This document shows, piece after piece, positions 1 to 64,000 of a stretch of 64,000 bases of DNA. Under the pieces are notes generated by a model. That model saw only the letters and a program-made list of their open reading frames with translations, ran no database searches and was not told the origin of the DNA. The position numbers were made by a program, and so were the translations under genes. The first letter of the stretch is position 1. The number at the start of each line of letters is the position of its first letter. Location of the stretch: NCBI GenBank assembly GCA_963753595.1, contig CAVWCX010000001.1:96001-160000 (forward strand), in the 5' to 3' direction. The stretch is from Candidatus Methanoperedenaceae archaeon (lineage in GTDB: Archaea > Halobacteriota > Methanosarcinia > Methanosarcinales > Methanoperedenaceae).

Positions 1-1104
1 ATCAAACCTGACAGGATCGTCATTGACCCTGTGAATGTATTTGCTTATGGATTGGATAGTGAATCACAGCGGCAGTTTTACTATGATTTTTTTACCAGCA
101 TGAAAGGATGGAATTCTCTTGTCATATTAACGGGAGAATTTACAGGGGAAGAGCTTATCAAGAGTACGCTTGGTTATATGGTCGATGCTATAATCCAGAT
201 CAGCAATGAACCATTTTATGAGAAAAATATCAGATACCTGAATGTTCTCAAAATGAGGGGACAGGAAATCCAGGGGGGTAAACATTCCTGCAAGATCACT
301 AAAGATGGATTCACAGTTTTCCCCAGAATACAGGCAACAGCCAGGAAATCTGTTTTCAATGAACGGATATCAACCGGTGTAAAGGGACTGGATAAAATGA
401 CTGGCGGAGGCTTCTTACGTGGTTCTTCAATATTGATCTCAGGGTCAAGCGGAACAGGGAAGACAATACTTGGAATGCAATTCATCATGGATGGCCTCTT
501 AAAAAATGAACCTGGTATAATAGTCTCTTTTGAAGAGGACATGGAGCAGATCCGTGAAAATTCTAAAATGTTCAATTGGAACCTGGAGGAATTTGAAAAT
601 AAAAACCTCTTAAAAATGATATCTCCTCTTGAATATGATGCATATGAACTGGCGCTCCAGATCGGTGAGACAATTGACACTATAAAACCTAAACGTCTAT
701 TGCTGGATGGCACAGGAAGGCTGCAGAGAATGTTGCCCCAATATGCACAACTACCCGAATATATGGGGACGATCAGTAACATCTTAAAGAATAAGAATGT
801 GACGGCAGTCTATACGAATGAGACCTCTAACCTGACAGGGGCAACACAGATCACAGGGATGGGCATCTCCCCATTTTTGGATACGGTCATTCTGCTCAGG
901 TATGTAGAGATAAAAAGCGAGATGCGAAAAGCCATATCAGTACTTAAGATGAGGGGAAGCGACCATGACAAGGAGATAAGGGAAATCGTTATTAACAAAA
1001 ATGGGGCTGAAATCAAGCTACCTTTCAGTGAATACTCTGGATTATTATCAGGCAATCCTGTAAAGACGCCATCCCAGGCTTTTGTGGAAGCATTTAAGAA
1101 ATAA
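1..1104 (+). CDS. KaiC-like double-domain RecA-superfamily ATPase (5' partial; frame is open from base 1)
   Basis: Walker A GSSGTGKT, SFEE motif and STGVKGLDKMTGGG. The VLKMRG motif occurs twice, indicating two KaiC domains. No stop upstream of base 31 in this frame. Confidence 0.9.
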   Translation: MKPDRIVIDPVNVFAYGLDSESQRQFYYDFFTSMKGWNSLVILTGEFTGEELIKSTLGYMVDAIIQISNEPFYEKNIRYLNVLKMRGQEIQGGKHSCKITKDGFTVFPRIQATARKSVFNERISTGVKGLDKMTGGGFLRGSSILISGSSGTGKTILGMQFIMDGLLKNEPGIIVSFEEDMEQIRENSKMFNWNLEEFENKNLLKMISPLEYDAYELALQIGETIDTIKPKRLLLDGTGRLQRMLPQYAQLPEYMGTISNILKNKNVTAVYTNETSNLTGATQITGMGISPFLDTVILLRYVEIKSEMRKAISVLKMRGSDHDKEIREIVINKNGAEIKLPFSEYSGLLSGNPVKTPSQAFVEAFKK

Positions 1105-1108
1105 CCTT

Positions 1109-1390
1109 ATGATTGAAATATCACTTGCCCAAATCATTAAAATTTATTCATGGATCATTGCGAGTTTTATCATGATTTTCATAGCTGCAATAGCCATGTT
1201 TTATCAAAAAAAATTTGGAGTGAAGACTTTTTATTATTTTTATTTTGTTCCGATAATATTCCTTTTTGCTGCAATTATTAATTTGTATTCATTTAATACC
1301 CCTGAAAGTGAATATGTGGAATTTATCGGGGTATTCATCTCTTTTATAGCTACTTATTATCTGTACAGAATAATGGTGGGAGTAAAATGA
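1109..1390 (+). CDS. small membrane protein (~3 TM), KaiC-operon associated
   Basis: Hydrophobic 93-aa ORF; ATG at 1109 lies just after the KaiC stop; YYFYF motif shared with the next gene. Confidence 0.7.
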   Translation: MIEISLAQIIKIYSWIIASFIMIFIAAIAMFYQKKFGVKTFYYFYFVPIIFLFAAIINLYSFNTPESEYVEFIGVFISFIATYYLYRIMVGVK

Positions 1391-1686
1391 CAGAAAATTT
1401 GGAAATTCTTGATGTTGCTGCTTTTTTTTTAGTGGCTCTTATACTATATTTTCTGAGCGTCATGAGCAAACGACTGGGGGAGGTCATGGGACTGAAAAAG
1501 TATTATTATCTATATTATATTGGAATATTTTTCATATTATTTGCTTCTATCATAACGATTTTATCTGCAGGCATAGAAGATGCAGATTTTTTTGGATATG
1601 TCTTTTTTTCAATCGGAATTACTCTGGGTCTTATTGCATCGATCAGATACTGGGGCTGGTTAATTATAGAATTATTTAGAGGATAA
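1387..1686 (+). CDS. small membrane protein (~3 TM)
   Basis: ATGA overlap with the previous gene; three hydrophobic segments; KKYYYLYY. Confidence 0.7.
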   Translation: MTENLEILDVAAFFLVALILYFLSVMSKRLGEVMGLKKYYYLYYIGIFFILFASIITILSAGIEDADFFGYVFFSIGITLGLIASIRYWGWLIIELFRG

Positions 1687-1691
1687 TTGTA

Positions 1692-2600
1692 ATGAAATAT
1701 GTATATTTAATGTTATTATTATTTATATTATTAATATCGGGTTGTGTTGATAAAACTGAAAAAATTGACCTTAGTGTGATCCAGGAGACTGAAACCATAA
1801 AGAATTCTTCGATCAATGTGGCGATCGCTTCGGTTGTTTCCCCGAAAGAATCTTACGAATATTATGGGGAAATGATCCAATATGTTTCGCGAAAACTTGG
1901 TGGTGAAGTAAAAATAATCCAGAGAAGAAGTTACCAGGAAGTAAATGAACTTATTAAAAACAATGAAATTGACTTTGCTTTTGTCTGCAGCGGGGCATAC
2001 ATTGACGGCAATTCGGAATTCGGTATGAAAATTCTCGTTGCACCAGTAGTACATGGTAAATCGACATATAATTCTTATATAATAGTGCATAAAAATAGCA
2101 ATTATACCAGTTTGAATGATCTGCGTGGTAAGAAATTTGCTTTTTCAGACCCATTATCAAATACGGGGAAACTTTACCCAACCTACAGGCTTTACCTTAT
2201 GAATGAAACCCCGGAATCTTTCTTCGGGATCGATGAACAGGGAAGGAATAATTCATTTTATACTTACAGCCATGATAATTCCATAATTGCGGTAGCTGAA
2301 CAAATAGCAGAAGGTGCGGCAGTTGACAGCCTCGTATATGAGGATATGAAAGAACTCCAACCTGAAATAATCTCAAAAACCAGGATCATTGAAACGTCAC
2401 CGCCATTTGGTATCCCCCCGGTCGTAGTTTCAAAAAATATAGACCCTTTTTTAGACGAAAGACTCATGAATATTTTCCTGAAAATGGATAAGGATGAAGA
2501 GGGAAAAAAAATACTTTCAAAAGTCAAGATCGACAGGTTCGTTTATCTTCAAGACAATGCTTATGATTCGATCCGGGAAATGAGGAAACAAATTAAATGA
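1692..2600 (+). CDS. PhnD/PtxB-like phosphate/phosphonate-type substrate-binding lipoprotein
   Basis: Lipobox ISGC; DLRGKKFAFSDPLSNTG; SHDNSI..V; GAAVDS motifs typical of the Phosphonate-bd family. Confidence 0.85.
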   Translation: MKYVYLMLLLFILLISGCVDKTEKIDLSVIQETETIKNSSINVAIASVVSPKESYEYYGEMIQYVSRKLGGEVKIIQRRSYQEVNELIKNNEIDFAFVCSGAYIDGNSEFGMKILVAPVVHGKSTYNSYIIVHKNSNYTSLNDLRGKKFAFSDPLSNTGKLYPTYRLYLMNETPESFFGIDEQGRNNSFYTYSHDNSIIAVAEQIAEGAAVDSLVYEDMKELQPEIISKTRIIETSPPFGIPPVVVSKNIDPFLDERLMNIFLKMDKDEEGKKILSKVKIDRFVYLQDNAYDSIREMRKQIK

Positions 2601-5257
2601 CCAGCCTGCGAGGTCGTATAATTGTCTCAATGCTGGCGATCATATTTTTGATATTATCCGGTTCATATTTTGTAATCCAGGATATAGAAACTGGAATTAT
2701 AGAAGGGCAATTCAGAAATGAAGGGTTCTTATTAGCAAATAATCTTGCTTCCGAAATCACAAACGATTTTTTGGTAAATGATCTGGTTGAAATCAGGAAA
2801 TCAGTTGATAATGCAAAGAATAATTATCCTGAGATCGAATATATATTTGTGACTGATTCGGAGGGAATCGTGCTTGTTCATACGTTTGAAAACGGATTCC
2901 CAAAAGCCCTGTTAGATTTTGCCAAACCTGAAAATGTCCGCAAAGAAGAGATCTTAGAAACTGAAAAGGGAACTATTCACGAATTTGATGCACCGCTTTT
3001 TAAAAATGTTGGGTATGTACACATAGGATTATCAGAAAACAAAGTAAGAGCACAAATACTTGATGCATCACGAAAAATTCTGTTTTTGGCTATTTGCGCC
3101 GTGTTACTTGGCGGAATTTTTATTTATTATATAGGAAAACGATTGACAGAGCCCATATTAAGACTTAATGAAGGGGCAAAAAGAATAAACCAGGGTATTC
3201 TTGACCAGAAGATAGAGGTAGGTTCGAATGATGAAATGGGGGAACTTGCACGTACATTTAATGATATGTCTTCAACTCTTGATCAACAAATCAAGGAACT
3301 CATTGCCTCAAAAGAAAAAACAGAAGATGCAGAGAAATACCTGGAAACATTGTTCAACAGTATTGAAGATGGAATTATTGTCATGAACATCAATCATGAG
3401 ATCATTAAAATGAACCGGTCTTTCTTGAATATAACAGGAATGAGTGAAAAAGAGGTGATGGGAAAAACATGCCATGAATTGATTTTCCAGGCTTTACCTT
3501 CACAAAAACAAAAAGAAGAGTGCCCTGTCAATATAGTATTGCAAACAAGAAAGCCAATACGATTTTTACATGAGATTCTTTTTGATACAGGAACGAAAAT
3601 CCTGGATATAAATTCCTCACTGTTCCTGGATAAAAAGGGAAATCCAAATATTATAATGGTAATAAGGGACGTAACACAGTATAAAACTCTTGAAAATGAA
3701 ATAATAATTCGAAATCGTGAACTCACTGTTCTTAATGAAATTTCAAACAATATCAGCGAAGCGTTCGATATTGATAGGATAGTATCAAAATCACTTGAGA
3801 ATATCTTGAAATTAACAAATATGGAATATGGGGAAACCTATCTTATTGACGACAAAAACGGGAAATTTATCCTGATAAATCATCTGGGTGAAAAATGTCC
3901 TGATACTTTTGAACTCAAGACTGTAAATGAAGTACTGATCGTTGAAGGCAGTAAAAATACTGTACCGACAAAGAATGATTGCTATTCTTATGCAGTTATT
4001 CCACTAAAATCAAAAGAAAAAGTTTTAGGGATAATTAAGATCAGCAGCAGAAAAAGTCATATTTTTTCAGGGAGAGACAAAGAACTTTTCTCGGCTATAG
4101 GAAACCAGATAGGTGTGGCTATAGAGAACATCAGTTTCTATGATAATATAAAATCTCTCAAGGAATTTAACGATGAAATCCTGAACAATATAAACCTTGC
4201 ATTAAATGTTGTTGATAGGGATTTGAGGATACTTGCCGTAAATGATGAATTAATAAAACTTGGCAGGGGCAGGATAAAAAGGGAAGAGATCATAAATAAA
4301 AAACTGTACGATGTTTTTCCATTCCTTATGGAAAAACATGTGGATATGGAATATGATCATGTTATTAAAACCGGAGAAATTTTCCAAAGTGAGGAAAAAA
4401 TTCAATATTATGATGAAATAATTTATACAAGTACCAGCAAAATCCCTGTCAAGGACAAGAATGGATTTGTTGAAAAGATCATAACAGTAATTAAGGATGT
4501 ATCTGAACAGAAAAAACTTGAAGAAGACCTTAAAGACTCTTATGAAGAGCTTAAATTGACATATTCAAAACTTCAGGAACTGTATAAGGTCAAAGATAAT
4601 TTCCTTTCAAGTATCTCTCATGAACTCAGAACTCCGCTTACATCTGTTATCGGATACACTGAATTAATGCTGGACGAGGATTTGACGCAAAACCAACGTC
4701 ATAAAATCGAAATAATTTTCAGGAATTCAAAAAGATTATACAGGTTGATAAGAGGGCTTCTTGATACGCAGATAATCGAATCAAGCAATCTCCAACTCAC
4801 AAAAGAGCTGGTAGTGATCAATAAACTTATCACTGCTGTGGTAGAAGATATGAAGAATTTTGCGGTTACTAAGAATATACCTATAACCATTGATTTTCCT
4901 GATATCCTGGTCGTTGAAGGGGATAACGAAAGGTTGATAGAGGTATTTTCAAATATTGTGGAAAATGCTATTAAATTTTCAATAACAGGTGAGATTATTA
5001 TTAAAGGAGAAATGGATAATGATAATGTCCATATCGCGATCAGTGACGACGGTATCGGCATAGCTCAGGATAATCTGGAAAAGATATTTGACAGGTTTTA
5101 CCAGGTGGATTCATCAAACAAACGAAAATTCGGCGGTACAGGATTGGGTTTATGGCTATCAAGGAAAATTGTAGAAGCGCATGGCGGCAGAATATGGGCG
5201 GAAAGTAAAAATAGGGGGAGTACCTTTCATATTTTATTGCCAAAACCGGTGAAATAA
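2597..5257 (+). CDS. membrane sensor histidine kinase (HAMP-PAS-GAF-PAS-HisKA-HATPase)
   Basis: Two TM segments, HAMP (DEMGELARTFN), H-box SHELRTPL, N-box NAIKF, G-boxes DDGIGI and GGTGLGL. Confidence 0.93.
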   Translation: MTSLRGRIIVSMLAIIFLILSGSYFVIQDIETGIIEGQFRNEGFLLANNLASEITNDFLVNDLVEIRKSVDNAKNNYPEIEYIFVTDSEGIVLVHTFENGFPKALLDFAKPENVRKEEILETEKGTIHEFDAPLFKNVGYVHIGLSENKVRAQILDASRKILFLAICAVLLGGIFIYYIGKRLTEPILRLNEGAKRINQGILDQKIEVGSNDEMGELARTFNDMSSTLDQQIKELIASKEKTEDAEKYLETLFNSIEDGIIVMNINHEIIKMNRSFLNITGMSEKEVMGKTCHELIFQALPSQKQKEECPVNIVLQTRKPIRFLHEILFDTGTKILDINSSLFLDKKGNPNIIMVIRDVTQYKTLENEIIIRNRELTVLNEISNNISEAFDIDRIVSKSLENILKLTNMEYGETYLIDDKNGKFILINHLGEKCPDTFELKTVNEVLIVEGSKNTVPTKNDCYSYAVIPLKSKEKVLGIIKISSRKSHIFSGRDKELFSAIGNQIGVAIENISFYDNIKSLKEFNDEILNNINLALNVVDRDLRILAVNDELIKLGRGRIKREEIINKKLYDVFPFLMEKHVDMEYDHVIKTGEIFQSEEKIQYYDEIIYTSTSKIPVKDKNGFVEKIITVIKDVSEQKKLEEDLKDSYEELKLTYSKLQELYKVKDNFLSSISHELRTPLTSVIGYTELMLDEDLTQNQRHKIEIIFRNSKRLYRLIRGLLDTQIIESSNLQLTKELVVINKLITAVVEDMKNFAVTKNIPITIDFPDILVVEGDNERLIEVFSNIVENAIKFSITGEIIIKGEMDNDNVHIAISDDGIGIAQDNLEKIFDRFYQVDSSNKRKFGGTGLGLWLSRKIVEAHGGRIWAESKNRGSTFHILLPKPVK

Positions 5258-5667
5258 TGAGTACGGATAATTCAACAAAAAAAGTTCTGGTAGTGGATGA
5301 TGAACCTGATACGCTCGAACTTGTCAAGCTGGTACTTGAGAGCGGGGGATTTGAAGCTGTGCTTGCAAATAACGGAAAAGAAGCCCTGGCTCAAATAGCT
5401 ACCGTGAAGCTCGATCTTGTTCTTCTTGACATCATGATGCCGGACATGGATGGCTGGGATGTTTTCAGGAAAATGAAAGAAAAGGATCCGGGTATTCCTA
5501 TCGCTATTTTGACAGCAAAAGCGCAAAATATCGATAAATTACTCGGGTTGCACGTTTTAAAAGCTGACGATTATATAACTAAACCATTCGGGAAAAATGA
5601 ATTGATCGGCAAAGTGAAGAAATTGACAGGATCAAAGGATAAAAAACAAATAACGACCATAAATTAA
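5257..5667 (+). CDS. stand-alone response regulator receiver (REC)
   Basis: VLVVDDE, LLDIMMPDMDG, LTA, YITKPF. Confidence 0.93.
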   Translation: MSTDNSTKKVLVVDDEPDTLELVKLVLESGGFEAVLANNGKEALAQIATVKLDLVLLDIMMPDMDGWDVFRKMKEKDPGIPIAILTAKAQNIDKLLGLHVLKADDYITKPFGKNELIGKVKKLTGSKDKKQITTIN

Positions 5668-5697
5668 AATATTATTCAAAACAATGGAGAGAATATC

Positions 5698-6297
5698 ATG
5701 CAAGTACAAAAAATTGTAATTCCCTTTTATACACAGGAAAGATGGCAGAACTGGATAATACAGGTCAAAGAAAGCGGTTTTAAGATCGATGACCAGCAAA
5801 AAGGAGCGATTTTTGTTAATATGGAAGATGATGTTGTCCTTGCATGCCTTAAAATCATTGCAAAATTTGATAAGAACCTGATCACAAAAGAAGATTCACT
5901 GGGACAAATTCAGGAGATAAAGGAAATAGTCCTGAAACAGGTTGAGCCCATTTCAGAAGATATTGATATGATGATCGAATCCACCCAATTATCGCTAATG
6001 GGTGTTTTTGCTTCATGTGAATGTTACGTAGAGAAAGCTTTTGAAAAAACAAAATCGCTTAAGCCTTTGATCAAAAAAGCAATAGAAGCCGAGAAAGAAG
6101 AGAATATGGGGGCAGTCCTTGGAAATATTGCCGAGATCGGCGCAAATATCCTTGCCGGCGGAAAAGTAAAAGATAAGGATCTTGAGGATATTCCTGACGG
6201 GCTTGTAGCTGAATGGCTTGATGGGATAGATTCACTCCGGGCAGCCATGATCGGGGATACAAGCTATCGTGATGATGAACCCGATGAAGGCAAATGA
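5698..6297 (+). CDS. conserved archaeal protein, DUF2150-like
   Basis: FYTQERWQNW N-terminal motif and AEWLDGIDS near the C-terminus, as recalled for this euryarchaeal family. Confidence 0.7.
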   Translation: MQVQKIVIPFYTQERWQNWIIQVKESGFKIDDQQKGAIFVNMEDDVVLACLKIIAKFDKNLITKEDSLGQIQEIKEIVLKQVEPISEDIDMMIESTQLSLMGVFASCECYVEKAFEKTKSLKPLIKKAIEAEKEENMGAVLGNIAEIGANILAGGKVKDKDLEDIPDGLVAEWLDGIDSLRAAMIGDTSYRDDEPDEGK

Positions 6298-6304
6298 AAT
6301 TTAG

Positions 6305-7234
6305 ATGCTGATCCACAAAATCCTGGGCCTTCCTGAAAATGAGAATGTCTGTTTTGTTGAAGAAAGCTTTGCTTCTTTAAAAAACAATACGCTTACACTT
6401 GCGTATCTTGAAAATATCAGGAAAGACCCGGACGCCATGGTAACAGGGATAAAAGATGAAACTGATAACATTATCGGCCTGGTCCTTATTAATCCTGAAT
6501 CCGAAGAATCTGAATCATTCCATGCAATTTTTACCAACATAATATCATCAGGACCGATCCCAAATAATAGCAGCAGGATTTTTTCCGGGATTGTCAAAGA
6601 TATGAAGCTGCAAAATTCATATAATACAACAATACGGGAATTTAATGAAGCGGTAATTGAATATTTTTCTGTTGAACTTGTTAACAGGCATTTATGTGAA
6701 AATTGCCATGTAAATAAAGAACCCTATAATATGGTTTATATTGAAAGCAGGAATGCCAGGTTGAACGGAATTCTTGACCGATATAAACTCCAGGGCAGGA
6801 TACTGGAAATTTGCTGCGGGAACGGGATGTCCACCCTGCCGCTCCATAATAGGGGATATGATCCCATTTCTATTGATTATGATAAATGCCAGATATGCCA
6901 GGGACTTGAACACGGTGTGCTTGACCCGAAAAGGACAATAGTTATTGATGCCACCAGGCTTTGTGAATTCTTCAATGAGAATAGTTTTGATACAATAGTG
7001 GGCTTTATGCTTGGAACGATATATCCATTCAATAAAAGCGTATGGGAAAAAATGATGGCTGAATCAATGAAGCTTCTTAAGCCTGAAGGAATGATCCTGT
7101 TGACAGTAAATAAGAAAGAAGAGATCGAGATATTGAAAAACGCACTTGAAATAAATGGGATCCATGGGCAATTAATTGATAATACCGATGGCAAAGGCAT
7201 TTACGACCAGTGGGTATATGCAGGAACTAAATAA
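6305..7234 (+). CDS. class I SAM-dependent methyltransferase
   Basis: ILEICCGNG motif I; FDTIV; LLKPEG motif. Confidence 0.8.
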   Translation: MLIHKILGLPENENVCFVEESFASLKNNTLTLAYLENIRKDPDAMVTGIKDETDNIIGLVLINPESEESESFHAIFTNIISSGPIPNNSSRIFSGIVKDMKLQNSYNTTIREFNEAVIEYFSVELVNRHLCENCHVNKEPYNMVYIESRNARLNGILDRYKLQGRILEICCGNGMSTLPLHNRGYDPISIDYDKCQICQGLEHGVLDPKRTIVIDATRLCEFFNENSFDTIVGFMLGTIYPFNKSVWEKMMAESMKLLKPEGMILLTVNKKEEIEILKNALEINGIHGQLIDNTDGKGIYDQWVYAGTK

Positions 7235-7265
7235 TATAATATAAATTGTAATAAAGGATAACAGG

Positions 7266-8027
7266 ATGCCACGAGACAGAAGAGATTTTTTTTATAAGAA
7301 AGCAAAGGATGAGGGTTATCGTTCCCGCGCGGCTTTTAAACTTAAACAGATCAATGATAAATTTAAGATAATCAAAAAAGGAGATACCGTAGTAGATCTT
7401 GGCGCAGCTCCCGGAGGCTGGCTCCAGGTCGCAAAAGAACTCTCCGGCGGAATAGTTGTGGGTGTGGATATTCTGGATATAGAGGGGATAGAAGGAGTGG
7501 TTTTAATAAAAGGTGATATCCGCCTTGATAAAACGATTGAAAAGATAAGGGAAAAGATGAAATCGGATAAGGCTGATGCCGTAATTTGTGATGCTGCGCC
7601 CAACCTTTCAGGAAGCTGGAGTTATGACCATGCCCGTTCTATTGACCTTTCAACCTGCGCTCTTGAGTGCGCAAGAAAGATACTTAAGAACGGGGGAAGT
7701 TTTGCTGTAAAAGTCTTCCAGGGAGATATGTTCCCGGACTTTCTCAATAAAGTCCGTGGATATTTTGGGAAGGTACAGGCTTTTTCCCCCGAGGCGTCCA
7801 GGCAGCAGAGCGCTGAGATCTATGTTATCGGGAAGGAATTATTGACGGATGCGGTCAAAATGAACGGGGAATATGAAGTCACGATAGAGGATATAGGCGC
7901 AAGCGGGGACGGGATCGCAAAGATAAATGATTTCGTTGTGTTCGTAAATAATGCACAAAAGGGAGAGAAACTTAATATACGGATAAGGTTCATCAAACCC
8001 AATTTTGCATTTGGTGATAGAATCTAA
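7266..8027 (+). CDS. rlmE: 23S rRNA Um2552 2'-O-methyltransferase RlmE/FtsJ with C-terminal TRAM domain
   Basis: GYRSRAAFKL, VVDLGAAPGGW, DAAPN, KVFQG, SAEIY (K-D-K-E tetrad); TRAM signature IEDIGASGDGIAK..FVVFV. Confidence 0.95.
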   Translation: MPRDRRDFFYKKAKDEGYRSRAAFKLKQINDKFKIIKKGDTVVDLGAAPGGWLQVAKELSGGIVVGVDILDIEGIEGVVLIKGDIRLDKTIEKIREKMKSDKADAVICDAAPNLSGSWSYDHARSIDLSTCALECARKILKNGGSFAVKVFQGDMFPDFLNKVRGYFGKVQAFSPEASRQQSAEIYVIGKELLTDAVKMNGEYEVTIEDIGASGDGIAKINDFVVFVNNAQKGEKLNIRIRFIKPNFAFGDRI

Positions 8028-8043
8028 TAGGAATTAAGTTTAC

Positions 8044-9204
8044 ATGAAAAAAAAATTAGCATATTTGACGATTATCATATTATCTTTGCCATTTTTCATC
8101 GCGCTGATTTTGAGTGTTTCCAGTTCCAACGAATTGTTTGATCTTCACGCTGAATTTAGTAAAGTCATTTTAGTGGCCCCATCATCGGCTTCAATACTAC
8201 AAGAACTATTTTTTCAAAATAAAAATATTATTAATAATAAAGCGATAGAAATAGACGGGAATTACTCCATTAATTATGAATCCCGTTCTACAAAATTATT
8301 AGTAAGTAAAGGACCAATGATACTTAAAGACCTTCAGAGGGTACAGGTACACCAGATTGAAACATTTCAAAACGCAACCAATAACGCGGATATTGGCTTG
8401 ATTGATGTTGGTTCTTCCAGTGAGATGTCAGATGTTCAATTCATCCAAAATGATGATAATTTATATGGAGTATACATAAATGGTCCAATTGATATTTCTT
8501 CTCCAATTCATGAAGGAACTTTTTTTTTGTTAGCTGAAGCGGTGCCATTCAATGAGACGGGAATACCTTCAGTTCTTTTTATCGATGATAATTTTACAAA
8601 AACTGTAACTATTAATGCAATTTTAAACCCTTCCGATGATCCAGCTCAAAGGACAACAATTATGCCAGATAACAATTTCGAAATCCGACAAAATAACGAC
8701 AAAAACCTAATACAATCCTCTACTGTTTTTAAAGGATTATTGAATACGGATTATAATTTCATCACTGCACGAACATTATATACCTCACGCTTGGATAGTC
8801 AATCAGATCATTTTATTTTGTCAGGTCTTGGATTACCCTCAATGATTGGAATTGATGGCGAATCAATTAATTCTGTGAGAATTAATGGTTTCACTGGTTG
8901 GTACCAGATTTTTGATGATGATACAATTCAAAAGATTGGAAGCCAGAATTGGGAAATCAGAGATGTAAAAAAATCAAATGTGACAATAGAGGTAAAATCT
9001 GCTGGAGAGTCATCAGAGGTACTGGTTAAAGTAAATTTCAAAGGAAAAGTTGGAAACCTAATCATAAACGACAAAGAACTTAGAAATTTTAAAACTAATT
9101 TTTTGAGAAATTTATTTGTCATCTATACTAATTCCTATTATGAAGGGATATTAATATTAGTTATCGGCTTACTATTAGGTAGCTGGTTCAAAGAGAGGCA
9201 ATAA
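8044..9204 (+). CDS. hypothetical exported protein with N- and C-terminal TM helices
   Basis: 386-aa ORF with hydrophobic termini and a beta-rich, Asn/Ile-rich core; no family recognised. Confidence 0.65.
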   Translation: MKKKLAYLTIIILSLPFFIALILSVSSSNELFDLHAEFSKVILVAPSSASILQELFFQNKNIINNKAIEIDGNYSINYESRSTKLLVSKGPMILKDLQRVQVHQIETFQNATNNADIGLIDVGSSSEMSDVQFIQNDDNLYGVYINGPIDISSPIHEGTFFLLAEAVPFNETGIPSVLFIDDNFTKTVTINAILNPSDDPAQRTTIMPDNNFEIRQNNDKNLIQSSTVFKGLLNTDYNFITARTLYTSRLDSQSDHFILSGLGLPSMIGIDGESINSVRINGFTGWYQIFDDDTIQKIGSQNWEIRDVKKSNVTIEVKSAGESSEVLVKVNFKGKVGNLIINDKELRNFKTNFLRNLFVIYTNSYYEGILILVIGLLLGSWFKERQ

Positions 9205-9608
9205 ATGGAAATTTTTAAGAAAATTGCGTAATTTTTATGCATGACACGACGATGTACGACCCTACGGGGGGTTTACACGGGGGACGTTGTTGAATTGTTC
9301 TTAGCTTAATAATAAACAAACACGACCAAGACCTACAGGGTTTTTGATAAAACCGACATTCGAGAAGTGACATAAAAGTAATAAAATCTTAAAAATCTGG
9401 ATAATATAAAAATCAAAAAATGCAAGAAAAATTGCAAATTTATTCCTTCGTGTTAAATTCTTGACCCAGATATGTTAAACCTCTTGAACGTCGGATAAAA
9501 CTCTATATTTTATCTATTTCGATATTTCTGTAATAATTTCGGAATTATGGTAATACGCTAATAATAATCCTTCCGCTTCGCTTTCAGCTTTATTCTATAT
9601 TAGCCAAG

Positions 9609-9633
9609 GCGCGCCGCGCAAGCGCGGACGCGC
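9609..9633. repeat. GC-rich hairpin with a single bulged base
   Basis: GCGCG-CCGCGC-aa-GCGCGG-a-CGCGC in an AT-rich background. Confidence 0.7.
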
Positions 9634-9853
9634 ATAGGAAGATCTTCAGATATCCCTAATAACTTAACGGCATTTGAATGTAATCATTTAATATGATGGG
9701 TGATGAGCGCCGCATTAAGCACGCCTCCCAATGGGTTCGGGCACTGCCCGAATCCGCCTGCGTGCGGACGGCGTACTTACTGCGGGAGGGTGAGTGACAG
9801 CCCTGCGCCGGACAGTCGCAGTTTTTAGACTTCCTAATATTTTCTGGTTTGAA

Positions 9854-9922
9854 AACCACAGAGAGCACAGAGGACATAGAGAAAAATGGCAACGCTCTGT
9901 GCTCTCTGAGTGCTCTGTGGTT
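9854..9922. repeat. REP-like nested inverted repeat (AACCACAGAG...CTCTGTGGTT)
   Basis: AACCACAGAG-AGCACAGAG-GACATAGAG on the left, mirrored by CTCTGTGCT-CTCTGAGTG-CTCTGTGGTT on the right. Confidence 0.8.
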
Positions 9923-10123
9923 GATTACCTATACAAATATTCCTTTTTCCTACGGAGGATGCGCAAAACAAATACCGCCCTTTCGTTCACGCAAAAAGAA
10001 ATCCGTCGCCTCCTGCCCGCCTTTTATCAAATGCGGTGCGCCCTCCTTGAAGGTTTGCCCTGCGGGAATAAATGACATAAAGAAGTAAAAATCAAACCAA
10101 CAAGCACTGCAACAGCCCCTCTT

Positions 10124-10143
10124 GAAATCATAAGAGTTATATG
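10124..10143 (+). promoter_or_regulatory. putative BRE/TATA promoter of the surface-protein/aglB operon
   Basis: GAAATCATAAGAGTTATATG, ~60 nt before the CDS; resembles the elements at 16768 and 27746. Confidence 0.45.
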
Positions 10144-10201
10144 TCCGATAATCTAATTATAAATAAGTTAATCATAAGCGAAATCCTGCAGGAAAAAGAA
10201 A

Positions 10202-11683
10202 GTGAATATTTTGACCTTATACACACTTCTTCATAAATCAGTAATTTTGAGTCTTATTTTTATGTTCTTGTCTTCATCAGTATCAGCGAACTGGCAGAAT
10301 TATGGCGGGGATCTTGTGCATAGCGGTTATTCAGGAAGTTCGCAAATTCCATTGGAATTGAGGTGGAAATACCATGCAGGGAACTCAGAAATTTCTGCGC
10401 CTGTTATTGATGAAGGAATACTTTTTGTGGGTTCTGATGATAATAATTTGTATGCTATAGACGCTGTTAAGGGTGAATTAAAATGGCAGTTTCCCGCACT
10501 TGGAAAAGTCTATACACCGGCAGCAAAAAACGGAGTGGTTTTTGCGGCTTCCTATGATAATTATATTTACGCTTTAGATTATAATGGGAACCTGAAGTGG
10601 AAATCTAATATCTGGGGCAGTATAGCCTCGCCTCCAGTTGCTGATAATAATATTCTCTATGGCGGGTCTGAGATGTATATTTATGCAATATTTATAAACA
10701 ATGGCAGTATAAACTGGAAATATGCAACCAACGGCAAGGTAGAATCCTCACCGGCAATATCACAGGGCCTTGTTTATGCCGGATCATACGATGATAACTT
10801 ATACGCCCTGGATGCAGGAAACAAAAACCTCAGATGGAAATATCCGACCGGCGGGAGCGTCACATCGTCTCCGGCTGTGATAAACGGCATTGTATTTGCA
10901 GGGTCAAACGATAACTACATTTATGCTATTGATTCCAATAGCGGAGAATTGAAATGGCGAAAAAAAACAAATGATATAGTAAAATCAACTCCTGCAGTTT
11001 TTCAAAAATCGGTTTATGTAGGTTCTAATGACAATACATTATATGCAATGGACATGGATAATGGGGATATTATCTGGAAATTTGTAACCAACGGATGGGT
11101 AGACTCACAACCAATAGTGACAAAAGATATTGTTTATGCAGGATCAAAAGACGGAACCATTTATGCTATTGATAGGGAAAAAGGAACTAAAGTCAGTAGT
11201 TATGATGCAGGCAGCGGAATAATTTCCCTGGCAATATCTGATAGTATCTTGTATGCTACATCAAATGATGGTTATGTTTATGCTTTTGGTGCCCGGATTC
11301 CTGAATCGACAACGATCTCTAAAGTCGCTCAGGATTTGATCCCTCCTGAACTTAGAATAAATCCTATTCCCATAAATGTTACTTCTGATACACTGACCGT
11401 TTCAGGCACAGCAAAGGATCCAGGCGGCATATTGATTGTTACAGTTAATGGTATTGATGCCGGGGCAGATAACTGGAAAACAACATTGAAACTTTCTAAT
11501 GGTATAAATATTATATCGATAAAGGCAGTAGATAAATCAGGAAATATTAAAACAGAGGTTCGTACGGTTAGATATAATCCTCCTGAAATTCAGGAAACAC
11601 CTGAAGTTCCGGGATTTTCTCTTTATCTTTGTTTAGTATCCTTTGCAGCAATTGTAATTTTTAGTAAAAATAAAAAAAATTAA
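10202..11683 (+). CDS. PQQ-like (BamB-type) beta-propeller surface protein with Ig-like domain and PGF-CTERM anchor
   Basis: Signal peptide; about eight repeats of SSPA...VYAGS.D..LYALD..G..W; C-terminal VPGF + TM helix + basic tail. Confidence 0.88.
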   Translation: MNILTLYTLLHKSVILSLIFMFLSSSVSANWQNYGGDLVHSGYSGSSQIPLELRWKYHAGNSEISAPVIDEGILFVGSDDNNLYAIDAVKGELKWQFPALGKVYTPAAKNGVVFAASYDNYIYALDYNGNLKWKSNIWGSIASPPVADNNILYGGSEMYIYAIFINNGSINWKYATNGKVESSPAISQGLVYAGSYDDNLYALDAGNKNLRWKYPTGGSVTSSPAVINGIVFAGSNDNYIYAIDSNSGELKWRKKTNDIVKSTPAVFQKSVYVGSNDNTLYAMDMDNGDIIWKFVTNGWVDSQPIVTKDIVYAGSKDGTIYAIDREKGTKVSSYDAGSGIISLAISDSILYATSNDGYVYAFGARIPESTTISKVAQDLIPPELRINPIPINVTSDTLTVSGTAKDPGGILIVTVNGIDAGADNWKTTLKLSNGINIISIKAVDKSGNIKTEVRTVRYNPPEIQETPEVPGFSLYLCLVSFAAIVIFSKNKKN

Positions 11684-11733
11684 TTTTGTAAAACTTAAAT
11701 AGTAATATTATTGTATGTGCTTATAACTGCAAA

Positions 11734-13995
11734 ATGACAATCTTAAATAAAATCAAGCTGGATTCTAAGAGCCACATTTTCTTATTTTTAATACTTTTAA
11801 TCGGTCTTATTGTAAGGTTTTTTACTTTTTCCCAGGTATTTGAACAAGGCCGGATAGTGTTTCTTGAGACAGATCCATATTATCATATGTGGCGGGTATT
11901 TTCATATATTGAGATGTTCCCAAAAACATTCTTTTTTGATCCGTTTATTAATTATCCATACGGAGTTGTTGTGGGGTGGCCGCCCCTCTTTGATCAAATT
12001 ATCGCGCTTATATCTTTAATTGCCGGTCTTGGGAAACCTGGCATACATCTTGTTGAAACGATAGGAGTATTTATTCCTGTTATTTCAGGTATTTTCTCAA
12101 TAATTTCAGTATATTATATAACAAAAGAAATTTTTAATGAACGTATCGCCCTCTACAGTTCCCTTTTACTTGCAGTGATGCCGGCGCATGCCCAGATATC
12201 TTTTCTTGGATTTACAGACCATCATATCGCAGAAGTTCTAATTTCGGTTCTGGCTTATTTGTTTTTTATAAAATCAATAAAAAAAGAATCCTGTTTGTTT
12301 TCAATTTTATCCGGAATTATGATCGGATTATCTTTTTTAATATGGATTGGGGCACCGATATTCATCGGGATAATATTATCCTATATAGTCATTCAATTCG
12401 TTTTGGATAAAAAATCAAATATTAATTCTGATTATCTTCTGAAAACCGGTACAATTTCTTTTTTGACCGCATTTGTTATGATCATCTTTTTTTATCTCTG
12501 GACACCATGGCAAAAGGATATCCAGGCAGGTACGCTGTCATATTTTCAGCCAGTATATGTATTTTTATGTGCTATAATAGTACTTGTTTTTGGGATAACT
12601 TCCAGGATAATGAAGGATAAAAAATGGGTTTTATTTCCGATAATGATTTTAATTATGTTCACTTCCTTTTTTTCAATACTGGTATTTAGTTTTCCATCTT
12701 TCTATGATAATTTATTAAATGGCATAGGATATTTGCTCACGGATGCGCCTCTATTAAAACAAATAGTTGAGGCACAGCCGTTATTTTATACCTATGACGG
12801 GATTTTCCTGGGATGGCAATTCTTCAGTAACCCTGTGTGGTATTCATTTGCTTTTAGTTTTTATTTTGCGATCATCGGGCTTTTATTATTGTTATATTAC
12901 CATCGAACAGGAATTGATAAAGGAAGATTGTTTCTTGTAATATGGACATCGATAGTCCTTGTGCTTGCATTGTTCCAGAGACGCTTCACTTATACGCTGG
13001 CAGTGAATGTTGCGATATTGTCGGGATTTTTTATAGATAATATCACATTTAATATACGTAATATATATAAAACATATACATATAAGTCCATGGCTTTTAA
13101 TCTGAAATCGGGCCACATCGCTTTGTTAATTCTCATGGTTCTTTGTATTCCAAATTTAGTATTGGCATATAACATGGCACAGTCCCCGCCCAAACCTTCG
13201 GATGACTGGTATGAATCATTGATATGGTTAAGAGAAAACACTCCTGATCCGGGAAAAAGTCCTGAATATGGCATAATGACATGGTGGGATTACGGGAACT
13301 GGATCTTGTATATCTCAAAGCGCCCTGTTGTTGCTAATAATTTCCAGATTGGCGGGGACAGCGCTGCGAAGTTTTTTGTTGCGCCGGATGAGACTGCTGC
13401 AAATAAGATAATGGATATGCGAAAAGCAAGATATGTGATCCTTGATCACAGGATGGGCTTAAATAAGTTCAGGGAGGGAGATCAAGTCTTGTTAAGAGGT
13501 ACATTCTTTGCTATTGCAGGTTTTGCAGACGAGGATATTGCAATGTATTTAGACCGAAATAACCTTCCCAATCAAAATTTTGCCAATACCATGTATGCCA
13601 GGATGCACATATTTGACGGAAACGGGCTTGAATATTACAGGATGATTTACGAATCAAAAGAGACACATTATAACTTATTCGACAGGCCCACGAGAAATAT
13701 CAAAATATTTGAATACGTAAAAGGAGCAAAAATTACTGGAAAAGCATCATCAAATGCAACTGTTTTTATTTCAGGAAAAATAATTACAAACCAGGGACGC
13801 ATATTTGATTATTTAAAGGAAGTAAAAGCTGATGAAAAAGGATATTTTGAGTTCATTGTCCCGTATTCCAGAGAAGGTCCATATGAAACAACATTACTGA
13901 ATAGTTATAACATAAAATACGACAATTCAAATATTTCTATCAACGTATCAGAGAATGATGTCCTGAAGGGAAATATAATAAAGGTGAACTTATGA
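11734..13995 (+). CDS. aglB: archaeal oligosaccharyltransferase AglB (STT3 family)
   Basis: ETDPYYH, DHH, multiple TM helices, WWDYG motif and ANNFQ. Confidence 0.95.
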   Translation: MTILNKIKLDSKSHIFLFLILLIGLIVRFFTFSQVFEQGRIVFLETDPYYHMWRVFSYIEMFPKTFFFDPFINYPYGVVVGWPPLFDQIIALISLIAGLGKPGIHLVETIGVFIPVISGIFSIISVYYITKEIFNERIALYSSLLLAVMPAHAQISFLGFTDHHIAEVLISVLAYLFFIKSIKKESCLFSILSGIMIGLSFLIWIGAPIFIGIILSYIVIQFVLDKKSNINSDYLLKTGTISFLTAFVMIIFFYLWTPWQKDIQAGTLSYFQPVYVFLCAIIVLVFGITSRIMKDKKWVLFPIMILIMFTSFFSILVFSFPSFYDNLLNGIGYLLTDAPLLKQIVEAQPLFYTYDGIFLGWQFFSNPVWYSFAFSFYFAIIGLLLLLYYHRTGIDKGRLFLVIWTSIVLVLALFQRRFTYTLAVNVAILSGFFIDNITFNIRNIYKTYTYKSMAFNLKSGHIALLILMVLCIPNLVLAYNMAQSPPKPSDDWYESLIWLRENTPDPGKSPEYGIMTWWDYGNWILYISKRPVVANNFQIGGDSAAKFFVAPDETAANKIMDMRKARYVILDHRMGLNKFREGDQVLLRGTFFAIAGFADEDIAMYLDRNNLPNQNFANTMYARMHIFDGNGLEYYRMIYESKETHYNLFDRPTRNIKIFEYVKGAKITGKASSNATVFISGKIITNQGRIFDYLKEVKADEKGYFEFIVPYSREGPYETTLLNSYNIKYDNSNISINVSENDVLKGNIIKVNL

Positions 13996-15605
13996 AACCC
14001 ATATGCAAAATAATGATAATATTAATTATTTTTTATTCAAGCATTTTTCCGGTATTTGCCGAGGAGCCGGAATGGGTCGATCCCCAGGAAAAAACGATGA
14101 GAATGACAGAATCATTTACAAGAGAAGGCTATGTTATAGAAGCAACTGATTTTTATGATTATTCAGCATTGATAACGGTCTTTGATACAAAAGGAAACCT
14201 TGTAACAAGAAATGTGACTCGAATTGATGATTATTTTGTCGTTGATGACAGGTTAAATATTAGTATAATCAACCTTCAGGAAGTCAGGGGTAACATAGGA
14301 GCAAATCTCGGATTAAATGTATCTGTGGACCAGTGGGTGAAGATAAGAACAAGAGTGAAAGGAAGGCCTTCAATAAAATTATCAATCATCCCGAAAGGGA
14401 TCGAAATTAATAATAAGTCAATTGTCAGGCATACATATATTCCTGGCTCTGAAATCGCGGTAAATTTTTCAGTAAGGAACGAGGGTAAGGCCAGGCTAAA
14501 AGATATGATCTTAAAGATCAATACCTCGATGCCAGTGCTGTATGATGAAAAATTGAATTATGAAATACTTGAATTGGGCGCGGGAAACGAATCCGATCCG
14601 ATCACTGTCAGGTTTCAGGCACCGTACACAGGAGAGCGAAAGTCGATATCGATCATGGTAGAAGCAATTGGATATGATATCTATGGGAAGGCATATAGGG
14701 CAGCTGATTCAGCATTTATCGAGTTAATCCCTCCATTTGATAATAAAATCGATCTTAAAAAATATATTTCAGAAAAAGTATATATGGGTGACGTTGCCGT
14801 TGTTTCCATAAATATCAGGAACAATGGAAGTCAAAAATTAGATAATGTGAATTTAACTGACAGTCTTCCACCCGGGATCGAACCAATAGATACGAACCTT
14901 TCATGGAATTTTACTTTAGGGCCATTTGAACAAAAAACAATATCATATATGGTAAAACCCCAAAAACCCGGAATTTATTTCTTCTTACCGGGAAGTTCCA
15001 TTATTGAATATCAGGGCGTATTGGATTACAATAAGAAACCCATTAAATTGATCGTGGGCGGTCCTTATGTAGTTTTATTGAAATATGCAAGCTCCTATGA
15101 TATTTTCAAAGGCGATAATGTCAATGTAACGGTGGAAGCTAAAAACATGGGAGATGCCACAGCGATAGTAAAACTCAATGAAACTATCCCGGCGAATTAT
15201 TCCCTGACTTTCGGGAACCAAACATATGAGACAGTTTCAGATACTATGGTACTTCATCCCGGTATGTCGGGATCATTTTCTTATTTGCTTTTTGCATCTG
15301 GCACAGGAGGTTTTATTCTCCCGCCGGCAAAAGCAATAATTCTTGATAAGATCCTGTATAAGGATGAACGATATACACAAAGAGCCACTTCGGCTGAAGT
15401 GATAATAAAAGTCAGGGAGCCATTGAAAATGGAACTTTCCTCTTCCAAAATGACTTCAATACCGAAAAAATCCACCAGTCCTGAAAGTATTGAGACAAAT
15501 GTCCCATCTGAAACACCTAAATCTTCAGCTGGATTCGAGGGATATATTTTTATCATTTTCGTCCTAGTTATAGTGGTTATAAGAAAATTGAATTTCAGAA
15601 TTTGA
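13992..15605 (+). CDS. S-layer-like/DUF11-BatD-type Ig-domain surface protein with PGF-CTERM-like anchor
   Basis: Signal peptide; NV.LTDSLP.G-type domains; Ser/Thr/Pro linker; AGF + TM + RK tail. Confidence 0.7.
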   Translation: MKPICKIMIILIIFYSSIFPVFAEEPEWVDPQEKTMRMTESFTREGYVIEATDFYDYSALITVFDTKGNLVTRNVTRIDDYFVVDDRLNISIINLQEVRGNIGANLGLNVSVDQWVKIRTRVKGRPSIKLSIIPKGIEINNKSIVRHTYIPGSEIAVNFSVRNEGKARLKDMILKINTSMPVLYDEKLNYEILELGAGNESDPITVRFQAPYTGERKSISIMVEAIGYDIYGKAYRAADSAFIELIPPFDNKIDLKKYISEKVYMGDVAVVSINIRNNGSQKLDNVNLTDSLPPGIEPIDTNLSWNFTLGPFEQKTISYMVKPQKPGIYFFLPGSSIIEYQGVLDYNKKPIKLIVGGPYVVLLKYASSYDIFKGDNVNVTVEAKNMGDATAIVKLNETIPANYSLTFGNQTYETVSDTMVLHPGMSGSFSYLLFASGTGGFILPPAKAIILDKILYKDERYTQRATSAEVIIKVREPLKMELSSSKMTSIPKKSTSPESIETNVPSETPKSSAGFEGYIFIIFVLVIVVIRKLNFRI

Positions 15606-15625
15606 ATTACTAATGGGTTTCCTAC

Positions 15626-16300
15626 ATGTTGAAAAAATTATTTACAAAAAATAACAGGGAATATCGGTTAATAAAGACAACCTTGATAATATCTGTCTTA
15701 ATAATTTTTGTTTCTTCTCTTGCAATATCCGTAAATGCATACGAAAGACCCGAATATACGGATGGATTGACTGATAAATGGCATCCAGGCGCCTATTGTA
15801 TACCCTGTCATTATACCCTGTTGAGTACGGATAAAGCCCAATCGATTTCAAATGGGTGCAAATGCCATGATTACGTACCGAAAAATGCAGAAAATAAGTA
15901 TAAAGTTGATATGACAAAGATTTTCAATATCCATGAGGATATCGTATGCATAAGGTGCCATGTTGGTGTGAAGGAAGGGACCAACGTGACCGCGGCGGAT
16001 TTCCACAGGATAATGAACAAAGAGACATGCATGACATGCCATACTTATGAGAATGGCACGATCCAAAAGCCACTAAAAACGAAATGCTCCGACTGTCATT
16101 CAGGTGATCCGCATGTGGTTCACGGCAAAAGGCTTGAAAAAATGTGCGAGACATGTCATGGGGATTTTGCGAAAAACTATGTTGGGGGTAAAACAATTAG
16201 TCCCATATCGACTAAACCTGAAGTTGCTGTTAAGGAATACACAACAATAGGGCAGATTATCAGTAACTTAGTTGAGTCTTTAATGCAAATATTCAGGTGA
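15626..16300 (+). CDS. exported hexaheme cytochrome c (5 CxxCH + 1 contracted CxCH)
   Basis: CIPCH, CKCH, CIRCH, CMTCH, CSDCH, CETCH; signal peptide; amphipathic C-terminal helix; paralog of 33963. Confidence 0.88.
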   Translation: MLKKLFTKNNREYRLIKTTLIISVLIIFVSSLAISVNAYERPEYTDGLTDKWHPGAYCIPCHYTLLSTDKAQSISNGCKCHDYVPKNAENKYKVDMTKIFNIHEDIVCIRCHVGVKEGTNVTAADFHRIMNKETCMTCHTYENGTIQKPLKTKCSDCHSGDPHVVHGKRLEKMCETCHGDFAKNYVGGKTISPISTKPEVAVKEYTTIGQIISNLVESLMQIFR

Positions 16301-16302
16301 AT

Positions 16303-16728
16303 ATGAAATTAATTCTGGTGCTGTTTTTCATTTCAGTAATGATTTTCTCCGGCTGCATAGGAAATCCCACAAAACAAGTACCTGTAGTACATGTTAATAT
16401 CACTTTTGTGGAAAAAGAGGGTTTTTCGCAAGTGCAAAATTATAAAATAACCCAGGAGACGGTCAACTATCTTGGAAGGCCTAAAAAAACCCAGGCTGAA
16501 TCTTTCCCTGCCATAACTGCAAGAACGATGATAATGAAAGAAAAAAATAGTAGTATAGGGCCATGGGAAACTCTGTCCTATAATGGAAATGGGATTTATT
16601 CATTTAATATCGGATTTAAGGACGACAATTATCCTGCAGCCGGAGATAAAGTACATATTTCTATAATGGTCGTTGATAAAAAAGGGGATAGAATAGGATA
16701 TTTCGTGCAGGATATGGTTTGGGAATGA
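16303..16728 (+). CDS. small beta-rich lipoprotein (paralog of 34536)
   Basis: Lipobox FSGC; shares SFP.I.AR, G.Y...I.F.D...P..GD and a terminal WE with 34536. Confidence 0.75.
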   Translation: MKLILVLFFISVMIFSGCIGNPTKQVPVVHVNITFVEKEGFSQVQNYKITQETVNYLGRPKKTQAESFPAITARTMIMKEKNSSIGPWETLSYNGNGIYSFNIGFKDDNYPAAGDKVHISIMVVDKKGDRIGYFVQDMVWE

Positions 16729-16767
16729 AATTGATACACTAAATATTGAGTATCCTGATATAATATT

Positions 16768-16788
16768 GAAATCATAAAGTATTTATGG
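16768..16788 (+). promoter_or_regulatory. putative BRE/TATA promoter
   Basis: GAAATCATAAAGTATTTATGG; near-identical to GAATCGTAAAGTATATATGC at 27746. Confidence 0.55.
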
Positions 16789-16853
16789 CAATAAAAGAAA
16801 TAAAAGGGTAGTAAAGGTATGGATATTTGATTTAATAAAAGGTGGAAAGTCTT

Positions 16854-17536
16854 ATGAGTAACAAAATGATATTAATTGGGATTGCAATAGCAGCAATTGG
16901 GTTGGTTGCACTACCACAAACATTAGCATTATTTGCAGGACAGCATAACTTCTATGATAATATAGGCAATGGCGCTGCAGCTATTCCATGTGAGAAATGC
17001 CATGCGGATGTATTTTCAGAACTGAGCCAGCCCGGATCAGTAAATGCAGTTCATATGCGTCAGGGTTGTGAGGGATGCCATGTAACGACTGCTCCTACGA
17101 AAGAAGGGCTTGTGCAGGGTGGGAATTTAACGGATGATTTCCACGCAGCTGCATTACCTTTGTGTTTGGATTGCCATAGTGGCACAGGACCAGGAGCAGA
17201 TGCGAGATCGATACTTGAAGGTACTGTAGAAGCTCATACGGCATTTGCAAACCAGGCTAATGACTCTTTGCTCCTGCGGGGTTCTAATGAAGCATGTATT
17301 TCATGTCATACACATGTTGCGGTGGACATAAACTGGACAAAGGCTTATAAGATCAGCTTCAATGCCATGGAAAATGCAACAACTGGCCTTCATGAATGGA
17401 CTGTTGATAACTTCGCTACAGAAGGTACGGTCCAGATACAGACTACGGCAACAGGTCCGGTGAGATCAATAGTGCAACAGAACCAGTAGTATCTATTACA
17501 CCAGCACCACTAGGTTTTGATCCCAGCAATCCATGA
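16854..17536 (+). CDS. tetraheme cytochrome c, nanowire-subunit-like minimal module (1-nt frameshift at ~17444)
   Basis: PQTLALFAGQHNFY; CEKCH, CEGCH, CLDCH, CISCH. As given the frame stops at 17489. The -1 frame continues YGNRSGE...SNP* and matches YGNGSGE of the paralogs. Confidence 0.85.
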
Positions 17537-17541
17537 GTAAG

Positions 17542-17580
17542 TAGGAAAAATAACTTTTTTTCCTATTTTTATCTTTTTTT
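17542..17580 (+). terminator. hairpin + T-tract terminator
   Basis: TAGGAAAAA...TTTTTCCTA followed by T-runs, directly after the restored stop at 17536. Confidence 0.55.
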
Positions 17581-18306
17581 ATGTATATCCCTTTAAATGA
17601 TATACTGTTTCTTTTAATTCTTTTGGCATTTTTGATAATGGTATATAGAAGAATTATTTACAGCATTAGTTTTTCTGAGCCAATTATCCAAACCTTTAAA
17701 ACTTTTGACAGGAAGCATAGGATCAATGCTTATATTAAACAAATAAACCAAAGACCAGAAGAATCCCAGAAAGTCGTATTAAAAGAGCTATTTATTTTTA
17801 TATTTGCACTAATGATAATGTTCCTTTTTGCTTCAAAAGCAATTTTGTTTACAGCTGTGATATCAGGGAGCATGTCTCCCACCTTCGATAAGGATGATCT
17901 TGTCCTTATGCAGAATATAGACCGTACATACAAACCCGGGGACATAATAATGTTCGAGCGGCCAGATACTTCATTTCCTGTTGTACATAGAATAAAGCAG
18001 ATTACAGACAAAGGTATAAATACAGCAGGTGATGCCACGGATCAGGTGGACTGGTGGGAACTCGAAAAAGAAAAAATTCTCGGGAAAGCTATTATGATAC
18101 AGGGGAAACCAGTAGTTATAAAAGGATATGGTAAGTTCTTCATAATTGATGAACGTAACCAGGACTTTGGTCCAATGGGGCAGGATTACGGAAAATACTT
18201 TTTATTTTTCCAGATTATAAAGATTTATGGATATGTTATTGCAGTGTTTTCTTTATTTCTTTATATTTTTATGACATTAAGGCAAAAGCCATGGCAAAGT
18301 AGATAA
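17581..18306 (+). CDS. signal peptidase I, S26 SipW/Sec11 (Ser-His) type
   Basis: SGSMSP (catalytic Ser), GDIIMF, VVHRI (catalytic His), TAGD; flanking TM helices. Confidence 0.88.
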   Translation: MYIPLNDILFLLILLAFLIMVYRRIIYSISFSEPIIQTFKTFDRKHRINAYIKQINQRPEESQKVVLKELFIFIFALMIMFLFASKAILFTAVISGSMSPTFDKDDLVLMQNIDRTYKPGDIIMFERPDTSFPVVHRIKQITDKGINTAGDATDQVDWWELEKEKILGKAIMIQGKPVVIKGYGKFFIIDERNQDFGPMGQDYGKYFLFFQIIKIYGYVIAVFSLFLYIFMTLRQKPWQSR

Positions 18307-18329
18307 TATTCTGAATGATAGGTGTATAA

Positions 18330-19895
18330 ATGGAAAAAAGGCATATCTTGCTTATCGTGGCGTTACTTTCTGCCATAGTATTCGTAATGCCAAATATTTA
18401 TTCTTTATTTGCAGGCCAGCACTGGTTTTATGATACTGGAGTGTCCTATTGCCTGAAATGCCATTCTGATATCAAACAGGAGCTTGATTCCCAATTCCAT
18501 CATACTTTTACATGCGAAAACTGCCACTCTATCAATACGAATTCAAATGCAACGCATGGAAATGTGGTTTCACCCAGATGCCTTGATTGCCATTCTAATC
18601 CCGGGCGTCTAGTGACGGATTCAAATGGAAATACATTCCTCACTCCTCTTGCATATGTTTTTGGAGAAAATGTAACAAATGCGGAATCACATAAGCCTTT
18701 GATTACAGGGGCCAATTCATCACCTCTTATGAAAGGTGAAAATGAAGCATGTTTTTCCTGCCATACCAGGAAATCGATCAGCATCAATATACGTTATGCA
18801 GATACATACAGTTTCAATTCCCGCAGGGCTGATAACGGCACATGGCAAATGTGGGATTATTCAAAAAATGCCGAAAATTCAGTAAATTTGATTATCCAGG
18901 CCAACGAATCTTCAGGAAAGCATTTGTTTTTATCATTAAATCAATTAAAATGTGAAAAATGCCATCCGAATACTGGAGACGAGCTCACAAGTTCCTCCCA
19001 TCATACATACTTTTCATGCAACTCCTGCCATCAGCTGTATTCGACATACCATGTATCAAGTATCCCCCCATGTCTTGAATGTCACGGCACAGAGCCAAAG
19101 ATGGTCACTGATATGCAAAAGAATACATATGTTGCATCTGCAGCTAAAGTCTATTCAGAAAATACGATAGGGGCAGATGCACATCTCCCGTTTGTCCTGG
19201 GCGCAAATTCAAGCAATTTATCTGCAGGCAGTAACATTGCCTGCTTTTCATGCCATTCCGGTTTAAATAATAAGATAATTTTTTCAAGACCGGAATATAT
19301 TGAATGGGATGTTGAAAATTCAGGCGGCACATGGACGATACAAAATCTTGCATTGGGAGAAACAAAGGAAGTGAAGGTTACAAAATATTCAGATGGAAAA
19401 TCCCATAATATCTCTATGGATACAGGTTGCATATCCTGCCACGATGACATAAGGCAGGCAGTCTCTAATGGCGGACATTCTAACGAGCAGTGGGGAATGA
19501 AACATAATTATTCCGATTATAGCGATATGAACTTTTATTGCAGGTCATGCCATGATCCATTTACTAAAGATAACTTTAATAATTCTCCATATCCAGCCTA
19601 TCCTTTTAACTCCATCAATCATGGTTCTATTAAAATACTATGTATGGATTGTCATGGCAGATCAGGAAGTTTGTCAGTAAGCTTCAATGGGATCATGAAG
19701 ATTCCATCTTACAACAGTACTTCCATGGGCAATATTGAGAGTTCGATCAGCCTCCAGCCGGATTTTATTCAATCGTACCTGTGCATAGCATGTAAGAACA
19801 CGGGGAATCCTGTTCCGAATACTTCATTACACTTTAAATTATATACTGAACCTGAGGTAAAGGTTTATGTCAATGGGACGCAACGATATCCGTAA
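18330..19895 (+). CDS. dodecaheme cytochrome c: three fused tetraheme modules, last site CxxCK
   Basis: PNIYSLFAGQHWFY; 11 CxxCH plus CIACK; internal module starts SGKHLF and GKSHNI. Confidence 0.9.
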   Translation: MEKRHILLIVALLSAIVFVMPNIYSLFAGQHWFYDTGVSYCLKCHSDIKQELDSQFHHTFTCENCHSINTNSNATHGNVVSPRCLDCHSNPGRLVTDSNGNTFLTPLAYVFGENVTNAESHKPLITGANSSPLMKGENEACFSCHTRKSISINIRYADTYSFNSRRADNGTWQMWDYSKNAENSVNLIIQANESSGKHLFLSLNQLKCEKCHPNTGDELTSSSHHTYFSCNSCHQLYSTYHVSSIPPCLECHGTEPKMVTDMQKNTYVASAAKVYSENTIGADAHLPFVLGANSSNLSAGSNIACFSCHSGLNNKIIFSRPEYIEWDVENSGGTWTIQNLALGETKEVKVTKYSDGKSHNISMDTGCISCHDDIRQAVSNGGHSNEQWGMKHNYSDYSDMNFYCRSCHDPFTKDNFNNSPYPAYPFNSINHGSIKILCMDCHGRSGSLSVSFNGIMKIPSYNSTSMGNIESSISLQPDFIQSYLCIACKNTGNPVPNTSLHFKLYTEPEVKVYVNGTQRYP

Positions 19896-20877
19896 AAAAA
19901 TCAAGAACCCTTTACTTGATGTTAATGAAGATGTATCTGTCAGGCCTTTTGAGCATTATTCGTTCTTTGATAAAATAGGCGTTGCCAGTGCTTTGATCAT
20001 GTCGATGGCGATATTATTAATGTCAATCATTTCTTTTTATATTGATTTTGTAAAATCAAATTATCTTTATACATTGATAGATTTAATTATTTTTGTATTC
20101 TCTCTGGGAGCTGTATACTTTGTCTTAAATGCTTTCAAGAAAAGAGTGATCACTGACCTATTGATAGATACGGCATTCCAGGAAGGAGTTTATTCAAGAC
20201 TTGCGCCTTTGGTTGAAAATATAGCCAGGTCGCATGTAGATACAAATATTATTCTGGACAGGATGTCCAATATTGATTTGAAGGTCGAAAATATTTTAAA
20301 AGAAGGGTATGCAAGGGATATAAAATCAGGTGACGTTTTACAGGAGCCCATTGCTGTTGCAACCTCAATTAAATTCGCGATCAAATCGATTTTTTTAATA
20401 GTTGTGACAATGGCTGTTTTTATGTTCCTTTTAAATTTTAATCTCGCTGGTATTACTCCCTATGCTGTTCTTTTGGTATTTATCGCATGGTGGGGATTTA
20501 TAACAAACGAATATAATTTATGGAAGGAGTCTTCTGCCTGGGCAATGGTTTTTCTCCCAATACTTGTGATACCGGTAGCCGTCATGCTTTTAGCAAATCT
20601 TTTGAATTATAACGTATTAATGGCGATACTATATGTATCTGTTGGATTATATACATTTGTTTATTATATCTGGGCTGTATATGCATCAACAGGAAGCCTG
20701 CCATTAATCGCGACAAGAAAACAAGAACAGGTAGAAAGTGAATTTTTCGCTTTACAACAAAAAGGAATGCTGAAAAAACTTTTTGATTTATCAATTTCAA
20801 GAGTTGAACAAAAATTGCAGGAAGACAAGAAAAAGCAGGAATCAGATTATATCTGGAAAAAATCTTTGAAGGACTGA
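19867..20877 (+). CDS. integral membrane protein (2 TM + helical loop + ~4 TM), paralog of 50812
   Basis: TLIDLII.VFS and WW..[IF]T.EY.L motifs shared with 50812. Confidence 0.8.
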   Translation: MSMGRNDIRKKIKNPLLDVNEDVSVRPFEHYSFFDKIGVASALIMSMAILLMSIISFYIDFVKSNYLYTLIDLIIFVFSLGAVYFVLNAFKKRVITDLLIDTAFQEGVYSRLAPLVENIARSHVDTNIILDRMSNIDLKVENILKEGYARDIKSGDVLQEPIAVATSIKFAIKSIFLIVVTMAVFMFLLNFNLAGITPYAVLLVFIAWWGFITNEYNLWKESSAWAMVFLPILVIPVAVMLLANLLNYNVLMAILYVSVGLYTFVYYIWAVYASTGSLPLIATRKQEQVESEFFALQQKGMLKKLFDLSISRVEQKLQEDKKKQESDYIWKKSLKD

Positions 20878-21429
20878 CAAACTTTCATTCTTGAATTTAA
20901 TTACATCACGAGATTTTTGGATTTTACGATATTTTGTTTCAGTTCTTTTCATTGTTACGTTTCTATATTTCTTAACTTCTTTTGTTGCCGGTATTATATC
21001 ATATTTAAATTCCGTGATGGTCTCGTTATAACTTATTTCAATTGTTTTCATTTCTCCGGAAGAAATATAATTTCCTGTCGAAGATATTTTGGTGACCAAT
21101 GGAATAGAAATATCTTTTTTGGTAGTAATACGAAAATCCACATTAAAATTTCCATTTATTGTGTCATTATTCTTGATTGTAACCCATACATGGGATGGGG
21201 AAGGAGATATAGAGTTTGAATATTGGGCATCAATTACAATGTAATCGATTGGAACGTCCTCTATGTATGATTCGTTAACTGTGTAATTATAAAAATTAAA
21301 ATCTATATACGGTTCCTCAAATGTATAATATTCTGTATCAGTATAAGGTACGGATGTATTATAAGGTACATTTATGCAGATGAATAGGAAAAATGCAAGG
21401 AAAGCGTATTTATGGTTTATTCTTTTCAT
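20842..21429 (-). CDS. membrane-anchored hypothetical protein with long beta-hairpin-like stalk (paralog of 51721)
   Basis: N-terminal TM; Y/T/E-rich N-arm and K/R-rich C-arm; ESYI..VP and TKEV.K motifs shared with 51721. Confidence 0.7.
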   Translation of the reverse strand: MKRINHKYAFLAFFLFICINVPYNTSVPYTDTEYYTFEEPYIDFNFYNYTVNESYIEDVPIDYIVIDAQYSNSISPSPSHVWVTIKNNDTINGNFNVDFRITTKKDISIPLVTKISSTGNYISSGEMKTIEISYNETITEFKYDIIPATKEVKKYRNVTMKRTETKYRKIQKSRDVIKFKNESLSVLQRFFPDII

Positions 21430-21433
21430 AATA

Positions 21434-22978
21434 TCATATAAAAGTAGTTGCAGTCTCTTCCACCAAATAAATAGCTACACCTTTTCGTGTGAGGTAATGG
21501 AAACGATCAGGGGAATCAAACATGATCCCTCCTCCATCGTAGATAAAGATAATAGAATCATATCTCTTTCCGTCTTTCCCATCCACAACAACGAATTGCC
21601 CGTCATTGTTTGAAGCCCCATAGACCAGATGCTTGTTATCCGGGCTGAAAAGTAAAGAACCTTCTATAATATCATCATATTGTTTTCCTATATTGCCGTC
21701 AATAACATCTTTTAAACCATCATCATTTCCAAAATCTTCAAAATTCATGGGGACAGAGCTAAATGAAATCACGCCGCTATAAGTTGATTTTTTCTCAGTT
21801 GTTTCCTCTATCACGAACCATTTATCTTTTTCTCTTGCCGCATAAGCTACCCGTTTGCTGTCAGGGCTAAATACTGGAGTATATTTCAGGATATCATCAT
21901 ACCGCTGTCCCTCTTTTCCATCCACAACTACGAACCATTTATCGCCTTCTCTTGCTGCGTAAGCGATCCTTTTTCCATCAGGACTGAAGGTGATACTATG
22001 TTTCAATATGCTGCCGTATATTTTTTCCTCTTTTCCATCTACTACTACAAACCACCCATTTCCCTCTCTTGCTGCATAAGCGATCTGTTTGCTGTCCGGG
22101 CTGAAGATGGGAGTGTATTTCAGGATTTCATCATATGTTTTCCCTTCCTCTTCATTTTCTACAACAAACCACTTTCCGTCCTTTTTTGCTACATAAGCCG
22201 TCTTATTGCTGTCAGGACTGAACATGAGGGTGTTTGTCAGTATGCTATCATATTGCTGTCCCTCTTTTCCATCCAATACCACAAACAATTTGCCCTCTTC
22301 TCCTGCGACATAGGCTACTCGATTGCTGTCAGGACTAAAGACAGGGTAAAAACTGCTTTGAAATTTCTTATCTTCTTTTCCATCCACAACCACGAACCAT
22401 TTATCTTCCTCCCTTGCTTCATAGGCTATCCTTTCGCTGTCCGGGCTAAAGACAGGCATTTTGATGCTATCGTATTGTTTTTCTTCTTTTCCATCTACGA
22501 CCACAAACCATTTACTGCTATCATTTGCCACATAAGCCTGGCGCCTGCCATCAGGACTGAAAACCAGGTTTCTAACATTTTCATAATGAGTTTCTTCTTT
22601 TCCATTAAGTACTACAAACCACCTCTCATTCTCTTTTGCGGCATAAGCCAGGCTTTTGCTATCCGGGCTAAAAATGAAACCATTTATATCATCGTATTTT
22701 TTTTCATTTTCTCCATTCAGGACAATGAATTTCTTTTCTCCTTCAGTTTCAACATAAACAAATTGCATACTATCCGGACTTACCTTGAAAGTCTCCGGAA
22801 CCCCCGAAAAAAAACCGAATTTAACAATAAGTTTTTCTGAAATCACCCTGCCGGCTATTTCTTCATTATTTTGCGCTCTTGATGGAGTATCCCGCGAAAT
22901 ACAACCACTTGCCAATATTATTATAATTAGAATAAAAGTAATTATGTATTTTTTCATATTTAATTTAAACAAATTCAC
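21434..22978 (-). CDS. TolB/WD40-like beta-propeller repeat lipoprotein
   Basis: Lipobox ASGC; about ten ~38-40-aa repeats FSPDSKR.AYAA....WFVVVDGKE...YD.I. Confidence 0.85.
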   Translation of the reverse strand: MNLFKLNMKKYIITFILIIIILASGCISRDTPSRAQNNEEIAGRVISEKLIVKFGFFSGVPETFKVSPDSMQFVYVETEGEKKFIVLNGENEKKYDDINGFIFSPDSKSLAYAAKENERWFVVLNGKEETHYENVRNLVFSPDGRRQAYVANDSSKWFVVVDGKEEKQYDSIKMPVFSPDSERIAYEAREEDKWFVVVDGKEDKKFQSSFYPVFSPDSNRVAYVAGEEGKLFVVLDGKEGQQYDSILTNTLMFSPDSNKTAYVAKKDGKWFVVENEEEGKTYDEILKYTPIFSPDSKQIAYAAREGNGWFVVVDGKEEKIYGSILKHSITFSPDGKRIAYAAREGDKWFVVVDGKEGQRYDDILKYTPVFSPDSKRVAYAAREKDKWFVIEETTEKKSTYSGVISFSSVPMNFEDFGNDDGLKDVIDGNIGKQYDDIIEGSLLFSPDNKHLVYGASNNDGQFVVVDGKDGKRYDSIIFIYDGGGIMFDSPDRFHYLTRKGVAIYLVEETATTFI

Positions 22979-23082
22979 TTTTAATAAAGCCTTTAAGTAT
23001 ATAGATTTGGCTGAGTAATCAACCTGTATTGATTGAATGTTTTAAGCCTTATTTTCAAAATCTTTATAAGTAAATCAGTATA

Positions 23083-24372
23083 TTGTTGTGCGTGGAATTT
23101 AAACTGACTATCCTAATTATGGTATTTATTCTCTTTGCCGTTCCTTCCCTGGCTGTTGATAATGGATATGCCAGGATAGTTTATAATGTAAGGGGATTGC
23201 AGGATTATGATCTGCACTGGAACGACAGGTTCCCTCCCGGGAGCACTTTAAGAATTTATGCAGAGGCAAACGGCGTGAATCATAAGCGCCAGGTGGCAGT
23301 TGATTACATTTTTATTATTAAGGATCCAAATAATAATGTTATAGATACGGCATTATATAGCAATAGATATGAAGATTACAGGGAAAATGATTTCATGACC
23401 TATTCAAGGAATGTGCCGCAAGAGTGGGATGATGGGGTTTATACGGCTGATATACATATTTTTGACCTGTTGAATGAAACACTAATGGATACATATTATC
23501 GTGAACTTATAATGTCATATTTGAATGAGAGTGACAGGCCTGATCTTCCGGTAATGAATCGAAGCAATGCATCAGTTCTGCCGGAACAGCACATGATAAT
23601 TAAGAAAACCTTTTTTATTGACAGGTATGCAAATAAATATCCCGTTGACAGATTCAGAATAGAAAAAATCATGCTTGATAGAACAAGTGTTGCGCCAAAT
23701 ATGCCAGTTGCGGTTAGCGCCAATGTGATCAATACTTTTTATGATAAAGGTTCAACATCTATTGATTTGTTATTAGATAATAAAGTAATTAACAAAACTA
23801 CGCTGGAAATTGAAAGTTATAGTTCCAGCCAGGCTATTTTCACAGTTTCCACCGAAATTATCGGGAACCATACTGTAGAAATTATACCGACTGGAATGAA
23901 TACTATTGGAATAAATCTGTCCGGTGTCTTCATGGTGAGCGCCGAAAAAGAGATAGAAAAACCTACGGAATTTGTTTACCAGGATATACAGATAGATAAA
24001 TTAAGTGTCGAGCCAAACGGGACCGTGATTATCGCTGTGACAGTAAAAAATACAGGAAAGGAAGGAATCCAGTCTGTGGAGTTGTATATTAATGATGTCC
24101 TGGAAGAAGAAAGACAGGTAGATCTAAACTTTTCGGAAATTAAAGATATTTTATTCAATGTGACCAAAAAAGATCTGGGCGCATACAGGGTTACAGTTGG
24201 CAAATCAACTCTTAGCAAGGTTTTTTTTGTGGAATCAAGTACACCTGTTCCTTTTGTAACAGCCGGACCCAAAATAGAAAAAAAGCCGCAGCTTAAGGTC
24301 GTGATCGGCCTATCAGTTATTGTTATATTGATATATCTTTTAAGAATATATTTAAAAAATAAATGGAAGTGA
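23083..24372 (+). CDS. membrane-anchored Ig/CARDB-like domain protein (paralog of 36045)
   Basis: Signal peptide; two CARDB-like domains (V..TVKNTG); C-terminal TM; HW...[FY]PP and YP.DR motifs shared with 36045. Start codon uncertain. Confidence 0.75.
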   Translation: MLCVEFKLTILIMVFILFAVPSLAVDNGYARIVYNVRGLQDYDLHWNDRFPPGSTLRIYAEANGVNHKRQVAVDYIFIIKDPNNNVIDTALYSNRYEDYRENDFMTYSRNVPQEWDDGVYTADIHIFDLLNETLMDTYYRELIMSYLNESDRPDLPVMNRSNASVLPEQHMIIKKTFFIDRYANKYPVDRFRIEKIMLDRTSVAPNMPVAVSANVINTFYDKGSTSIDLLLDNKVINKTTLEIESYSSSQAIFTVSTEIIGNHTVEIIPTGMNTIGINLSGVFMVSAEKEIEKPTEFVYQDIQIDKLSVEPNGTVIIAVTVKNTGKEGIQSVELYINDVLEEERQVDLNFSEIKDILFNVTKKDLGAYRVTVGKSTLSKVFFVESSTPVPFVTAGPKIEKKPQLKVVIGLSVIVILIYLLRIYLKNKWK

Positions 24373-24376
24373 TAAA

Positions 24377-25114
24377 ATGGTAGCAAGAATCATTGCCATA
24401 GCATCGGGAAAAGGCGGTGTCGGTAAAACGACTATCGCTTTGAACTTGGGATTTGCTATGGCATCATTAAAAAAGAATGTCCTGGTCATAGACACTGACG
24501 TATCTCTTCCAAATCTGGATCTATATACAGGACTTGAAAAACCATTAATTACTCTTCTTGAGGTATTGAATGGCTCAGCAAATATCCAGAGCGCGATATA
24601 CTCAATCCAGATGGGGCTGAACATCCTGCCATGCGGTTCTTCGATTGAAGCTTTACGCGGTGCAGATATTGACAAATTAGGAGATATTATCTCAGAATTA
24701 AAAAACAGCGAATTTGATTTTATAATTCTGGATGTTCCTGCAGGTCTTTCCAAGTTCAGTTTATTGCCCATGACATATTCCGATGAGGTTATACTTATTG
24801 TCAATCCGGACCCGGCTTCCATATCAGATGCCCGGAAGGTAAGAACAGTATCCGGGCTTACTGATATGAAGATCACAGGCATAATTGTGAATAAATTTAA
24901 AAAGAACAATTATGAGGACATTGGAATAAAATTAGGACTGCCAGTTATCGGGGTGGTACCTGTGGATGATGCTGTCGTTAAATCCAGGGATTCAAGAAAA
25001 CCTGTAATATTACTGAAACCAAAATCTGCTCCCGCAAAAGCATTAATGCAAATAGCAAGAAAAGTATGCGGGATCCCTGAGAAAAAAAGTATTTTAGCGA
25101 GATTATTAGGATAA
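24377..25114 (+). CDS. minD: MinD/ParA-family ATPase (archaeal MinD-like)
   Basis: IAIASGKGGVGKTT deviant Walker A; DVPAG; VNK; C-terminal amphipathic SILARLLG membrane-targeting helix. Confidence 0.85.
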   Translation: MVARIIAIASGKGGVGKTTIALNLGFAMASLKKNVLVIDTDVSLPNLDLYTGLEKPLITLLEVLNGSANIQSAIYSIQMGLNILPCGSSIEALRGADIDKLGDIISELKNSEFDFIILDVPAGLSKFSLLPMTYSDEVILIVNPDPASISDARKVRTVSGLTDMKITGIIVNKFKKNNYEDIGIKLGLPVIGVVPVDDAVVKSRDSRKPVILLKPKSAPAKALMQIARKVCGIPEKKSILARLLG

Positions 25115-25116
25115 TT

Positions 25117-25732
25117 ATGGACAAGACCAAGGAAAAGGAAGTTTTGGATTTTCTTATGGATGATGGCACATGGGAAAAGACTCCCGGGAAAAAAATCGTT
25201 CAAAAACAACAGGAAATTGGAAAACCAAAAGTCAGCCAACCTGGTAAAATCCCCGAAAATCGAAAATCTGAAAATATGGGGCATATAAACGAAGTCGCAA
25301 AAGAATTTACAAATGAAGAGGTTGATAAAAAAATATAAAAAGACAGGCGATGTTTCTGAAAATGAATTTGGTGAAGTGGATTATGCTATCCTGAAATCAG
25401 TGACTTTTGGTTTTAAAACCATAAAAGAAATTGCAGAAGTGCTGCAAATAAGGACAATGGTCATTGAGAAACATATTTATAAACTTATTCAGGATGGATT
25501 TATAAAATATTTTCAATATTGTGTAATTACTTCAAGGGGAAAACAAGTAATTGAAGACTTTGTGAAAGATAATCCCGAAGATGTCTGGATGCCAATAGAT
25601 GAATTTATATTATCAGTTATCGAACAGAAAAAAGAACGAAATTTAAAGTTCCAGAAGATGGTCGATTTAATTCTTCTTATCTCCATGATAATTTTGATTG
25701 TGCTGATTATTTATTTTGGGCTCATCGCATGA
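25117..25732 (+). CDS. winged-helix protein with C-terminal TM; two overlapping ORFs (25117-25338, 25313-25732) that may be one frameshifted gene
   Basis: TIKEIAEVLQI...IYKLIQDGFI...ITSRG wHTH signature. Removing one A from the A7 run at 25327-25333 fuses the ORFs into 204 aa. Confidence 0.6.
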
Positions 25733-25783
25733 TTTTCAAAAAAGACAAACAGACTGCAGATAAGCGTATTATTGACACTTTCG

Positions 25784-25847
25784 GCCAACATTATCTTAAC
25801 GGCGCCGGGGTTGCGACCCCAGACCCCTGCGGTGCGCCGCCGTTGGC
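25784..25847. repeat. GC-rich REP-like palindromic element
   Basis: GCCAAC...GTTGGC and AACGGCG...CGCCGTT arms enclosing GGGGTTGCGACCCC-AGACCCC. Confidence 0.7.
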
Positions 25848-25894
25848 GGATTATAACATTAACAATACCTGTAATATTTCTAAGTCAAAGACCA

Positions 25895-27637
25895 ATGTAT
25901 AAAAAAATTGTTAAATTATTGGAATCGAACCAAATTCCGTTATCAATATTTTTCATTTCATTATTTGTATTTCTCAGTTTTGCAGGCACACGTATGCTAT
26001 TTTCAGATGAAGGGATAATCGTAAGCCAGTTCTATAATTTTATACATGGTTCTTTAGATTTACAAACGGCCAAAGTGAATGTGGAAAGGGGAATATATAC
26101 GACTGTTGAAAATCATATATATGGAAGATTCAGTTATTCATTGCTTATATTATCTTTACCTGTATATATTATATTAAAAAATATAGATTATTTTTATGGT
26201 GCGCATTTATTTCTTCTGCAGATATGGGCTTTAAGCGGCGGGATATGTGTTTATCTTCTCACAAAAAACTGGAAAATAAAGAATGCGGCATTAGGTGGGG
26301 TTGTATCTTATTTCATATTAATAATGGTCAATCTGCTATCATTTGATCCTATTTATTTTCCTAAATGGGGGGAAATTATATCAATTGAATTTACTAATAT
26401 TCTAATCTCTTCTTTTTTGGTTTTAATGGTATATTTCTTATTCAAGAATCTATTTAATAATAAAATCGCTATCTTCGCGTCTCTTTTTGTTATATTCGCA
26501 ACGCCCATATCCTTTTATTCAATTACGTTGAAGCATCATTCTCTTGCTCTATTATTAACTGTATTGGCATTTTATTTTTTTTATAAATACCAGGAAAAAA
26601 AAGAAAATAAGTTTATTTATTATGCTTATCTATTAGCAGGACTTTGCATCTGGACTAGAATTGCAGAGGGTGCAGCACTTCTGTTGTCCCTCCTTATAAT
26701 AGATATAGTATTTTCCAGGCGAAGCATCAAACATATTGCCTTTGTCTCAATTATTATTCTGGTCTCACTTATCCCATTTTTCATTTTCAATCAATTGATA
26801 CTGGGGAATCCGTTTTCGATCATGGAATTACGCCCCTTAAGTGATATGCCCATGAAAATGGAGATTGAAAAAAATATGATCGTGCTAAGTGAAAGTTCGG
26901 TAAAAGCCAGGCAGGTAGAACTTCTGAATAATCTTGGCTTTATCTGGAATCCAGGGATCAAGACTGCCTTTTTGGACATTATGTCGTATATTTCGATTCG
27001 AAAAATGGGAAACACGTTTGGCCTATTCTTAATAAGTCCATTCTTGATAATCGCGCTTGCGTTTGTTATAGATCGGATAAAAAAGAAAATCAAGTTAAAT
27101 GCAACAGATAAATTATTGGGACTATACGCCATAATATTTATTTTAATACATAAAAATTACCTTAAATTAATAATTACTGATACACCAGTAGTTCTCGAAT
27201 ACAGGTATTTACTTATTATGTATATAGTCCTTCTTTATTTTGGGCTTAGAATAGATAAAGTCGGGGATCTTATTGAAAATAACTATAAGAAAATAGTACA
27301 GTTATACGCAGCCGCAGTAATAATACTAATTTTATATTTTATTAATATTTTTCCTCCCCCCTTCATGAATTTATACTATTCTTTAGCGTTGATCACTTCA
27401 ATCATTTTATTGATTTCATTATCGATGAGTATTTTAATTGAGAATAAAAAATCTTTTGCTGATTTATTGGATAAAATTACATTATTTTTCATCGCATTGT
27501 CACTTGCGCAAGCTTCCATATTGCTGCTTTTTTATTACTGGGTTGTTAGTATTACCTACATTTCGCCATCACAAAATTATACTGTAGTGCCAATTATTGG
27601 GAGTATTTTGAAATGGATGTACCAGGCACTTTTGTGA
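25895..27637 (+). CDS. polytopic membrane protein, probable GT-C fold (ArnT/PMT-like) glycosyltransferase
   Basis: More than 12 TM segments; FSDE acidic motif in the first loop; N..I.GNP and EYRYLL motifs. Start moved to ATG 25895 because the upstream extension is the palindrome. Confidence 0.65.
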   Translation: MYKKIVKLLESNQIPLSIFFISLFVFLSFAGTRMLFSDEGIIVSQFYNFIHGSLDLQTAKVNVERGIYTTVENHIYGRFSYSLLILSLPVYIILKNIDYFYGAHLFLLQIWALSGGICVYLLTKNWKIKNAALGGVVSYFILIMVNLLSFDPIYFPKWGEIISIEFTNILISSFLVLMVYFLFKNLFNNKIAIFASLFVIFATPISFYSITLKHHSLALLLTVLAFYFFYKYQEKKENKFIYYAYLLAGLCIWTRIAEGAALLLSLLIIDIVFSRRSIKHIAFVSIIILVSLIPFFIFNQLILGNPFSIMELRPLSDMPMKMEIEKNMIVLSESSVKARQVELLNNLGFIWNPGIKTAFLDIMSYISIRKMGNTFGLFLISPFLIIALAFVIDRIKKKIKLNATDKLLGLYAIIFILIHKNYLKLIITDTPVVLEYRYLLIMYIVLLYFGLRIDKVGDLIENNYKKIVQLYAAAVIILILYFINIFPPPFMNLYYSLALITSIILLISLSMSILIENKKSFADLLDKITLFFIALSLAQASILLLFYYWVVSITYISPSQNYTVVPIIGSILKWMYQALL

Positions 27638-27686
27638 ATTTCCAGGTTAATGTTTAATCATTTTATTAAAAAACGTTCTTAAAATA

Positions 27687-27699
27687 ATGGATAGGATAG
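27687..27699 (+). promoter_or_regulatory. ATGGATAGGATAG motif, copy 1
   Basis: Exact 13-mer also present at 27814, 53778 and 59532. Confidence 0.6.
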
Positions 27700-27745
27700 G
27701 GAACTTGCAGCCTGATACTATTTATCATGATTAATTGAAATTAAT

Positions 27746-27765
27746 GAATCGTAAAGTATATATGC
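27746..27765 (+). promoter_or_regulatory. putative BRE/TATA promoter of pentaheme subunit A
   Basis: GAATCGTAAAGTATATATGC. Confidence 0.55.
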
Positions 27766-27813
27766 TGTAAACTCATATCCTAATTATACCCAAATTGACA
27801 CCAAATTGGGAAA

Positions 27814-27826
27814 ATGGATAGGATAG
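27814..27826 (+). promoter_or_regulatory. ATGGATAGGATAG motif, copy 2 (predicted 5' UTR)
   Basis: Exact 13-mer between the TATA-like box and the start codon. Confidence 0.6.
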
Positions 27827-27921
27827 GAGCGATAGCAAAACGAAGATTGTGTTTGCTTGATTCTTATTCTTAACAAACCAAATTGGATTTAGGGTTAATA
27901 AAGATAGGATGTGAAAAATAT

Positions 27922-29181
27922 ATGAACGCAAAATTTACTTTAGCCATAATTGCGTTAGTTGGAATAGGCGTGTTCGCCCTGCCATCAACCATGTCGTTGT
28001 TCGCAGGCCAGCACTCGTTCTATAACATTGACGCAACAGGCAACCAGGTCCCGTGTGTGAAATGCCACGGTGATGTGAAAGCAGAATTGGGATCAAATGC
28101 AAATACAGTTGCAGCCAATGGACCCCTGACAGCAGGACCACACGCAGCATTTAAGTGCGAGTACTGCCACAGAATAGAACAGGGTGCTTCCAGCGGTGAC
28201 AATGCAGTTGCAATAGTTCCATACGAAAATGCGACAGGAGCAATTATAAGGGCAATTGCAATACCAGTATCAGACATGGAAGCAGGTAATTTCCCAACGG
28301 GAATTACGGGTGCTATGCTATTTACTAGCAGCAGTACAACTCTTAATGGTACAAAATTACAATTCGGTAAGGGTGCTATCAGTGCAGCTACAGCCGATGC
28401 AACATTAGAAGTAGCTCCCAGACAAGATTGGACAATAATGGCATCATATGATGCAATTACTGGCTTACCCAAGGATACAAACGCATCCACAATGTATGGT
28501 GGAATTGACCCATCGAAGATAAACGTCACTATAAATACTGCTAGACCATACGTTAGTCTTGGTTTCTTGAATGCAGGTTCACAGGCAGTCAACCCGGGCA
28601 GCAAATATCATGCAGCATCACTTGTATCATGCATGGAATGCCACGGTGGCGAAGAACCACTTGGTCACTATACCAGAGTTACAAGCGAAACGAGATGTTC
28701 TGACTGTCACTACGGTTACAACCCAGTTCCAGGCGCTAGATGGACTCAGCTCGCAGCAGGCGGCTTCGGACTTACAACATCCGCAAATGATACTGGCACA
28801 TCAGAAGCCCATAACGCATGGGTAAAAACCGATGACGGTATAAACAGATTCGGCGGACAACAGGGCAAGGAAGCAAATAACGGTGCATGTATTGGATGCC
28901 ATACCCACGTAGCAGTAGACATTGCATTCAATAAGGGCTACAAGCTCTCATTCACTGCAACCGAGGCAGCAACCGGTTCTTATACTGTTTCCGATGCAAA
29001 AGTTGAGGGAACAGTTCACGTTGACATATACGGCAACGGTTCTGGCGAAACCTTCGGTGTGGGCGACAAGTCCTATACCTGGACACCAGAGACAACCCTG
29101 TATCTCAATGGTAATGGCACAGTTATCAGCGGTCTCAATGGAGACTCCAGCGACAGCGCAACAGCTCTTACAACCCCGTAA
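27922..29181 (+). CDS. pentaheme cytochrome c, putative major nanowire subunit A
   Basis: PSTMSLFAGQHSFY; CVKCH, CEYCH, CMECH, CSDCH, CIGCH; own promoter and terminator. ATG 27922 chosen by identity with the paralog. Confidence 0.9.
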   Translation: MNAKFTLAIIALVGIGVFALPSTMSLFAGQHSFYNIDATGNQVPCVKCHGDVKAELGSNANTVAANGPLTAGPHAAFKCEYCHRIEQGASSGDNAVAIVPYENATGAIIRAIAIPVSDMEAGNFPTGITGAMLFTSSSTTLNGTKLQFGKGAISAATADATLEVAPRQDWTIMASYDAITGLPKDTNASTMYGGIDPSKINVTINTARPYVSLGFLNAGSQAVNPGSKYHAASLVSCMECHGGEEPLGHYTRVTSETRCSDCHYGYNPVPGARWTQLAAGGFGLTTSANDTGTSEAHNAWVKTDDGINRFGGQQGKEANNGACIGCHTHVAVDIAFNKGYKLSFTATEAATGSYTVSDAKVEGTVHVDIYGNGSGETFGVGDKSYTWTPETTLYLNGNGTVISGLNGDSSDSATALTTP

Positions 29182-29182
29182 T

Positions 29183-29213
29183 GAAATGGGTAATCCCCAT
29201 TTCTCTTTTTTTT
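29183..29213 (+). terminator. hairpin + T-tract terminator
   Basis: GAAATGGG-taatc-CCCATTTC followed by TCTTTTTTTT. Confidence 0.75.
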
Positions 29214-29428
29214 AATTCTCTTTTACTGAAAAAATGTTTTATTCATAAACATAATAATCTGTTCGTAAATATACGATTTGTGTACGAAAATTTTCCCACC
29301 TGTACGTATCGCTTTTAGAATAAGCAAAGAAAACGAGTGTCGATACTTTTGAACGAACGTTAAGGATACAAAAGAATCTGTCTGAAATAACTCATTGTGG
29401 AATAAAACAGAATAATACGAAAAAAAAT

Positions 29429-30082
29429 TTACACTCCACCTTTATATGCCCCTTCAATTGTTTTCATGTTTTCAATCATTCTTCTTCCGGCCTGGGTCAG
29501 CATGTATACCTTCTCGCTGTCTTGCTCAATAACATTATATGATTTCAGGATACGAAGATGAAAGCTGAGTTTTGTGGCATCATCTATCTTAAGCATGTTT
29601 TTAATCTCTGTGAACTTGAGTTTACCTGCTTTATTGAGAAGTTTCAGGGTGTTTTTTCTTATTGGATTTGAAATCGCCTTAATTAAATCAGATTCAAGGA
29701 GTTGTGGATATTTATTGATCTCTGCCGTTGCTAGAATTATCCTTATCTTTGTCTGTACCTCGTCTATCTTAAATGGTTTCGTTATATAATCCGACGCTCC
29801 TGCTTTTATTGCATCCACAGCATTTTCAATTGTCCCGAATGCTGTAATTATTATTACGTTTGCCCCGGGTTTGATATGTTTTATCTCCATTAAGACATCC
29901 ATTCCCCCCATGACTGGCATAATCAGATCAGTCAAAATAACATCAAATTCTTTTTTCCTGATTTTTTCAAGCCCAACCTGGCCATTCTCGGCAGACTCTA
30001 CATTATATCCCTCATCTGTTAAAATTTCTACTAATCCATCCCGCATTTTCTGTTCGTCTTCTATAACTAGTATATTTTTCAT
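29429..30082 (-). CDS. response regulator: NtrC-like REC + ArsR-like winged HTH
   Basis: ILVIEDE, TDLIMP, ITAFGTIENAVDAIKAGASDYITKPF; then KAISNPIR...LSFHLRILK...YMLTQAG. Confidence 0.9.
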   Translation of the reverse strand: MKNILVIEDEQKMRDGLVEILTDEGYNVESAENGQVGLEKIRKKEFDVILTDLIMPVMGGMDVLMEIKHIKPGANVIIITAFGTIENAVDAIKAGASDYITKPFKIDEVQTKIRIILATAEINKYPQLLESDLIKAISNPIRKNTLKLLNKAGKLKFTEIKNMLKIDDATKLSFHLRILKSYNVIEQDSEKVYMLTQAGRRMIENMKTIEGAYKGGV

Positions 30083-30086
30083 ATTG

Positions 30087-31790
30087 TTAAACCGGTAGTT
30101 TTATTTTGAATGTAGTGCCATGATTTACTTCACTTTTCACTTCAATTGATCCATTGTGGCGTTTGATAATTCCATAGCAGATAGAGAGACCAAGACCAGT
30201 CCCATTGCTCCGCTCCTTTGTTGTGAAGAATGGATCAAATATTTTATCAAGTTTTTCCTCTGGTATGCCGCAGCCGTTATCTGATATGCTGATTTCTACA
30301 TGTTTCGGGTTTGCTGTGGTTTTAATGATTATTTCTCCATTTTCTGTAATTGATTGAATTGAATTTGTGAGCAGATTCATTATAACCTGTTGAATCCTGA
30401 CGCTGTCACCAACGATAAGAGGAAGAGGCTCAAAAAAGGTATTGACTTTTATATCTTTTACTTGAGGATTCATGATTCCAAGTACTTTACTTATCTCATT
30501 ATTTATATCAATATTACATAGTTTCAGATCTGAATTCCTTGCAAAATCAAGCAGGTCTTTCACAATATTTGCGGCCCTGTTTGCTTCATCATCGATTATT
30601 ATGAGTTTATTCTTTATTTTATCATCATCTGTCTTTTTTATCAGCATCTGGGCATAAAGGGAGATATTCCCAAGTGGATTATTTAGCTCATGGGCCACAC
30701 CTGAAGCAAGCGTGCCTATTGTTGCGAGTTTGTCGGATTGCAGAAATTGTTTTTGAAGGTTCTCCATTTCCTTCTGCATGCTTATATCCCTGATAATTCC
30801 AACCATGGCTATTGGCTCACCTTTGTAATCTTTAACCATATATACATTTAACCATATCGGAAATTTTCGATTATCTTTGTGCTTGGCCGTGATTTCCCCG
30901 GTCCAATTCCTTTTCTCTTTTATACAAGGGATTATCACTTTGCTGCCAAACTCCTGATCTGCAATAATTTCCTTGAAATGCCTTCCCTTGAACTCATCGG
31001 GAGAAACTCCGAACATATTCTCCATTGCTTTGTTGGAGTAGATGATAAGGCCGTTCATATCAGTGATTTGAACCCCGTCCGGAGCTTCTTCCACCGCAGT
31101 CGAGAGCTTCCGAAGCTCGCTTATATTTTTATTTAAGTCGTATGACATCTGGTTAAAAGCTTTTGAAAGAGTATGGATATCGTCATCAGTCGAATCGAGT
31201 TCTATTTTATATTCGAAATTCCCCCGGCCTATTTCTTCGGCCCCTTTTACAAGTGCCCGTATCGGTGCTGCAAAATAATTTCCGGCCAGATAAGCCATTA
31301 AAATTCCAAATAAGCCTACTATCAAAATGTTAAATATTATAATATCTATTTGTTTATTTATCGTTTCATTTATGGAGGTTCTATCCATTCCAATATGGGC
31401 AAAACCTTCCCTGCCGCCATAAATTGGAGCTTGGAAATCCATAATATTTCCTGTGCCGGAGCTGCTGTTACAATCGATATCAGTAACCAGGAAATCGTTT
31501 GAGTATATATGTCCTATTACATTATGAGAGGCATCGGTTAAATATACACATTTTACTTCACTATCTGCATTTATAATGTTCTTAGCAAGCTGGCTGAAGT
31601 TGGCATTACCCTCATTCGGTAAGCTCCCGCCAGCTTCTTCTGCAAGATGTTTTACAAGAAAATTTCCCCTCCCATTAAGTTCTTCGGATAATGTAGTTTC
31701 CATGTTAGACTGCATAAAGAAGATGGTCAGAATATCAATGAACACTATAATAGCAACTGTCCAGAGGATAAATTTCTTAGTTATTTCCAT
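30087..31790 (-). CDS. membrane sensor histidine kinase (HAMP-PAS-HisKA-HATPase, NtrB-like)
   Basis: Two TM segments; [10 protein letters not shown]; [10 protein letters not shown]; DNGCGI; FDPFFTTK; GTGLGL. Confidence 0.93.
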
Positions 31791-31966
31791 ACTTATGATT
31801 TTATCTGTTTATCTTTAAGAGTCATACAATTCATTACATATTATTTTTTCTAATTAAAAGTATCGGTTAGTTTATCCATAATATCTGATATAAAATTTAA
31901 TACAATTATTGATATAAACATAAAAGGGAACAAGGGAACAAAAAGTGAAAAAAAATTTTAAAGATA

Positions 31967-31998
31967 GGATGTGAGTTATCGTTACGGATGTCACATCC
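31967..31998. promoter_or_regulatory. inverted repeat GGATGTGA-N16-TCACATCC in the divergent intergenic region
   Basis: Perfect 8-bp arms between the kinase gene and subunit B. Confidence 0.5.
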
Positions 31999-32213
31999 AA
32001 GAACTCTATAAGAATCTAACAGTATAAAAACATTTTTTGAAGTAAAGTTATAATTAAACCCGATTTATTGAAAATAAGTTCAATACTCAAATTTAATTGA
32101 ATATTTTTTCAAATAAAGCCCTAATAATTGAAATATTGTCCAAAAAACCATTATATAATCTGAAAATCATTTTAGAAATACCCATTATGGGCTTGGATAG
32201 GTTCGTTTGAAGA

Positions 32214-32248
32214 ATTTCGTATAGGACGAATATTTCGTATAGGACGAA
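32214..32248 (+). repeat. tandem 17-nt direct repeat, each copy a mini-hairpin with ATAGG loop
   Basis: ATTTCGTATAGGACGAA x2 (period 18); stem TTCGT/ACGAA. Confidence 0.75.
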
Positions 32249-32282
32249 CTAGTCTTAAAAAAAATAGGAAGTGAATCAAAAT

Positions 32283-33572
32283 ATGAACGCAAAATTTACT
32301 TTAGCAATAATTGCGTTAGTTGGAATAGGCGTTTTCGCCCTGCCATCAACCATGTCGTTGTTCGCAGGCCAGCACTCGTTCTATAACATTGACGCAACAG
32401 GCAACCAGGTCCCGTGTCAGAAATGTCACGGTGATGTAAAAGCAGAATTAGGATCAAACGCAAATACAAATCCATTAGTTGGACCAATTACAGCAGGACC
32501 GCATGCAGCATTCAAGTGCGAGTACTGCCACAGGATAGAGCAGGGTTCAGCAAGCGGTGATAATGCATTCGGGCGCCTTTTTTACTATAATGGGCCTGAT
32601 GGGACTGGTGTAAGAGTTAGATCTGCAATATTAACAGTCGCTGATTTTGAAGCAGGTAATTATCCTATAGTTATCAACGGCACAGACATCTTTGATAGCA
32701 AAGGTTTAACTCTTGCAGGTGTCACCTTGCAGCATGGAGCCGGCAATATTAGTGCAGTAGATGCTGCGGCTTCAACACCTGAAAATGCAACCCTTTATAT
32801 CGGGCCGAAGTCGAGTTTCAGATTAATGAAAACCTATAGTGAGACCACTGGTTTACCATTGGACGGAAATTCATTGACAGCCCAAGGCGGATTAAATCTA
32901 ATAAACGCTACTGTTTCTCCGTCTGGCACTGTCGGTTTATTCGGTGCTGGTTCCAAATCAGTCAACCCTGGCAGCAATTACCATGCGGCATCACTTGTTT
33001 CCTGTATGGAATGCCATGGTGGAGAAGAACCCATGTCACACTGGAGACGTGTCGATGCTGGACCAACACCATGTAATAACTGTCACTATGGTGGTGGTGA
33101 TGCTCCCTTGGCATTCGCAAACAAGATGACTACATTGGAGGCAGGAGGCTTCAACCTTACTGGCAAAGCAGATGACACTGGCGAAAATGAAGCCCATAAT
33201 GCATGGGTGAAGGCCGATGATGGATTAAACAGATTCGGTGGACCGAATGGTAAAGCAAATAACGGTGCATGTATTGGATGTCATACACACGTGGCAGTGG
33301 ACATTTCATTCAATAAGGGCTACAAGCTCGCATTCACTGCAACCGAGAGCGCAACCGGTACTTATAGCGTTTCCGATACAAAAGTTGAGGGAACAGTCCA
33401 CGTTGACATATACGGTAACGGCTCTGGCGCGACCTTCGGTGTAGGCGACATGTCCTATACCTGGACACCAACACAAACTATGTATATTAGTGATGGTACC
33501 AGCAATACAACGGTTGTTCCAGCTCTAACTGGAGAATCAAGCGATTCCTACGCTGCATTGACAACCCCGTAA
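32283..33572 (+). CDS. pentaheme cytochrome c, putative major nanowire subunit B
   Basis: N- and C-termini near-identical to 27922; CQKCH, CEYCH, CMECH, CNNCH, CIGCH. Confidence 0.9.
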   Translation: MNAKFTLAIIALVGIGVFALPSTMSLFAGQHSFYNIDATGNQVPCQKCHGDVKAELGSNANTNPLVGPITAGPHAAFKCEYCHRIEQGSASGDNAFGRLFYYNGPDGTGVRVRSAILTVADFEAGNYPIVINGTDIFDSKGLTLAGVTLQHGAGNISAVDAAASTPENATLYIGPKSSFRLMKTYSETTGLPLDGNSLTAQGGLNLINATVSPSGTVGLFGAGSKSVNPGSNYHAASLVSCMECHGGEEPMSHWRRVDAGPTPCNNCHYGGGDAPLAFANKMTTLEAGGFNLTGKADDTGENEAHNAWVKADDGLNRFGGPNGKANNGACIGCHTHVAVDISFNKGYKLAFTATESATGTYSVSDTKVEGTVHVDIYGNGSGATFGVGDMSYTWTPTQTMYISDGTSNTTVVPALTGESSDSYAALTTP

Positions 33573-33574
33573 AT

Positions 33575-33605
33575 GAAATGGGAAATCCCCATTTCTCTTT
33601 TTTTT
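33575..33605 (+). terminator. hairpin + T-tract terminator
   Basis: GAAATGGG-aaatc-CCCATTTC-TCTTTTTTTT, one base different from the element at 29183. Confidence 0.75.
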
Positions 33606-33729
33606 CTTTTTTAATGTTTTCTTGTTCAATGAAAAGTTTTTTGGATTATAATAATTATTGATTAAAGATGTTTTCATTGCGTGTAAACAACTTTATATAC
33701 TTTAGTTACATAAGTAATTTTGTGATGGG

Positions 33730-33966
33730 ATGAAAGTCATAAGGATAGACGATCTTGATAAGATCAGGTTTGATAATATCAAAGCAGAATTTAAAACATG
33801 CTTATCAAAAGAAGCTCAATGTAATGTAGCAGAGATAAGTACGCTAAAGGATTCATCATTCTTGAATCTGTTACTGGAAGTCTGGAAAAATACTGCTCAT
33901 GAAGAAATAGTTGAAAAACTTTCAGACTCAAAAATGTTCAACAATTATAGAAATGGAAAAAAATGA
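33730..33966 (+). CDS. small hypothetical cytoplasmic protein
   Basis: 78 aa; TATA-like TTTATATA at ~33692; ATGA overlap with the next gene. Confidence 0.55.
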   Translation: MKVIRIDDLDKIRFDNIKAEFKTCLSKEAQCNVAEISTLKDSSFLNLLLEVWKNTAHEEIVEKLSDSKMFNNYRNGKK

Positions 33967-34535
33967 ATAAAAACATTAAATTCTTATTTATTATCTTTTT
34001 AATTTTATTCAGTATCGAGCTTGCGAAGGCAGGAGAAATGGATTGGCATAAACCTACCCCATGTTTTGGGTGTCATTTAGAAACCATAAAAGCGGATTAT
34101 GGTAGTCAGGAATGTGGTAATTGCCATGATTATAAGTATAATGTTCCTCTTCTGGAATCTGATCATAATCCAAAGATTTGTACAGCTTGCCATTTTGGGA
34201 ATACCATGGTCAATGCAAGTATGAAAGAGATCTTCCATAATGGGCACAATAATATAGAATGCACAAGATGCCATACAGAGGATAACTTTACAGTAATAAA
34301 GATCAAAAACAATGGATTTGTTTGTGTGTCCTGTCACAGCAATAAAGTACATTCCATCCATGTCAATAAAATCGATAAAATATGCAAAATATGTCATGGT
34401 TCGTGGGCAAATGGAAAAGTATATAATACCAATTCTCCATCATCAAATACGTCTAAAGAATCCGCTCAGTTAGAAAAATTCACAATATTCTATTTCATAA
34501 AATCTTTATTTAATACTATATTTGGAGTGAAATAA
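33963..34535 (+). CDS. exported hexaheme cytochrome c
   Basis: Signal peptide; CFGCH, CGNCH, CTACH, CTRCH, CVSCH, CKICH; amphipathic C-terminal helix. Confidence 0.9.
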   Translation: MNKNIKFLFIIFLILFSIELAKAGEMDWHKPTPCFGCHLETIKADYGSQECGNCHDYKYNVPLLESDHNPKICTACHFGNTMVNASMKEIFHNGHNNIECTRCHTEDNFTVIKIKNNGFVCVSCHSNKVHSIHVNKIDKICKICHGSWANGKVYNTNSPSSNTSKESAQLEKFTIFYFIKSLFNTIFGVK

Positions 34536-34985
34536 ATGGATAAAAAAAACATAACATATGTAATTATTGCATTGCTGGTTTTATCAATCGCTGGTTACTA
34601 TCTTTATCAGCATGCAACAGATATGGGTCTGGCAAAACCCGCGCTAGTATTGAAAATTTCAACAAATCTGTCCGAAAAAGGAGCTCTACAAATTAATAAT
34701 GTCACATTTGTGCAGTCAAGTGTTCCCGTTTTTTATAAGCGGGCAGACACGATACCCTCTTTTCCGGAAATAGAAGTTAACGCTCGTTTGAATGCGTTAG
34801 ATTCTGCCCCTGCGAGTTTTTGGGCATCAACACCTTATAAAGATGAAGGGCTTTATGATGTAAAGATATATTTCAGGGATGGCAAAGAACCAAAGAAAGG
34901 AGATATCCTTATTTTGCCGATAAGGATCATTGGCAGTACAGCTGTTGTAATGTATAAAACCACAGCTTTTTATGAGTGGGAGTGA
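34536..34985 (+). CDS. small membrane-anchored beta-rich protein (paralog of 16303)
   Basis: N-terminal TM; motifs shared with 16303; terminal WE. Confidence 0.75.
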   Translation: MDKKNITYVIIALLVLSIAGYYLYQHATDMGLAKPALVLKISTNLSEKGALQINNVTFVQSSVPVFYKRADTIPSFPEIEVNARLNALDSAPASFWASTPYKDEGLYDVKIYFRDGKEPKKGDILILPIRIIGSTAVVMYKTTAFYEWE

Positions 34986-34986
34986 T

Positions 34987-35946
34987 ATGAAATTGGTGTG
35001 GGTATTTCTGGTATTAGCAGGGATTTCAATATGGCTTATCCCCAATACCCTATCCCTTTTTAGCGGCGGGCATAGCTTCTATAATATTGACCCTGTCGGC
35101 TCCCAGGTTCCATGCAGTAAATGCCATGGTGATATAGACATGCAAATACATACTGGTTTTATACATAACAACTTCACGTGTTCCGATTGCCATCGTGTCC
35201 AAAAAGGTGTTCAATTCGCAAGCGGCGACAATGCTTATGAAAGGTTGATTTATATAAATGTAACAGGACCATCGAGTGTAAGGAACAGGGTTCTTGCGAC
35301 CACGATCCAGAACTACCAGAGAGGAAATTTTCCAAAATCAATCTCAGGCGAGATCACGATCGACCAATGGGCAGCCTCTGGCAACGATGAAGCGCAATTC
35401 CGTGATGAAAACGGACTATATATGGGAAATATGACCCCAGGGGAAGCTGGCATAATATATAATTATGAAAAAGAGAATGAGATTTCAACATATATCAACG
35501 GTGTCTCAAAAGACACAGACCCAACCACCTCGAATTCGGCTCTTGCTACCAGAAAAATCAATGTGAATCCATATCCATCCGGTTCTGATAATCTCACAGG
35601 CGCAGGATCAAAAGTAATAACTTCAGGTACACTGGCCCACGCATCTTCCACTGTCCTGTGTGCAGAATGCCATTCAGAGTACATTAACAATACGCCGGAT
35701 ACCATACATGAAGCTTTCATCAGGTACGGTATGGAACATAATACCAATGACAATTGTATCGCATGCCATACTTCAACCGCAGTGTCGATAAACTGGACGC
35801 GTCCGAGCACCATAGCTTTTGAAACCAGTTCTGATGGCAACAATATTACAATTAATAAAAACTTCCAGGCGAATCCAGTAAAAATAGAGACCTTTGGAAC
35901 CCAATCCGGTGATGTTTTTGCAATCTCCAATGTTACGATAGATTGA
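34987..35946 (+). CDS. tetraheme cytochrome c, nanowire-subunit-like, with central insertion
   Basis: PNTLSLFSGGHSFYNID..G.QVPC; CSKCH, CSDCH, CAECH, CIACH; SGDNA and GAGSK insertion borders as in the pentaheme paralogs. Confidence 0.88.
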   Translation: MKLVWVFLVLAGISIWLIPNTLSLFSGGHSFYNIDPVGSQVPCSKCHGDIDMQIHTGFIHNNFTCSDCHRVQKGVQFASGDNAYERLIYINVTGPSSVRNRVLATTIQNYQRGNFPKSISGEITIDQWAASGNDEAQFRDENGLYMGNMTPGEAGIIYNYEKENEISTYINGVSKDTDPTTSNSALATRKINVNPYPSGSDNLTGAGSKVITSGTLAHASSTVLCAECHSEYINNTPDTIHEAFIRYGMEHNTNDNCIACHTSTAVSINWTRPSTIAFETSSDGNNITINKNFQANPVKIETFGTQSGDVFAISNVTID

Positions 35947-36044
35947 GATAATTTATCATTATAATCATTATAAACATTATTATATACATGGAAACAAATA
36001 TAAACTATTTAAACATAACAGACCAATTATCAATCTGAGACTAT

Positions 36045-37520
36045 ATGAGACGTGTAATTATTCCCGTTTTGATTCTACTGCTTTTTTCACCGTTAGTATC
36101 AGCCCAGGGTGAATTCCTTTTTGATCTTGCAACCAAAGGCCAAAGTGACGGCACTTATGTAAAGCACTGGTCTGCTGCATACCCTCCTGACCCGAAGGCA
36201 GATATAATCGTTTATTCAGAAGCTAAGAACATGGCATATAAACGATTGTCTGCCCTGGGTTTTGTTTATGCGGTCTATGATCCTATGGAAAATATCGTGG
36301 CGGTAGAAAAAATAAGTTCCTTCAAAAGAAGTTATGATCCTAATATCGTTTATTATACCCTGCATCCTAAAACCGATTGGATAGAAGGGAACTACAAGAT
36401 CAAGATCGTTGTATTCGATATGGTTGATCGTGAGGCATATGATGAAAATGTTTCAAGTGACCCATTTGCCATCGGCATTAATCCGGAGATGTATAAGATA
36501 TTTTACGATACTGGTGCAAATGCAAAAGATCTGGGTGTCCTTCGTGATCTTGGCGACCCGGTGGCACGGGCGGTATTGAATTTTAAGATAGACAAACAAG
36601 TTTCTATATATCCTCCTGACCGGCTTCTCCTTCATGATGTCAGGTTCGTTGATGATAGCACTGACCGCATATTAGGAGAGAAACTCCTGATCGAAGTCAA
36701 GATGGATAATAATTATAAAGATGATGGTCAGATCAAGCTTGCTATGCTGGTGGATAATAGTCTTGTATCTACAAAAGACGTTATGGTAAAAGGGCTAAGT
36801 AATTCCACAGTCATCTTTGAAGCTAAAGCAGGAAAACTGGGAACTTTCAAATTACATTTCGGAGCTGACACAAATGATGTGAAATACAGGAATGCGGAAT
36901 TGACGTTCACCATTAAGAATGAGACCGAATCCACCAGGCTTGAACTTCCAAAAATAACAATAACAGGAATGAATGTTAATAAAGAGTTTGCCGGAGTAGG
37001 TGAGAATGTGATCGTATCGGTGAACCTGATAAATAATGGTAAGACCGGGAACAAGACCATAACTGTTTATTCTAACAGGGAACCGATCGGTTCGTCTGAA
37101 GTCCAGTTGCCATATCTTGAAGAAAAGTCTATTGAAATACCCGTAACTTTGAAAAATACAGGGATTAACAAAATAACAGTATCTGACGCCCCTGCACTTT
37201 TCAGGAACGTATTTGTAGGGGATGCCGAAGCTTCGGCAACAGGACAAAGTACTATCCTTACTAAAGTGAAGGAAAACAGTTTAAAAGTATCTATGGTGTT
37301 TGTGTTCATTGTGTTTGCTGGAATGCTGTTCTATGTGAGAAATAAGTTAAAAGAAGAAAATCCTGTTAATGCCACATCAATGGGAATTCCAGATAAGCCC
37401 GAAGAAAATAAGATATCTGATCTTAAAATCAAACTTGCCAATAATGTTGATAAATTCAGAAGTAAGATAAAATTCAGCAGTAAGATAAAAGAAATCTTTA
37501 AGAAAAAACCACGCGGCTGA
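36045..37520 (+). CDS. membrane-anchored Ig/CARDB-like domain protein
   Basis: Signal peptide, beta-sandwich domains, TM helix near the C-terminus and a basic tail; paralog of 23083. Confidence 0.75.
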   Translation: MRRVIIPVLILLLFSPLVSAQGEFLFDLATKGQSDGTYVKHWSAAYPPDPKADIIVYSEAKNMAYKRLSALGFVYAVYDPMENIVAVEKISSFKRSYDPNIVYYTLHPKTDWIEGNYKIKIVVFDMVDREAYDENVSSDPFAIGINPEMYKIFYDTGANAKDLGVLRDLGDPVARAVLNFKIDKQVSIYPPDRLLLHDVRFVDDSTDRILGEKLLIEVKMDNNYKDDGQIKLAMLVDNSLVSTKDVMVKGLSNSTVIFEAKAGKLGTFKLHFGADTNDVKYRNAELTFTIKNETESTRLELPKITITGMNVNKEFAGVGENVIVSVNLINNGKTGNKTITVYSNREPIGSSEVQLPYLEEKSIEIPVTLKNTGINKITVSDAPALFRNVFVGDAEASATGQSTILTKVKENSLKVSMVFVFIVFAGMLFYVRNKLKEENPVNATSMGIPDKPEENKISDLKIKLANNVDKFRSKIKFSSKIKEIFKKKPRG

Positions 37521-37525
37521 TTTAA

Positions 37526-38212
37526 ATGAAAGAAGTAGAATACACAGTACCGTTGCTTGTTTCGGGGATTCTTACATTGGTACTTTTAGGCTTTTACCTT
37601 TATAAATCTGAAAATTCTGTTTTTATGCGTCTTATTTCTTCATATTATATGAAAAACAGATACAGCAAAGCTATAATTCAAAAAGATACACGGGGAGAAG
37701 ATATTGTATTGTTAATTATCTTAATAATTCTTATATCTGGATTTGGTTTTAAACTTATTGGATTTGTAGCGGTCATATCGGATTCTATGAAGCCTGAATT
37801 CCAAAGAGGTGATCTTGTAATGATACAATCGATATCTAAAGATCCTCAAATTGGAGATATAATAACATTTAAGGCAGCCAATGTTCCAACCCCTGTGACT
37901 CACAGGGTCACCGGTGTTCAAAGTAATATTGTGGCTACCAAAGGGGATAATAATCCTCTTCCTGATGATTATGGAACAACAAAAAATGATGTTATTTCAA
38001 AAACTGTTGTTATAGGAGGCCATCCTGTCGTACTAAAAGGTCTTGGATCTCTTTTCATTCTGGATTTTTCTAAAGAAGGTAAACTAAGCAGATTCGGCGA
38101 CCAGTATGAATTCTTCCAGAATCTCTTCATGACTATAAGAACATGGGGCTATGTCATAACAATAATTGCTTTTTGTGCTTTAATATTGTCTATGTTTGGG
38201 AATAAAAGATGA
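37526..38212 (+). CDS. signal peptidase I, S26 SipW/Sec11 (Ser-His) type
   Basis: SDSMKP, GDIITF, VTHRV, TKGDNN..DD. Confidence 0.9.
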   Translation: MKEVEYTVPLLVSGILTLVLLGFYLYKSENSVFMRLISSYYMKNRYSKAIIQKDTRGEDIVLLIILIILISGFGFKLIGFVAVISDSMKPEFQRGDLVMIQSISKDPQIGDIITFKAANVPTPVTHRVTGVQSNIVATKGDNNPLPDDYGTTKNDVISKTVVIGGHPVVLKGLGSLFILDFSKEGKLSRFGDQYEFFQNLFMTIRTWGYVITIIAFCALILSMFGNKR

Positions 38213-39093
38213 ATAAAAACATATATATAATAATTATTTTTGTAGTCATTGTGACCACTTTGATTCAAACTTTTTCTTTTGTCAGCAGCGATCATCAGAT
38301 CAATCCTCCAGTACAGGACAAATGCATACAATGCCATGGAGATGTAAATACGCAATTATCCAAATCAACCCAACATTCTTCGTTCTCCTGTATAAGCTGC
38401 CATCCCAAATCAGTAATAAACCATACTAATAAGCAACCGGAATGTGAATACTGTCATGATACGCTTCAAATGAGCGATACATTTGAAGCACATTCTGATT
38501 TTGTATCTTTAAGGTCAGAAGGGTGTATAGCCTGTCATACGAACTATAATGTCATTATAAATTATTCCAGACCTGAATTCATATCATATACAATTACAAA
38601 TAATTCAGGAAATTGGGTCATCTCCAATTTCGCAACCAGTGGCATGTTGAACTTATCTTACAACGCTCTTAAGCAAGGGGGGAACCATAATATAAAAAAT
38701 GTATCCTGCAAAGACTGCCATAAAGATATTTTCGATGCAGTTTCTATGAGAGGTCATGCAGTAATTTCCGGAAAAGAAGAAAACCAGGCGCCTTATCATA
38801 ATACCAGCAACTCGACAAGCAACGAAGAATGGTGTCTTACCTGCCATAGCCCGAAAGATAATAAATTCCCAAATCAGCAGCATTCAGCACGCAGAACGAC
38901 TTGCGAAGAATGCCATGAAGCATATAATTTATCCGCCCATCCAGGAAATATCTATACCAATATCAAAACTGTTCCTCGTTTATACCGAAGCCTGGTGTGC
39001 ATATCATGTAAATCTGTAGGGTGGCAGGTACCTAACACTACATTGAAGTTCAAAGTACATCAAGAGCCATATTTCGATGTAACGATGTCGTGA
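38209..39093 (+). CDS. octaheme cytochrome c: two fused tetraheme modules, last site CxxCK
   Basis: 7 CxxCH plus CISCK; IQTFSFVSSDH leader; internal module start GGNHNI. Confidence 0.9.
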   Translation: MNKNIYIIIIFVVIVTTLIQTFSFVSSDHQINPPVQDKCIQCHGDVNTQLSKSTQHSSFSCISCHPKSVINHTNKQPECEYCHDTLQMSDTFEAHSDFVSLRSEGCIACHTNYNVIINYSRPEFISYTITNNSGNWVISNFATSGMLNLSYNALKQGGNHNIKNVSCKDCHKDIFDAVSMRGHAVISGKEENQAPYHNTSNSTSNEEWCLTCHSPKDNKFPNQQHSARRTTCEECHEAYNLSAHPGNIYTNIKTVPRLYRSLVCISCKSVGWQVPNTTLKFKVHQEPYFDVTMS

Positions 39094-39146
39094 TCAAATG
39101 TTCAACTTCATACCCCCTCGATAATATCCTTAGTATTTAAGAAAAA

Positions 39147-42100
39147 ATGAATAAGAATTTATATCTGATAGCAGTTTTGGTTTTAGCAATAACCACTATT
39201 AGTCAGACTGTTTCTTTCATTGTTGGCGACCATCAATTTTATCAGTCAGTCCAGGATAAATGCATAAAATGTCATGGAGATATCAAGGCACAGCTCTCAA
39301 CATCAGATCAGCATTCAAATTTCTCCTGTGTTAGCTGCCATGTCAGATCTGCAACTAACCATACTAATAAACAACCAGACTGTAGTTACTGCCATGCTAC
39401 ATCGCGTATGAACGATACCTTAGAAGCCCACCCGGATTTTTCACCTATGGGTTCCGAGGGATGCGTAGCCTGCCATTCAACTTATAACGCTATTTTAAAC
39501 TATTCCCGGCCAGAGTATATCGACTATACAATTAAAAATAATAATGGAAACTGGATAGTCTCTGATTTCAAAACTGTAGGAACATTAAATCTATCATATA
39601 ATGCTATGAGACGGGGGGGAGGCATAATATAAAAAATGTTTCATGTAAAGATTGCCATAAAGATATTTTTGATGCTGTTTCATTAGGAGGTCATGCCGTA
39701 GTTCTTGCCAAAAATGGAACTCAAGTGGCCTACCACAATAATTCAAACTCCACCCCTGAAGAATGGTGCAGGACATGTCATAACAATAACGATGCCAAGT
39801 TCCAGACCCAACAACATTCAGTACGAAAAACAACTTGCGACCAATGCCATGAAGTCTATAATAATTCAACAACACATCCGGGTGATTTTTTTTCGAATAT
39901 AAAGACTGTGCCTCGTTTGTACCAAAGCCTTGTGTGCATATCATGTAAATCCGCGGGCTGGCCAGCACCTGGTGGCGCAATAATATTCAATGTTCGTGAA
40001 GAACCTTATTATGACGTTTCATTCCAGATAATTTCACCTTTGAATATAACCGATTCTTCACCTGCAAGCGACCCAACCACACCCGCAGGTGTATCTCAAA
40101 TGTTTTCTGCAACACTCAACAGGTTTGCAGATATCACCTGGTATAATGAGGGGTCTGAGGTTTTCATGGTTTTGGATGTGATCTCGGCAAGTTATACAGA
40201 TTCTAAAAGAATTCCCGGGGTTTATAATATAACAGCAGTTGCCAGTGACAGTTATAATTCAGCAACCAGATCATGGACCTGGAATGTCACTAACGGCACT
40301 GGAGGCGGAATTGGAGGCGGCGGTGGAAGCAGCGGCAGTGGTGGCAGCGGAGGAGGTATAGGAAGTGGTACTTCTAACAATATAAGTGGATATGTATTCG
40401 ATAATTTTGGTTCACCACTATCAGGCGTACTTGTTCAAAATGGGAGCTATCAGAATATTACCCTGGAGTCAGGCTTTTATTCGATAACAAATATTTCCAA
40501 TGGAGAATACAACTTCACATATTCTAAAGCCGGATTTGAACCTGATTATTTTATATTTACACTTGGCGGCATTACTATGGTAAATATGAATAAGACTCTT
40601 TATGACATAACACCCCCGAATTCAGTTTCCGATCCGAATTCAACAACCGGCAACTTCTTCATAAACAATACATGGATCAATCCATCAGATATTGATTTCA
40701 AGAGCACGTCGTTCAGATATACTAATGGAAGTACACTGCAGAGCTTAAACAACTCCACTAATTATCTAAATCTCACTTTTTCACCACATTATGTCCAGAA
40801 TATTTCGGCTCAGACGGTAGATAATTTCGGGAACACGAACGAGACACTGGTATGGTTCAATGTTACTATACCAAATAACGTTCCAATACAGTCACAGATT
40901 GGAAATATAACCGGTAATGAAGGGCAATTTCTGGATCTCGCAGTATTAGCAACGGATGCTGATAATGATACCATAACTTATGGAACCAGCGCATCAAAAG
41001 GAACTTTAAATACAACTACCGGGCAATTCTTCTGGACACCGGATTATGGGGATGCAGGAACTTATGCCTGGAATTTCAATTCCGCTGATGGTTATGGTGG
41101 TGTGGTAAGTGAAAATATTACTGTGGCCATTAACAATATCCCGCTCACAATCACAAATTCATCTCCAGTTGGTGATCCCAGCACAACAGCAGGAACACCA
41201 CAAATGTTTGAAGTAACTCTCAATCGAACTGCAGATATAATCTGGTATAATAATGGGTCAGAGGTATTCAGAGCCTCAGGAGTATTATCTGCAAATTATA
41301 TTAAATCAACAGCAGGTATTGGGGTATATGATATAACTGTTAATACGAATGACGGACACGATTCAGTTTCACGGAATTGGAGCTGGAATGTTACGAATGG
41401 AAGCGTGGGAAGTGGCGGTGTAGATGGCGGGGGGGGCAGCGGTGGAAGCAGCAATAGCATAAGTGGATATGTATTCGATAATTTTGGTTCACCATTATCT
41501 GGCGTGCTGGTTGCGAATGGCAGTTATCAGAGTATTACATCTCCTTCTGGTTACTATTCAATAACTAATTTATCTAATGGAACCTATAATTTCAGCTATT
41601 ATAAAGCAGGATTTATTACCGATTATTTTGAATTTTCATTTAACGGCGCAGTTATCATAAATGCGAACAAAACACTATATGATGATACGCCGCCTGGCCA
41701 GATATCTAATCTGAATATAACAACAGGTAACTTCTATATCAATAATTCATGGATTAATCCACAAGATGCTGATTTCAGCTACACCTTGTTCAGTTATATC
41801 AATGAAACCACACTTCAAAATGTAAGTAAACCTGTTAACTACCTGAACCTCACCTGGTCGCCACACTACACTCAGAATATAAGCTCACAGACTGTGGACA
41901 TATATAGTAATATCAATCAGGCAAAGGTGTGGTTCAACGCTACCATACCCAATAATGTTCCGGTACAATCGCAGATTGGAGATAAGGTAGTTTATGAAAA
42001 TGAATCTTTGCAGTTAAATGTCACAGCTACGGATTCAGATTCTGATTTAATCACTTATGGAACAAATGCAACAAAAGGAAGCTTTAATACTTCAACTGGT

Positions 42101-45100
42101 AATTTCTCATGGACTCCCGGCTTTGGAGATGCAGGAACTTATGCCTGGTTCTTTAACTCAAGTGATGGTTACGGTGGAGTTGCAGTCGAGAACATAACAA
42201 TATCTGTTAACGATACGCCATTATCGATTATCTCCTTCTCCCCGTTGACAGACCCGGCAACAGAGCAGGGTTTGACACAAAACTTCAGCATGAATATGAA
42301 CAGAACAGCCAACGTGACATGGTACATGGATGGTACCCCGGTTCAGACAGATATTAGTGTCATTTTGGCGAACTACACCAATTCCACGGCTGGCATAGGT
42401 ACATACAATATTACTGCAACAGCCAGCGATATTTATGATACTGCTACAACATCCTGGAACTGGACCGTAACTGCCCAATCCATGTATAATGTCAGCGGTT
42501 ATGTGTTTGACAACTATGGCTCAGGATTGGAAGGAGTTCTTGTGCAGAATGGAAGCAACCAGAATACAACGATAGCCTCCGGGTACTACTTGATAAGTAG
42601 TCTGGTAAACAGCACCTACAACTTCAGCTACTCTAAGGACGGATTCAACACTGGCTATCTGGAAGTTACGATCAATGGTTCGTATAATACAAGTGCCAAC
42701 AATACAATATATGACACGATACCGCCCTCTTCGATATCCAGCACAATTATAACAACCGGCAATTTCTACCTGAATAACACATGGATTAATCCAGCAGAAC
42801 CTGATTTCAATTATTCCTGGTTCAGGTACAGCAACAATACCACACTGACCAATGTCAGTAAGAATGCCAGTTATCTGAATCTCACCTGGCCGCCGCACTA
42901 CTCCCAGAACCTCAGCGTCCAGACAGTTGATGTTTATGGTAACACTAACCAAACGAAAGTCTGGTTCAATGCCACTATTCCCAATAATGCACCTGTTCAG
43001 TCACAGATCGGAAATAAGACCTTCGATGAAGGGCAATGGTTGAACTTCACAGTTAACGCCACCGACCTGGATAATGATGTATTGGTTTATGGCACCAACG
43101 CAACGAACGGTACGTTCAATACCACGACAGGTAACTTCTCATGGCAGACAACCTTTGCAGATTCAGGAATCTATGTGTGGAACTTCAACTCAAGCGACGA
43201 TTACGGTGGAGTTGCCGTCGAGACTATAACAATAACTGTGAACAATACCCCGCTTTCCTTCACTTCATTCTCCCCACTGACCGATCCGACAACGGAACTG
43301 GGCTTGTCACAAAACTTCAACGTAACACTGAACAGAACAGCCAACGTGACATGGTACATGGATGGTATCCCTATCCAGACCAATACAAGTATCACCTTTG
43401 CCAACTACACCAATTCCACAGCTGGCATAGGAACATACAATGTTACTGCGACGGCCAGCGATATTTATGATACTGCTACAACATCCTGGAACTGGACCGT
43501 AACCGCCCAATCCATGTATAATGTCGATGGCTATGTGTTTGACAACTATGGCTCAGGATTGGGAGGAGTTCTGGTACAGAACGGGAGCAATCAGAATACA
43601 ACGATAGCCTCAGGGTACTACCTGATAAGTAGTCTGGCAAACGGTACTTACAACTTCAGCTACTCCAGGACCGGATTCAACACAGACTACCTGGAAGTTA
43701 CAATAAACGGTGCAGATAATACAAGCTCGAATAAGACATTATATGATACCACTCTACCAGCCTCTGTATCTGATTCTATTATGTTGACCGGCAACTTCTA
43801 TGTAAACAATACATGGATTAATCCACAGGATGCAGACTTCAATCATACATGGTTCAGGTACAGCAACGATAACACACTTACGAATGTCAGTAATACATCC
43901 AGCGACCTCAACATCACCTGGCCGCCGCACTACACCCAGAACCTCAGTGCCCAGACTATTGATGTTTATGGTAACACAAACCAGACGAAAGTCTGGTTCA
44001 ACACCACTATACCCAATAACGCTCCAGTCCAGGCAGCGATTGGTAACAAAACACTAACATCAGGCCAGCTTTTAACCTTCATTGTTTCAGCTACCGATGC
44101 GGATAATGACACAATTACCTTCGGCATGAATGCAACGAATGGCAGCCTGAACACCACAACCGGAAATTATTTCTGGCAGACCAATAGCACTGACGTTGGA
44201 ACTTATGTCTGGAACTTCAATAGCAGCGATAATTATGGCGGAGTTGCGAATGAAACCATCACCATTACCGTAACTGAAATCCCGACATATCTACCTCCAT
44301 CTCCTGTTAACCTCATCGCGACCCAGGGCAACTTCTGGATAAACCATAGCTGGGAAGCAGGATTGGGTAATGACACGAACAGCTACAACGTAAGCGTGAA
44401 CGATATCTGGACGAACGGAACGACAGCTACTTTCAACAACACCACAGTTCCAGCCCATGGGTGGAGTAACATTTCAGTCTATGCCTACAATTCCTCAGGC
44501 ACAGGAACACTGAACACGACCCCTGTATCCAATAACACCCAGCTTTCCAATAATTTAGTGACTATCGGGAATATCTCTTCCAGTTATACAGTCACATCCG
44601 GTGACACGATTTCGATTTATCCGACCTCAAGCGACCTGGACGGTGACGTTCCAACATTTGCCCGGAACTTCAGTAACGGAACATTCTCCCCCAATAATGG
44701 AACTCTGGTCTGGACGACAGCAAGCATCGATATCGGCCTCCATTCCCTGCAAATCAACGTCACCGACGGTTATGGTTCCGTATCCTCCTCGAATTTCACA
44801 ATAACCGTGACCGCCCCAATACCCTTTAATTACACTCCTCCATCCCCTGTCAACCTCATCGTGACCCAGGGCAACTTCTGGATAAACCACAGCTGGGAAG
44901 CAGGATTGGGCAATGACACGAACAGCTACAACGTAAGCGTTAACGACCTCTGGACAAACGGAAGTACGAACACTTACAATAACAGTACAGTTCCAGCCCA
45001 TGGCTGGAGCAACATTTCAGTCTATGCCTACAATTCCTCAGGCACAGGAACCCTGAACACTACCCCGATCACCAATAACACCCAGCTTTCCAATAATTTA

Positions 45101-48100
45101 GTGACTATCGGCAATATCTCTTCCAGTTATACAGTCACAGCTGGAGACATAATCTCGATATATCCGACCTCAAGCGATCTGGACAATGACGTTCCAACAT
45201 TTGCCCGGAACTTCAGTAATGGTACATTCTACCCTGATAATGGAACCCTGATCTGGACGACAGCGAGCATCGATACAGGCCTCCATTCCCTTCAAATCAA
45301 CGTCACCGACGGTTATGGTTCCGTATCCTCCTCGAATTTCACAATAACCGTGACCACCCCAATACCCTTTAATTACACTCCTCCATCCCCTGTTAACCTC
45401 ATCGCGACCCAGGGCAACTTCTGGATAAACCACAGCTGGGAAGCAGGATTGGGCAATGACACGAACAGTTACAACGTAAGCGTTAATGACCTCTGGACAA
45501 ACGGAAGTACGAACACTTACAACAACACCACAGTTCCAGCCCATGGGTGGAGCAACATTTCAGTCTATGCCTACAATTCCTCCGGTTCAGGAACACTGAA
45601 CACGACCCCTGTATCCAATAACACCCAGCTTTCCAATAATTTAGTGACTATCGGGAATATCTCTTCCAGCTATACAGTCACAGCCGGTGACACGATCTCG
45701 ATCTATCCGACATCTCTCGACCTGGACGGAGACATTCCAACATTTGCCCGGAACTTCAGTAACGGAACATTCTCCCCCAATAATGGAACTCTGGTCTGGA
45801 CGACAGCAAGCATCGATATCGGCCTCCATTCCCTGCAAATCAACGTCACCGACGGGTTTGGTTCCGAATCCTCAACGAATTTCACAATAACCGTGACCGC
45901 CCCAATACCCTTTAATTACACTCCTCCATCTCCTGTTAACCTCATCTCGACCCAGGGCAACTTCTGGATAAACCATAGCTGGGAAGCAGGATTGGGTAAT
46001 GACACGAACAGCTACAACGTAAGCGTTAACGACCTCTGGACAAACGGAAGTACGAACACTTACAATAACAGTACAGTTCCAGCCCATGGCTGGAGCAACA
46101 TTTCAGTCTATGCCTACAATTCCTCAGGCACAGGAACCCTGAACACTACCCCGATCACCAATAACACCCAGCTTTCCAATAATTTAGTGACTATCGGCAA
46201 TATCTCTTCCAGTTATACAGTCACAGCTGGAGACATAATCTCGATATATCCGACCTCAAGCGACCTGGACGGTGACGTTCCAACATTTGCCCGGAACTTC
46301 AGTAACGGTACATTCTCCCCCAATAATGGAACCCTCTTCTGGACAACTGAAAGCATCGATACAGGCCTCCATTCCCTTCAAATCAACGTCACCGACGGGT
46401 TTGGTTCCGTATCCTCCTCGAATTTCACAATAACCGTGACCACCCCAATACCCTTTAATTACACTCCTCCATCTCCTGTTAGCCTTTCAACCACGCAGGG
46501 CAACTTCTGGATAAACCACAGCTGGGAAGTAGGATTGGGCAATGACACGAACAGCTACAACGTAAGCGTTAATGACCTCTGGACAAACGGAAGTACGAAC
46601 ACTTACAATAACAGTACAGTTCCAGCCCATGGCTGGAGCAACATTTCAGTCTATGCCTACAATTCCTCAGGCACAGGAACCCTGAACACTACCCCTGTAT
46701 CCAATAACACCCAGCTTTCCAATAATTTAGTAACGATCGGCAATATCTCTTCCAGCTATACAGTCACAGCAGGTGACACTATCTCCATCTATCCGACCTC
46801 AAGCGACCTGGACAATGACCTTCCAACCTTTGCCCGGAACTACAGTAATGGTACATTCTACCCCGATAATGGAACCCTTGTCTGGACAACAGAAAGCATC
46901 GATACAGGCCTCCATTCCCTTCAAATCAACGTCACCGACGGGTTTGGTTCCGTATCCTCCTCGAATTTCACAATAACCGTAACCGCCTCATTACCCCTTA
47001 ATTACACGCCTCCATCTCCTGTTAGCCTTTCAACCACGCAGGGCAACTTCTGGATAAACCACAGCTGGGAAGCAGGATTGGGCAATGACACGAACAGCTA
47101 CAACGTAAGCGTTAACGGCAGCTGGACGAATGGAACGACAGCCACTTACAACAACACCACAGTTCCAGCCCATGGCTGGAGTAACATTTCGGTATATTCA
47201 TACAACAGTTCAGGTACAGGAACCCTGAACACGACCCCGATCACCAATAACACCCAGCTTTCCAATAATTTAGTAACGATCGGCAATATCTCTTCCAGTT
47301 ATACAGTCACAGCCGGCGACACGATCTCCATCTATCCGACATCCCTCGACCTGGACAATGACGTTCCAACCTTTGCCCGGAACTTCAGTAATGGTACATT
47401 CTACCCCGATAACGGAACCTTCATCTGGACAACAGACAGCATCGATACAGGCCTCCATTCCCTGCAAATCAACGTCACCGATGGCTATGGTTCCGTATCC
47501 TCCTCGAATTTCACAATAACCGTGACCACCACAATACCCCTGAATTACACTCCTCCATCCCCCGTTAACCTCATCGCGACCCAGGGCAACTTCTGGATAA
47601 ACCACAGCTGGGAAGCAGGATTGGGCAATGACACGAACAGCTACAACGTAAGCGTTAATGACCTCTGGACAAACGGAAGTACGAACACTTACAACAACAG
47701 TACAGTTCCAGCCCATGGCTGGAGCAACATTTCAGTCTATGCCTACAATTCCTCAGGCACAGGAACCCTGAACACGACCCCTGTATCCAATAACACCCAG
47801 CTTTCCAATAATTTAGTGACTATCGGCAATATCTCTTCCAGTTATACAGTCACAGCTGGAGACATAATCTCCATCTATCCGACCTCAAGCGACCTGGACG
47901 GTGACGTTCCAACCTTTGCCCGGAACTTCAGTAATGGTACATTCTACCCTGATAATGGAACCCTGATCTGGACGACAGCGAGCATCGATACAGGCCTCCA
48001 TTCCCTGCAAATCAACGTCACCGATGGCTATGGTTCCGTATCCTCCTCGAATTTCACAATAACCGTATCCGCCGCATTACCCCTGAATTACACGCCTCCA

Positions 48101-50656
48101 TCCCCTGTTAACCTCATCGCGACCCAGGGCAACTTCTGGATAAACCACAGCTGGGAAGCAGGATTGGGCAATGACACGAACAGCTACAACGTAAGCGTTA
48201 ATGACCTCTGGACAAACGGAAGTACGAACACTTACAATAACAGTACAGTTCCAGCCCATGGCTGGAGCAACATTTCAGTCTATGCCTACAATTCCTCAGG
48301 TACAGGAACACTGAACACGACCCCGGTTACCAATAACACCCAGCTTTCCAATAATTTAGTGACTATCGGGAATATCTCTTCCAGTTATACAGTCACAGCT
48401 GGAGACATAATCTCGATATATCCGACCTCAAGCGATCTGGACAATGACGTTCCAACATTTGCCCGGAACTTCAGTAATGGTACATTCTACCCTGATAATG
48501 GAACCCTGATCTGGACGACAGCGAGCATCGATACAGGCCTCCATTCCCTTCAAATCAACGTCATTGACGGATTTGGTTCCGTATCCTCCTCGAATTTCAC
48601 AATAACCGTGACCGCCCCAATACCCTTTAATTACACGCCTCCATCCCCTGTTAACCTCATCGCGACCCAGGGCAACTTCTGGATAAACCACAGCTGGGAA
48701 GCAGGATTGGGCAATGACACGAACAGCTACAACGTAAGCGTTAATGACCTCTGGACAAACGGAAGTACGAACACTTACAATAACAGTACAGTTCCAGCCC
48801 ATGGCTGGAGCAACATTTCAGTCTATGCCTACAATTCCTCAGGCACAGGAACCCTGAACACGACCCCTGTATCCAATAACACCCAGCTTTCCAATAATTT
48901 AGTGACTATCGGGAATATCTCTTCCAGTTATACAGTCACAGCAGGTGACACTATCTCCATCTATCCGACCTCAAGCGACCTGGACAATGACCTTCCAACC
49001 TTTGCCCGGAACTACAGTAATGGTACATTCTACCCTGATAATGGAACCCTTGTCTGGACGACAGCAAGCATCGATACAGGCCTCCATTCCCTGCAAATCA
49101 ACGTCATTGACGGATTTGGTTCCGTATCCTCCTCGAATTTCACAATAACCGTGACCGCCCCAATACCCCTTAATTACACGCCTCCATCCCCTGTTAACCT
49201 CATCGCGACCCAGGGCAACTTCTGGATAAACCACAGCTGGGAAGCAGGATTGGGTAATGACACGAACAGCTACAACGTAAGCGTTAACGACCTCTGGACG
49301 AACGGAAGTACAAACACTTACAATAACAGTACAGTTCCAGCCCATGGCTGGAGTAACATTTCGGTATATTCATACAACAGTTCAGGTACAGGAACCCTGA
49401 ACACGACCCCGATCACCAATAACACCCAGCTTTCCAATAATTTAGTAACGATCGGCAATATCTCTTCCAGTTATACAGTCACAGCCGGCGACACGATCTC
49501 CATCTATCCGACATCCCTCGACCTGGACAATGACGTTCCAACCTTTGCCCGGAACTTCAGTAATGGTACATTCTACCCTGATAATGGAACCCTTGTCTGG
49601 ACGACAGCAAGCATCGATATCGGCCTCCATTCCCTGCAAATCAACGTCACCGACGGCTATGGTTCAGTATCCTCATCAAATTTCACAATAACAGTCAAAT
49701 CATTGCCATCTTATAATGCAAGCGGCTATGTGTTCGATAATTTCGGCGCAGGATTGGAAGGTGTCCTGGTCCAGAATGGCAGCAACCAGAGTATAACATC
49801 AGCATCAGGATATTATTCCATAACAAATCTGCCAAATGGTACTTACAACTTCAGCTATTCAAAAGCTGGATTTAATACGGACTATTTAGATATCACAATC
49901 AGCGGTGCTAATAATACCACGGCGAATAAGACACTCTATGATACAACACCGCCAGCCAGTGTTTTCAATATTGCCAACACTTCAAATCCAATGTATATCA
50001 ACTGGACATGGTCAGATCCGTCAGACCCTGATCTTGATCATGTAGAAGTGTATATTGACGGCGCGTTCATGATCAATGTGTCCAGAGAAGTGCAATTCTA
50101 CAATGCAAGTTACTTTGCTCCTAATTCAACCCACATAATATCAACACGAACTTCTGATAATTTCAGTAATGTGAATACTACCTGGGTCAATAATACAGCA
50201 ACTACTCACTCCGAATATACCTATGTATCCAGTTTCATGAATGAAACGGGCATAGTATCAGGCTTTGACGATGCCCGGAATGCAAGTGATGGACTGGTTG
50301 CAATCTTTGCAGAGGTTAATGTGGGTGGATTGTACCAGCTCAATGTTACCACAAATACCACTGGAATACCTGACGCCAGCATCCACACATTGGAGCTGAG
50401 ATACAATGTTTCCGGAGACAACTTCACAATGCAGATATGGAACGGGTCATCATGGAACAACAGGTCAATTTTGAACGATACTTCAATGTCTTACATCAAC
50501 ATTACTATACTCCCCGAAGAATTGATTTCCGACGGAACACTGCCGGGTAATGCAGGAACTATTAATAAGTACTATTCACTTGTTCGTTATCTGGATTTGA
50601 ATGCAAGCGCGCAGAGCATGCTGTATCTTGACTATCAGAGGATTTACAATGTATAA
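39147..50656 (+). CDS. giant cytochrome-adhesin fusion (~3,836 aa if repaired): 7 CxxCH + CxxCK head followed by ~35-40 Ig/FN3/cadherin-like domains; frameshift in G7 run at 39613-39619
   Basis: ORFs 39147-39632 and 39725-50656 join with one extra G and then align colinearly with 38209 (HNIKNVSCKDCHKDIFDAVS lies in the downstream frame). Confidence 0.85.
40030..44280 (+). repeat. four intragenic ~1.03-1.08-kb repeat units (Ig-like, carboxypeptidase-regulatory-like, FN3-like, cadherin-like)
   Basis: SGYVFDN.G..L.GVLV.NGS recurs in each unit; units 3 and 4 are similar at DNA level with a period of 1032 nt (42299 vs 43331). Boundaries approximate. Confidence 0.8.
44294..49695 (+). repeat. ten tandem near-identical 543-nt (181-aa) intragenic repeats
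   Basis: Units start at 44294, 44837, 45380, 45923, 46466, 47009, 47552, 48095, 48638 and 49181 (PPSPV.L..TQGNFWINHSWE). Confidence 0.95.
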
Positions 50657-50811
50657 AATGAGGAATTCAGTTATCATTGAGCAATTTATTTATAATATGA
50701 GAAGCAAATATTTATATACTAATGATTCAGCCTTAAAAGGATCTCTTGTGCAAAATGGCAGTAAACCGAACACCTCAATAGCATTTAAAAAACCATATGA
50801 GGTGATAAAAA

Positions 50812-51693
50812 ATGAAAGATAAAATCGCAGTATTCAGTGCTATACTTCTGGGCGTAGTGGTGGGATTATTTGCAACGTTATCACTGATAATAGATGTTTT
50901 CTTTCTCGATAATATCTTAGGAACATTAATAGATCTTATCATAATGGTATTCTCTTACATGACGGCATGGATAGGGGTAAGGCACGTCCTGATGCAGAAA
51001 CTCGCGAATGATAAAATGGATAAGGAATGGGATTATAAAATTCAGCCACTCATGAATATGCTCACTGATACGGTTGGCAGGATCAATGCTATGGAAACCC
51101 AGGTAATGCAGACCAATCGCAGGGTGGACACCACTCTTGATTATGTAACTAAGATGCAGGATATGGATGCTTCAAAAGTATATATTTTCCCGGGCGCGTC
51201 TTTTAAATTCATAGCAAAAGTTCTTGTAGTGACAGTCTTTACATTCTCTTCATTAGTTTATGTGGCCGAATATCCGCTGGGTATTGTTCATTATTTCATT
51301 TTGATCATTTACCTGATATGGTGGGCATTATTCACTTCAGAATATAAACTTTTCAATAACAAGATGGCTTGGTTATGGGCGCTTGCTCCAATAATGACCG
51401 TTCCAGTCGGGGGAATTATCCTTGACGCAGCATGGGGACCAAATATCATGATGGGTATTTTGTTCGGTTTATTATTCTTCTATGTCTATTTTTATTATTC
51501 CTGGGCTGCCTATGTTACTGTAGGGTTCAAATTGTTAGACTTGAAAGGATTAAGGGATTATCTTATCAAGAATATGGACACGTATGTTGAAAAGGAGAAA
51601 ACTGAGCGCAAGATTAACAGGAAATGGATCGATGTGGCAATTCTTGCCAGTATAGTAATTGCGGGAGCAATTGCGGTATGGGTTTTTATTTAA
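50812..51693 (+). CDS. integral membrane protein, paralog of 19867
   Basis: TLIDLIIMVFS; WWALFTSEYKLF; about 7 TM segments. Confidence 0.8.
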   Translation: MKDKIAVFSAILLGVVVGLFATLSLIIDVFFLDNILGTLIDLIIMVFSYMTAWIGVRHVLMQKLANDKMDKEWDYKIQPLMNMLTDTVGRINAMETQVMQTNRRVDTTLDYVTKMQDMDASKVYIFPGASFKFIAKVLVVTVFTFSSLVYVAEYPLGIVHYFILIIYLIWWALFTSEYKLFNNKMAWLWALAPIMTVPVGGIILDAAWGPNIMMGILFGLLFFYVYFYYSWAAYVTVGFKLLDLKGLRDYLIKNMDTYVEKEKTERKINRKWIDVAILASIVIAGAIAVWVFI

Positions 51694-51720
51694 ACACAAA
51701 AATTGATACGAACATATAAA

Positions 51721-52369
51721 ATGAACCTGAAAAAAATTATTGATGGCCGGGTGATATTTTATATAGCTATAATAGTTATTTTAATTGCATTGAATATCCC
51801 TGTTACGACTTCGGAAACTCATACAGAAAAAGAATTTTACACGGAACAAGAACCGTTCAATCTGACTGAAACATATTATGAGAAGGAATCGTATATAGAT
51901 AATGTACCTTTGAAAATTAATACGAGCCTTGACTGGCATATTACTGACCATCGATATAAAGATGAGTTTGACTTAATTGCAACATTAAAAAACATTGATA
52001 ATTCAAACGGAGAATTTTGGGTTACTTTTCATGTGGAAAGCACAAATGGGTCTTTCGATTACACAACAGACAGGGTATTTTTGAAACCTGCAGAAAGTTT
52101 TCAAATAGAACATGGATTTACAGGTCTTTTCTCATATGTTACCTATAAGGTAAAACAGCCAACCAAAGAAGTAGAAAAAATTCCGGGACATACCTAAAGA
52201 AAGAACGATTACGAGCTATCGCGAGATTGAAAAATCCCGCGAAGTGGTCAGGGTGAAGAAAAATACATTGACCTTCCTTCAACGAATATTGGAGTATCCA
52301 CCGAACTATGAGCCTGAGCCGCCTGTGCAAATACCAACTGAAAATGTAGAAGATAACTGGGAAGAGTAG
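51721..52369 (+). CDS. membrane-anchored hypothetical protein, paralog of 20842 (frameshift in A6 run 52175-52180)
   Basis: Deleting one A gives EVEKFRDIPKERTITSYREIEKSREV...FLQR, matching EVKKYRNVTMKRTETKYRKIQKSRDV...VLQR of the paralog; stop TAG at 52367-52369. Confidence 0.75.
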
Positions 52370-52460
52370 CATGACAATGATTCTAATCCACGGGTCGCAA
52401 TACGGGGGGGAAGTTAATTCCGTTAATCTTATAATTACACAACCCTCAGAGAAGGCTTAT

Positions 52461-53672
52461 ATGAAATTAAGATTTATGAAACTATTTATCTTTTTGTTCG
52501 CAGTAAGTTCAATAATTGGAATGGCATCCGCAAAATGGAATGAACCATATTTCATTTTACCGGATTCTGACCGTCCTTCGATGATACAGGATATGGATGG
52601 GATATACTGGATAGCTTTTAATTCATATACAAACCCTCAAAATATCTGGATAATGAATTCTAATGATAGCATTAATTGGACTAATTTCTATCAGGTTACA
52701 GCCTCAAATCTTACAGATTATGAACCGAATTTGATCCAAGATAATAAAGGCAGGTTCTGGATACTTTTTTCATCTCTTATAGAGATCAGGGGAACATTGA
52801 GTTTCAATTATGATCTGAAACTTACTCATTCTGATAATGGTATTAACTGGTCAGAACCTGTTAATATCACAAATAGCCCATTAATTGAATCATACCCTTA
52901 TATAATGCAGGATAGAACAGGGCGATATTTTATTACATATTCGACTTATAGCAATGAATCAATAAATAATCTGGATATTTATTTGAAATATTCTGATGAT
53001 GGGTTAAAATGGTCACAACCAATAAGGATAACAGATTCCTCTGAAAGTGATATTTTTCCAATCATGATCCAGGATAACAGCGGAAAATACTGGATGCTTT
53101 TTTCCATGAATACTCATGAAAGACATAAGCCTTTATTAAATAAATATGATTTATTTTTAATATATTCAGGAGACGGGATACGCTGGTCAGATGCAGCTGA
53201 GATAACAAATCTGAGCTACAATATCAATTATCCTTATTTCATGCAGGATAAAGAAGGAGTATTCTGGATCCCCCACATGACCGGCATCACAGGGTCTGAA
53301 GAACTCGGGATCATGGGATCATTGAACGGGACTGAATGGACTGACTCTGTTGTATTGTCAAATTATAGTACTGAAGGATATTTCAAGACCGATTATAAGT
53401 CCATGATCCAGGACCGGAATGGAAGCTATATATATGCTTTTACTTCTGCAAAAATCGGGAGGGGAATATGGCTGATGAATGGAACGCCTGACCTGGATTT
53501 CTCAAAGCCCAGAAAGGTGGAATTCAATAATAGCAGGATAACTGCAGAAAACGATACGAAAAACATCATAAGAACCATCCCTGAAAGGAAAAACAATGAG
53601 CTTGGAATAGAATTAGGATCTTTGACCATATTGATTTTCTTTGTAATTGTTATTCTGAAAAGATCATCATGA
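52461..53672 (+). CDS. Asp-box/BNR (sialidase-like fold) beta-propeller surface protein with C-terminal TM
   Basis: Repeats of P.[LIM].QD..G.[YF]W...S.DG..WS; signal peptide from ATG 52461; C-terminal TM + KRSS. Confidence 0.8.
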   Translation: MKLRFMKLFIFLFAVSSIIGMASAKWNEPYFILPDSDRPSMIQDMDGIYWIAFNSYTNPQNIWIMNSNDSINWTNFYQVTASNLTDYEPNLIQDNKGRFWILFSSLIEIRGTLSFNYDLKLTHSDNGINWSEPVNITNSPLIESYPYIMQDRTGRYFITYSTYSNESINNLDIYLKYSDDGLKWSQPIRITDSSESDIFPIMIQDNSGKYWMLFSMNTHERHKPLLNKYDLFLIYSGDGIRWSDAAEITNLSYNINYPYFMQDKEGVFWIPHMTGITGSEELGIMGSLNGTEWTDSVVLSNYSTEGYFKTDYKSMIQDRNGSYIYAFTSAKIGRGIWLMNGTPDLDFSKPRKVEFNNSRITAENDTKNIIRTIPERKNNELGIELGSLTILIFFVIVILKRSS

Positions 53673-53777
53673 TGCACGTTACATGATGATAATGCTACTA
53701 ATCATTTTAATTTTCACGACATATAATAATAGAAAAATTTATAAGGGATAAGGTCTAATTATTTTTTAATATTTCAT

Positions 53778-53790
53778 ATGGATAGGATAG
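53778..53790 (+). promoter_or_regulatory. ATGGATAGGATAG motif, copy 3
   Basis: ~35 nt downstream of AAAAATTTATAA (TATA-like) and upstream of the 43-heme gene. Confidence 0.6.
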
Positions 53791-53864
53791 AAGATTTCAT
53801 TTCTCACTGGATAGAAGTTTTCTTAAAAACATAATGATAAAAATGAAACCAGGGAAAGAATTAT

Positions 53865-56800
53865 ATGGATATGGAAAAAGGGAAGAATAACAAAAGTTTG
53901 AACAGCATTTTTAATATAATTTTAATTTTAATCGTAATTTCAATATATTTTATACCGGCAGCTATGGCGGCAAATCCGCAGATAAAACTTACAACGAACA
54001 GGTATATAATTCTTGACGATCCAAATAAAAATTATTTAAGTGTAACAGCAAATGCAGAAACTGGTTTTGGTTTACCGGGAAGCTGGAGTACGGATGCGTG
54101 GAAAGGTGAATCCACCACAATCCGAGGTGTCGCTCTTGTCCTCAATGCCGATGGCACTCCCGCCAGCGGAGTGACAGTAACCTTCTCTGCCCTTGACTGG
54201 AATGATGCAGCACCAAGAGATCCTCTTAAGAGTGATACGAACAGCAAGACAAATGTAACAAATGACTACGGTCTTGCAACAGTTCCTTTTGATCTTAATA
54301 ATGAGCAGCAATACGGGAGATGGAAAATAACAGCTACAGCAACAGTAGCAGGGACTCCAGTAAGTTCAAGCTCCAATTTCGTTTATAACTGGTGGGGATG
54401 CCAGAACTGCCACGGAAGTCCTTATTCTGGCCAAGGGAGCTCTAAGAGTTATACATCGAGAATAGGAACTGGCAATAGATACGACCCATATTCACCATAT
54501 ATTACAGGAAGAGATTTCCATGCCACGATGTATCGCAGCGACCATGTTGCAGGTTCTTCCGGGGGGTTGAATGAGGGAGAATGCTGGGCATGTCACAATT
54601 CTTATGATAAAGACTTGAACCTGGGACAGGCAAAAGATGTTGATGGTTCTTCGTATTCAGGAAGAGATGCACCTTCAACGTATGGTGTACATACAAATTT
54701 AGCATGTGCTGAGTGTCATAGCATAATAGGAACAAGTTCAGCCGGAATTGACCAGACCGTGAAATCATGCGATGCAACAGGATGTCACATAGGCGCAACA
54801 GATTTTAATTCTCATATAGGGTCTGAAACAGTTACAGCAACCTCTCCCAATAAATATGTAAATTATTCTGGTCTTGATGCCGCACTGGGGTTAAGGTCAT
54901 TCCTCAGTTCTCCATCTTATATTCCAACACCAGCAACCTTCAATTCAAATCCCCTGACAGGAGCAAGAGCCCATACATCAGCCACAGTCCAGAACATCCC
55001 CTGTACGGTATGCCATGGGCCAATGCACAATGTTACAAAACCCAATATCAACACGGTACCAAAGAACACAATTACTGAAGATACACAGTGTACCACATGT
55101 CACCAATCCCTGAAACACTCAAATAATAATCCTGTTTATTGTACGGCATGCCATTCTCAGGATGCTCATAACATTACAGTACTCAGCAAAACAGCAACTT
55201 CCCAGCCTTCTTATGAGTTCCTGGGTTCTACGAATGCGATGACAAATTTGACAACAGATTGCGAGCAGTGCCATGCATCAGGGCCTGAAGCCACATTCTT
55301 TGGCTCATTGACCACGGCTGACAGTGCAGCGTATTCTACAAATTTCGCGCCAGCCACACCAGTGCATAACAGGCATAACGGCACTGTTGCATGTACAGTT
55401 TGTCATGACAATACTAATTTCCACGACATCAAGTTCTTGCAGCCAAATGGCGCATATTCGACTTCCAAGACGACAGCAGTGAAATGCATTGACTGCCATG
55501 ATGGAACAAACTCTGCAGTACGCAGCGTTGTGCAGACCAGGTTCGGTTCATTACCGCCAACAGTAAATGCCAATATGAACCACAGTTCAGATAACGGCGG
55601 TCAGAAATGGGGCTCCTACTGGACAACTCCAAATGAAGCATGTCTCTACTGCCATGGTGAAACGCAGCATAATACATCTGCCATAGGTGCGGCAGGAAGT
55701 GCACTTGGTACTGATAAAGTCGGTGACCCGATTGGTTCAGGCACGGTATGCTCAAGCTGCCATAATCAGGATGACAGCAACTATAATGTCGTGAATTCAC
55801 TTTCCCCTAAACCACCTGCGAATAAAGCAGGATCGAACTATCCATCCAGCGGAGCAGTGGATCACTCAAGCTTTGGTATAACTGATAATGATTGCAAGAA
55901 CTGCCATGGCAGTAACCTTGCTGGCGGTGAGAACATGGTTGGATTCACTCATAATGTAGCCCCGTCTGGTGGAAGTGGCTCATGCGATTCCTGCCACGCA
56001 CAACCGCCCAATGGCGCTTCAAGATATAATACACAAGGCGCTCATACACTACACTCAGCAGCAGGATATGGCAATGTAGCAATCACCGGCTGCAATTACT
56101 GTCATTCGACAGAAGGCGCAAATGAAGCCGGCCATCCCGGAACATTCAATGATGCCACTGTAGTCACTAATTCCTCAGCAACAATCGCGTTATATACTCC
56201 GAACAACCTGAACGGCAAAGACGATACATGCAGTGGTGTCTCCTGCCATACAACCGGTCTTAGCAATGGAGCCAAAGTCGGCACAGCCACCTGGGACTCC
56301 ACAACCGGAGCCTGCAGCAACTGCCACTCCACAGTCCCAAGCGGTCTTCCGCCTACAGGCAACCATACCAAACACTACACCACAGAGAACTACCAGTGCG
56401 CCACCTGTCACGGCACTAATGCCGATGCAGGGACACAGACCGGTCACAAGACCAATGGAGCAATCGACATATCCTTCACAGGTACACTTGCAACCGGCGG
56501 CAGTATCACATCAGGCACATGCGACGTCTATTGTCATTCACCAAACCCCAACGATGTCAAACCCAAACCTGCCTGGAACACATCAACCGTGGTCTGTGGG
56601 GATTGTCACAGCCTTCCGCCCACCACAACACGAAATGGTGTTTCACATACGACCAATACTAACTGCGACATCTGCCATGGAACAGGTGCTTCAACAGGCA
56701 CTCAACTCGGTCACATAGATCGTTCGATCACCACATTGGGAGGCGGCAGTACATGTACAATATGTCATGCCCAGCCACCCAATGATGCAATTGTAACAGA

Positions 56801-59414
56801 TCAGCGCAACAATACCGACGGAGCCCATATCCTGCATAAGAACAAAGGCTATGGTGCAGTTGCCGAAACAAGCTGCAACTATTGTCATAACAATGGTGGA
56901 AGCAACGAAGGTGGAGCCCATCCAAACGGTTTGTACAATGTGGTTACTAATTCCTCAGCAACAATCGCGTTATATACTCCGAACAACCTGAACGGCAAAG
57001 ACGATACATGCGCGGGTGTCTCCTGTCATACAACCGGTCTTAGCAATGGAGCCAAAGTCGGCACATCCACCTGGGACTCCACAACCGGAGCCTGCAGCAA
57101 CTGCCACTCTACAGTCCCAAGCGGTCTTCCGCCTACAGGCAACCATACCAAACACTACACCACAGAAAACTACCAGTGCGCCACCTGTCACGGCACTAAT
57201 GCCGATGCAGGGACACAGACCGGTCACAAGACCAATGGAGCAATCGACATATCCTTCACAGGTACACTTGCAACCGGCGGCAGTATCACATCAGGCACAT
57301 GCGACGTCTATTGTCATTCACCAAACCCCAACGATGTCAAACCCAAACCTGCCTGGAGCACATCAACCGTGGTCTGTGGGGATTGTCACAGCCTTCCGCC
57401 CACCACAACACGAAATGGTGTTTCACATACGACCAATACTAACTGCGACATCTGCCATGGAACAGGTGCTTCAACAGGCACTCAACTCGGTCACATAGAT
57501 CGTTCGATCACCACATTGGGAGGCGGCAGTACATGTACAATATGTCATGCCCAGCCACCCAATGATGCAATTGTAACAGATCAGCGCAACAATACCGACG
57601 GAGCCCATATCCTGCATAAGAACAAAGGCTATGGTGCAGTTGCCGAAACAAGCTGCAACTATTGTCATAACAATGGTGGAAGCAACGAAGGTGGAGCCCA
57701 TCCAAACGGTTTGTACAATGTGGTTACTAATTCCTCAGCAACAATCGCGTTATATACTCCGAACAACCTGAACGGCAAAGACGATACATGCGCGGGTGTC
57801 TCCTGTCATACAACCGGTCTTAGCAATGGAGCCAAAGTCGGCACATCCACCTGGGACTCCACAACCGGAGCCTGCAGCAACTGCCACTCTACAGTCCCAA
57901 GCGGTCTTCCGCCTACAGGCAACCATACCAAACACTACACCACAGAAAACTACCAGTGCGCCACCTGTCACGGCACTAATGCCGATGCAGGGACACAGAC
58001 CGGTCACAAGACCAATGGAGCAATCGACATATCCTTCACAGGTACACTTGCAACCGGCGGCAGTATCACATCAGGCACATGCGACGTCTATTGTCATTCA
58101 CCAAACCCCAACGATGTCAAACCCAAACCTGCCTGGAACACATCAACCGTGGTCTGTGGGGATTGTCACAGCCTTCCGCCCACCACAACACGAAATGGTG
58201 CAACACCACATGCAGGTGTTACGGATTGTGATGTCTGTCACGGTACGGGTGCTAATACAGGAACCCAGAACGGCCATATTAACAGAATTATAGACGTATC
58301 AGGCGGTGGCTGCACAGGATGTCACAGCAATGTTGGTACCGCAAGTCTTGGCCTTCACTCCAATTTAAACGGAACGTCCGCAGTCGATGACGGAGATTGC
58401 CAGACCTGTCATTTTGCTTCATTCCCAATGGTAACCGGTGCGGCAAATAGTTCCAATACGCATTATTGTCAGGATTGTCATACCAGTGCAGGAACAGGAT
58501 CTCCTAAACCGGGTAGTTTAGTATCGGTAAGCCATGGAAAAATCGACTGTAAATGGTGCCATGCGGCAGGCGATCAACCAGCCTCTAAGTATCATTCGAA
58601 TAATCTTGGATCACAGCAAGGACCAAAAGGTACAGCAACAGGAGCGAATTGTGCTACCTGCCACGGTGCTAATCTTCAAGATGTATTTAGAGCTCCGGGA
58701 ATAACACATTTAGGAGATATTACTACTTGTGGTGAATGCCATAGCGGTGCTAACAATCACTTAGTATCAGCGTTAAGCGATTTTTCCTCTCCAACACTTT
58801 CAGGAATACCACTGACAACATCGGTAACGGTCGGAGCACCTGCTCATATCCAGGCTACAGTATCAGACAATATTGTGATGATAGCAGCTGCCCAGTATCA
58901 GGTAACAAATACCTCAGGAACGGTCATTCCATGGACAAATATGACATCCTTGGATGGATTTAATTCAGCAACTGAAACTGTTATTGCATCAATACCTACA
59001 TCAAATCTAATTGGTCCTTATACAGTTAGCATTAAAGGCATGTCTTCAGCATACAAGACTGATCCTTCAAAGCCATATTATCCACTCAATGGTATGTGGA
59101 GCAGCGTTAGTACTGTTCAACTTATTGTTAATCAACCAAAAGGATATGTTAACGGAACAGTTAAAAATGGGACTAATACAATAGCAGGGGCGATAATAAC
59201 CACCAATACAGGTGTTTCCGCGATAACTGACTCGAATGGTAATTATTCCTTGAATCTTGCGTATGGCCCTTATCAATTAATTGCCACCAAGGAGCCGGAA
59301 TATTATTTCAACAACAGTGTAAGTGTAGAGGTTTCAGAAATTCCGGTAGATCAGAATATCATCCTGAATAAGAAACCCACTGGAACTATAAGCGGTACGG
59401 TTAAGAACAAATAA
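53865..59414 (+). CDS. giant extracellular multiheme cytochrome c (~43 sites: 36 CxxCH, 3 Cx3CH, 4 Cx4CH)
   Basis: Signal peptide; N-terminal Ig-like domain; Geobacter-type CxxxxCH...CxxCH units; C-terminal Ig and carboxypeptidase-regulatory-like domains. Manual count. Confidence 0.93.
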   Translation: MDMEKGKNNKSLNSIFNIILILIVISIYFIPAAMAANPQIKLTTNRYIILDDPNKNYLSVTANAETGFGLPGSWSTDAWKGESTTIRGVALVLNADGTPASGVTVTFSALDWNDAAPRDPLKSDTNSKTNVTNDYGLATVPFDLNNEQQYGRWKITATATVAGTPVSSSSNFVYNWWGCQNCHGSPYSGQGSSKSYTSRIGTGNRYDPYSPYITGRDFHATMYRSDHVAGSSGGLNEGECWACHNSYDKDLNLGQAKDVDGSSYSGRDAPSTYGVHTNLACAECHSIIGTSSAGIDQTVKSCDATGCHIGATDFNSHIGSETVTATSPNKYVNYSGLDAALGLRSFLSSPSYIPTPATFNSNPLTGARAHTSATVQNIPCTVCHGPMHNVTKPNINTVPKNTITEDTQCTTCHQSLKHSNNNPVYCTACHSQDAHNITVLSKTATSQPSYEFLGSTNAMTNLTTDCEQCHASGPEATFFGSLTTADSAAYSTNFAPATPVHNRHNGTVACTVCHDNTNFHDIKFLQPNGAYSTSKTTAVKCIDCHDGTNSAVRSVVQTRFGSLPPTVNANMNHSSDNGGQKWGSYWTTPNEACLYCHGETQHNTSAIGAAGSALGTDKVGDPIGSGTVCSSCHNQDDSNYNVVNSLSPKPPANKAGSNYPSSGAVDHSSFGITDNDCKNCHGSNLAGGENMVGFTHNVAPSGGSGSCDSCHAQPPNGASRYNTQGAHTLHSAAGYGNVAITGCNYCHSTEGANEAGHPGTFNDATVVTNSSATIALYTPNNLNGKDDTCSGVSCHTTGLSNGAKVGTATWDSTTGACSNCHSTVPSGLPPTGNHTKHYTTENYQCATCHGTNADAGTQTGHKTNGAIDISFTGTLATGGSITSGTCDVYCHSPNPNDVKPKPAWNTSTVVCGDCHSLPPTTTRNGVSHTTNTNCDICHGTGASTGTQLGHIDRSITTLGGGSTCTICHAQPPNDAIVTDQRNNTDGAHILHKNKGYGAVAETSCNYCHNNGGSNEGGAHPNGLYNVVTNSSATIALYTPNNLNGKDDTCAGVSCHTTGLSNGAKVGTSTWDSTTGACSNCHSTVPSGLPPTGNHTKHYTTENYQCATCHGTNADAGTQTGHKTNGAIDISFTGTLATGGSITSGTCDVYCHSPNPNDVKPKPAWSTSTVVCGDCHSLPPTTTRNGVSHTTNTNCDICHGTGASTGTQLGHIDRSITTLGGGSTCTICHAQPPNDAIVTDQRNNTDGAHILHKNKGYGAVAETSCNYCHNNGGSNEGGAHPNGLYNVVTNSSATIALYTPNNLNGKDDTCAGVSCHTTGLSNGAKVGTSTWDSTTGACSNCHSTVPSGLPPTGNHTKHYTTENYQCATCHGTNADAGTQTGHKTNGAIDISFTGTLATGGSITSGTCDVYCHSPNPNDVKPKPAWNTSTVVCGDCHSLPPTTTRNGATPHAGVTDCDVCHGTGANTGTQNGHINRIIDVSGGGCTGCHSNVGTASLGLHSNLNGTSAVDDGDCQTCHFASFPMVTGAANSSNTHYCQDCHTSAGTGSPKPGSLVSVSHGKIDCKWCHAAGDQPASKYHSNNLGSQQGPKGTATGANCATCHGANLQDVFRAPGITHLGDITTCGECHSGANNHLVSALSDFSSPTLSGIPLTTSVTVGAPAHIQATVSDNIVMIAAAQYQVTNTSGTVIPWTNMTSLDGFNSATETVIASIPTSNLIGPYTVSIKGMSSAYKTDPSKPYYPLNGMWSSVSTVQLIVNQPKGYVNGTVKNGTNTIAGAIITTNTGVSAITDSNGNYSLNLAYGPYQLIATKEPEYYFNNSVSVEVSEIPVDQNIILNKKPTGTISGTVKNK
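56166..58200 (+). repeat. ~2.6 copies of a nearly perfect 780-nt (260-aa, 8-heme) tandem repeat
   Basis: ACTAATTCCTCAGCAACAATCGCG at 56166, 56946 and 57726; only a handful of substitutions between copies. Confidence 0.95.
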
Positions 59415-59531
59415 TATTGAATGATAGGAATATATTGGAGCGAAATATTCTTTCGCTCTTTTTTTTTAATGTATTTTTATAAAAAAAATAATGAGATAGT
59501 TTTATCTATTAAAACGTTCATTTTATTTTTG

Positions 59532-62297
59532 ATGGATAGGATAGTGAAGATTTTGAAGCTTAACATATTTTCTGGAATTAAGGATAAAATGGGATTGTTG
59601 CTGATATTGATTGTATTTATTTCTTTTATTCCGATTGTTTTTGGTGCATCTCCGAACGATGCCTGTTTTAGCGGTATATGCCATAGTTCTTCAGGTCCTA
59701 CGATCGACCGCGCCCTGTACGACTCCAATCCACATAAAATAATCAAATGTATCGAATGCCATAATAGCTCAACAAATAACTTAGACCCTAGTCATGGTGT
59801 GTTCATAAGACAATTGAACGGCAGCAAGATCACAGGGCCCTTGACAACAAAATATTATTCCCAAAATTTCTCTCTATGTTATTACTGTCATGCAGAAAAG
59901 AATGTCGTAGGATTTTTACCAGGCTGGATACCCTCAGCTAACCACAGAAATACTACCCCGATTATAGTCTCAAACATAGGTACTAATTTTATCAATATTG
60001 ATCCATTAGGTTATCATAATGGCAGCGAAGGCGGAATTGATTCTGATATACCAACAAATATTCATTGGAATCATCTGGATGCCTTCGGGAGCGAAAATTA
60101 TGGTATTGGAGGCAAATTTGATACTGACATGGATGGAGTAAAAGACTCTTTTCAATCCTGCCCTGCCTGCCATAATGTCCATGGGACAAACTATCCTAAG
60201 ATGACAAGAAATGACTTAGCTATTGCTTATTCTTCTGATGGAAATGGAACATTTGGATATATCGGAAGCGAACAATACAACTTTAAAGGTGGCGATGTCT
60301 TTTGCGGAGGTGGTTGCCACACCTCTGGTATGGGTTATAAATATTATAGAACTGAGATAAAAATATTTCAAGACTGTATCTCATGCCATGTGGATGGTTC
60401 ACCCGGAGATGTAAACAGAACTGCTTTCAGCCTGGGTGAGCATCTTAATATTAATACCACTGGTGGTATTAACTCAGTTAATAACACAGACTGCTGGTCA
60501 TGTCACTTTAACAGGGATATGAATAGAAGCAACATCCGGCAATGTAATTACTGCCATACTGGAAGCGCCAAACCCGAAGCTCCAAGTGCGCCAATTATAA
60601 GAACACATGTCTCGGGAGTAAAGATCACTAATTATTCATGCGCGGATTGCCACAGCAAAGTGATCGTTGATCCTGGAACTGGAATTCCTAATGTAACATC
60701 CCATTATCTAAAGAGACCCAATGTATTAAGTGAAAAGTATTGCGATTATTGCCATGGACCAAATCCAAGCTCTCCATTCAATGCAACAAACAAGACTATT
60801 CCAGCGTTGAACCATGACAATTCGGACTGGAACGGAAATGCCACATGCCGAACATGCCATTCAAATTCCAGTGTTACGGCCGACCCTCTGGCTAATGATT
60901 ATACATCATTCCATGATCTTACTACTGAATTAGGCGATGTATATAATGGAACGGCAAGGGCAGACTGTTTCATATGCCATGTCCAGAACTCCCCACAGTT
61001 TGTCGTGGCTCCATATCCCTCGCATGATATTATTGGCTATAACGCAGAGGATTGCCGTAACTGTCATACATCAGGAACGGGCACGGAACCGCAAAAACTA
61101 CACAGCGTAACTGCATCTGCGACTGGCGGGTGCATACCCTGCCATTCAAATAATGCAACCAGGTATTATGCAAACACAAGCCTCTTTGGAAGACATGCAA
61201 ATGTAAATGCAACAGGTGGTCCGAATAACGTAACAGATGATGATTGTAAGACCTGCCACTTTGGTACTGCAGATGGGACGATGAAGATGAAGCTGGGTGC
61301 AGCGAACTCAAGTAACACGTATTTCTGTGAAGCATGCCATACATCAGCAGGTTCAGGACCAATCCATCCAATAGACAACAACCTTATTAAAGATGGTTTG
61401 CAGCATGGTTCAACAAATTGCCAGTGGTGTCATATTGCAGGTGCTCTTCTTCCAAGGCCATTAGATACTACTTTAAGATATCATCCCAGCGGGCCTCGAG
61501 GAACTGCTGCCGGAAAGAACTGCCTGACATGCCATGGTTCCAATCTCCCGGATTTACCTTTCCATGCACCTGGAATAGTACATTCTTCTGATTTAGATGG
61601 TTGTGGTTATTGTCATTCACAAACAGATAATCATGCTGTTAGCCCATTGAACTCTAACACTCCACCATCGATTTCAGGTTTGTCCGTTACTACAGTAGTT
61701 ACTGCAGGCAATGTAGTGCAAGTTCAAACTACGGTAGCGGATGATATGACTCAGATAGCAGCAGCCCAGTATCAGGTCAAGAAAGGTACAACCACAGTTA
61801 TTGATTGGACAAATATGACTCCAAAGGATGGAAGATTTGATTCGTCAAGTGAAATAGTGAACACCAGTATTGATACATCAGCCCTCCTGGGTACCTACAC
61901 AGTCAACATCAAGGGCATGGCTTCAGCATACAAGACCATTTTAACATTACCTTATTATCCATTGAACGGTCAATGGAGCGGTATCATCAGCGCACAATTT
62001 AGTGTTAACCAACCCACCGGGTATAATAATGGAACTGTGAGTGGAAGATTGGATAATGGTTTAGCAGGTGCGGTAGTATCTACCAATACAAGCGTATCCA
62101 CTACCACTAACGAAACCGGATTTTATTCTTTAAGTTTGACAAATGGCACATATCGGTTGACAGCAAGCAAGGATCCGGAATATTATTCAAATAGCAGTGT
62201 AATAGTGACTGTGATAGCACGCACTAATATAACTACAAATATTATTCTTGATTTGAAACCAACAGGCAATATAACTGGTAAAGTTACGAACAAGTAA
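59532..62297 (+). CDS. extracellular multiheme cytochrome c (~19 sites: 17 CxxCH, 1 Cx3CH, 1 Cx4CH)
   Basis: Signal peptide ...IPIVFGA; the C-terminal ~390 aa are paralogous to the end of 53865. Start uncertain (59421, 59532 or 59589); the ATG at 59532 is within copy 4 of ATGGATAGGATAG. Confidence 0.9.
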   Translation: MDRIVKILKLNIFSGIKDKMGLLLILIVFISFIPIVFGASPNDACFSGICHSSSGPTIDRALYDSNPHKIIKCIECHNSSTNNLDPSHGVFIRQLNGSKITGPLTTKYYSQNFSLCYYCHAEKNVVGFLPGWIPSANHRNTTPIIVSNIGTNFINIDPLGYHNGSEGGIDSDIPTNIHWNHLDAFGSENYGIGGKFDTDMDGVKDSFQSCPACHNVHGTNYPKMTRNDLAIAYSSDGNGTFGYIGSEQYNFKGGDVFCGGGCHTSGMGYKYYRTEIKIFQDCISCHVDGSPGDVNRTAFSLGEHLNINTTGGINSVNNTDCWSCHFNRDMNRSNIRQCNYCHTGSAKPEAPSAPIIRTHVSGVKITNYSCADCHSKVIVDPGTGIPNVTSHYLKRPNVLSEKYCDYCHGPNPSSPFNATNKTIPALNHDNSDWNGNATCRTCHSNSSVTADPLANDYTSFHDLTTELGDVYNGTARADCFICHVQNSPQFVVAPYPSHDIIGYNAEDCRNCHTSGTGTEPQKLHSVTASATGGCIPCHSNNATRYYANTSLFGRHANVNATGGPNNVTDDDCKTCHFGTADGTMKMKLGAANSSNTYFCEACHTSAGSGPIHPIDNNLIKDGLQHGSTNCQWCHIAGALLPRPLDTTLRYHPSGPRGTAAGKNCLTCHGSNLPDLPFHAPGIVHSSDLDGCGYCHSQTDNHAVSPLNSNTPPSISGLSVTTVVTAGNVVQVQTTVADDMTQIAAAQYQVKKGTTTVIDWTNMTPKDGRFDSSSEIVNTSIDTSALLGTYTVNIKGMASAYKTILTLPYYPLNGQWSGIISAQFSVNQPTGYNNGTVSGRLDNGLAGAVVSTNTSVSTTTNETGFYSLSLTNGTYRLTASKDPEYYSNSSVIVTVIARTNITTNIILDLKPTGNITGKVTNK

Positions 62298-62579
62298 GAT
62301 GGTTGATCAAAAGAACATTGTAGATTGAAATAATCCGACATGATGTCACAATGCTATTTTGTGGCTTATTTTTGCTTATAGTAATTATAAAAGGTACAGA
62401 TGGTCCTGGATAGGCTTTTATAATGACTATTTTTTTGTCTCTCAGACTCAGAACTAAAACGATACAAATATATGCAAAGACATTTTAATTAATTAAAAAC
62501 ATTATAAAACGGGATAGGGTTATTTGTATCAAAGATACATTTAAAAATAATTTAATATAAAATCGATAGGAGAAGTAAT

Positions 62580-64000
62580 ATGAGTTGGATAGGAGATAGT
62601 CAATCGCATAGCAAAGCAAATTATATGATCACCGCATTTTTGATTTTGACATTGTTATTATCGTTTTCATTTATAACCATAAATCCAATCCAGGCAAAAT
62701 CGAATATTAAAAATCATAATAATATTAATGGAAATATAACGGATACGGAATGCATAATCTGTCATCCAACACAAGGAACACTATTCCAATCAGAATTGAA
62801 TCAATTGGATAAGCCTTTAATCGAAAATGCATCCAATATTAATTCATTGCTTCAAGTCGGGGAAAATTATACTGCGATCCTTACTTCCGGACAAACACCT
62901 TACCAGCTCGGTCCATTTTTCCGCAGTGGAGCTAATGGTTGGAGCTGGCTGGATACTGGTGCCTGGGGAACAGATAGGCAGAAAAATCTTATCCTGCTTT
63001 CAATATTTGATAATTCTACCGGAAGCATAAAACCTGTCCAAGGATTGACTTCATGGTTATCCTGGCCGCAGGCCAGTTTTAGAAATCATAGCGGGACATA
63101 TAGCTACAAAGCAGATAATGGTCCATCTCCTATAACTATACAGGGAAATTATCCGGATGCCAGTGAATTCTGGATGATTAAAGAGATCAACTTAAGCGGA
63201 CTTAGCACTGCAACTCTTAATTTCTGGACATGGTATTCGATGGAAACAGATTGGGATTATGGATATGTTGCGATATCTTCTGATGGAAATATCTGGATAA
63301 ATCTCCCGGGAAACAATACTACAAATACAAATCCTAATGGCAATAATCTGGGAAATGGAATAACCGGTAACAGTGGTGGAATATGGGTATATGAAACGAT
63401 GGACTTGACATCATATGTCGGAAAAAAGATGTTGATCGGATTCAGATTTGTGTCAGATGCAGCTGTAAATGAAGAGGGAATGTATATAGATGATATTACT
63501 GCAACCGGAGGATTTAGTGATTATGCAGAAACTCTTATTGAAATAAAAACCCTGAGTGTCAATGTTACGTATCCTCGCCTGGCAATACTGAATCCAACAG
63601 ATCCGATGACGAGCGCAAGCACGTTACAGTATAATCCATACGTTCAAAAAGTGGAATTGCATGAAGATATAAGTCATCCTGGCACATACGCTGGATATTT
63701 CCAATACGAACCATTTGGAGGCCAATATTCAGGAAAATATACCGTTTATTTTGATACTGCAATAAACGGCGAACGGGTTATCGGCAATACAACATTCGAT
63801 ACTACTATTTTTGGTTGCCAGGATTGCCACAATAAGAATTATAATGGTGCTGAAACGAGTTTTGTTCATGCGGATGGCGGAGGAATGCAGTCATGTGAAT
63901 ATGTATGTCACAGCGGATCAAGAGGTTTATATGACAATGCATTTATGGGGCCGCCTCTTCCGGCAAATCCAATACATGTGCATGAAATGAAATTCGGACA
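62580..64000 (+). CDS. multiheme cytochrome c with immune-inhibitor-A/MAM-like beta-sandwich domain (3' partial; missing from the ORF track)
   Basis: Hand-translated open frame from ATG 62580 to the window end: signal peptide, CIICH, FWTWYSMETDWDYGYVAISSDG...NPNGNNLGNGITGNSGG...DLTSYVGK..IGFRFVSD...GMYIDDI, CQDCH, CEYVCH. Confidence 0.85.
   Translation, partial: MSWIGDSQSHSKANYMITAFLILTLLLSFSFITINPIQAKSNIKNHNNINGNITDTECIICHPTQGTLFQSELNQLDKPLIENASNINSLLQVGENYTAILTSGQTPYQLGPFFRSGANGWSWLDTGAWGTDRQKNLILLSIFDNSTGSIKPVQGLTSWLSWPQASFRNHSGTYSYKADNGPSPITIQGNYPDASEFWMIKEINLSGLSTATLNFWTWYSMETDWDYGYVAISSDGNIWINLPGNNTTNTNPNGNNLGNGITGNSGGIWVYETMDLTSYVGKKMLIGFRFVSDAAVNEEGMYIDDITATGGFSDYAETLIEIKTLSVNVTYPRLAILNPTDPMTSASTLQYNPYVQKVELHEDISHPGTYAGYFQYEPFGGQYSGKYTVYFDTAINGERVIGNTTFDTTIFGCQDCHNKNYNGAETSFVHADGGGMQSCEYVCHSGSRGLYDNAFMGPPLPANPIHVHEMKFG

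Follow-up and report, generated by a model that had tools for sequence, protein, structure and literature searches.

Two diverged copies of a gene set around AvECN-type cytochromes in a Methanoperedenaceae archaeon, with candidate genes for making and holding nanowires

Introduction

Which genes, apart from those of the subunits, might serve to make and hold the cytochrome filaments of archaea? The question is raised by a locus of Candidatus Methanoperedenaceae archaeon that lies in a stretch of 64,000 nucleotides (GCA_963753595.1, CAVWCX010000001.1:96001-160000), hereafter the window, to whose first letter all positions refer. The filament used here for comparison is AvECN (PDB 8E5G), which Baquero et al. 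(cited in PMC12954529) reportedly described in 2023 as the extracellular cytochrome nanowire of Archaeoglobus veneficus. The original prediction for the locus was that of a dedicated assembly system, and it held that no such machinery had been defined. The latter statement was correct only in part, since a pair like two of the genes considered here, the signal peptidase D and the polytopic membrane protein F, has been published as a cytochrome maturation pair (PMC9012536).

Results

All-against-all BLASTP of the window ORFs bore out the predicted duplication: the seven families said to occur twice, together with a CARDB-like pair (H), are all true paralogues (eight pairs, 22-34% identity). Numbering the copies 1 and 2, and with genes on the plus strand unless stated otherwise, the pairs are A (15626..16300 and 33963..34535; 31% identity, E 2.6e-17), B (16297..16728 and 34536..34985; 24.5%, E 6.7e-6), C (16842..17489 and 34972..35946; 33% over the first 73 residues, E 2.4e-11), D (17581..18306 and 37526..38212; 34%, E 7.8e-26), E (18330..19895 and 38209..39093; 31%, E 8.6e-35), F (19867..20877 and 50812..51693; 27%, E 1.4e-24), G (20842..21429 and 51703..52197; 28%, E 5.4e-8) and H (23083..24372 and 36045..37520; 22%, E 4.6e-18). 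The gene order is nearly the same in both cassettes, as had been claimed, but the orientation is not: G1, a minus-strand gene, converges on F1, and G2 is encoded on the plus strand. Both A proteins had been taken for hexahaem cytochromes, which holds for A2 (six CxxCH), whereas A1, a small cytochrome with an N-terminal signal or anchor, has five CxxCH and one CKCH. Between the cassettes lie the two predicted pentahaem paralogues, P1 (27883..29181) and P2 (32271..33572), which are 65% identical and carry five CxxCH apiece. The pairing of the families is not a matter of chance, since these families are found again in equivalent neighbourhoods of other genomes, and the region is best read as two old, diverged copies of one gene set in a methane-oxidising archaeon.

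A comparison of the tetrahaem module with archaeal nanowire structures had been proposed, and it identified C1 as a true homologue of AvECN. C1 matched 8e5g_A with an E value of 1.3e-27 in two stretches spanning residues 7-196, P1 matched it with an E value of 1e-21, and the ECN family profile matched 8E5G over positions 4-219 (E 2e-60). The kinship did not extend, as had been supposed, to the nanowire of Pyrobaculum calidifontis; PcECN falls outside this sequence family, the ECN profile giving no match to PDB 8E5F at E <= 1. In an alignment of 14 sequences the four haem sites (C50/C53/H54, C76/C79/H80, C108/C111/H112 and C152/C155/H156) are invariant, as are four further histidines (H35, H71, H101 and H132), and these eight invariant histidines would fit bis-His ligation of four haems, as in the AvECN-type subunit. 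Also shared with AvECN, besides the four CxxCH and the four further histidines, is the N-terminal L-F-x-G-Q-H segment. The tetrahaem C2 is closer to P1 and P2 (E 5e-37 and 8e-40) than to C1, and these three proteins differ from AvECN by an insertion of ~130 or more residues between haems 2 and 3, to which P1 and P2 add a fifth haem; the E-type proteins differ from it by added modules and an end domain. The polymerisation of AvECN is established, whereas the proteins of the window are known from sequence alone. The AvECN family has seven members in the window (C1, C2, P1, P2, E1, E2a and E2b-giant), and all 11 ECN-profile matches in the genome fall inside the window, with no family members elsewhere in it. 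P1 is covered by a contig from an RNA library of a relative. A response regulator and a PAS histidine kinase are encoded between P1 and P2 (29429..31790, minus strand), and in locus L102 the response regulator is retained between the two P paralogues.

Behind the signal anchor, 180 of the 220 ECN or cap ORFs from the fetched loci carry, within their first 90 residues, the motif P-x-T-x-A/S followed by L/F-F-x-G-x-H-x-x-Y/F/W. The first 90 residues of 47 other multihaem ORFs and of 28 A-family ORFs yielded no instance of it, and A1 is likewise without it. A type IV pilus- or archaellum-like system was considered and rejected: the conserved motif sits after the hydrophobic segment, as a type I site does, whereas a class III (prepilin) signal peptide is cut ahead of that segment, and the Pfam scan of 27 window ORFs contained no family of the PilB/FlaI-type ATPase or the PilC/FlaJ platform.

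Each cassette was expected to encode a SipW-type S26 peptidase, and this was confirmed. D1, which has three TM segments, and D2 scored 58.8 and 88.5 bits, respectively, against TIGR02228 (cut-off 51.85), and 25 D-family sequences show no variation at S97 (within S-x-S-M-x-P-T), H136 (within H-R) or D151/D157 (within G-D-x...D). By analogy with the rest of the peptidase family these would be the catalytic residues, a Ser/His arrangement with no Lys and with conserved Asp. By these features D is a Sec11/SipW-type (S26B) signal peptidase I of the archaeal/ER type. The genome encodes three S26 peptidases, two of them inside the window, and in each cassette the D gene comes after that of the plain subunit and ahead of the E-type gene. 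D is a candidate for the specific cleavage of ECN-family precursors, as suggested by its gene position, its absence from genomes together with ECN and the motif at the predicted cut site.

E1 consists of two ECN-like modules and a distinct C-terminal end domain (11 CxxCH and CxxCK in all), and E2a of one such module and the end domain (7 CxxCH and CxxCK). The frame at 39147, originally listed as a fused-module gene by itself, turned out to be the front half (39147-39632) of a frame-broken giant gene, E2b-giant (39147..50656), whose second half is a 3,643-codon frame (39725-50656). The whole would encode roughly 3,800 residues, an E2a-like module joined to ~3,500 residues of Ig-like and CarboxypepD_reg repeats. 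The two halves match E2a residues 1-158 (62%) and 196-293 (63%) in BLASTP, and the frame changes at a run of 7 G (39613-39619), which is longer by one G in contigs of runs X1 and X2. Orthologues in loci L102 and L103 are intact (3,131 and 3,539 residues), and unbroken fusions of an E-type module to a giant repeat protein were found in three other genomes. The end domain is present in 16 proteins of Methanoperedens, ANME-1 and Archaeoglobi, four of which lack CxxCK; that of E1 has no sequence relative in the PDB. Giant S-layer-type cytochromes are encoded directly downstream.

F had been proposed as the membrane base of the filament. F1 has six TM segments and an invariant WW...E...P, the WW lying in TM4, and F2 has seven TM segments, the extra one at the C-terminus. 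AF2 helices and K+R counts predict that the large loop and both termini of F1 are cytoplasmic and that the outside loops have only 3, 5 and 2 residues. Loops this short leave F almost no outside surface, and on the predicted topology it cannot be an extracellular base. Some F homologues are naturally fused at the N-terminus to TPR repeats or a zinc ribbon, which we take to be cytoplasmic domains. F1 has no Pfam or NCBIfam match, and hence none to a haem-handling family. F was not assigned to the haem-handling proteins of CcmC/CcmF type, which carry a Trp-rich WWD motif in an external loop, on this ground and because its WW is inside the predicted TM4. Nor did F match DUF5305, the helper of Tafi type, in the Pfam scan of the 27 window ORFs. 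The family is small: 1.84 billion proteins yielded only 92 representative clusters, with no homologues outside the lineages treated here, and both copies of this genome lie inside the window. F homologues in loci L080, L084, L085 and L086 have the same 6-TM core followed by two C-terminal hydrophobic segments, and the copies of ANME-2, GoM-Arc1 and the 'type III' D-F loci have the core plus two TM segments.

Among the other non-haem partners, B, H, X and G are anchored in the membrane (TM segments). B1 is a small Ig/FN3-like beta-sandwich in its AF2 model (pLDDT 91.8), apparently tethered to the membrane through a lipobox-type FSGC, and B2 is a TM-anchored paralogue; both end in WE. Compared by structure, with an Ig-like periplasmic chaperone of chaperone-usher type as one candidate, B1 had its best VIA match (Z 8.7) to an unrelated domain of 4df9_A; the others (Z 5.5-7) were generic FN3-like, and B1 has no Pfam or NCBIfam match. 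H1 and its paralogue H2 belong to a family with homologues in 24 loci, Archaeoglobi included; H1 has a signal peptide, CARDB/Ig-like domains and a C-terminal membrane anchor. X (13992..15605), with a signal peptide, DUF11/BatD/CARDB-like domains and a C-terminal anchor, is kept directly upstream of A in cassette-1 orthologues and has homologues in 13 loci, among them the BatD-like gene of the type III loci. A MinD/ParA-like ATPase (24377..25114; Pfam) has homologues in 13 loci and adjoins H in Methanoperedens, in GoM-Arc1 and in part of the Archaeoglobi, the AvECN genome among them. A small winged-helix protein with a C-terminal TM segment (25313..25732) is kept after the MinD-like gene and was found in 8 loci. 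Between H and D, the AvECN genome has a TrmB-like small ORF (locus L099), and locus L094 has an 87-residue ORF with no Pfam match. The MinD-like ATPase and the CARDB/BatD-like protein are part of the conserved neighbourhood. G1 is a beta-rich protein with an N-terminal anchor; the prediction had counted it among the duplicated families as a stalked anchor protein, but the family is confined to close relatives in the loci compared.

Whether the non-haem families accompany this cytochrome family in other genomes had been set in advance as a refutation test. B, D, F and H do so in Methanoperedenaceae, other Methanosarcinales, ANME-1, Syntrophoarchaeum, Methanocellales and Archaeoglobi. Among 301 Methanosarcinia genomes, F occurs in 53 and ECN in 52, every one of which also has F, and the 50 genomes with B all lie within those 52. 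F and ECN occur in 35 each of 96 Archaeoglobi genomes and together in 33 (33 of the 37 carriers). Four genomes of the same genus (95-99% complete) are without ECN, B, F and the D-type peptidase together, and they contain multihaem open frames of up to 2,186 and 3,461 residues. This phyletic correlation spans relatives and is confounded with an electron-exporting lifestyle.

Among 77 loci centred on an ECN gene, 20 contain B, 18 contain D, 15 contain F and 14 contain H; the other 52 had none of the four in the fetched flanks, many of their contigs being short. Methanoperedens, ANME-1, Methanocellales and GoM-Arc1 share the arrangement 'ECN - D - ECN variant - F', and in closed Archaeoglobi genomes ECN arrays and B adjoin a block 'A - H - small ORF - D - F'. 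The accessory genes, clustered and duplicated in the window, are dispersed in the AvECN genome: in G333, whose ORF matches 8E5G end to end, A and a paralogue accompany AvECN near 75 kb, B stands alone at 1.628 Mb, and F-D-wHTH-H-MinD is found at 1.645 Mb, unlinked from the AvECN gene. D and F occur without a nearby ECN in two settings, one beside AAA_22, BatD-like and hexahaem genes in five Methanoperedenaceae genomes (four of the same genus, one of the same family), the other beside giant cytochromes in other Methanosarcinales. At least 35 of 74 F matches lie <=15 kb from a listed ECN match, a lower bound in that 67 ECN matches were not among the matches listed.

Discussion

The explanation that we favour, with modest confidence, is that this is a gene set of archaea with AvECN-type filaments, for making and holding those filaments. 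The precursors would cross the membrane by Sec and have their haems attached outside, and the signal anchor would tether them until D cuts just before L-F-x-G-x-H, whose invariant His is probably a distal haem ligand of the mature protein. The freed subunits would then polymerise. The E-type proteins, with their ECN module(s) and an extra 3-4-haem end domain, may be end pieces, either starter or tip, and one version would carry the giant adhesin-like repeat. At the cell surface the filament would be held or guided by B, an Ig-like protein on a lipid tether, and by H and X with their CARDB-like domains and C-terminal anchors; the small cytochrome A would pass electrons on, and F, with its soluble parts in the cytoplasm, would organise the membrane site, possibly with the neighbouring MinD-like ATPase. 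That the proteins polymerise, that D processes them and that they divide into major, minor and cap subunits is what we infer.

One alternative is that D and F serve the maturation of multihaem cytochromes at large in electron-exporting archaea, D taking the signal peptides off many of them and F handling haem, and that their proximity to ECN genes reflects the clustering of electron-transfer genes. A maturation reading has been published: Chadwick et al. 2022 (PMC9012536) describe a 'signal peptidase + 8x TMH' pair in ANME, Syntrophoarchaeum, Argoarchaeum, Geoglobus and Ferroglobus and tie it to CcmF2, the giant ANME MHC-B and haem handling. Their pair is like D and F in its adjacency and its lineages, a likeness by description and not by accession, and the 6-TM core plus two TM segments of the ANME-2, GoM-Arc1 and type III copies agrees with it; it differs in having 8x TMH as against 6-7 TM segments in the window's F copies, whose soluble parts are predicted to be cytoplasmic, and in that the tightest partners of the window's D and F are ECN-family genes and B. 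D and F adjoin giant cytochromes and a ~660-aa gene in ANME-2 and GoM-Arc1 loci, the type III locus of five Methanoperedenaceae genomes has a hexahaem cytochrome but no ECN, and F has conserved Trp residues, all of which this alternative would accommodate. We nevertheless consider it rather unlikely. The four congeneric genomes, which have neither ECN nor B, F or the D-type peptidase, keep multihaem frames as long as 3,461 residues; F is absent from 130 of 134 genomes of family f2 and from all 105 of family f7; and the giant cytochromes beside D and F have ordinary signal peptides, the ECN motif being found in 0 of 47. Haem handling by F is further opposed by its WW in TM4, its outside loops of 3, 5 and 2 residues, the lack of a Pfam match, and N-terminal fusions to TPR and zinc-ribbon domains, presumably cytoplasmic.

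One could also envision a short, cell-bound conduit, in which A, the ECN-family proteins and E form a fixed hetero-oligomer across the pseudo-periplasm and the S-layer, anchored by B, H and X, with D as just their signal peptidase. The many differing ECN-family paralogues in one locus, some with insertions and extra domains, the anchoring of B, H, X and G in the membrane and the giant S-layer-type cytochromes downstream are consistent with such an arrangement, as is cryo-EM of 'Ca. Methanoperedens vercellensis', which resolved only OmcZ-type filaments (PMC13748539). It fits poorly with the collinearity of C1 with AvECN, a polymerising protein, and with the finding of ECN^Mv in electrode medium free of cells, in which thicker filaments of a second type were also seen (PMC13748539), and we think it improbable. 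That expanded gene families came to lie together in the two cassettes by chance and share no function, as the low identity of some pairs (B 24.5%, H 22%) might suggest, is scarcely credible; it is contradicted by the same families standing together in several archaeal classes and by several Methanoperedens species keeping both cassettes.

If the gene set does make and hold filaments, its closest organisational parallels are Sec- or Tat-dependent bundling filaments of archaea and bacteria, namely the loci of TasA/SipW, of archaeal bundling pili (ABP) and of haloarchaeal Tafi, the last with signal peptidase TafD, membrane helper TafG and regulator TafB (PMC12337348). In these loci as in the window, the subunit genes have next to them a type I signal peptidase of their own, a helper in the membrane, a small protein of winged-helix type and several anchored structural proteins, and a type IV pilus-like motor is absent (PMC12337348). 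The subunits themselves differ, being multihaem cytochromes here as against jelly-roll pilins with donor strands (PMC12337348), and no homology was found between the accessory proteins of the window and those of the TasA, ABP and Tafi loci. For bacterial nanowires, helpers have been named in OzpA, a protease for OmcZ, and in a 'proposed OmcS nanowire assembly machinery' (PMC13748539, PMC13753845); what they have in common with the window is the idea that maturation of the wire falls to a protease and its companions encoded beside the subunit. The proteins are unrelated, with subtilisin-type cutting of a C-terminal domain and components of a diderm outer membrane on the bacterial side, whereas the protease of the window is a signal peptidase and its host a monoderm archaeon.

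Two studies bear on the subunits. Wissink et al. 2026 (PMC13748539) describe in 'Ca. M. vercellensis' an ECN^Mv cluster around a 4-haem AvECN homologue, a protein detected outside cells, and report a thicker filament, its structure not solved, beside the OmcZ-type ones. The text of PMC13748539 on this cluster names only the cytochrome and haem counts; the window adds the non-haem genes, the duplication and the end-module genes. MmcX of 'Ca. Serpentinarchaeum aceticum', a highly expressed 4-haem AvECN homologue of the same clade, supports electron uptake when expressed in Shewanella (PMC11176372); there a single gene was studied, here a neighbourhood. The D-F pair (PMC9012536) and a Methanoperedens ECN cluster (PMC13748539) were thus already published, and what is added here is the broken giant gene of end module and adhesin, the predicted cytoplasmic orientation of F, and the MinD-like and CARDB/BatD-like neighbours.

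Taken jointly, these features allow a bolder reading, which we regard as speculative and doubtful. The E-type proteins would be nanowire end pieces, whose ECN modules dock on the polymer and whose 3-4-haem domain, often with CxxCK, caps it; one cap would bear a ~3,500-residue adhesin with which the wire could hook onto minerals or partner cells, the slippery poly-G acting as its on-off switch; and assembly would be run from inside the cell by F and the MinD-like ATPase. If true, this would be the first positioned, peptidase-gated assembly site for any cytochrome filament. On the explanation favoured above, the private peptidase and the uncharacterised membrane proteins are the best current candidates for nanowire-building machinery, in a gene set common to many electron-exporting archaea.

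Results

Two related gene cassettes on the plus strand

The window (G000:C1:96001-160000) is part of a 2.89-Mb genome in 37 contigs, and the closest relatives of its proteins carry the label Candidatus Methanoperedens. ORF listing and translation gave two runs of genes on the plus strand, in each of which adjacent genes overlap or lie no more than about 155 bases apart. Cassette 1 comprises A1, a small multihaem cytochrome (15626-16300, +); B1, a small beta protein (16297-16728, +); C1, a tetrahaem protein of the extracellular cytochrome nanowire (ECN) family (16842-17489, +); D1, a signal peptidase (17581-18306, +); E1, made of ECN modules and an end domain (18330-19895, +); F1, a polytopic membrane protein (19867-20877, +); G1, an anchored beta-rich protein in convergent orientation (20842-21429, minus strand); and H1, a CARDB-like anchored protein (23083-24372). 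Cassette 2, entirely on the plus strand, contains A2 (33963-34535), B2 (34536-34985), C2 (34972-35946), H2 (36045-37520), D2 (37526-38212), E2a (38209-39093), E2b (39147-39632) and a 3,643-codon frame (39725-50656), which are the head and the rest of a giant gene, F2 (50812-51693) and G2 (51703-52197). Two pentahaem ECN-family paralogues, P1 (27883-29181) and P2 (32271-33572), lie between the cassettes.

The proposal that these gene families occur twice was borne out by all-against-all BLASTP of 33 window proteins, in which the A, B, D, E, F, G and H pairs were 22-34% identical (E 6.7e-6 to 1e-35). Their order is nearly the same in the two cassettes, as originally predicted; their orientation differs in that G1 is convergent on the opposite strand. 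P1 and P2 are 65% identical, and C2 is nearer to them (E 5e-37 and 8e-40) than to C1. Haem-binding sites number five CxxCH plus CKCH in A1, six in A2, four each in C1 and C2, five each in P1 and P2, 11 plus CxxCK in E1 and seven plus CxxCK in E2a.

TATA-like words 5′ of the window genes were few and inconsistent. RNA contigs of one sequencing run (X19) come from a relative (90-95% identity) and span its P1 and A2 genes and the end of its P2, which hints that the relative's genes are expressed; DNA may be in the library, and contig depth cannot rank the genes. Between P1 and P2, on the minus strand (29429-31790), are a receiver-HTH response regulator and a PAS histidine kinase. The former, which is retained between the two P paralogues in another locus (L102, 92% identity), may control the P genes, themselves closely similar. 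A 514-residue lipoprotein-like protein with PD40/WD40 beta-propeller repeats lies between G1 and H1 (21434-22978, minus strand) and is kept only in the three closest loci.

The fused-module gene that the original prediction placed at 39147 is not a separate gene, because E2b and the giant frame align to the two halves of E2a (62% and 63% identity, BLASTP) and thus represent one gene. The two frames meet at a run of seven G residues (39613-39619), where eight would restore a single frame of about 3,800 codons; in three other genomes the orthologues are single intact frames of 3,131, 3,539 and 1,976 residues. One extra G behind 39612 was present in contigs of two public runs (depth 28.9/28.9 and 3.6/3.6) and absent from a third (0/5.33). 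The break comes either from misassembly of the homopolymer or from a slippery tract of variable length in this adhesin-like gene. The giant frame (39725-50656) is a series of near-identical units of roughly 200 residues, carrying Big_9 and CarboxypepD_reg-like domains. Its G+C content (0.44-0.48) clearly exceeds that of windows before 40 kb (0.31-0.42), and analysis of TM segments detected no C-terminal anchor in it.

The ECN-family proteins and their N-terminal motif

The original prediction related the tetrahaem module to the archaeal nanowire cytochromes, and sequence comparison bears this out for the Archaeoglobus one of the two structures compared. C1 and P1 matched chain A of PDB 8E5G (E 1.3e-27 and 1e-21), and a 14-sequence ECN profile matched it at E 2e-60; 8E5G is AvECN, the Archaeoglobus veneficus subunit (PMC12954529). 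The same profile gave no match at E ≤ 1 to 8E5F, the Pyrobaculum calidifontis subunit PcECN, and the family is therefore of the Archaeoglobus type only. All 11 profile matches in the genome fall inside the window. The end domain of E1 had no relevant match among PDB sequences.

In the 14-sequence alignment, eight His residues for four haems are invariant, as is L-P-x-T-x-x-L-F-x-G-Q-H-x-x-Y directly after the N-terminal hydrophobic stretch. Because type I signal peptidase sites follow a small-residue rule, the ECN precursors would be cut after T-x-A/S, leaving a predicted mature N-terminus L-F-x-G-x-H whose invariant His is free to ligate haem.

The peptidase D and the membrane protein F

That the cassettes encode an S26/SipW-type peptidase was confirmed, as both D1 and D2 score above the TIGR02228 cut-off. 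Residues S97, H136, D151 and D157 are kept in both and in an alignment of 25 relatives. Both D proteins carry one more TM segment at the N-terminus, and at the C-terminus a further domain and a TM segment. The sole other S26 peptidase of the genome, on contig 37, scores 26 bits with the D profile, as compared with 323 for D1 and 238 for D2.

F had no Pfam or NCBIfam match. Its AF2 model (moderate; pLDDT 72, pTM 0.39) shows six TM helices, with a long helix following TM2 and another helix at the C-terminus, and gave no PDB match by Foldseek at E ≤ 0.001; F1 had no usable match in the ESM Atlas. Lys+Arg counts put the N-terminus, a 75-residue loop and the C-terminus of the predicted topology inside, with outside loops of 3, 5 and 2 residues. 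W208, W209, E215, P236, Y262 and Y266 are invariant in 33 F sequences. The family is small, with 92 representative clusters among 1.84 billion; the 120 matches listed in a protein search with the F profile were all close, and those with a label were Methanoperedens. No match was found in 301 genomes of the phylum of genome G305. Longer homologues add two more hydrophobic segments to the six-TM core. Among four natural fusions (P0258, P0266, P0269 and P0279), some carry N-terminal TPR repeats and a zinc ribbon, and one a PQQ/BamB-like propeller and an Ig domain; no peptidase is among the partners, and fusions provide no Rosetta-stone link from D to F. The TPR/zinc-ribbon fusions, together with a conserved MinD-like neighbour, are consistent with an inward-facing role of F. 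Complex prediction for D1 and F1 from alignments gave a score of 0.00, which is evidence neither way. A PQQ-like propeller gene (10202-11683) is a conserved neighbour in seven loci.

Surface proteins and flanking genes

B was modelled with confidence as an Ig/FN3-like sandwich (pLDDT 91.8), and many members carry a lipobox-like S-G-C. Its fold matches are generic: Foldseek gave no PDB match at E ≤ 0.001, and the ESM Atlas no usable match for B1 (best score 0.84, archaeal clusters). H and the anchored surface protein X (13992-15605) each combine a signal peptide and a C-terminal anchor with CARDB/DUF11/BatD-like domains.

Several flanking genes are also conserved. H is followed in eight Methanoperedens loci, and also in GoM-Arc1, by genes for a MinD/ParA-like ATPase and a small winged-helix protein ending in a TM segment (24377-25732 in the window), which the original prediction left outside the cassette; the AvECN genome (L099:13345-14121) and two other Archaeoglobi loci likewise have a MinD-like gene next to H. 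An AglB oligosaccharyltransferase (11734-13995) lies immediately upstream of cassette 1, a position kept in six loci, and a PMT_2-type glycosyltransferase (25772-27637) downstream, which hints that surface proteins or filament subunits are N-glycosylated. Beyond cassette 2 (52371-62297) are a BNR/beta-propeller protein with a C-terminal anchor and cytochromes of 1,849 residues (36 CxxCH and seven longer sites) and 958 residues (17 and two), followed by a further, open-ended cytochrome (62580-63998). Since propeller homologues lie between or beside giant cytochromes next to D-F genes in Archaeoglobi, the cassette belongs to a larger conserved electron-export island.

Association of the gene set with ECN

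We searched species-representative genomes with the ECN profile and obtained 77 loci. Using profiles that started from the window pairs and were refined iteratively with the ORFs of these loci, we found D in 18, F in 15, B in 20, H in 14 and G in three of these, and 52 had no B, D, F or H within the DNA fetched. For A, the iterated profile swelled to 207 cytochrome ORFs and was replaced by a two-sequence profile at E 1e-6. Only 35 of 74 F matches lay within 15 kb of one of the ECN matches listed, a count that is a minimum. Orthologues of cassette 1 in Methanoperedens have the order AglB - X - A - B - ECN (one or two) - D - ECN/end-module - F - (G) - H - MinD-like - small winged helix. The order is ECN (two or three) - D - small three-haem ECN - F - four-haem - H - A - B in ANME-1, B - ECN - D - ECN - F in a Methanocellales MAG, and ECN array - D - F - H - MinD-like in GoM-Arc1; in four closed Archaeoglobi genomes, A - H - small ORF - D - F is found alongside ECN arrays, giant cytochromes and B. 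Cassette 2, whether or not it includes the giant fusion, is retained in a further four Methanoperedens genomes, which indicates that the duplication is old.

Across 301 genomes of the window's class, F was found in 53, ECN in 52 and B in 50. All 52 ECN genomes carry F, all 50 B genomes are within the 52, and the single F-only genome is 83% complete. In the class of G301 (Archaeoglobi, according to locus titles), 96 genomes were examined, and F and ECN each occurred in 35 and together in 33. The non-haem families F and B thus co-occur with the cytochrome family, as the original prediction had expected. Four genomes of the window's own genus (G149, G229, G287 and G293; 95-99% complete) have neither ECN, F and B nor a D-type peptidase, a case of the complete set having been naturally gained or lost inside a single genus. 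All four retain genes for multihaem proteins, including two with frames of 2,186 and 3,461 residues. Viral contigs, a stand-in for Borgs that may hold none, contained no F or ECN relatives.

One possible hypothesis is that D and F are general cytochrome maturation factors, as Chadwick et al. 2022 (PMC9012536) read a "signal peptidase + 8x TMH" pair. This published pair fits the loci in which D and F occur without ECN or by giant cytochromes: a third D-F locus, with no ECN gene, is present in Methanoperedenaceae (five genomes, of which four belong to the window's genus and one to the same family), and F lies beside giant cytochromes in other Methanosarcinales. These loci weigh against a set reserved strictly for ECN, as do the share of F matches near ECN and the arrangement in the AvECN genome, G333, where a 262-residue ORF matches 8e5g_A end to end (E 1.7e-183). 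There, the AvECN gene is accompanied by a paralogue and an A-type cytochrome, B stands alone 1.55 Mb away, and F - D - winged helix - H - MinD-like lies 17 kb beyond B. On the other hand, the N-terminal motif is specific to the family, being present in 180 of 220 ECN/end-module ORFs (many of the other 40 are truncated ORFs or near-variants) and in none of 47 other multihaem ORFs or 28 A-type ORFs, and the giant cytochromes that adjoin D and F carry ordinary signal peptides. Moreover, D is nearly always positioned between a plain ECN gene and an E-type gene, and the four congeners that lack the whole set yet retain other large cytochromes speak against D and F maturing cytochromes in general. 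We do not favour that role; we favour an ECN-linked function of D, F and their companions, as suggested by these sequence comparisons.

The third D-F locus, which does not occur in the window's genome, has the order D (280 aa) - AAA_22-like protein (330 aa) - eight-TM F (about 423 aa) - BatD-like protein - hexahaem cytochrome (L080, L081, L087, L088 and L089). It is flanked by formylmethanofuran-dehydrogenase-like genes and, in four of the five loci, by trp-like genes (Pfam assignments from L080).

Discussion

The original prediction of a dedicated nanowire assembly system stands in so far as the association of the gene set with ECN is strong; its function is what we infer, and part of it, the D and F pair, is already in print (PMC9012536). 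The locus is of a known kind, the filament locus with a private peptidase, here with cytochrome subunits whose polymerisation is putative. The nearest examples are the archaeal and bacterial bundling filament loci, which likewise have a private SipW-type peptidase. The haloarchaeal Tafi locus is described as encoding the peptidase TafD, the helper TafG and the regulator TafB (PMC12337348). Unlike Tafi, the present locus has cytochromes as its subunits, and homology to a Tafi protein was found for none of its accessory proteins.

Beyond the co-occurrence of the genes, every step of the following mechanism is inferential. ECN precursors would be exported by Sec, receive their haems after export and be held by the signal anchor until released by D, whereupon the subunits could polymerise. 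The E-type proteins may serve as end pieces, B, H, X and A may act at the cell surface, and F may be an organiser that faces the cytoplasm.

Methanoperedens ECN clusters, and ECN^Mv in electrode medium, have been reported (PMC13748539), as has high in situ expression of MmcX, a homologue of the AvECN family (PMC11176372). A recent study (mBio 2026 / bioRxiv 2025.10.22.684050) regards nanowire export or secretion, initiation, termination and attachment to the cell as unanswered, and states that bacterial OmcE operons encode no stopper or tip candidate. Our literature search, which did not extend to Baquero et al. 2023, returned no paper that gives B, E, H or F a part in ECN assembly and, beyond the papers cited here, no archaeal ECN assembly system. 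The gene set supplies candidates for the individual steps: its own signal peptidase, a cut-site motif specific to the family, subunits with end modules, Ig-like proteins with anchors, and a cytoplasm-facing membrane protein with a neighbouring ATPase. Because the set occurs in cultivable Archaeoglobi of the Geoglobus/Ferroglobus type and in cultured Methanoperedens, for which a near-axenic electrode-grown culture is described (PMC13748539), these ideas are testable. They bear on how anaerobic methane oxidisers transfer electrons to minerals and partners.

Follow-up and report, generated by a model that had tools for sequence, protein, structure and literature searches.

Candidate chain-ending subunits of AvECN-type cytochrome wires in a Methanoperedens-type archaeon

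Introduction

The closest described relative of the proteins reported here is AvECN, the filament cytochrome of Archaeoglobus veneficus (PDB 8E5G), a single tetraheme module that forms a homopolymer. According to the available text of two reports, protomers of the AvECN type swap histidine ligands between subunits (10.1101/2023.06.12.544705; PMC11936953). The ways in which cytochrome wires begin, end, are held in place and reach their acceptor are openly named as a gap. A 2025 preprint on OmcE bundles, in the part of its text available, gives the stopper and the tip of cytochrome wires as unknown and the OmcE operons as encoding no candidate for either (10.1101/2025.10.22.684050). We describe three fused cytochromes, C12, C8a and C8b, that are, judged by their sequences, relatives of AvECN. 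They were found in the window, by which we mean the whole stretch of 64,000 nucleotides from a methane-oxidising archaeon that was analysed, and as possible end pieces of archaeal cytochrome wires they are the strongest candidates to date.

Results

Heme sites and layout of the three proteins

C12 (18330-19895, + strand) is a cytochrome of 521 residues with a signal peptide and 12 heme sites in three blocks of four. Eleven sites are CxxCH; the last is CIACK at residue 485 (nucleotides 19782-19796, + strand), and the tail behind it reaches the TEP at 19845-19853. The normal modules 1 and 2 start at nucleotides 18411 and 18912 and the end module at 19392. C8a (38209-39093, + strand; 294 residues) has eight sites, divided between one normal module and an end module (from nucleotide 38674); seven are CxxCH, with a last CISCK at residue 264 (nucleotides 38998-39012). 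C8b-giant (39147-50656, + strand) starts with a signal peptide, a normal module and an end module, followed by beta-sandwich domains repeated over about 3,550 residues. The cytochrome part is thus the N-terminus of an adhesin-like protein of about 3,800 residues, in which a C-terminal membrane helix is absent. Very large S-layer-type multiheme cytochromes are also encoded in the window and share CarboxypepD_reg-like domains with C8b-giant.

The sequence-only reading had placed three blocks of four sites in C12 and two in the eight-site proteins, and the motif counts bear this out. It had also described internal blocks that restart with mimics of the mature N-terminus and, in all three proteins, a last C-I-[AS]-C-K followed by a shared F....EP tail. 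The strings AGQHWF, SGKHLF, GKSHNI and GGNHNI were all located, as were the F....EP tails, and His198 and His359 are invariant in 34/34 twelve-site proteins. Genome-wide, 33 open frames with at least three CxxCH hold 275 heme motifs (272 CxxCH, three CxxCK). The sole three CxxCK in these multiheme frames are exactly the final sites of C12, C8a and C8b.

The C8b gene occupies two frames in the window. The ORF at 39147-39632, its 5' part, encodes four CxxCH; sites 5-8 are in a different frame, the last being CISCK at nucleotides 39935-39949, and this second frame is open from 39602 through to 50656. The break lies at a run of seven G (39613-39619, + strand), where one added base gives a single frame again. 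The eight sites ascribed to the protein at 39147 are therefore present only by reading across the break, and the gene, which had been given an end near 40020, runs on to 50656 as a frame of 3,643 codons. C8b is read as one unbroken frame in 9/9 related genomes, and contigs of three public runs have one extra base at the G run. In B_ECN, the filament-type cytochrome gene upstream of C12, a 1-base deletion near 17443 shifts the last ~30 codons, and the called ORF stops at 17489. Each break amounts to the loss of one base that near-identical contigs possess, and both look like assembly errors.

The normal modules and the end module

Each protein combines one or two normal tetraheme modules with a divergent end module, which is always the last cytochrome module. 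C12 matches PDB 8e5g_A (E 9.9e-8) in two stretches, the signal peptide with the GQH segment and the region of sites 3-4. The signal peptide of C12 is directly followed by G-x-H, and in modules 1 and 2 H31/58/76/121 and H198/225/241/285 are invariant or nearly so in 34 sequences. In a profile comparison (hhalign), the end module and the single-module family align over sites 1-3 only (cap 8-82, B 47-114; probability 89.6%, E 1.9e-6). The beta domain of ~45 residues that follows site 4 is kept in the normal modules and, by alignment, absent from all three end modules. The missing beta domain and the restriction of the profile match to sites 1-3 make the end module a divergent relative rather than a standard subunit. 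It tolerates C-terminal cargo, either Thr/Pro linkers (relatives P0050 and P0054) or the giant protein. The end module is also richer than a normal module in conserved His/Met ligand candidates. The extra ones are the His of GGH (H383/H183) and, about 20 residues ahead of the last site, a Met (33/34) or His; with these, the candidates would be enough for six-coordination of all four hemes.

Conservation of the last site

The final CxxCK is retained in 45/45 homologs, down to 45% identity. K489 is kept in 34/34 twelve-site proteins, in which E507 and P508 are invariant, and the lysine is invariant in 10/10 eight-site proteins of the Archaeoglobaceae type. Histidine takes its place in four of nine C8b orthologs, one of 11 C8a orthologs from other genomes, the eight-site form of G017 and the P0064-like proteins; a large sister group carries CxxCH...ESEP instead. 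K and H exchange between close orthologs without other change nearby. As the residue in homologs is K or, failing that, the usual heme ligand H, this position acts like a genuine axial-ligand site. The alignments indicate that lysine is not essential at the last site. The view that the CxxCK is conserved and not decay is upheld by the 45 homologs and by the K or H elsewhere.

Other histidines are less constant. H501, which follows the last site, gives way to R in two of the 34 C12-type sequences, and several C8 types have K, I, S or Y there. The N-terminal His is replaced by K, I or R in three C8a orthologs (G040, G037 and G016), a misfit with simple docking through this residue. The genome has four CcmF-like classes, two of which (670 and 652 residues) were examined across 53 genomes; neither tracks the cap genes, so no dedicated CxxCK lyase was identified among them.

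Gene neighbourhood and taxonomic spread

B_ECN (16842-17536, + strand) encodes a single-module tetraheme filament-type cytochrome, likely the major subunit that partners C12. It is followed by SP1 (17581-18306, + strand), which lies immediately before C12 and encodes an archaeal-type (SipW-like) signal peptidase I. TM336 (19867-20877, + strand) overlaps the end of C12 by 29 nucleotides at its start; by visual count its product has six hydrophobic helices, large parts of it are predicted to be cytoplasmic, and family searches assigned it to no family. The second cassette has G_ECN (34972-35946, + strand), a tetraheme filament-type cytochrome of 324 residues, and SP2 (37526-38212, + strand), which immediately precedes C8a and encodes another signal peptidase I of the archaeal type. 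Both peptidases are above the TIGR02228 cut-off of 51.85 bits (SP1, 58.8 bits; SP2, 88.5 bits). TM293 (50812-51693, + strand), a paralog of TM336, lies downstream of the C8 genes.

This arrangement is conserved. The signal peptidase gene is directly upstream of the cap gene, and the membrane protein gene downstream, in every one of 18 stretches that come from 14 related genomes. Close orthologs of B (E < 1e-46) are confined to genomes that also have a C12-type cap, where they adjoin the cap gene. The order of wire subunit, dedicated signal peptidase, cap cytochrome and membrane protein recurs from Archaeoglobaceae to ANME lineages. An ECN subunit followed by a fused cap, often with the peptidase and a TM336 homolog, is found in records titled Archaeoglobus, Archaeoglobaceae, Methanosarcinales, Ca. 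Syntrophoarchaeum, GoM-Arc1 and Methanophagales. The ECNs of two clusters from other families match 8e5g over the full length (E 1.3e-33 and 3.4e-43). Within the family, 41/53 genomes have ECN-type genes and 20/53 have caps; many ECN-type cytochromes thus exist without this cap.

Structure and complex predictions

The AF2 models of C8a (mean pLDDT 64, pTM 0.55) and C12 (pLDDT 46, pTM 0.31) are poor. The beta domain of C8a module 1 (residues 115-153) is predicted with confidence (pLDDT 82-88). A Foldseek search with the C8a model ranks 8e5g first, weakly (E 0.054, TM 0.26/0.33). A complex of C12 (26-200) with B (31-215) and four hemes was predicted with a score of 0.36, compared with 0.00 for the best of three controls, which is weak support for binding. 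Agreement between runs extends to 2% of contacts or more, and pLDDT for the partner is 44 or higher. The mark used is reached by 58/80 solved complexes and 2/110 mismatched pairs; at scores of 0.60 or lower it is reached by just seven of those 80 complexes and by both passing mismatches. As the like complex 8E5G is already solved, the C12-B pass may reflect likeness alone.

Discussion

A chain-ending role

We lean towards reading C12, C8a and C8b as minor chain-ending subunits, caps or anchors, of AvECN-type extracellular filaments, placed either at the far tip or, as anchors or starters, on the side of the cell. From sequence anatomy, conservation, gene order and taxonomic spread, we infer that the proteins are incorporated into the filament and block its elongation. 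Of the filament-terminating role put forward in the sequence-only reading, the chain-ending look remains (end module last, beta domain gone, cargo tolerated, filament-subunit genes adjoining); the catalytic or open heme does not.

Once exported, the protein would be cleaved by the dedicated signal peptidase encoded just upstream. The one or two normal modules, each starting with the G-x-H segment of a mature subunit, would dock on the polymer like ordinary subunits. The divergent last module would end the heme chain, keeping sites 1-3 and having CxxC(K/H) and a short ...F....EP hairpin in place of site 4 and the beta domain. No further subunit could then be added on the end-module side. The free side would carry no cargo (C12 and C8a), a Thr/Pro linker (some relatives) or the giant adhesin-like protein (C8b). 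The CxxCK would bind a heme, and in the clade of C12, C8a and C8b the lysine would be the proximal ligand of this last heme. The poor models, the weak Foldseek match, the many genomes with ECN-type genes but no cap, the C8a orthologs that lack the N-terminal His and the replacement of lysine by histidine weigh against the chain-ending reading, as does the failure of both CcmF classes examined to track the caps. Two published statements also count against it. A review, in its available text, reports AvECN-type filaments as not yet seen in Methanoperedenaceae (PMC13046784), and the filament solved from a Methanoperedens culture is described, in the available part of that study, as OmcZ-type (PMC13748539).

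A bolder version, which we regard as doubtful, goes further. With the three proteins, terminal subunits of a cytochrome nanowire would have been identified for the first time, and they would belong to an ancient operon-encoded cap family common to Archaeoglobi, Syntrophoarchaeum and ANME lineages. Growth would be stopped on one side, the lysine-ligated last heme would be the electrical contact, and C8b would weld an adhesin of ~3,500 residues to the wire end, plugging the wire into mineral, matrix or a partner cell.

Alternative explanations

The proteins could instead be free-standing or adaptor carriers outside the filament, relaying electrons through 8 or 12 hemes between membrane, S-layer cytochromes, wires or minerals, with the giant C8b tethering the relay to envelope or matrix. 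Such carriers would suit the absence of the N-terminal His from three C8a orthologs, the frequent occurrence of ECN-type genes without caps (41 versus 20 of 53 genomes), the CarboxypepD_reg-like domains that the S-layer-type cytochromes of the window share with the giant, and the weak complex prediction. However, the internal junctions copy the mature subunit N-terminus, with its His invariant in 34/34, and close B orthologs and C12-type caps are without exception inherited together and encoded side by side. The beta domain is lost in the end module alone, an asymmetry for which a free relay has no obvious need. We consider this explanation unlikely.

Elsewhere, CxxCK is familiar as the motif of the catalytic heme in NrfA-type reductases. 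The sequence-only reading accordingly took the CxxCK heme to be five-coordinate, Lys-ligated and high-spin, catalytic or open at the wire end, and reducing nitrite, sulfite or metal species in the manner of NrfA. In favour of this are the strong conservation of the lysine within the C12 lineage, the terminal position of the site and a following His (H501) that some homologs lack. Yet neither C12 nor C8a matches the NrfA fold (PF02335, Cytochrom_C552) at E ≤ 0.01, with NrfB/NrfH-type hits below threshold only, and elsewhere in the genome the fold has just one weak partial match (31.9 bits). In these proteins with 8 or 12 sites, CxxCK closes a wire-type module instead of opening a pentaheme core. 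The exchange of K and H between close orthologs in unchanged surroundings, the CxxCH...ESEP sister group and the spare ligand candidates of the end module also argue against a catalytic or open heme, which we consider very unlikely.

Decay of duplicated filament genes with a functionless odd last site, to which the frame-broken C8b and the deletion in B_ECN might point, is hardly credible, as it is already contradicted by the conservation of architecture and last site across orders, the intact C8b of related genomes and the apparent assembly errors at both breaks.

Comparison with known systems

These proteins are a conserved, operon-encoded candidate end piece for archaeal AvECN-type wires, built of normal docking modules and an end module that would not be extendable. 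The subunit, the SipW-like peptidase, the cap and the TM336-type membrane protein give a marker set for wire loci in methane- and alkane-oxidising archaea. The last site, if the assignment is true, would be a rare lysine-ligated c-heme outside NrfA-type enzymes.

The likeness to AvECN lies in the signal peptide followed by G-x-H, the same order of four CxxCH and four further His, and a beta domain behind site 4. AvECN consists of one module, whereas here one or two modules are fused to an end module that differs from AvECN in the CxxCK/H and EP tail at site 4, the missing beta domain and, in some cases, a large non-cytochrome cargo. NrfA shares only the CxxCK motif, hence the likely role of the lysine as proximal heme ligand; there the motif is at the first, catalytic heme, whereas here it is at the last site, swaps between K and H among orthologs and is not accompanied by the NrfA fold.

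Minor subunits of strand-donation fibres offer an analogy only: FimH and PapH of chaperone-usher pili, and TapA and AbpB, with SipW, of TasA-type fibres (roles as given in the available text of PMC9245690). Unlike in those fibres, to which there is no kinship in sequence or fold, the joints here would be made by heme-histidine coordination and heme stacking. Common to both are a gene beside that of the major subunit, one docking surface kept and the other lost, and an optional adhesin-like cargo; the dedicated SipW-like signal peptidase is shared with the TasA-type operon. The nearest idea among cytochrome wires is the hypothetical OmcE "stopper" Dsoud_2415, by the available text a subunit-like cytochrome whose extra ligands satisfy the interface heme so that the polymer ends (10.1101/2025.10.22.684050). 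Dsoud_2415 is bacterial, unrelated in sequence and encoded outside the OmcE gene cluster, whereas the caps reported here lie within the cluster and are conserved across archaeal orders.

Heme sites and gene layout

C12 (18330–19895, plus strand, 521 amino acids), a cap-type multiheme cytochrome gene, encodes 12 sites in three blocks of four, 11 of them CxxCH and the last CIACK. C8a (38209–39093, plus strand, 294 amino acids) encodes seven CxxCH sites and a final CISCK. The third gene of this type, C8b, lies on the plus strand in two frames: the first runs from 39147 to a stop at 39632 and holds four CxxCH, and the second, open from 39602 to 50656, holds sites 5–8, of which the last is CISCK. 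The eight sites and terminal CISCK that the sequence-only reading gave to this protein are thus present, but they are split over two frames in the window; 40020, taken there as the end of the gene, marks only the end of the cytochrome part, and the gene runs on to 50656. The N-terminus-like strings at the internal blocks and the F....EP tails that it described were found in all three proteins. In the whole 2.89-Mb genome (92% complete, on 37 contigs), open frames with three or more CxxCH number 33; together they contain 272 CxxCH and three CxxCK, the latter being exactly the last sites of C12, C8a and C8b. A profile of the end module, the divergent last four-site module, matches only these three genes genome-wide. 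N-x-S/T sequons are abundant in the cap cytochromes (13 in C12, 9 in C8a).

The two frames of C8b join within a run of seven G (39613–39619), and adding one base gives a single frame. The ortholog is unbroken in all nine related genomes, with a signal peptide, eight sites and then hundreds to thousands of residues, and contigs of public runs that are 97–98% identical have one extra base at the break (G in X1 and X2, A in X4). C8b in the window thus forms the N-terminal part of a ~3,800-residue protein. B_ECN, a single-module filament-type cytochrome (ECN) gene, is one base short within 17437–17536 as compared to the G040 ortholog (gac-tacgg versus gacatacgg); its last ~30 codons are replaced, the conserved C-terminus ...YGNRSGEINSATEPVVSITPAPLGFDPSNP falls in another frame, and the called ORF stops early at 17489. 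With two single-base losses in conserved genes, assembly error is the likeliest cause of both breaks; a real frameshift, recent or phase variable, is the less probable explanation.

The remainder of the C8b giant consists of repeated CarboxypepD_reg-like, Big_9 and other β-sandwich domains and has no C-terminal membrane helix. Its last 250 residues gave only sub-0.9 leads in the ESM Atlas, to CBM and adhesin-type clusters. Between 43000 and 50000 are about a dozen near-identical repeats of ~190 residues (GC 0.44–0.48, strongly negative GC skew); such repeats are prone to mis-assembly, so their number is uncertain. Two multiheme cytochromes of very large size (1,849 and 958 amino acids) with dozens of CxxCH and long internal repeats lie at 53865–62297, where local GC reaches 0.46–0.51 versus about 0.37. 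Their C-terminal domains resemble the CarboxypepD_reg-like repeats of the C8b giant.

Relationship to AvECN

C12 matches 8e5g_A, the solved filament subunit of Archaeoglobus veneficus (AvECN), with an E value of 9.9e-8; Pfam gives only generic multiheme families for the cap cytochromes. ORF and motif counts together with alignment identify further single-module relatives in the window at 16842 (B), 34972 (G), 27883 (D) and 32271 (E). Close homologs carry the source name Candidatus Methanoperedens. For C8a, AF2 gave a mediocre model (pLDDT 64) with 8e5g as its best, though weak, PDB match; the model of C12 was unusable (pLDDT 46). Complex prediction for C12 module 1, B and four hemes scored 0.36 as against 0.00 for the best control. 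We regard this as weak support, and the likeness to the solved homopolymer alone may explain the pass.

Structure of the end module

In the alignment, a normal (AvECN-like) module runs G-x-H, site 1, His, site 2, His, site 3, E-[AS]-H, site 4 and a β domain of ~45 residues; for C8a module 1, AF2 predicts this domain with confidence. Homology between the end module and a normal module extends over sites 1–3 only (hhalign probability 89.6%, E 1.9e-6). Past site 3 the end module has a differing stretch, CxxC(K/H) and a short tail to F....EP, with no β domain. Among 34 twelve-site proteins, the conserved non-motif histidines are H31/58/76/121, H198/225/241/285 and H359/383/392/431; K489 is present in all 34, M466 in 33 and H501 in 32 (R in two). 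The C8 types have a conserved histidine (AHPGN) at the spot equivalent to M466, about 20 residues ahead of the last site. With these extra conserved His and Met residues, the end module exceeds a normal module in ligand candidates. Passages of two sources (10.1101/2023.06.12.544705; PMC11936953) state that in all solved cytochrome filaments but OmcZ, axial histidines come from neighbouring subunits (numbering 0, 1 or 3 across the set). A surplus would be expected if the end module must supply ligands otherwise donated by the following subunit. The N-terminal histidine of C8a (SSDH in the window) is lost in three orthologs, with K, I or R in G040, G037 and G016 (loci L004, L005 and L007); in the same three, K also replaces H at HF(K/R), past the last site.

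The last heme site

The final site is CxxCK in 45 of 45 matches to the C12 end region, down to 45% identity, so the conservation proposed for this motif holds in homologs; 32 of them have 12 sites, 11 have eight and two are fragments. Decay or chance as the origin of the odd last site was considered and rejected. An exhaustive profile search showed the family to be small, with 59 representatives at E ≤ 0.001 and 17 at E ≤ 1e-10. In 31 distinct genes of related genomes (32 listed, one of them twice), the last-site residue is K in 25 and H in 6. The histidine occurs in four of the nine C8b orthologs (G002, G043, G005 and G004), in the C8a type of G049 and in the eight-site form of G017, and also in proteins P0047 and P0064. 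Among genuine relatives, this position held K or H in every case seen. It thus behaves as a heme axial-ligand position, with K preferred and H tolerated.

A first, rough end-module tree of 115 rows (K 79, H 36), without C8 types and with several unrelated long-branch rows, required at fewest three K/H changes, as compared to a mean of 31 for shuffled labels (none of 500 shuffles was as low). A second of 145 rows (K 103, H 41 and one misaligned N), with unrelated rows still included and the window C8b missing, required at fewest six. We use the trees solely for the point that K at the last site appears, from these sequences, to be a clade trait rather than scattered. End modules in named records fall into three types: K with (Y/W)TEP (18 ORFs), CxxCH with YTEP (5) and CxxCH with ESEPSG (15). 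The EP tail is therefore the most general hallmark, and the lysine marks one large clade. In the Archaeoglobaceae-type loci L060, L070 and L073, one paralog keeps CISCK and has an extra CTSCH inserted four residues later (CISCKRGSCTSCH...TWTEP). End modules in this family also use a CX3CH site (CLSSCH).

The lysine had been read as ligating a catalytic or open heme, as in NrfA. Family searches found no NrfA fold in C12 or C8a, PF02335 has only a weak partial match elsewhere in the genome, and no evidence points to catalysis at the last heme. Attachment of a heme to CxxCK is plausible because of the K/H pattern. For cytochrome maturation, two CcmC-like and five CcmF-like genes are present in the genome, the latter in four classes (670 aa, 652 aa, a 790/784-aa pair and 326 aa). 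Two classes were examined as dedicated CxxCK lyases, and neither tracks cap presence. Many cap-negative genomes carry close orthologs of the 670-aa class, which was not found in cap-positive G006, G016, G017, G020, G040, G041 and G043; the 652-aa class occurs in 12 genomes, six with caps and six without.

Gene neighbourhood and distribution

The cassette order is conserved in 18 of 18 stretches from 14 related genomes. The first cassette is headed by an AglB/STT3-type oligosaccharyltransferase (11734–13995; WWDYG motif by eye), which keeps this position in related genomes, and continues to B_ECN, signal peptidase, C12-type cap, the membrane protein TM336, surface protein, MinD-like ATPase, wHTH protein and glycosyltransferase. 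The second comprises D/E ECN, small cytochrome, small protein, G_ECN, surface protein, signal peptidase, C8a, in some cases the C8b giant, and TM293. The signal peptidases match TIGR02228 above cut-off and resemble SipW. Passages of PMC9012536 describe ANME cytochrome genes that co-occur with a signal peptidase and a membrane protein.

TM336 (19867–20877) and TM293 (50812–51693) are paralogs and always lie directly downstream of cap genes; the first 29 nt of TM336 are shared with the end of C12. Counted by eye, each has about six helices, and its loops and tail, predicted to be cytoplasmic, are large; searches of Pfam, NCBIfam and the Atlas found no match. TM336 was considered as a candidate for the "8x TMH" gene of PMC9012536; it differs in its helix number and in having no Trp-rich outer loop. 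The block at 23083–27637 (surface protein, MinD/ParA-like ATPase, wHTH membrane protein and glycosyltransferase-like membrane protein, the last matching NF047440 below cut-off) accompanies the cap cassette even in other orders and could serve to assemble or position the filament. A lipoprotein-like protein of 514 amino acids (21434–22978, minus strand), in which a ~40-residue unit (FSPDSKR.AY.A.E.DKWFVVVDGKE) recurs about ten times, keeps its place beside the first cassette across related genomes. Between the D and E ECN genes, the minus strand (29429–31790) encodes a histidine kinase together with a response regulator that has an HTH-like C-terminal part; the two may regulate the cluster.

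Of 53 family genomes, 20 have caps (12 of the 34 high-quality ones) and 41 have ECN-type genes, many of these genes being without caps; close B orthologs are confined to positions beside C12-type caps. In a sample of 401 genomes of the phylum, the cap profile matched 13, eight of them in one other family. There, an ECN of 204–241 amino acids is followed, in overlapping reading frames, by a protein of 371–423 amino acids made of one normal module and a four-site end module (CxxCH, CX3CH, CxxCH, CxxCK ... TEP). For two such clusters, the ECNs align with 8e5g along their full length (E 1.3e-33 and 3.4e-43). Among named records, the ECN–cap pairing turned up in Archaeoglobus, Archaeoglobaceae, Methanosarcinales, Ca. 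Syntrophoarchaeum, GoM-Arc1, Methanophagales and Ca. Methanoperedens.

Discussion

The most economical explanation is that the caps are minor, chain-ending filament subunits. The normal modules of a cap would join the polymer, and the end module would close the heme chain, leaving the C-terminus free for cargo. This reading does not account for the loss of the N-terminal histidine in three C8a orthologs or for the many ECN-type genes that have no cap. Our literature search found no description of a cap or minor subunit of AvECN-type wires; an earlier mention is possible in Baquero et al. 2023 (Cell; PMC10330847) or in supplements such as S2 Data of PMC9012536. Passages of PMC13046784 state that AvECN homologs are present in Methanoperedenaceae and that their assembly remains to be investigated. 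The question of a stopper and a tip is posed in passages of 10.1101/2025.10.22.684050, which give no candidate in OmcE operons. Neither the overlap of the cap gene with TM336 nor the anchorless giant decides which filament end is involved. One analogy is with TapA, AbpB and SipW, as treated in passages of PMC9245690. By analogy with chaperone–usher pili, a piece that donates an N-terminal segment yet is unable to accept one could be a terminator or an anchor; an adhesin-bearing cap could equally be a tip.

Follow-up and report, generated by a model that had tools for sequence, protein, structure and literature searches.

Trans-acting small RNAs (sRNAs) are known from Firmicutes, in which the sibling sRNAs RsaE/RoxS and LhrC use a pyrimidine-rich loop seed to pair with purine-rich ribosome-binding regions, and from Methanosarcina mazei, in which the trans-acting sRNA162 and sRNA41 mask ribosome-binding sites. 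The locus described here resembles the Firmicutes systems in having several paralogous putative hairpin genes per genome with one invariant C/U-rich loop sequence, and a complementary purine-rich sequence at or beside the translation start of functionally related envelope or redox mRNAs. It differs from them in its archaeal host and BRE/TATA promoters, in a far longer and invariant seed (12-14 nt), and in being unrelated by sequence, with an Rfam search that gave 0 matches at E<=1; the hairpin sRNAs here are putative and their pairing is proposed. With the M. mazei sRNAs it shares an order-level lineage (Methanosarcinales-related archaea) and a proposed mode of action in which the RNA pairs with the 5' regions of several target mRNAs. 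Those sRNAs, however, are single-copy with their own targets, whereas here a multi-copy family has one common loop and the putative targets are extracellular electron-transfer cytochromes.

Two protein-based systems are also similar in part. As with CsrA/RsmA and CsrB/RsmZ, GGA motifs are found both at mRNA ribosome-binding regions and in hairpin loops of intergenic small-RNA loci, but here there is one hairpin per locus rather than many, and the strand evidence points to display of the complement. TRAP (MtrB) usually binds 9-11 (G/U)AG repeats spaced 2-3 nt apart, whereas here only 2-5 UAG triplets recur, one every 5 nt, and at some sites they overlap the ribosome-binding site, as in G-UAG-GAA-UAG-GA-UAG-AA-UAG-AGGUGA (L058, L061, L062). 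No homolog of CsrA (PF02599) or TRAP (PF02081) was found in the genome (92% complete).

The motif was examined in the window, by which we mean the whole 64,000-nucleotide stretch from a Candidatus Methanoperedens genome (Table 1). A first-pass annotation had described an exact 13-mer, ATGGATAGGATAG, together with two AAGATAGGATGTGA sites and several shorter variants, and all of these were recovered: the 13-mer at 27687, 27814, 53778 and 59532, each on the + strand (0.05 expected), AAGATAGGATGTGA at 27901 and 31961 (0.02 expected), GGATAGG at 32195, 62408, 62512 and 62587, and GATAGG at 62565. Allowing at most one mismatch, the window held 6 matches to ATGGATAGGATAG compared to 0.05 expected, a number reached in 0/100 shuffles. 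The proposed strand specificity was borne out across the 2.9-Mb genome, with 5 forward and 0 reverse copies, all on the coding strand of a single 41-kb cytochrome cluster; the fifth (C1:164720) lies 4.7 kb past the window end. The motif repeats directly every 5 bp and is not palindromic; it contains three GGA and two to five UAG, and often runs on into GGAG(G). GGATAGG was found 14 times in the window (11 +, 3 -) compared to 6.35 +/- 2.35 expected, and none of 100 shuffles reached 14. Because the short forms are common genome-wide (GATAGG 974, GGATAGG 267) and their intergenic enrichment is mild (60/267 GGATAGG, or 22%, compared to 14% intergenic DNA), a lone short variant is little proof, and taken singly these variants are near chance.

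Table 1. Motif copies, promoter-like boxes and genes discussed in the text, with positions in the window.
Feature	Position	Strand	Remarks
13-mer copy 1	27687..27699	+	236 nt upstream of 432-aa cytochrome gene start
TATA-like box GTAAAG-TATATATG of 432-aa cytochrome gene	27757..27764	+	sense oriented
Conserved box ATTATACCCAAAT, then small leader hairpin CCCAAATT..AAATTGGG	27783..27810	+	invariant block in 5 species
Motif copy 2, ATGGATAGGATAGG	27814..27827	+	leader of 432-aa cytochrome gene, ~+25 to +28 from predicted transcript start
AAGATAGGATGTGA as ribosome-binding region, SD-like AGGATGTGA	27901..27914	+	8 nt upstream of ATG 27922
Multiheme cytochrome gene, 5 CxxCH	27922..29181	+	432 aa as called ORF; 419 aa from ATG 27922
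Response regulator (REC + DUF7347 HTH) and PAS/HAMP histidine kinase	29429..31790	-	context only; no motif link found
Second AAGATAGGATGTGA copy	31961..31974	+	divergent gap before second cytochrome gene
GGATAGG right after small hairpin CCCAUUAUGGG	32195..32201	+	leader of 433-aa cytochrome gene
Paralogous multiheme cytochrome gene, 5 CxxCH, 433 aa	32283..33572	+	
Motif copy 3	53778..53790	+	~87 nt upstream of 1849-aa cytochrome ORF
Multiheme cytochrome gene, 1849 aa, 36 CxxCH	53865..59414	+	
Motif copy 4	59532..59544	+	its ATG in frame with 958-aa cytochrome ORF
Multiheme cytochrome gene (958-aa ORF), 17 CxxCH	59532..62297	+	start at ATG 59532 (MDRIV..) or ATG 59589
Short variants: GGATAGG 62408, 62512, 62587; GATAGGAG 62565 as SD-like site	62408..62593	+	

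We assessed the distribution of the motif relative to multiheme cytochrome (MHC) genes. The enrichment that the first-pass annotation had proposed was seen in the genome itself, in which sense GGATAGG occurs between -200 and +120 of the start of 5/28 MHC genes compared to 64/2849 others (OR 9.5, p = 4e-4), and antisense CCTATCC near the starts of only 1/28. The proposed coding-strand placement was likewise noted for the listed sites: each precedes a gene with 5-36 CxxCH or coincides with its start, with the exception of 31961 in its divergent gap. The broader claims fared less well: the element is not regulon-wide, with 23/28 MHC genes that have no GGATAGG nearby, some bearers are heme-free secreted proteins or other genes, and nothing was found that links the neighbouring REC-HTH regulator, suggested as a partner, to the motif.

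Conservation across the genus was evident, with the 13-mer present in 18/24 other Methanoperedens genomes searched and invariant within the genus. In total, 53 exact copies were found in 20/41 genomes, comprising these 18, the genome itself, and 1/16 from other families of the order. Fourteen of the 53 precede 5-36-CxxCH genes or lie at their start, and these genes differ in size and heme count (at least 7 kinds); 8 are located before or at the start of other genes, and 4 inside ORFs or in ambiguous positions. The remaining 27, approximately half, lie in hairpins beside unrelated genes and not in MHC leaders. A full-text literature search found no paper on the motif.

At the 432-aa cytochrome gene, a second promoter further upstream (TTTTATTA at 27662-27669) probably gives a transcript that begins with copy 1, and both the copy 1 region and the copy 4 promoter contain ATTAAAA(AA)CGTTC. 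Copy 1 lies within an ~87-nt segment missing from three relatives (L051, L052, L067), and an 8-bp AT stem found there folded no better than shuffles (z +0.37 / -0.27). The TATA-like box of the gene is conserved in position in 5 species, scores 7.6 with a tRNA-promoter weight matrix, and stands 49 nt from the motif; within the invariant leader block that follows, the ATTATACCCAAAT box is one that also follows 15 hairpin loci. Four of the 5 genome copies of TATACCCAAAT are near a motif. Copy 2 pairs in the predicted fold with UUCUUAUUC 40 nt downstream (leader z -3.7), and this internal pairing of the motif is a point against its pairing with an sRNA. The copy at 31961 belongs to a hairpin, GGATGTGA..TCACATCC (31967-31998), and probably remains from a duplication of the ribosome-binding region; a shared opening, MNAKFTLAIIALVGIG, marks the cytochrome genes on either side as paralogs. 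The layout of a hairpin followed by GGATAGG before the 433-aa gene also occurs in three homologs (L059, L063, L068).

Copy 3 lies ~11 nt past the predicted transcript start of the 1849-aa gene (TATA TTTATAAG at 53738-53745). In line with the suggestion that the motif belongs to a transcribed leader, RNA contigs of a relative (88-89% identical) begin inside this motif region in 3/4 runs, and RNA depth rises from ~10 on upstream genes to ~100; the genome of this relative carries two tandem motif copies (L072, L073). For copy 4, the distance past the predicted start of transcription (TTTTATCT at 59500) is ~5-7 nt. In 7 other genomes, homologs of the 958-aa gene possess (T)GGATAGG 24-37 nt after a TATA box, in 6/7 at 1-15 nt upstream of the ATG, and L098 has GGATAGATAGG. 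The variants between 62408 and 62593 lie around position 62580, at which a gene with 5 CxxCH and an InhA-like domain begins.

Across these genes the motif is found within approximately the first 1-30 nt of the predicted MHC mRNAs, as a leader, a Shine-Dalgarno-proximal stretch, or codons 1-5. It is purine-rich, is often right upstream of the start codon, and in extending into GGAG resembles a Shine-Dalgarno sequence. As the first-pass annotation held, however, it is not a canonical one: the 16S 3' end is GGAUCACCUCCU, with which only AGGA pairs (UCCU), and the motif also occurs >200 nt upstream of starts, as codons 1-5, and in hairpin loops.

The motif is in fact encountered more often in the loops of ~60-95-nt hairpins in unrelated intergenic regions than at mRNA 5' ends. 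There are ~8 such loci per genome with the same 12-14 nt in the loop, and their stems vary between loci with complementarity kept. Compensatory changes were noted in 8/8 stem pairs, and 97.2% of stem cells were paired compared to 74.7% in shuffles and 50-71% in slid controls, in a set of instances that includes orthologs and is not independent. Orientation to the flanking genes was random (+- 10, -- 8, -+ 7, ++ 7 for 34 elements, 2 lacking one flank). Some hairpins are kept at orthologous sites, such as upstream of mutS in 3 genomes, and a composite ~150-nt unit (hairpin, TATA, ATTATACCCAAAT box) recurs at unrelated loci. For the complementary RNA that had been anticipated, these hairpin loci are candidates: transcription of their opposite strand would yield CCUAUCCUAUCC.

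That the hairpins are read from this opposite strand is suggested by promoter-like boxes, by U-runs and by the types of stem mismatch. Their RNA would in that case present CCUAUCCUAUCCAU, exactly complementary to the motif of the leaders. Stem mismatches were A.C in 13 cases and G.T in 2, or ~9 and 2 independent events by our count. An AT-rich box lies +24..+28 past the 3' arm (34 elements), and a weight matrix built from 18 of the genome's own tRNA promoters scored the antisense orientation higher in 25/34. Values above the background 90th percentile were obtained for 15/34 in antisense, 6/34 in sense, and 1/33 on the other side, with a promoter-to-hairpin gap of 19-25 nt in 28/34. Replication of the promoter scores in a second set from 5 other genomes was weak (antisense higher in 13/19; mean 3.4 compared to 2.6), and a U-run was present in 15/19 antisense RNAs compared to 1/19 sense RNAs. 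Antisense folds had lower z-scores in 6/7 of the genome's own elements and left the anti-motif unpaired, while the energies of whole-element folds favoured neither strand (19 more stable in sense, 13 in antisense). The ATTATACCCAAAT-box hairpin families had low matrix scores in both orientations. In hairpins of the GAGGnnCC/GAGGTTGG family, the proposed RNA has its U-run within the hairpin, upstream of the 3' arm; termination by an archaeal polymerase would be expected at this point, in conflict with the covariation of the arms.

Our tentative explanation, drawn from these sequence patterns, is that sibling small RNAs pair with the 5' ends of MHC mRNAs. (A)UGGAUAGGAUAGG would be an RNA-level signal of the genus Methanoperedens, placed at or near the 5' end of mRNAs for many multiheme cytochromes and for a few further secreted proteins. 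There it may serve as a short 5' UTR, as codons 1-5, or as a stretch that adjoins the ribosome-binding site. The hairpin loci would be small-RNA genes transcribed from the strand opposite to the motif, each ending in a U-run and with its own predicted BRE/TATA promoter ~20-25 nt upstream of the hairpin base. The resulting RNAs would show CCUAUCCUAUCCAU unpaired in the loop and could pair over 14-15 nt with the cytochrome mRNAs, by which we infer that translation or stability of these mRNAs may be set as a group. The presence of the same signal in cytochrome leaders and hairpin loops points to an undescribed RNA-level control of electron-transfer proteins.

An RNA-binding protein could give the same pattern by recognizing GGA/UAG repeats where the cytochrome mRNAs begin, with sense hairpins as decoys in the manner of CsrA and CsrB. 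The identical 14-mer without variation in both settings, the three GGA and two to five UAG repeats with a 5-nt period, and the overlap with the ribosome-binding region in several genes are compatible with such a site; GAGG-family hairpins also have sense-side TATA-like boxes at -37..-28, and the internal A-run is harmless in sense RNA. However, the opposite strand is favoured by the mismatches, the U-runs and the promoter scores, and neither a CsrA or TRAP homolog (in the 92% complete genome) nor another candidate protein was found. We consider this explanation unlikely. It appears quite improbable that the motif acts purely in cis in the 5' UTR of short-leader mRNAs, as a weak ribosome-binding site repeated in tandem (AGGA every 5 nt) or as a signal for stability of the 5' end, with no trans partner and the hairpin copies in separate, unrelated use. 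The motif does form the entire 5' UTR in several genes, 1-15 nt upstream of the ATG, often extends into GGAG(G), and has an AGGA able to pair with the 16S 3' end UCCU; yet this complementarity covers only 4 nt, the distance to the start codon spans 0 to >200 nt, and the retention of the same 14-mer in 27/53 copies within covarying hairpins is left unexplained.

Explanations at the level of DNA fit less well. Use of GGATAGGATAGG at promoters as a DNA operator, bound by a transcription factor such as the REC-HTH response regulator encoded nearby, would agree with copies near TATA boxes and predicted transcript starts, with a two-component system inside the cluster, and with the location of some hairpins between divergent genes. 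We consider it very unlikely given a gap from promoter site to motif that varies from 4 to 54 nt, a direct repeat of 5-bp period with no palindrome, the strong strand bias to the gene (5 sense and 1 antisense near MHC genes), 10 hairpins between convergent genes, and covarying flanking stems that have no role in duplex DNA binding. Similarly remote is a dispersed, formerly mobile, MITE-like repeat, possibly promoter-bearing, with the cytochrome leader copies as insertions. The ~150-nt composite unit at unrelated loci, the segment around 27687 that three relatives lack, and the random orientation to genes are in its favour. Against it, copy number is low (~8 per genome), no transposase is associated, and the arms differ between loci and so are not conserved terminal repeats of one transposase. 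Orthologous sites of different species also retain copies, conserved in the stem and loop but free to vary in the linkers, and purifying selection on the loop and stem is suggested.

Pattern search located the 13-mer ATGGATAGGATAG, the related AAGATAGGATGTGA and the shorter variants at all the positions where the first-pass annotation had placed them, with every exact 13-mer in the window on the forward strand (see table). When at most one mismatch was allowed, six matches were found against 0.05 expected, and none of 100 shuffles reached six. GGATAGG was recorded 14 times in the window (11 on the forward and 3 on the reverse strand) compared to an expectation of 6.35 +/- 2.35. The archaeal source genome (2.89 Mb, 37 contigs), in which the window is C1:96001-160000, has five exact 13-mers, all forward on contig C1, the fifth lying 4.7 kb beyond the window end. 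The short forms are common genome-wide (GATAGG, n = 974; GGATAGG, n = 267), so that one short variant alone is weak evidence; 22% of the 267 GGATAGG sites are intergenic compared to 14% of the genome DNA.

The forward strand from 27.9 to 64 kb carries a series of genes with matches to cytochrome c7/c3 and MtrC-type profiles, and the ORFs directly after motif sites carry 5, 5, 36, 17 and 5 CxxCH heme motifs. Their neighbours on the reverse strand encode a response regulator (REC and DUF7347 HTH) and a PAS/HAMP histidine kinase. All relatives of the 432-aa cytochrome were from Candidatus Methanoperedens, with the closest named record at 93% identity. The proposed enrichment before multiheme cytochrome (MHC) genes held when 28 genes with at least four CxxCH were compared to the 2849 other genes: GGATAGG occurred in sense within -200 to +120 in 5 of 28 versus 64 of 2849 (odds ratio 9.5; p = 4e-4), all five positive genes sitting in or beside the window. 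In the same test, GGATAG was found near the starts of 10 of 28 MHC genes and 245 of 2849 others. No enrichment near MHC starts of this genome was seen for the GGATAGG complement or for four control 7-mers of similar composition. It was noted that the 930-aa ORF behind the fifth 13-mer possesses an N-terminal hydrophobic segment and no CxxCH, and the motif thus extends beyond heme proteins.

Coordinates of motif copies and neighbouring features (window positions unless a contig of the source genome is named)
Position	Strand	Feature	Remark
27654-27740		~87-nt segment with the first 13-mer	missing in three close relatives (L051, L052, L067) whose upstream regions otherwise align
27687	+	exact 13-mer	spacing as in the hairpin class
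27783-27795		second conserved box, ATTATACCCAAAT	CCAAAT usually 4-5 nt later
27786-27935		predicted leader of 432-aa gene	much more stable fold than shuffles (z -3.7)
27814	+	exact 13-mer
27901		AAGATAGGATGTGA	ribosome-binding region
27922		start of 432-aa MHC gene
31961		AAGATAGGATGTGA	in hairpin of divergent gap
32195		GGATAGG	directly 3' of small hairpin; arrangement kept in three homologs
32214-32250		tandem direct repeat TTTCGTATAGGACGAA, two copies	leader of 433-aa gene
32283		start of 433-aa MHC gene
39725-50656		3643-aa ORF	CarboxypepD_reg and Big_9 matches
44627, 45170, 48428, 48971		repeated 124-aa ORFs	antisense, within 3643-aa ORF
53778	+	exact 13-mer
53865		start of 1849-aa MHC gene
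59437-59468		GC-containing hairpin, then T9	immediately past stop of 1849-aa gene
59532	+	exact 13-mer; putative start of 958-aa MHC gene	ATG of motif in frame with 958-aa cytochrome ORF
C1:164720	+	fifth exact 13-mer	window coordinate 68720, outside the window; 16 nt before 930-aa ORF
C2:170		ATTATACCCAAAT
C36:134603	-	ATTATACCCAAAT
C37:24352	-	ATTATACCCAAAT
C2:114018-114083		degenerate hairpin	new match of covariance model R1

We then compared the leaders gene by gene. Upstream of the 432-aa gene, an invariant block, TAATTATACCCAAATT..CCAAATT.GGA..ATGGATAGGATAGGAG, is common to five species about 25 nt after a TATA box, and further homologs are alike. Homologs of the 958-aa gene in seven other genomes have a (G/A)CTTTAT TATA box and, 24-37 nt beyond it, (T)GGATAGG. 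In six of these the ATG lies 1-15 nt after the motif, which therefore makes up most of a short 5' UTR; the seventh, at locus L098, has GGATAGATAGG. Before the 1849-aa gene, two relatives (88-89% identical) carry two tandem motif copies, and distant orthologs have GGATAGGA immediately 5' of the ATG. A weight matrix built from 18 tRNA promoters of the source genome (consensus CAAAGGTTTAAATCCC) placed the best promoter site 21-30 nt from the motif in five independent genes and 49-50 nt from it in the 432-aa gene family, the distance to the mature 5' end at the tRNA genes being mostly 20-29 nt. As the first-pass annotation had argued, this is not the usual Shine-Dalgarno site: the 16S 3' end, GGAUCACCUCCU, pairs only with AGGA, and the motif-to-start spacing runs from 0 to more than 200 nt, compared to 5-10 nt for such a site.

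Several of the genes have a good Shine-Dalgarno sequence before the motif's own ATG, which opens an ORF beginning MDRI(G/V) and continuing into a signal-peptide-like segment. Leaderless small ORFs (MDRIG..) were considered and rejected, as conservation does not extend past the fifth codon and the frames reach a stop after 8-19 codons. The 27687 copy shares upstream sequence with the 59532 promoter and is read as a probable second, upstream promoter-leader copy. It was rejected as a hairpin-type element, its AT stem folding no better than shuffles and its adjacent TATA box being sense oriented, towards the cytochrome gene. A fourth relative, at locus L008, has a related upstream motif copy. The 31961 copy looks like a remnant of the duplication that gave two paralogous cytochrome genes. 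The predicted fold of the 432-aa leader joins GGAUAGGA to UUCUUAUUC, a pyrimidine stretch some 40 nt further downstream that several orthologs retain.

RNA contigs from four runs of one study belong to a relative, the runs containing only about 5% of the words. They were compared to positions 43001-63000, a region without hairpin loci in which uncovered parts carry no meaning. In three of the four runs, the first bases of a contig of about 1.7 kb are GGAAATTCT and then the motif, within the relative's leader of the 1849-aa gene. As GGAAATTCT is the spacer between that relative's two motif copies, the contig starts at the last bases of the first copy. Depth was about 100 at the motif region compared to about 10 across the genes upstream. 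Although contigs alone are no proof of a transcript start, transcription does cover the motif region, which stands at the end of the assembled message. The contigs did not resolve the intergenic stretch 59092-59792. The hairpin and T9 past the 1849-aa gene look like a terminator, which would probably give the next cytochrome gene its own start; counter to this, single contigs of the relative's RNA cover both genes in two of the four runs.

Across the 41 genomes searched, the 13-mer was found in 20, with 53 copies in total: 18 of 24 other Methanoperedens genomes, the source genome, and 1 of 16 genomes from the order's other families. The reversed-pattern controls were weak or void, because the 12-nt core reads the same backwards; they share the motif core and overstate the background, one control gave identical counts, and the comparisons of 17 versus 16 and 92 versus 71 (motif versus reversed pattern) are thus uninformative. 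With two mismatches allowed, 56 of 92 matches were chance coding-sense matches, and this matching was set aside in favour of exact or near-exact copies. Inspection of all 53 exact contexts placed 27 inside hairpins and 14 ahead of, or at the beginning of, genes with 5-36 CxxCH; these genes come in at least seven sizes and heme numbers. Eight further copies precede or overlap the start of other genes and four lie within ORFs or in unclear settings. The bearers other than cytochromes included small membrane proteins, a Cys-rich 77-aa protein (two species), a 930-aa secreted protein, a sugar dehydrogenase and an IS200-like transposase. Five further genomes contained 29 exact 12-mers; the 24 inspected form 23 elements, 19 hairpins and 4 gene leaders, two of the latter preceding genes with 8 and 5 CxxCH. 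Motif copy number was noted to vary by species at L072 and L073 (the 1849-aa gene leader of the relatives), L101, L122, L012 and L005, with tandem pairs in some leaders, two copies in some hairpin loops, and up to five GGATAGG-like units in some leaders.

In the hairpins, a stem of 7-12 bp closes a large loop that contains the motif. Stem sequences vary by locus (GAGGAGCC, GAGGAACC, GAGGTTGG(GG), GTAGAGGA, GGGTATCTG, ATAGTGGGCA, GGATAAAGGGGG) and are always complementary. In a 39-row alignment, which was fitted to the model and so leans towards structure, and which includes 8 reverse-strand rows, both sides had changed in 8 of 8 stem pairs, and 97.2% of stem cells were paired compared to 74.7% in shuffles and 50-71% with the partner slid. 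The class has a conserved secondary structure backed by compensatory changes. Linkers vary, and the stem, an A-run and the motif are kept, orthologous loci included. An earlier MAFFT alignment of 12 hairpins was dropped for misaligned arms. Relative to their flanking genes, 34 elements (2 of them lacking one flank) were oriented at random: 10 had convergent and 7 divergent flanks, 8 had both flanks minus and 7 both plus. This indicates that the hairpins are autonomous units and not leaders. The source genome has about eight hairpins, none inside the window, with loci at C2:77-130, C2:114018-114083, C3:92803-92877, C27:46841-46910, C36:134644-134732, C37:24393-24479, C18:60911-60989 and near C7:85690; covariance model R1, which was built from 7 sequences and is too narrow, recovered four of those known and one new degenerate element there, then noise.

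Covariance models of Rfam 15 (E <= 1) matched only two tRNAs at 20 hairpin loci and nothing in the whole window. No description of the motif or hairpins was encountered in the portions available of the full-text literature on Methanoperedens motifs, sRNA or transcription start, and to that extent both appear to be without description. Copies of the ATTATACCCAAAT box accompany 15 hairpin loci such as L036, L046 and L025. Four of the five copies in the source genome stand 50-83 nt beyond a motif, a TATA-like box always lying between box and hairpin; orthologs of the 432-aa gene have the box 32 nt upstream of the motif and no hairpin. The box may mark a rightward transcript start or a factor site of a two-way promoter.

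Judged from base pairs and predicted signals, the hairpin RNA is probably, although by no means certainly, read from the strand opposite to the motif. Among 331 Watson-Crick pairs, stem mismatches on the motif strand were A.C in 13 cases and G.T in 2 (about 9 versus 2 events after removal of orthologs and doubtful stem extensions); A.C on that strand is G.U on the other, which favours antisense RNA. An AT-rich box lies 24-28 nt past the 3' arm in all hairpin families, and the tRNA-promoter matrix scored it higher antisense in 25 of 34 elements. Scores above the background 90th percentile were recorded for 15 of 34 antisense, 6 of 34 sense and 1 of 33 on the far side. The predicted promoters lie 19-25 nt from the hairpin base in 28 of 34 elements, as at tRNA genes. 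A-runs immediately ahead of the 5' arm, or slightly within it, read as U-runs on the opposite strand, and U-runs are archaeal stop signals. By flank inspection, 19 of 34 elements have such a run 3' of the hairpin when read as antisense RNA, and in the 19 hairpins of the five further genomes it occurred 15 times on the antisense (outside or just inside) and once on the sense RNA. Among seven hairpins of the source genome, antisense folds had the lower z-score in six and left the loop with CCUAUCCUAUCC unpaired in six. Counter to the antisense reading, whole-element folding energies showed no bias between the two strands, families bearing the ATTATACCCAAAT box scored low on the matrix in both orientations, the second set scored higher antisense in only 13 of 19, a weak excess, and the U-run of the GAGG families falls inside the hairpin.

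The best-supported mechanism is one in which the hairpin loci are putative sibling small RNAs, the observed elements being the motif's place, its conservation and its transcription. Through its loop, each would form a duplex of 14-15 nt with cytochrome mRNAs at their 5' end or start region and alter their translation or stability. Hairpin loops share an identical 12-14-nt sequence with the leaders, which makes the opposite strand of the loops a full complement of the leaders; provided that the antisense strand is the RNA, its unpaired loop would be a seed able to base-pair with target mRNAs close to their 5' end or start codon. The putative small RNAs resemble known seed-sharing small-RNA families in kind. 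A role of the motif as an rRNA guide is unlikely, as both the 12-mer and the 10-nt core are absent from C31, the rRNA contig. A purely cis-acting 5'-UTR element would leave the hairpins unexplained. It is possible instead that a protein binds the motif in RNA and that the hairpins act as decoys, as in Csr-like systems; the strand evidence points the other way, and the source genome (92% complete) lacks CsrA and TRAP homologs, with no match to PF02599 (the control search was positive in 3 of 14 control genomes) or PF02081 (the control search found Bacillus subtilis TRAP).

A DNA operator for a transcription factor fits poorly with the strand bias and covarying stems. Moreover, the gap from promoter site to motif varies from 4 to 54 nt where an operator would hold a fixed position, and the motif shows direct repetition every 5 bp in place of a dyad. 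The possibility of a dispersed repeat fits in part, given that hairpin, TATA and ATTATACCCAAAT box recur as a unit and that there is an indel at 27687. However, the arms differ between loci, orthologous sites are conserved, and the terminal inverted repeats expected of a MITE or insertion sequence are not common to all copies (arms GAGGAGCC, GAGGTTGG, GTAGAGGA, GGGTATCTG, ATAGTGGGCA and others).

Methanoperedens (ANME-2d) oxidize methane with nitrate, metal oxides or electrodes, and the numerous multiheme cytochromes of these archaea are believed to export the electrons from the cell. A conserved 5'-end signal with matching candidate small-RNA genes provides a concrete hypothesis of coordinated post-transcriptional cytochrome control, one that is cheap and testable in existing enrichment cultures and public metatranscriptomes. 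A wider scheme, which we consider possible but doubtful, is a many-to-many RNA network: in each genome, about eight sibling small RNAs with one frozen 14-nt loop would jointly gate translation of the cytochromes for extracellular electron transfer and of further surface proteins, all from mRNAs that start with the complement, some RNA genes sharing a two-way promoter module (TATA and ATTATACCCAAAT box) with protein genes. Such a module would couple regulator and target transcription. If the small-RNA hypothesis holds, a multi-copy family would join the small number of trans-acting RNAs described from archaea; should it fail, the motif would still be a practical marker for cytochrome transcript starts and for a new structured element of the genus.

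One further feature of the window was noted in the giant 3643-aa ORF, which has a GC content of 0.42-0.48 with strongly negative GC skew compared to 0.34-0.40 around it. Its repeated 124-aa antisense ORFs suggest long internal tandem repeats.
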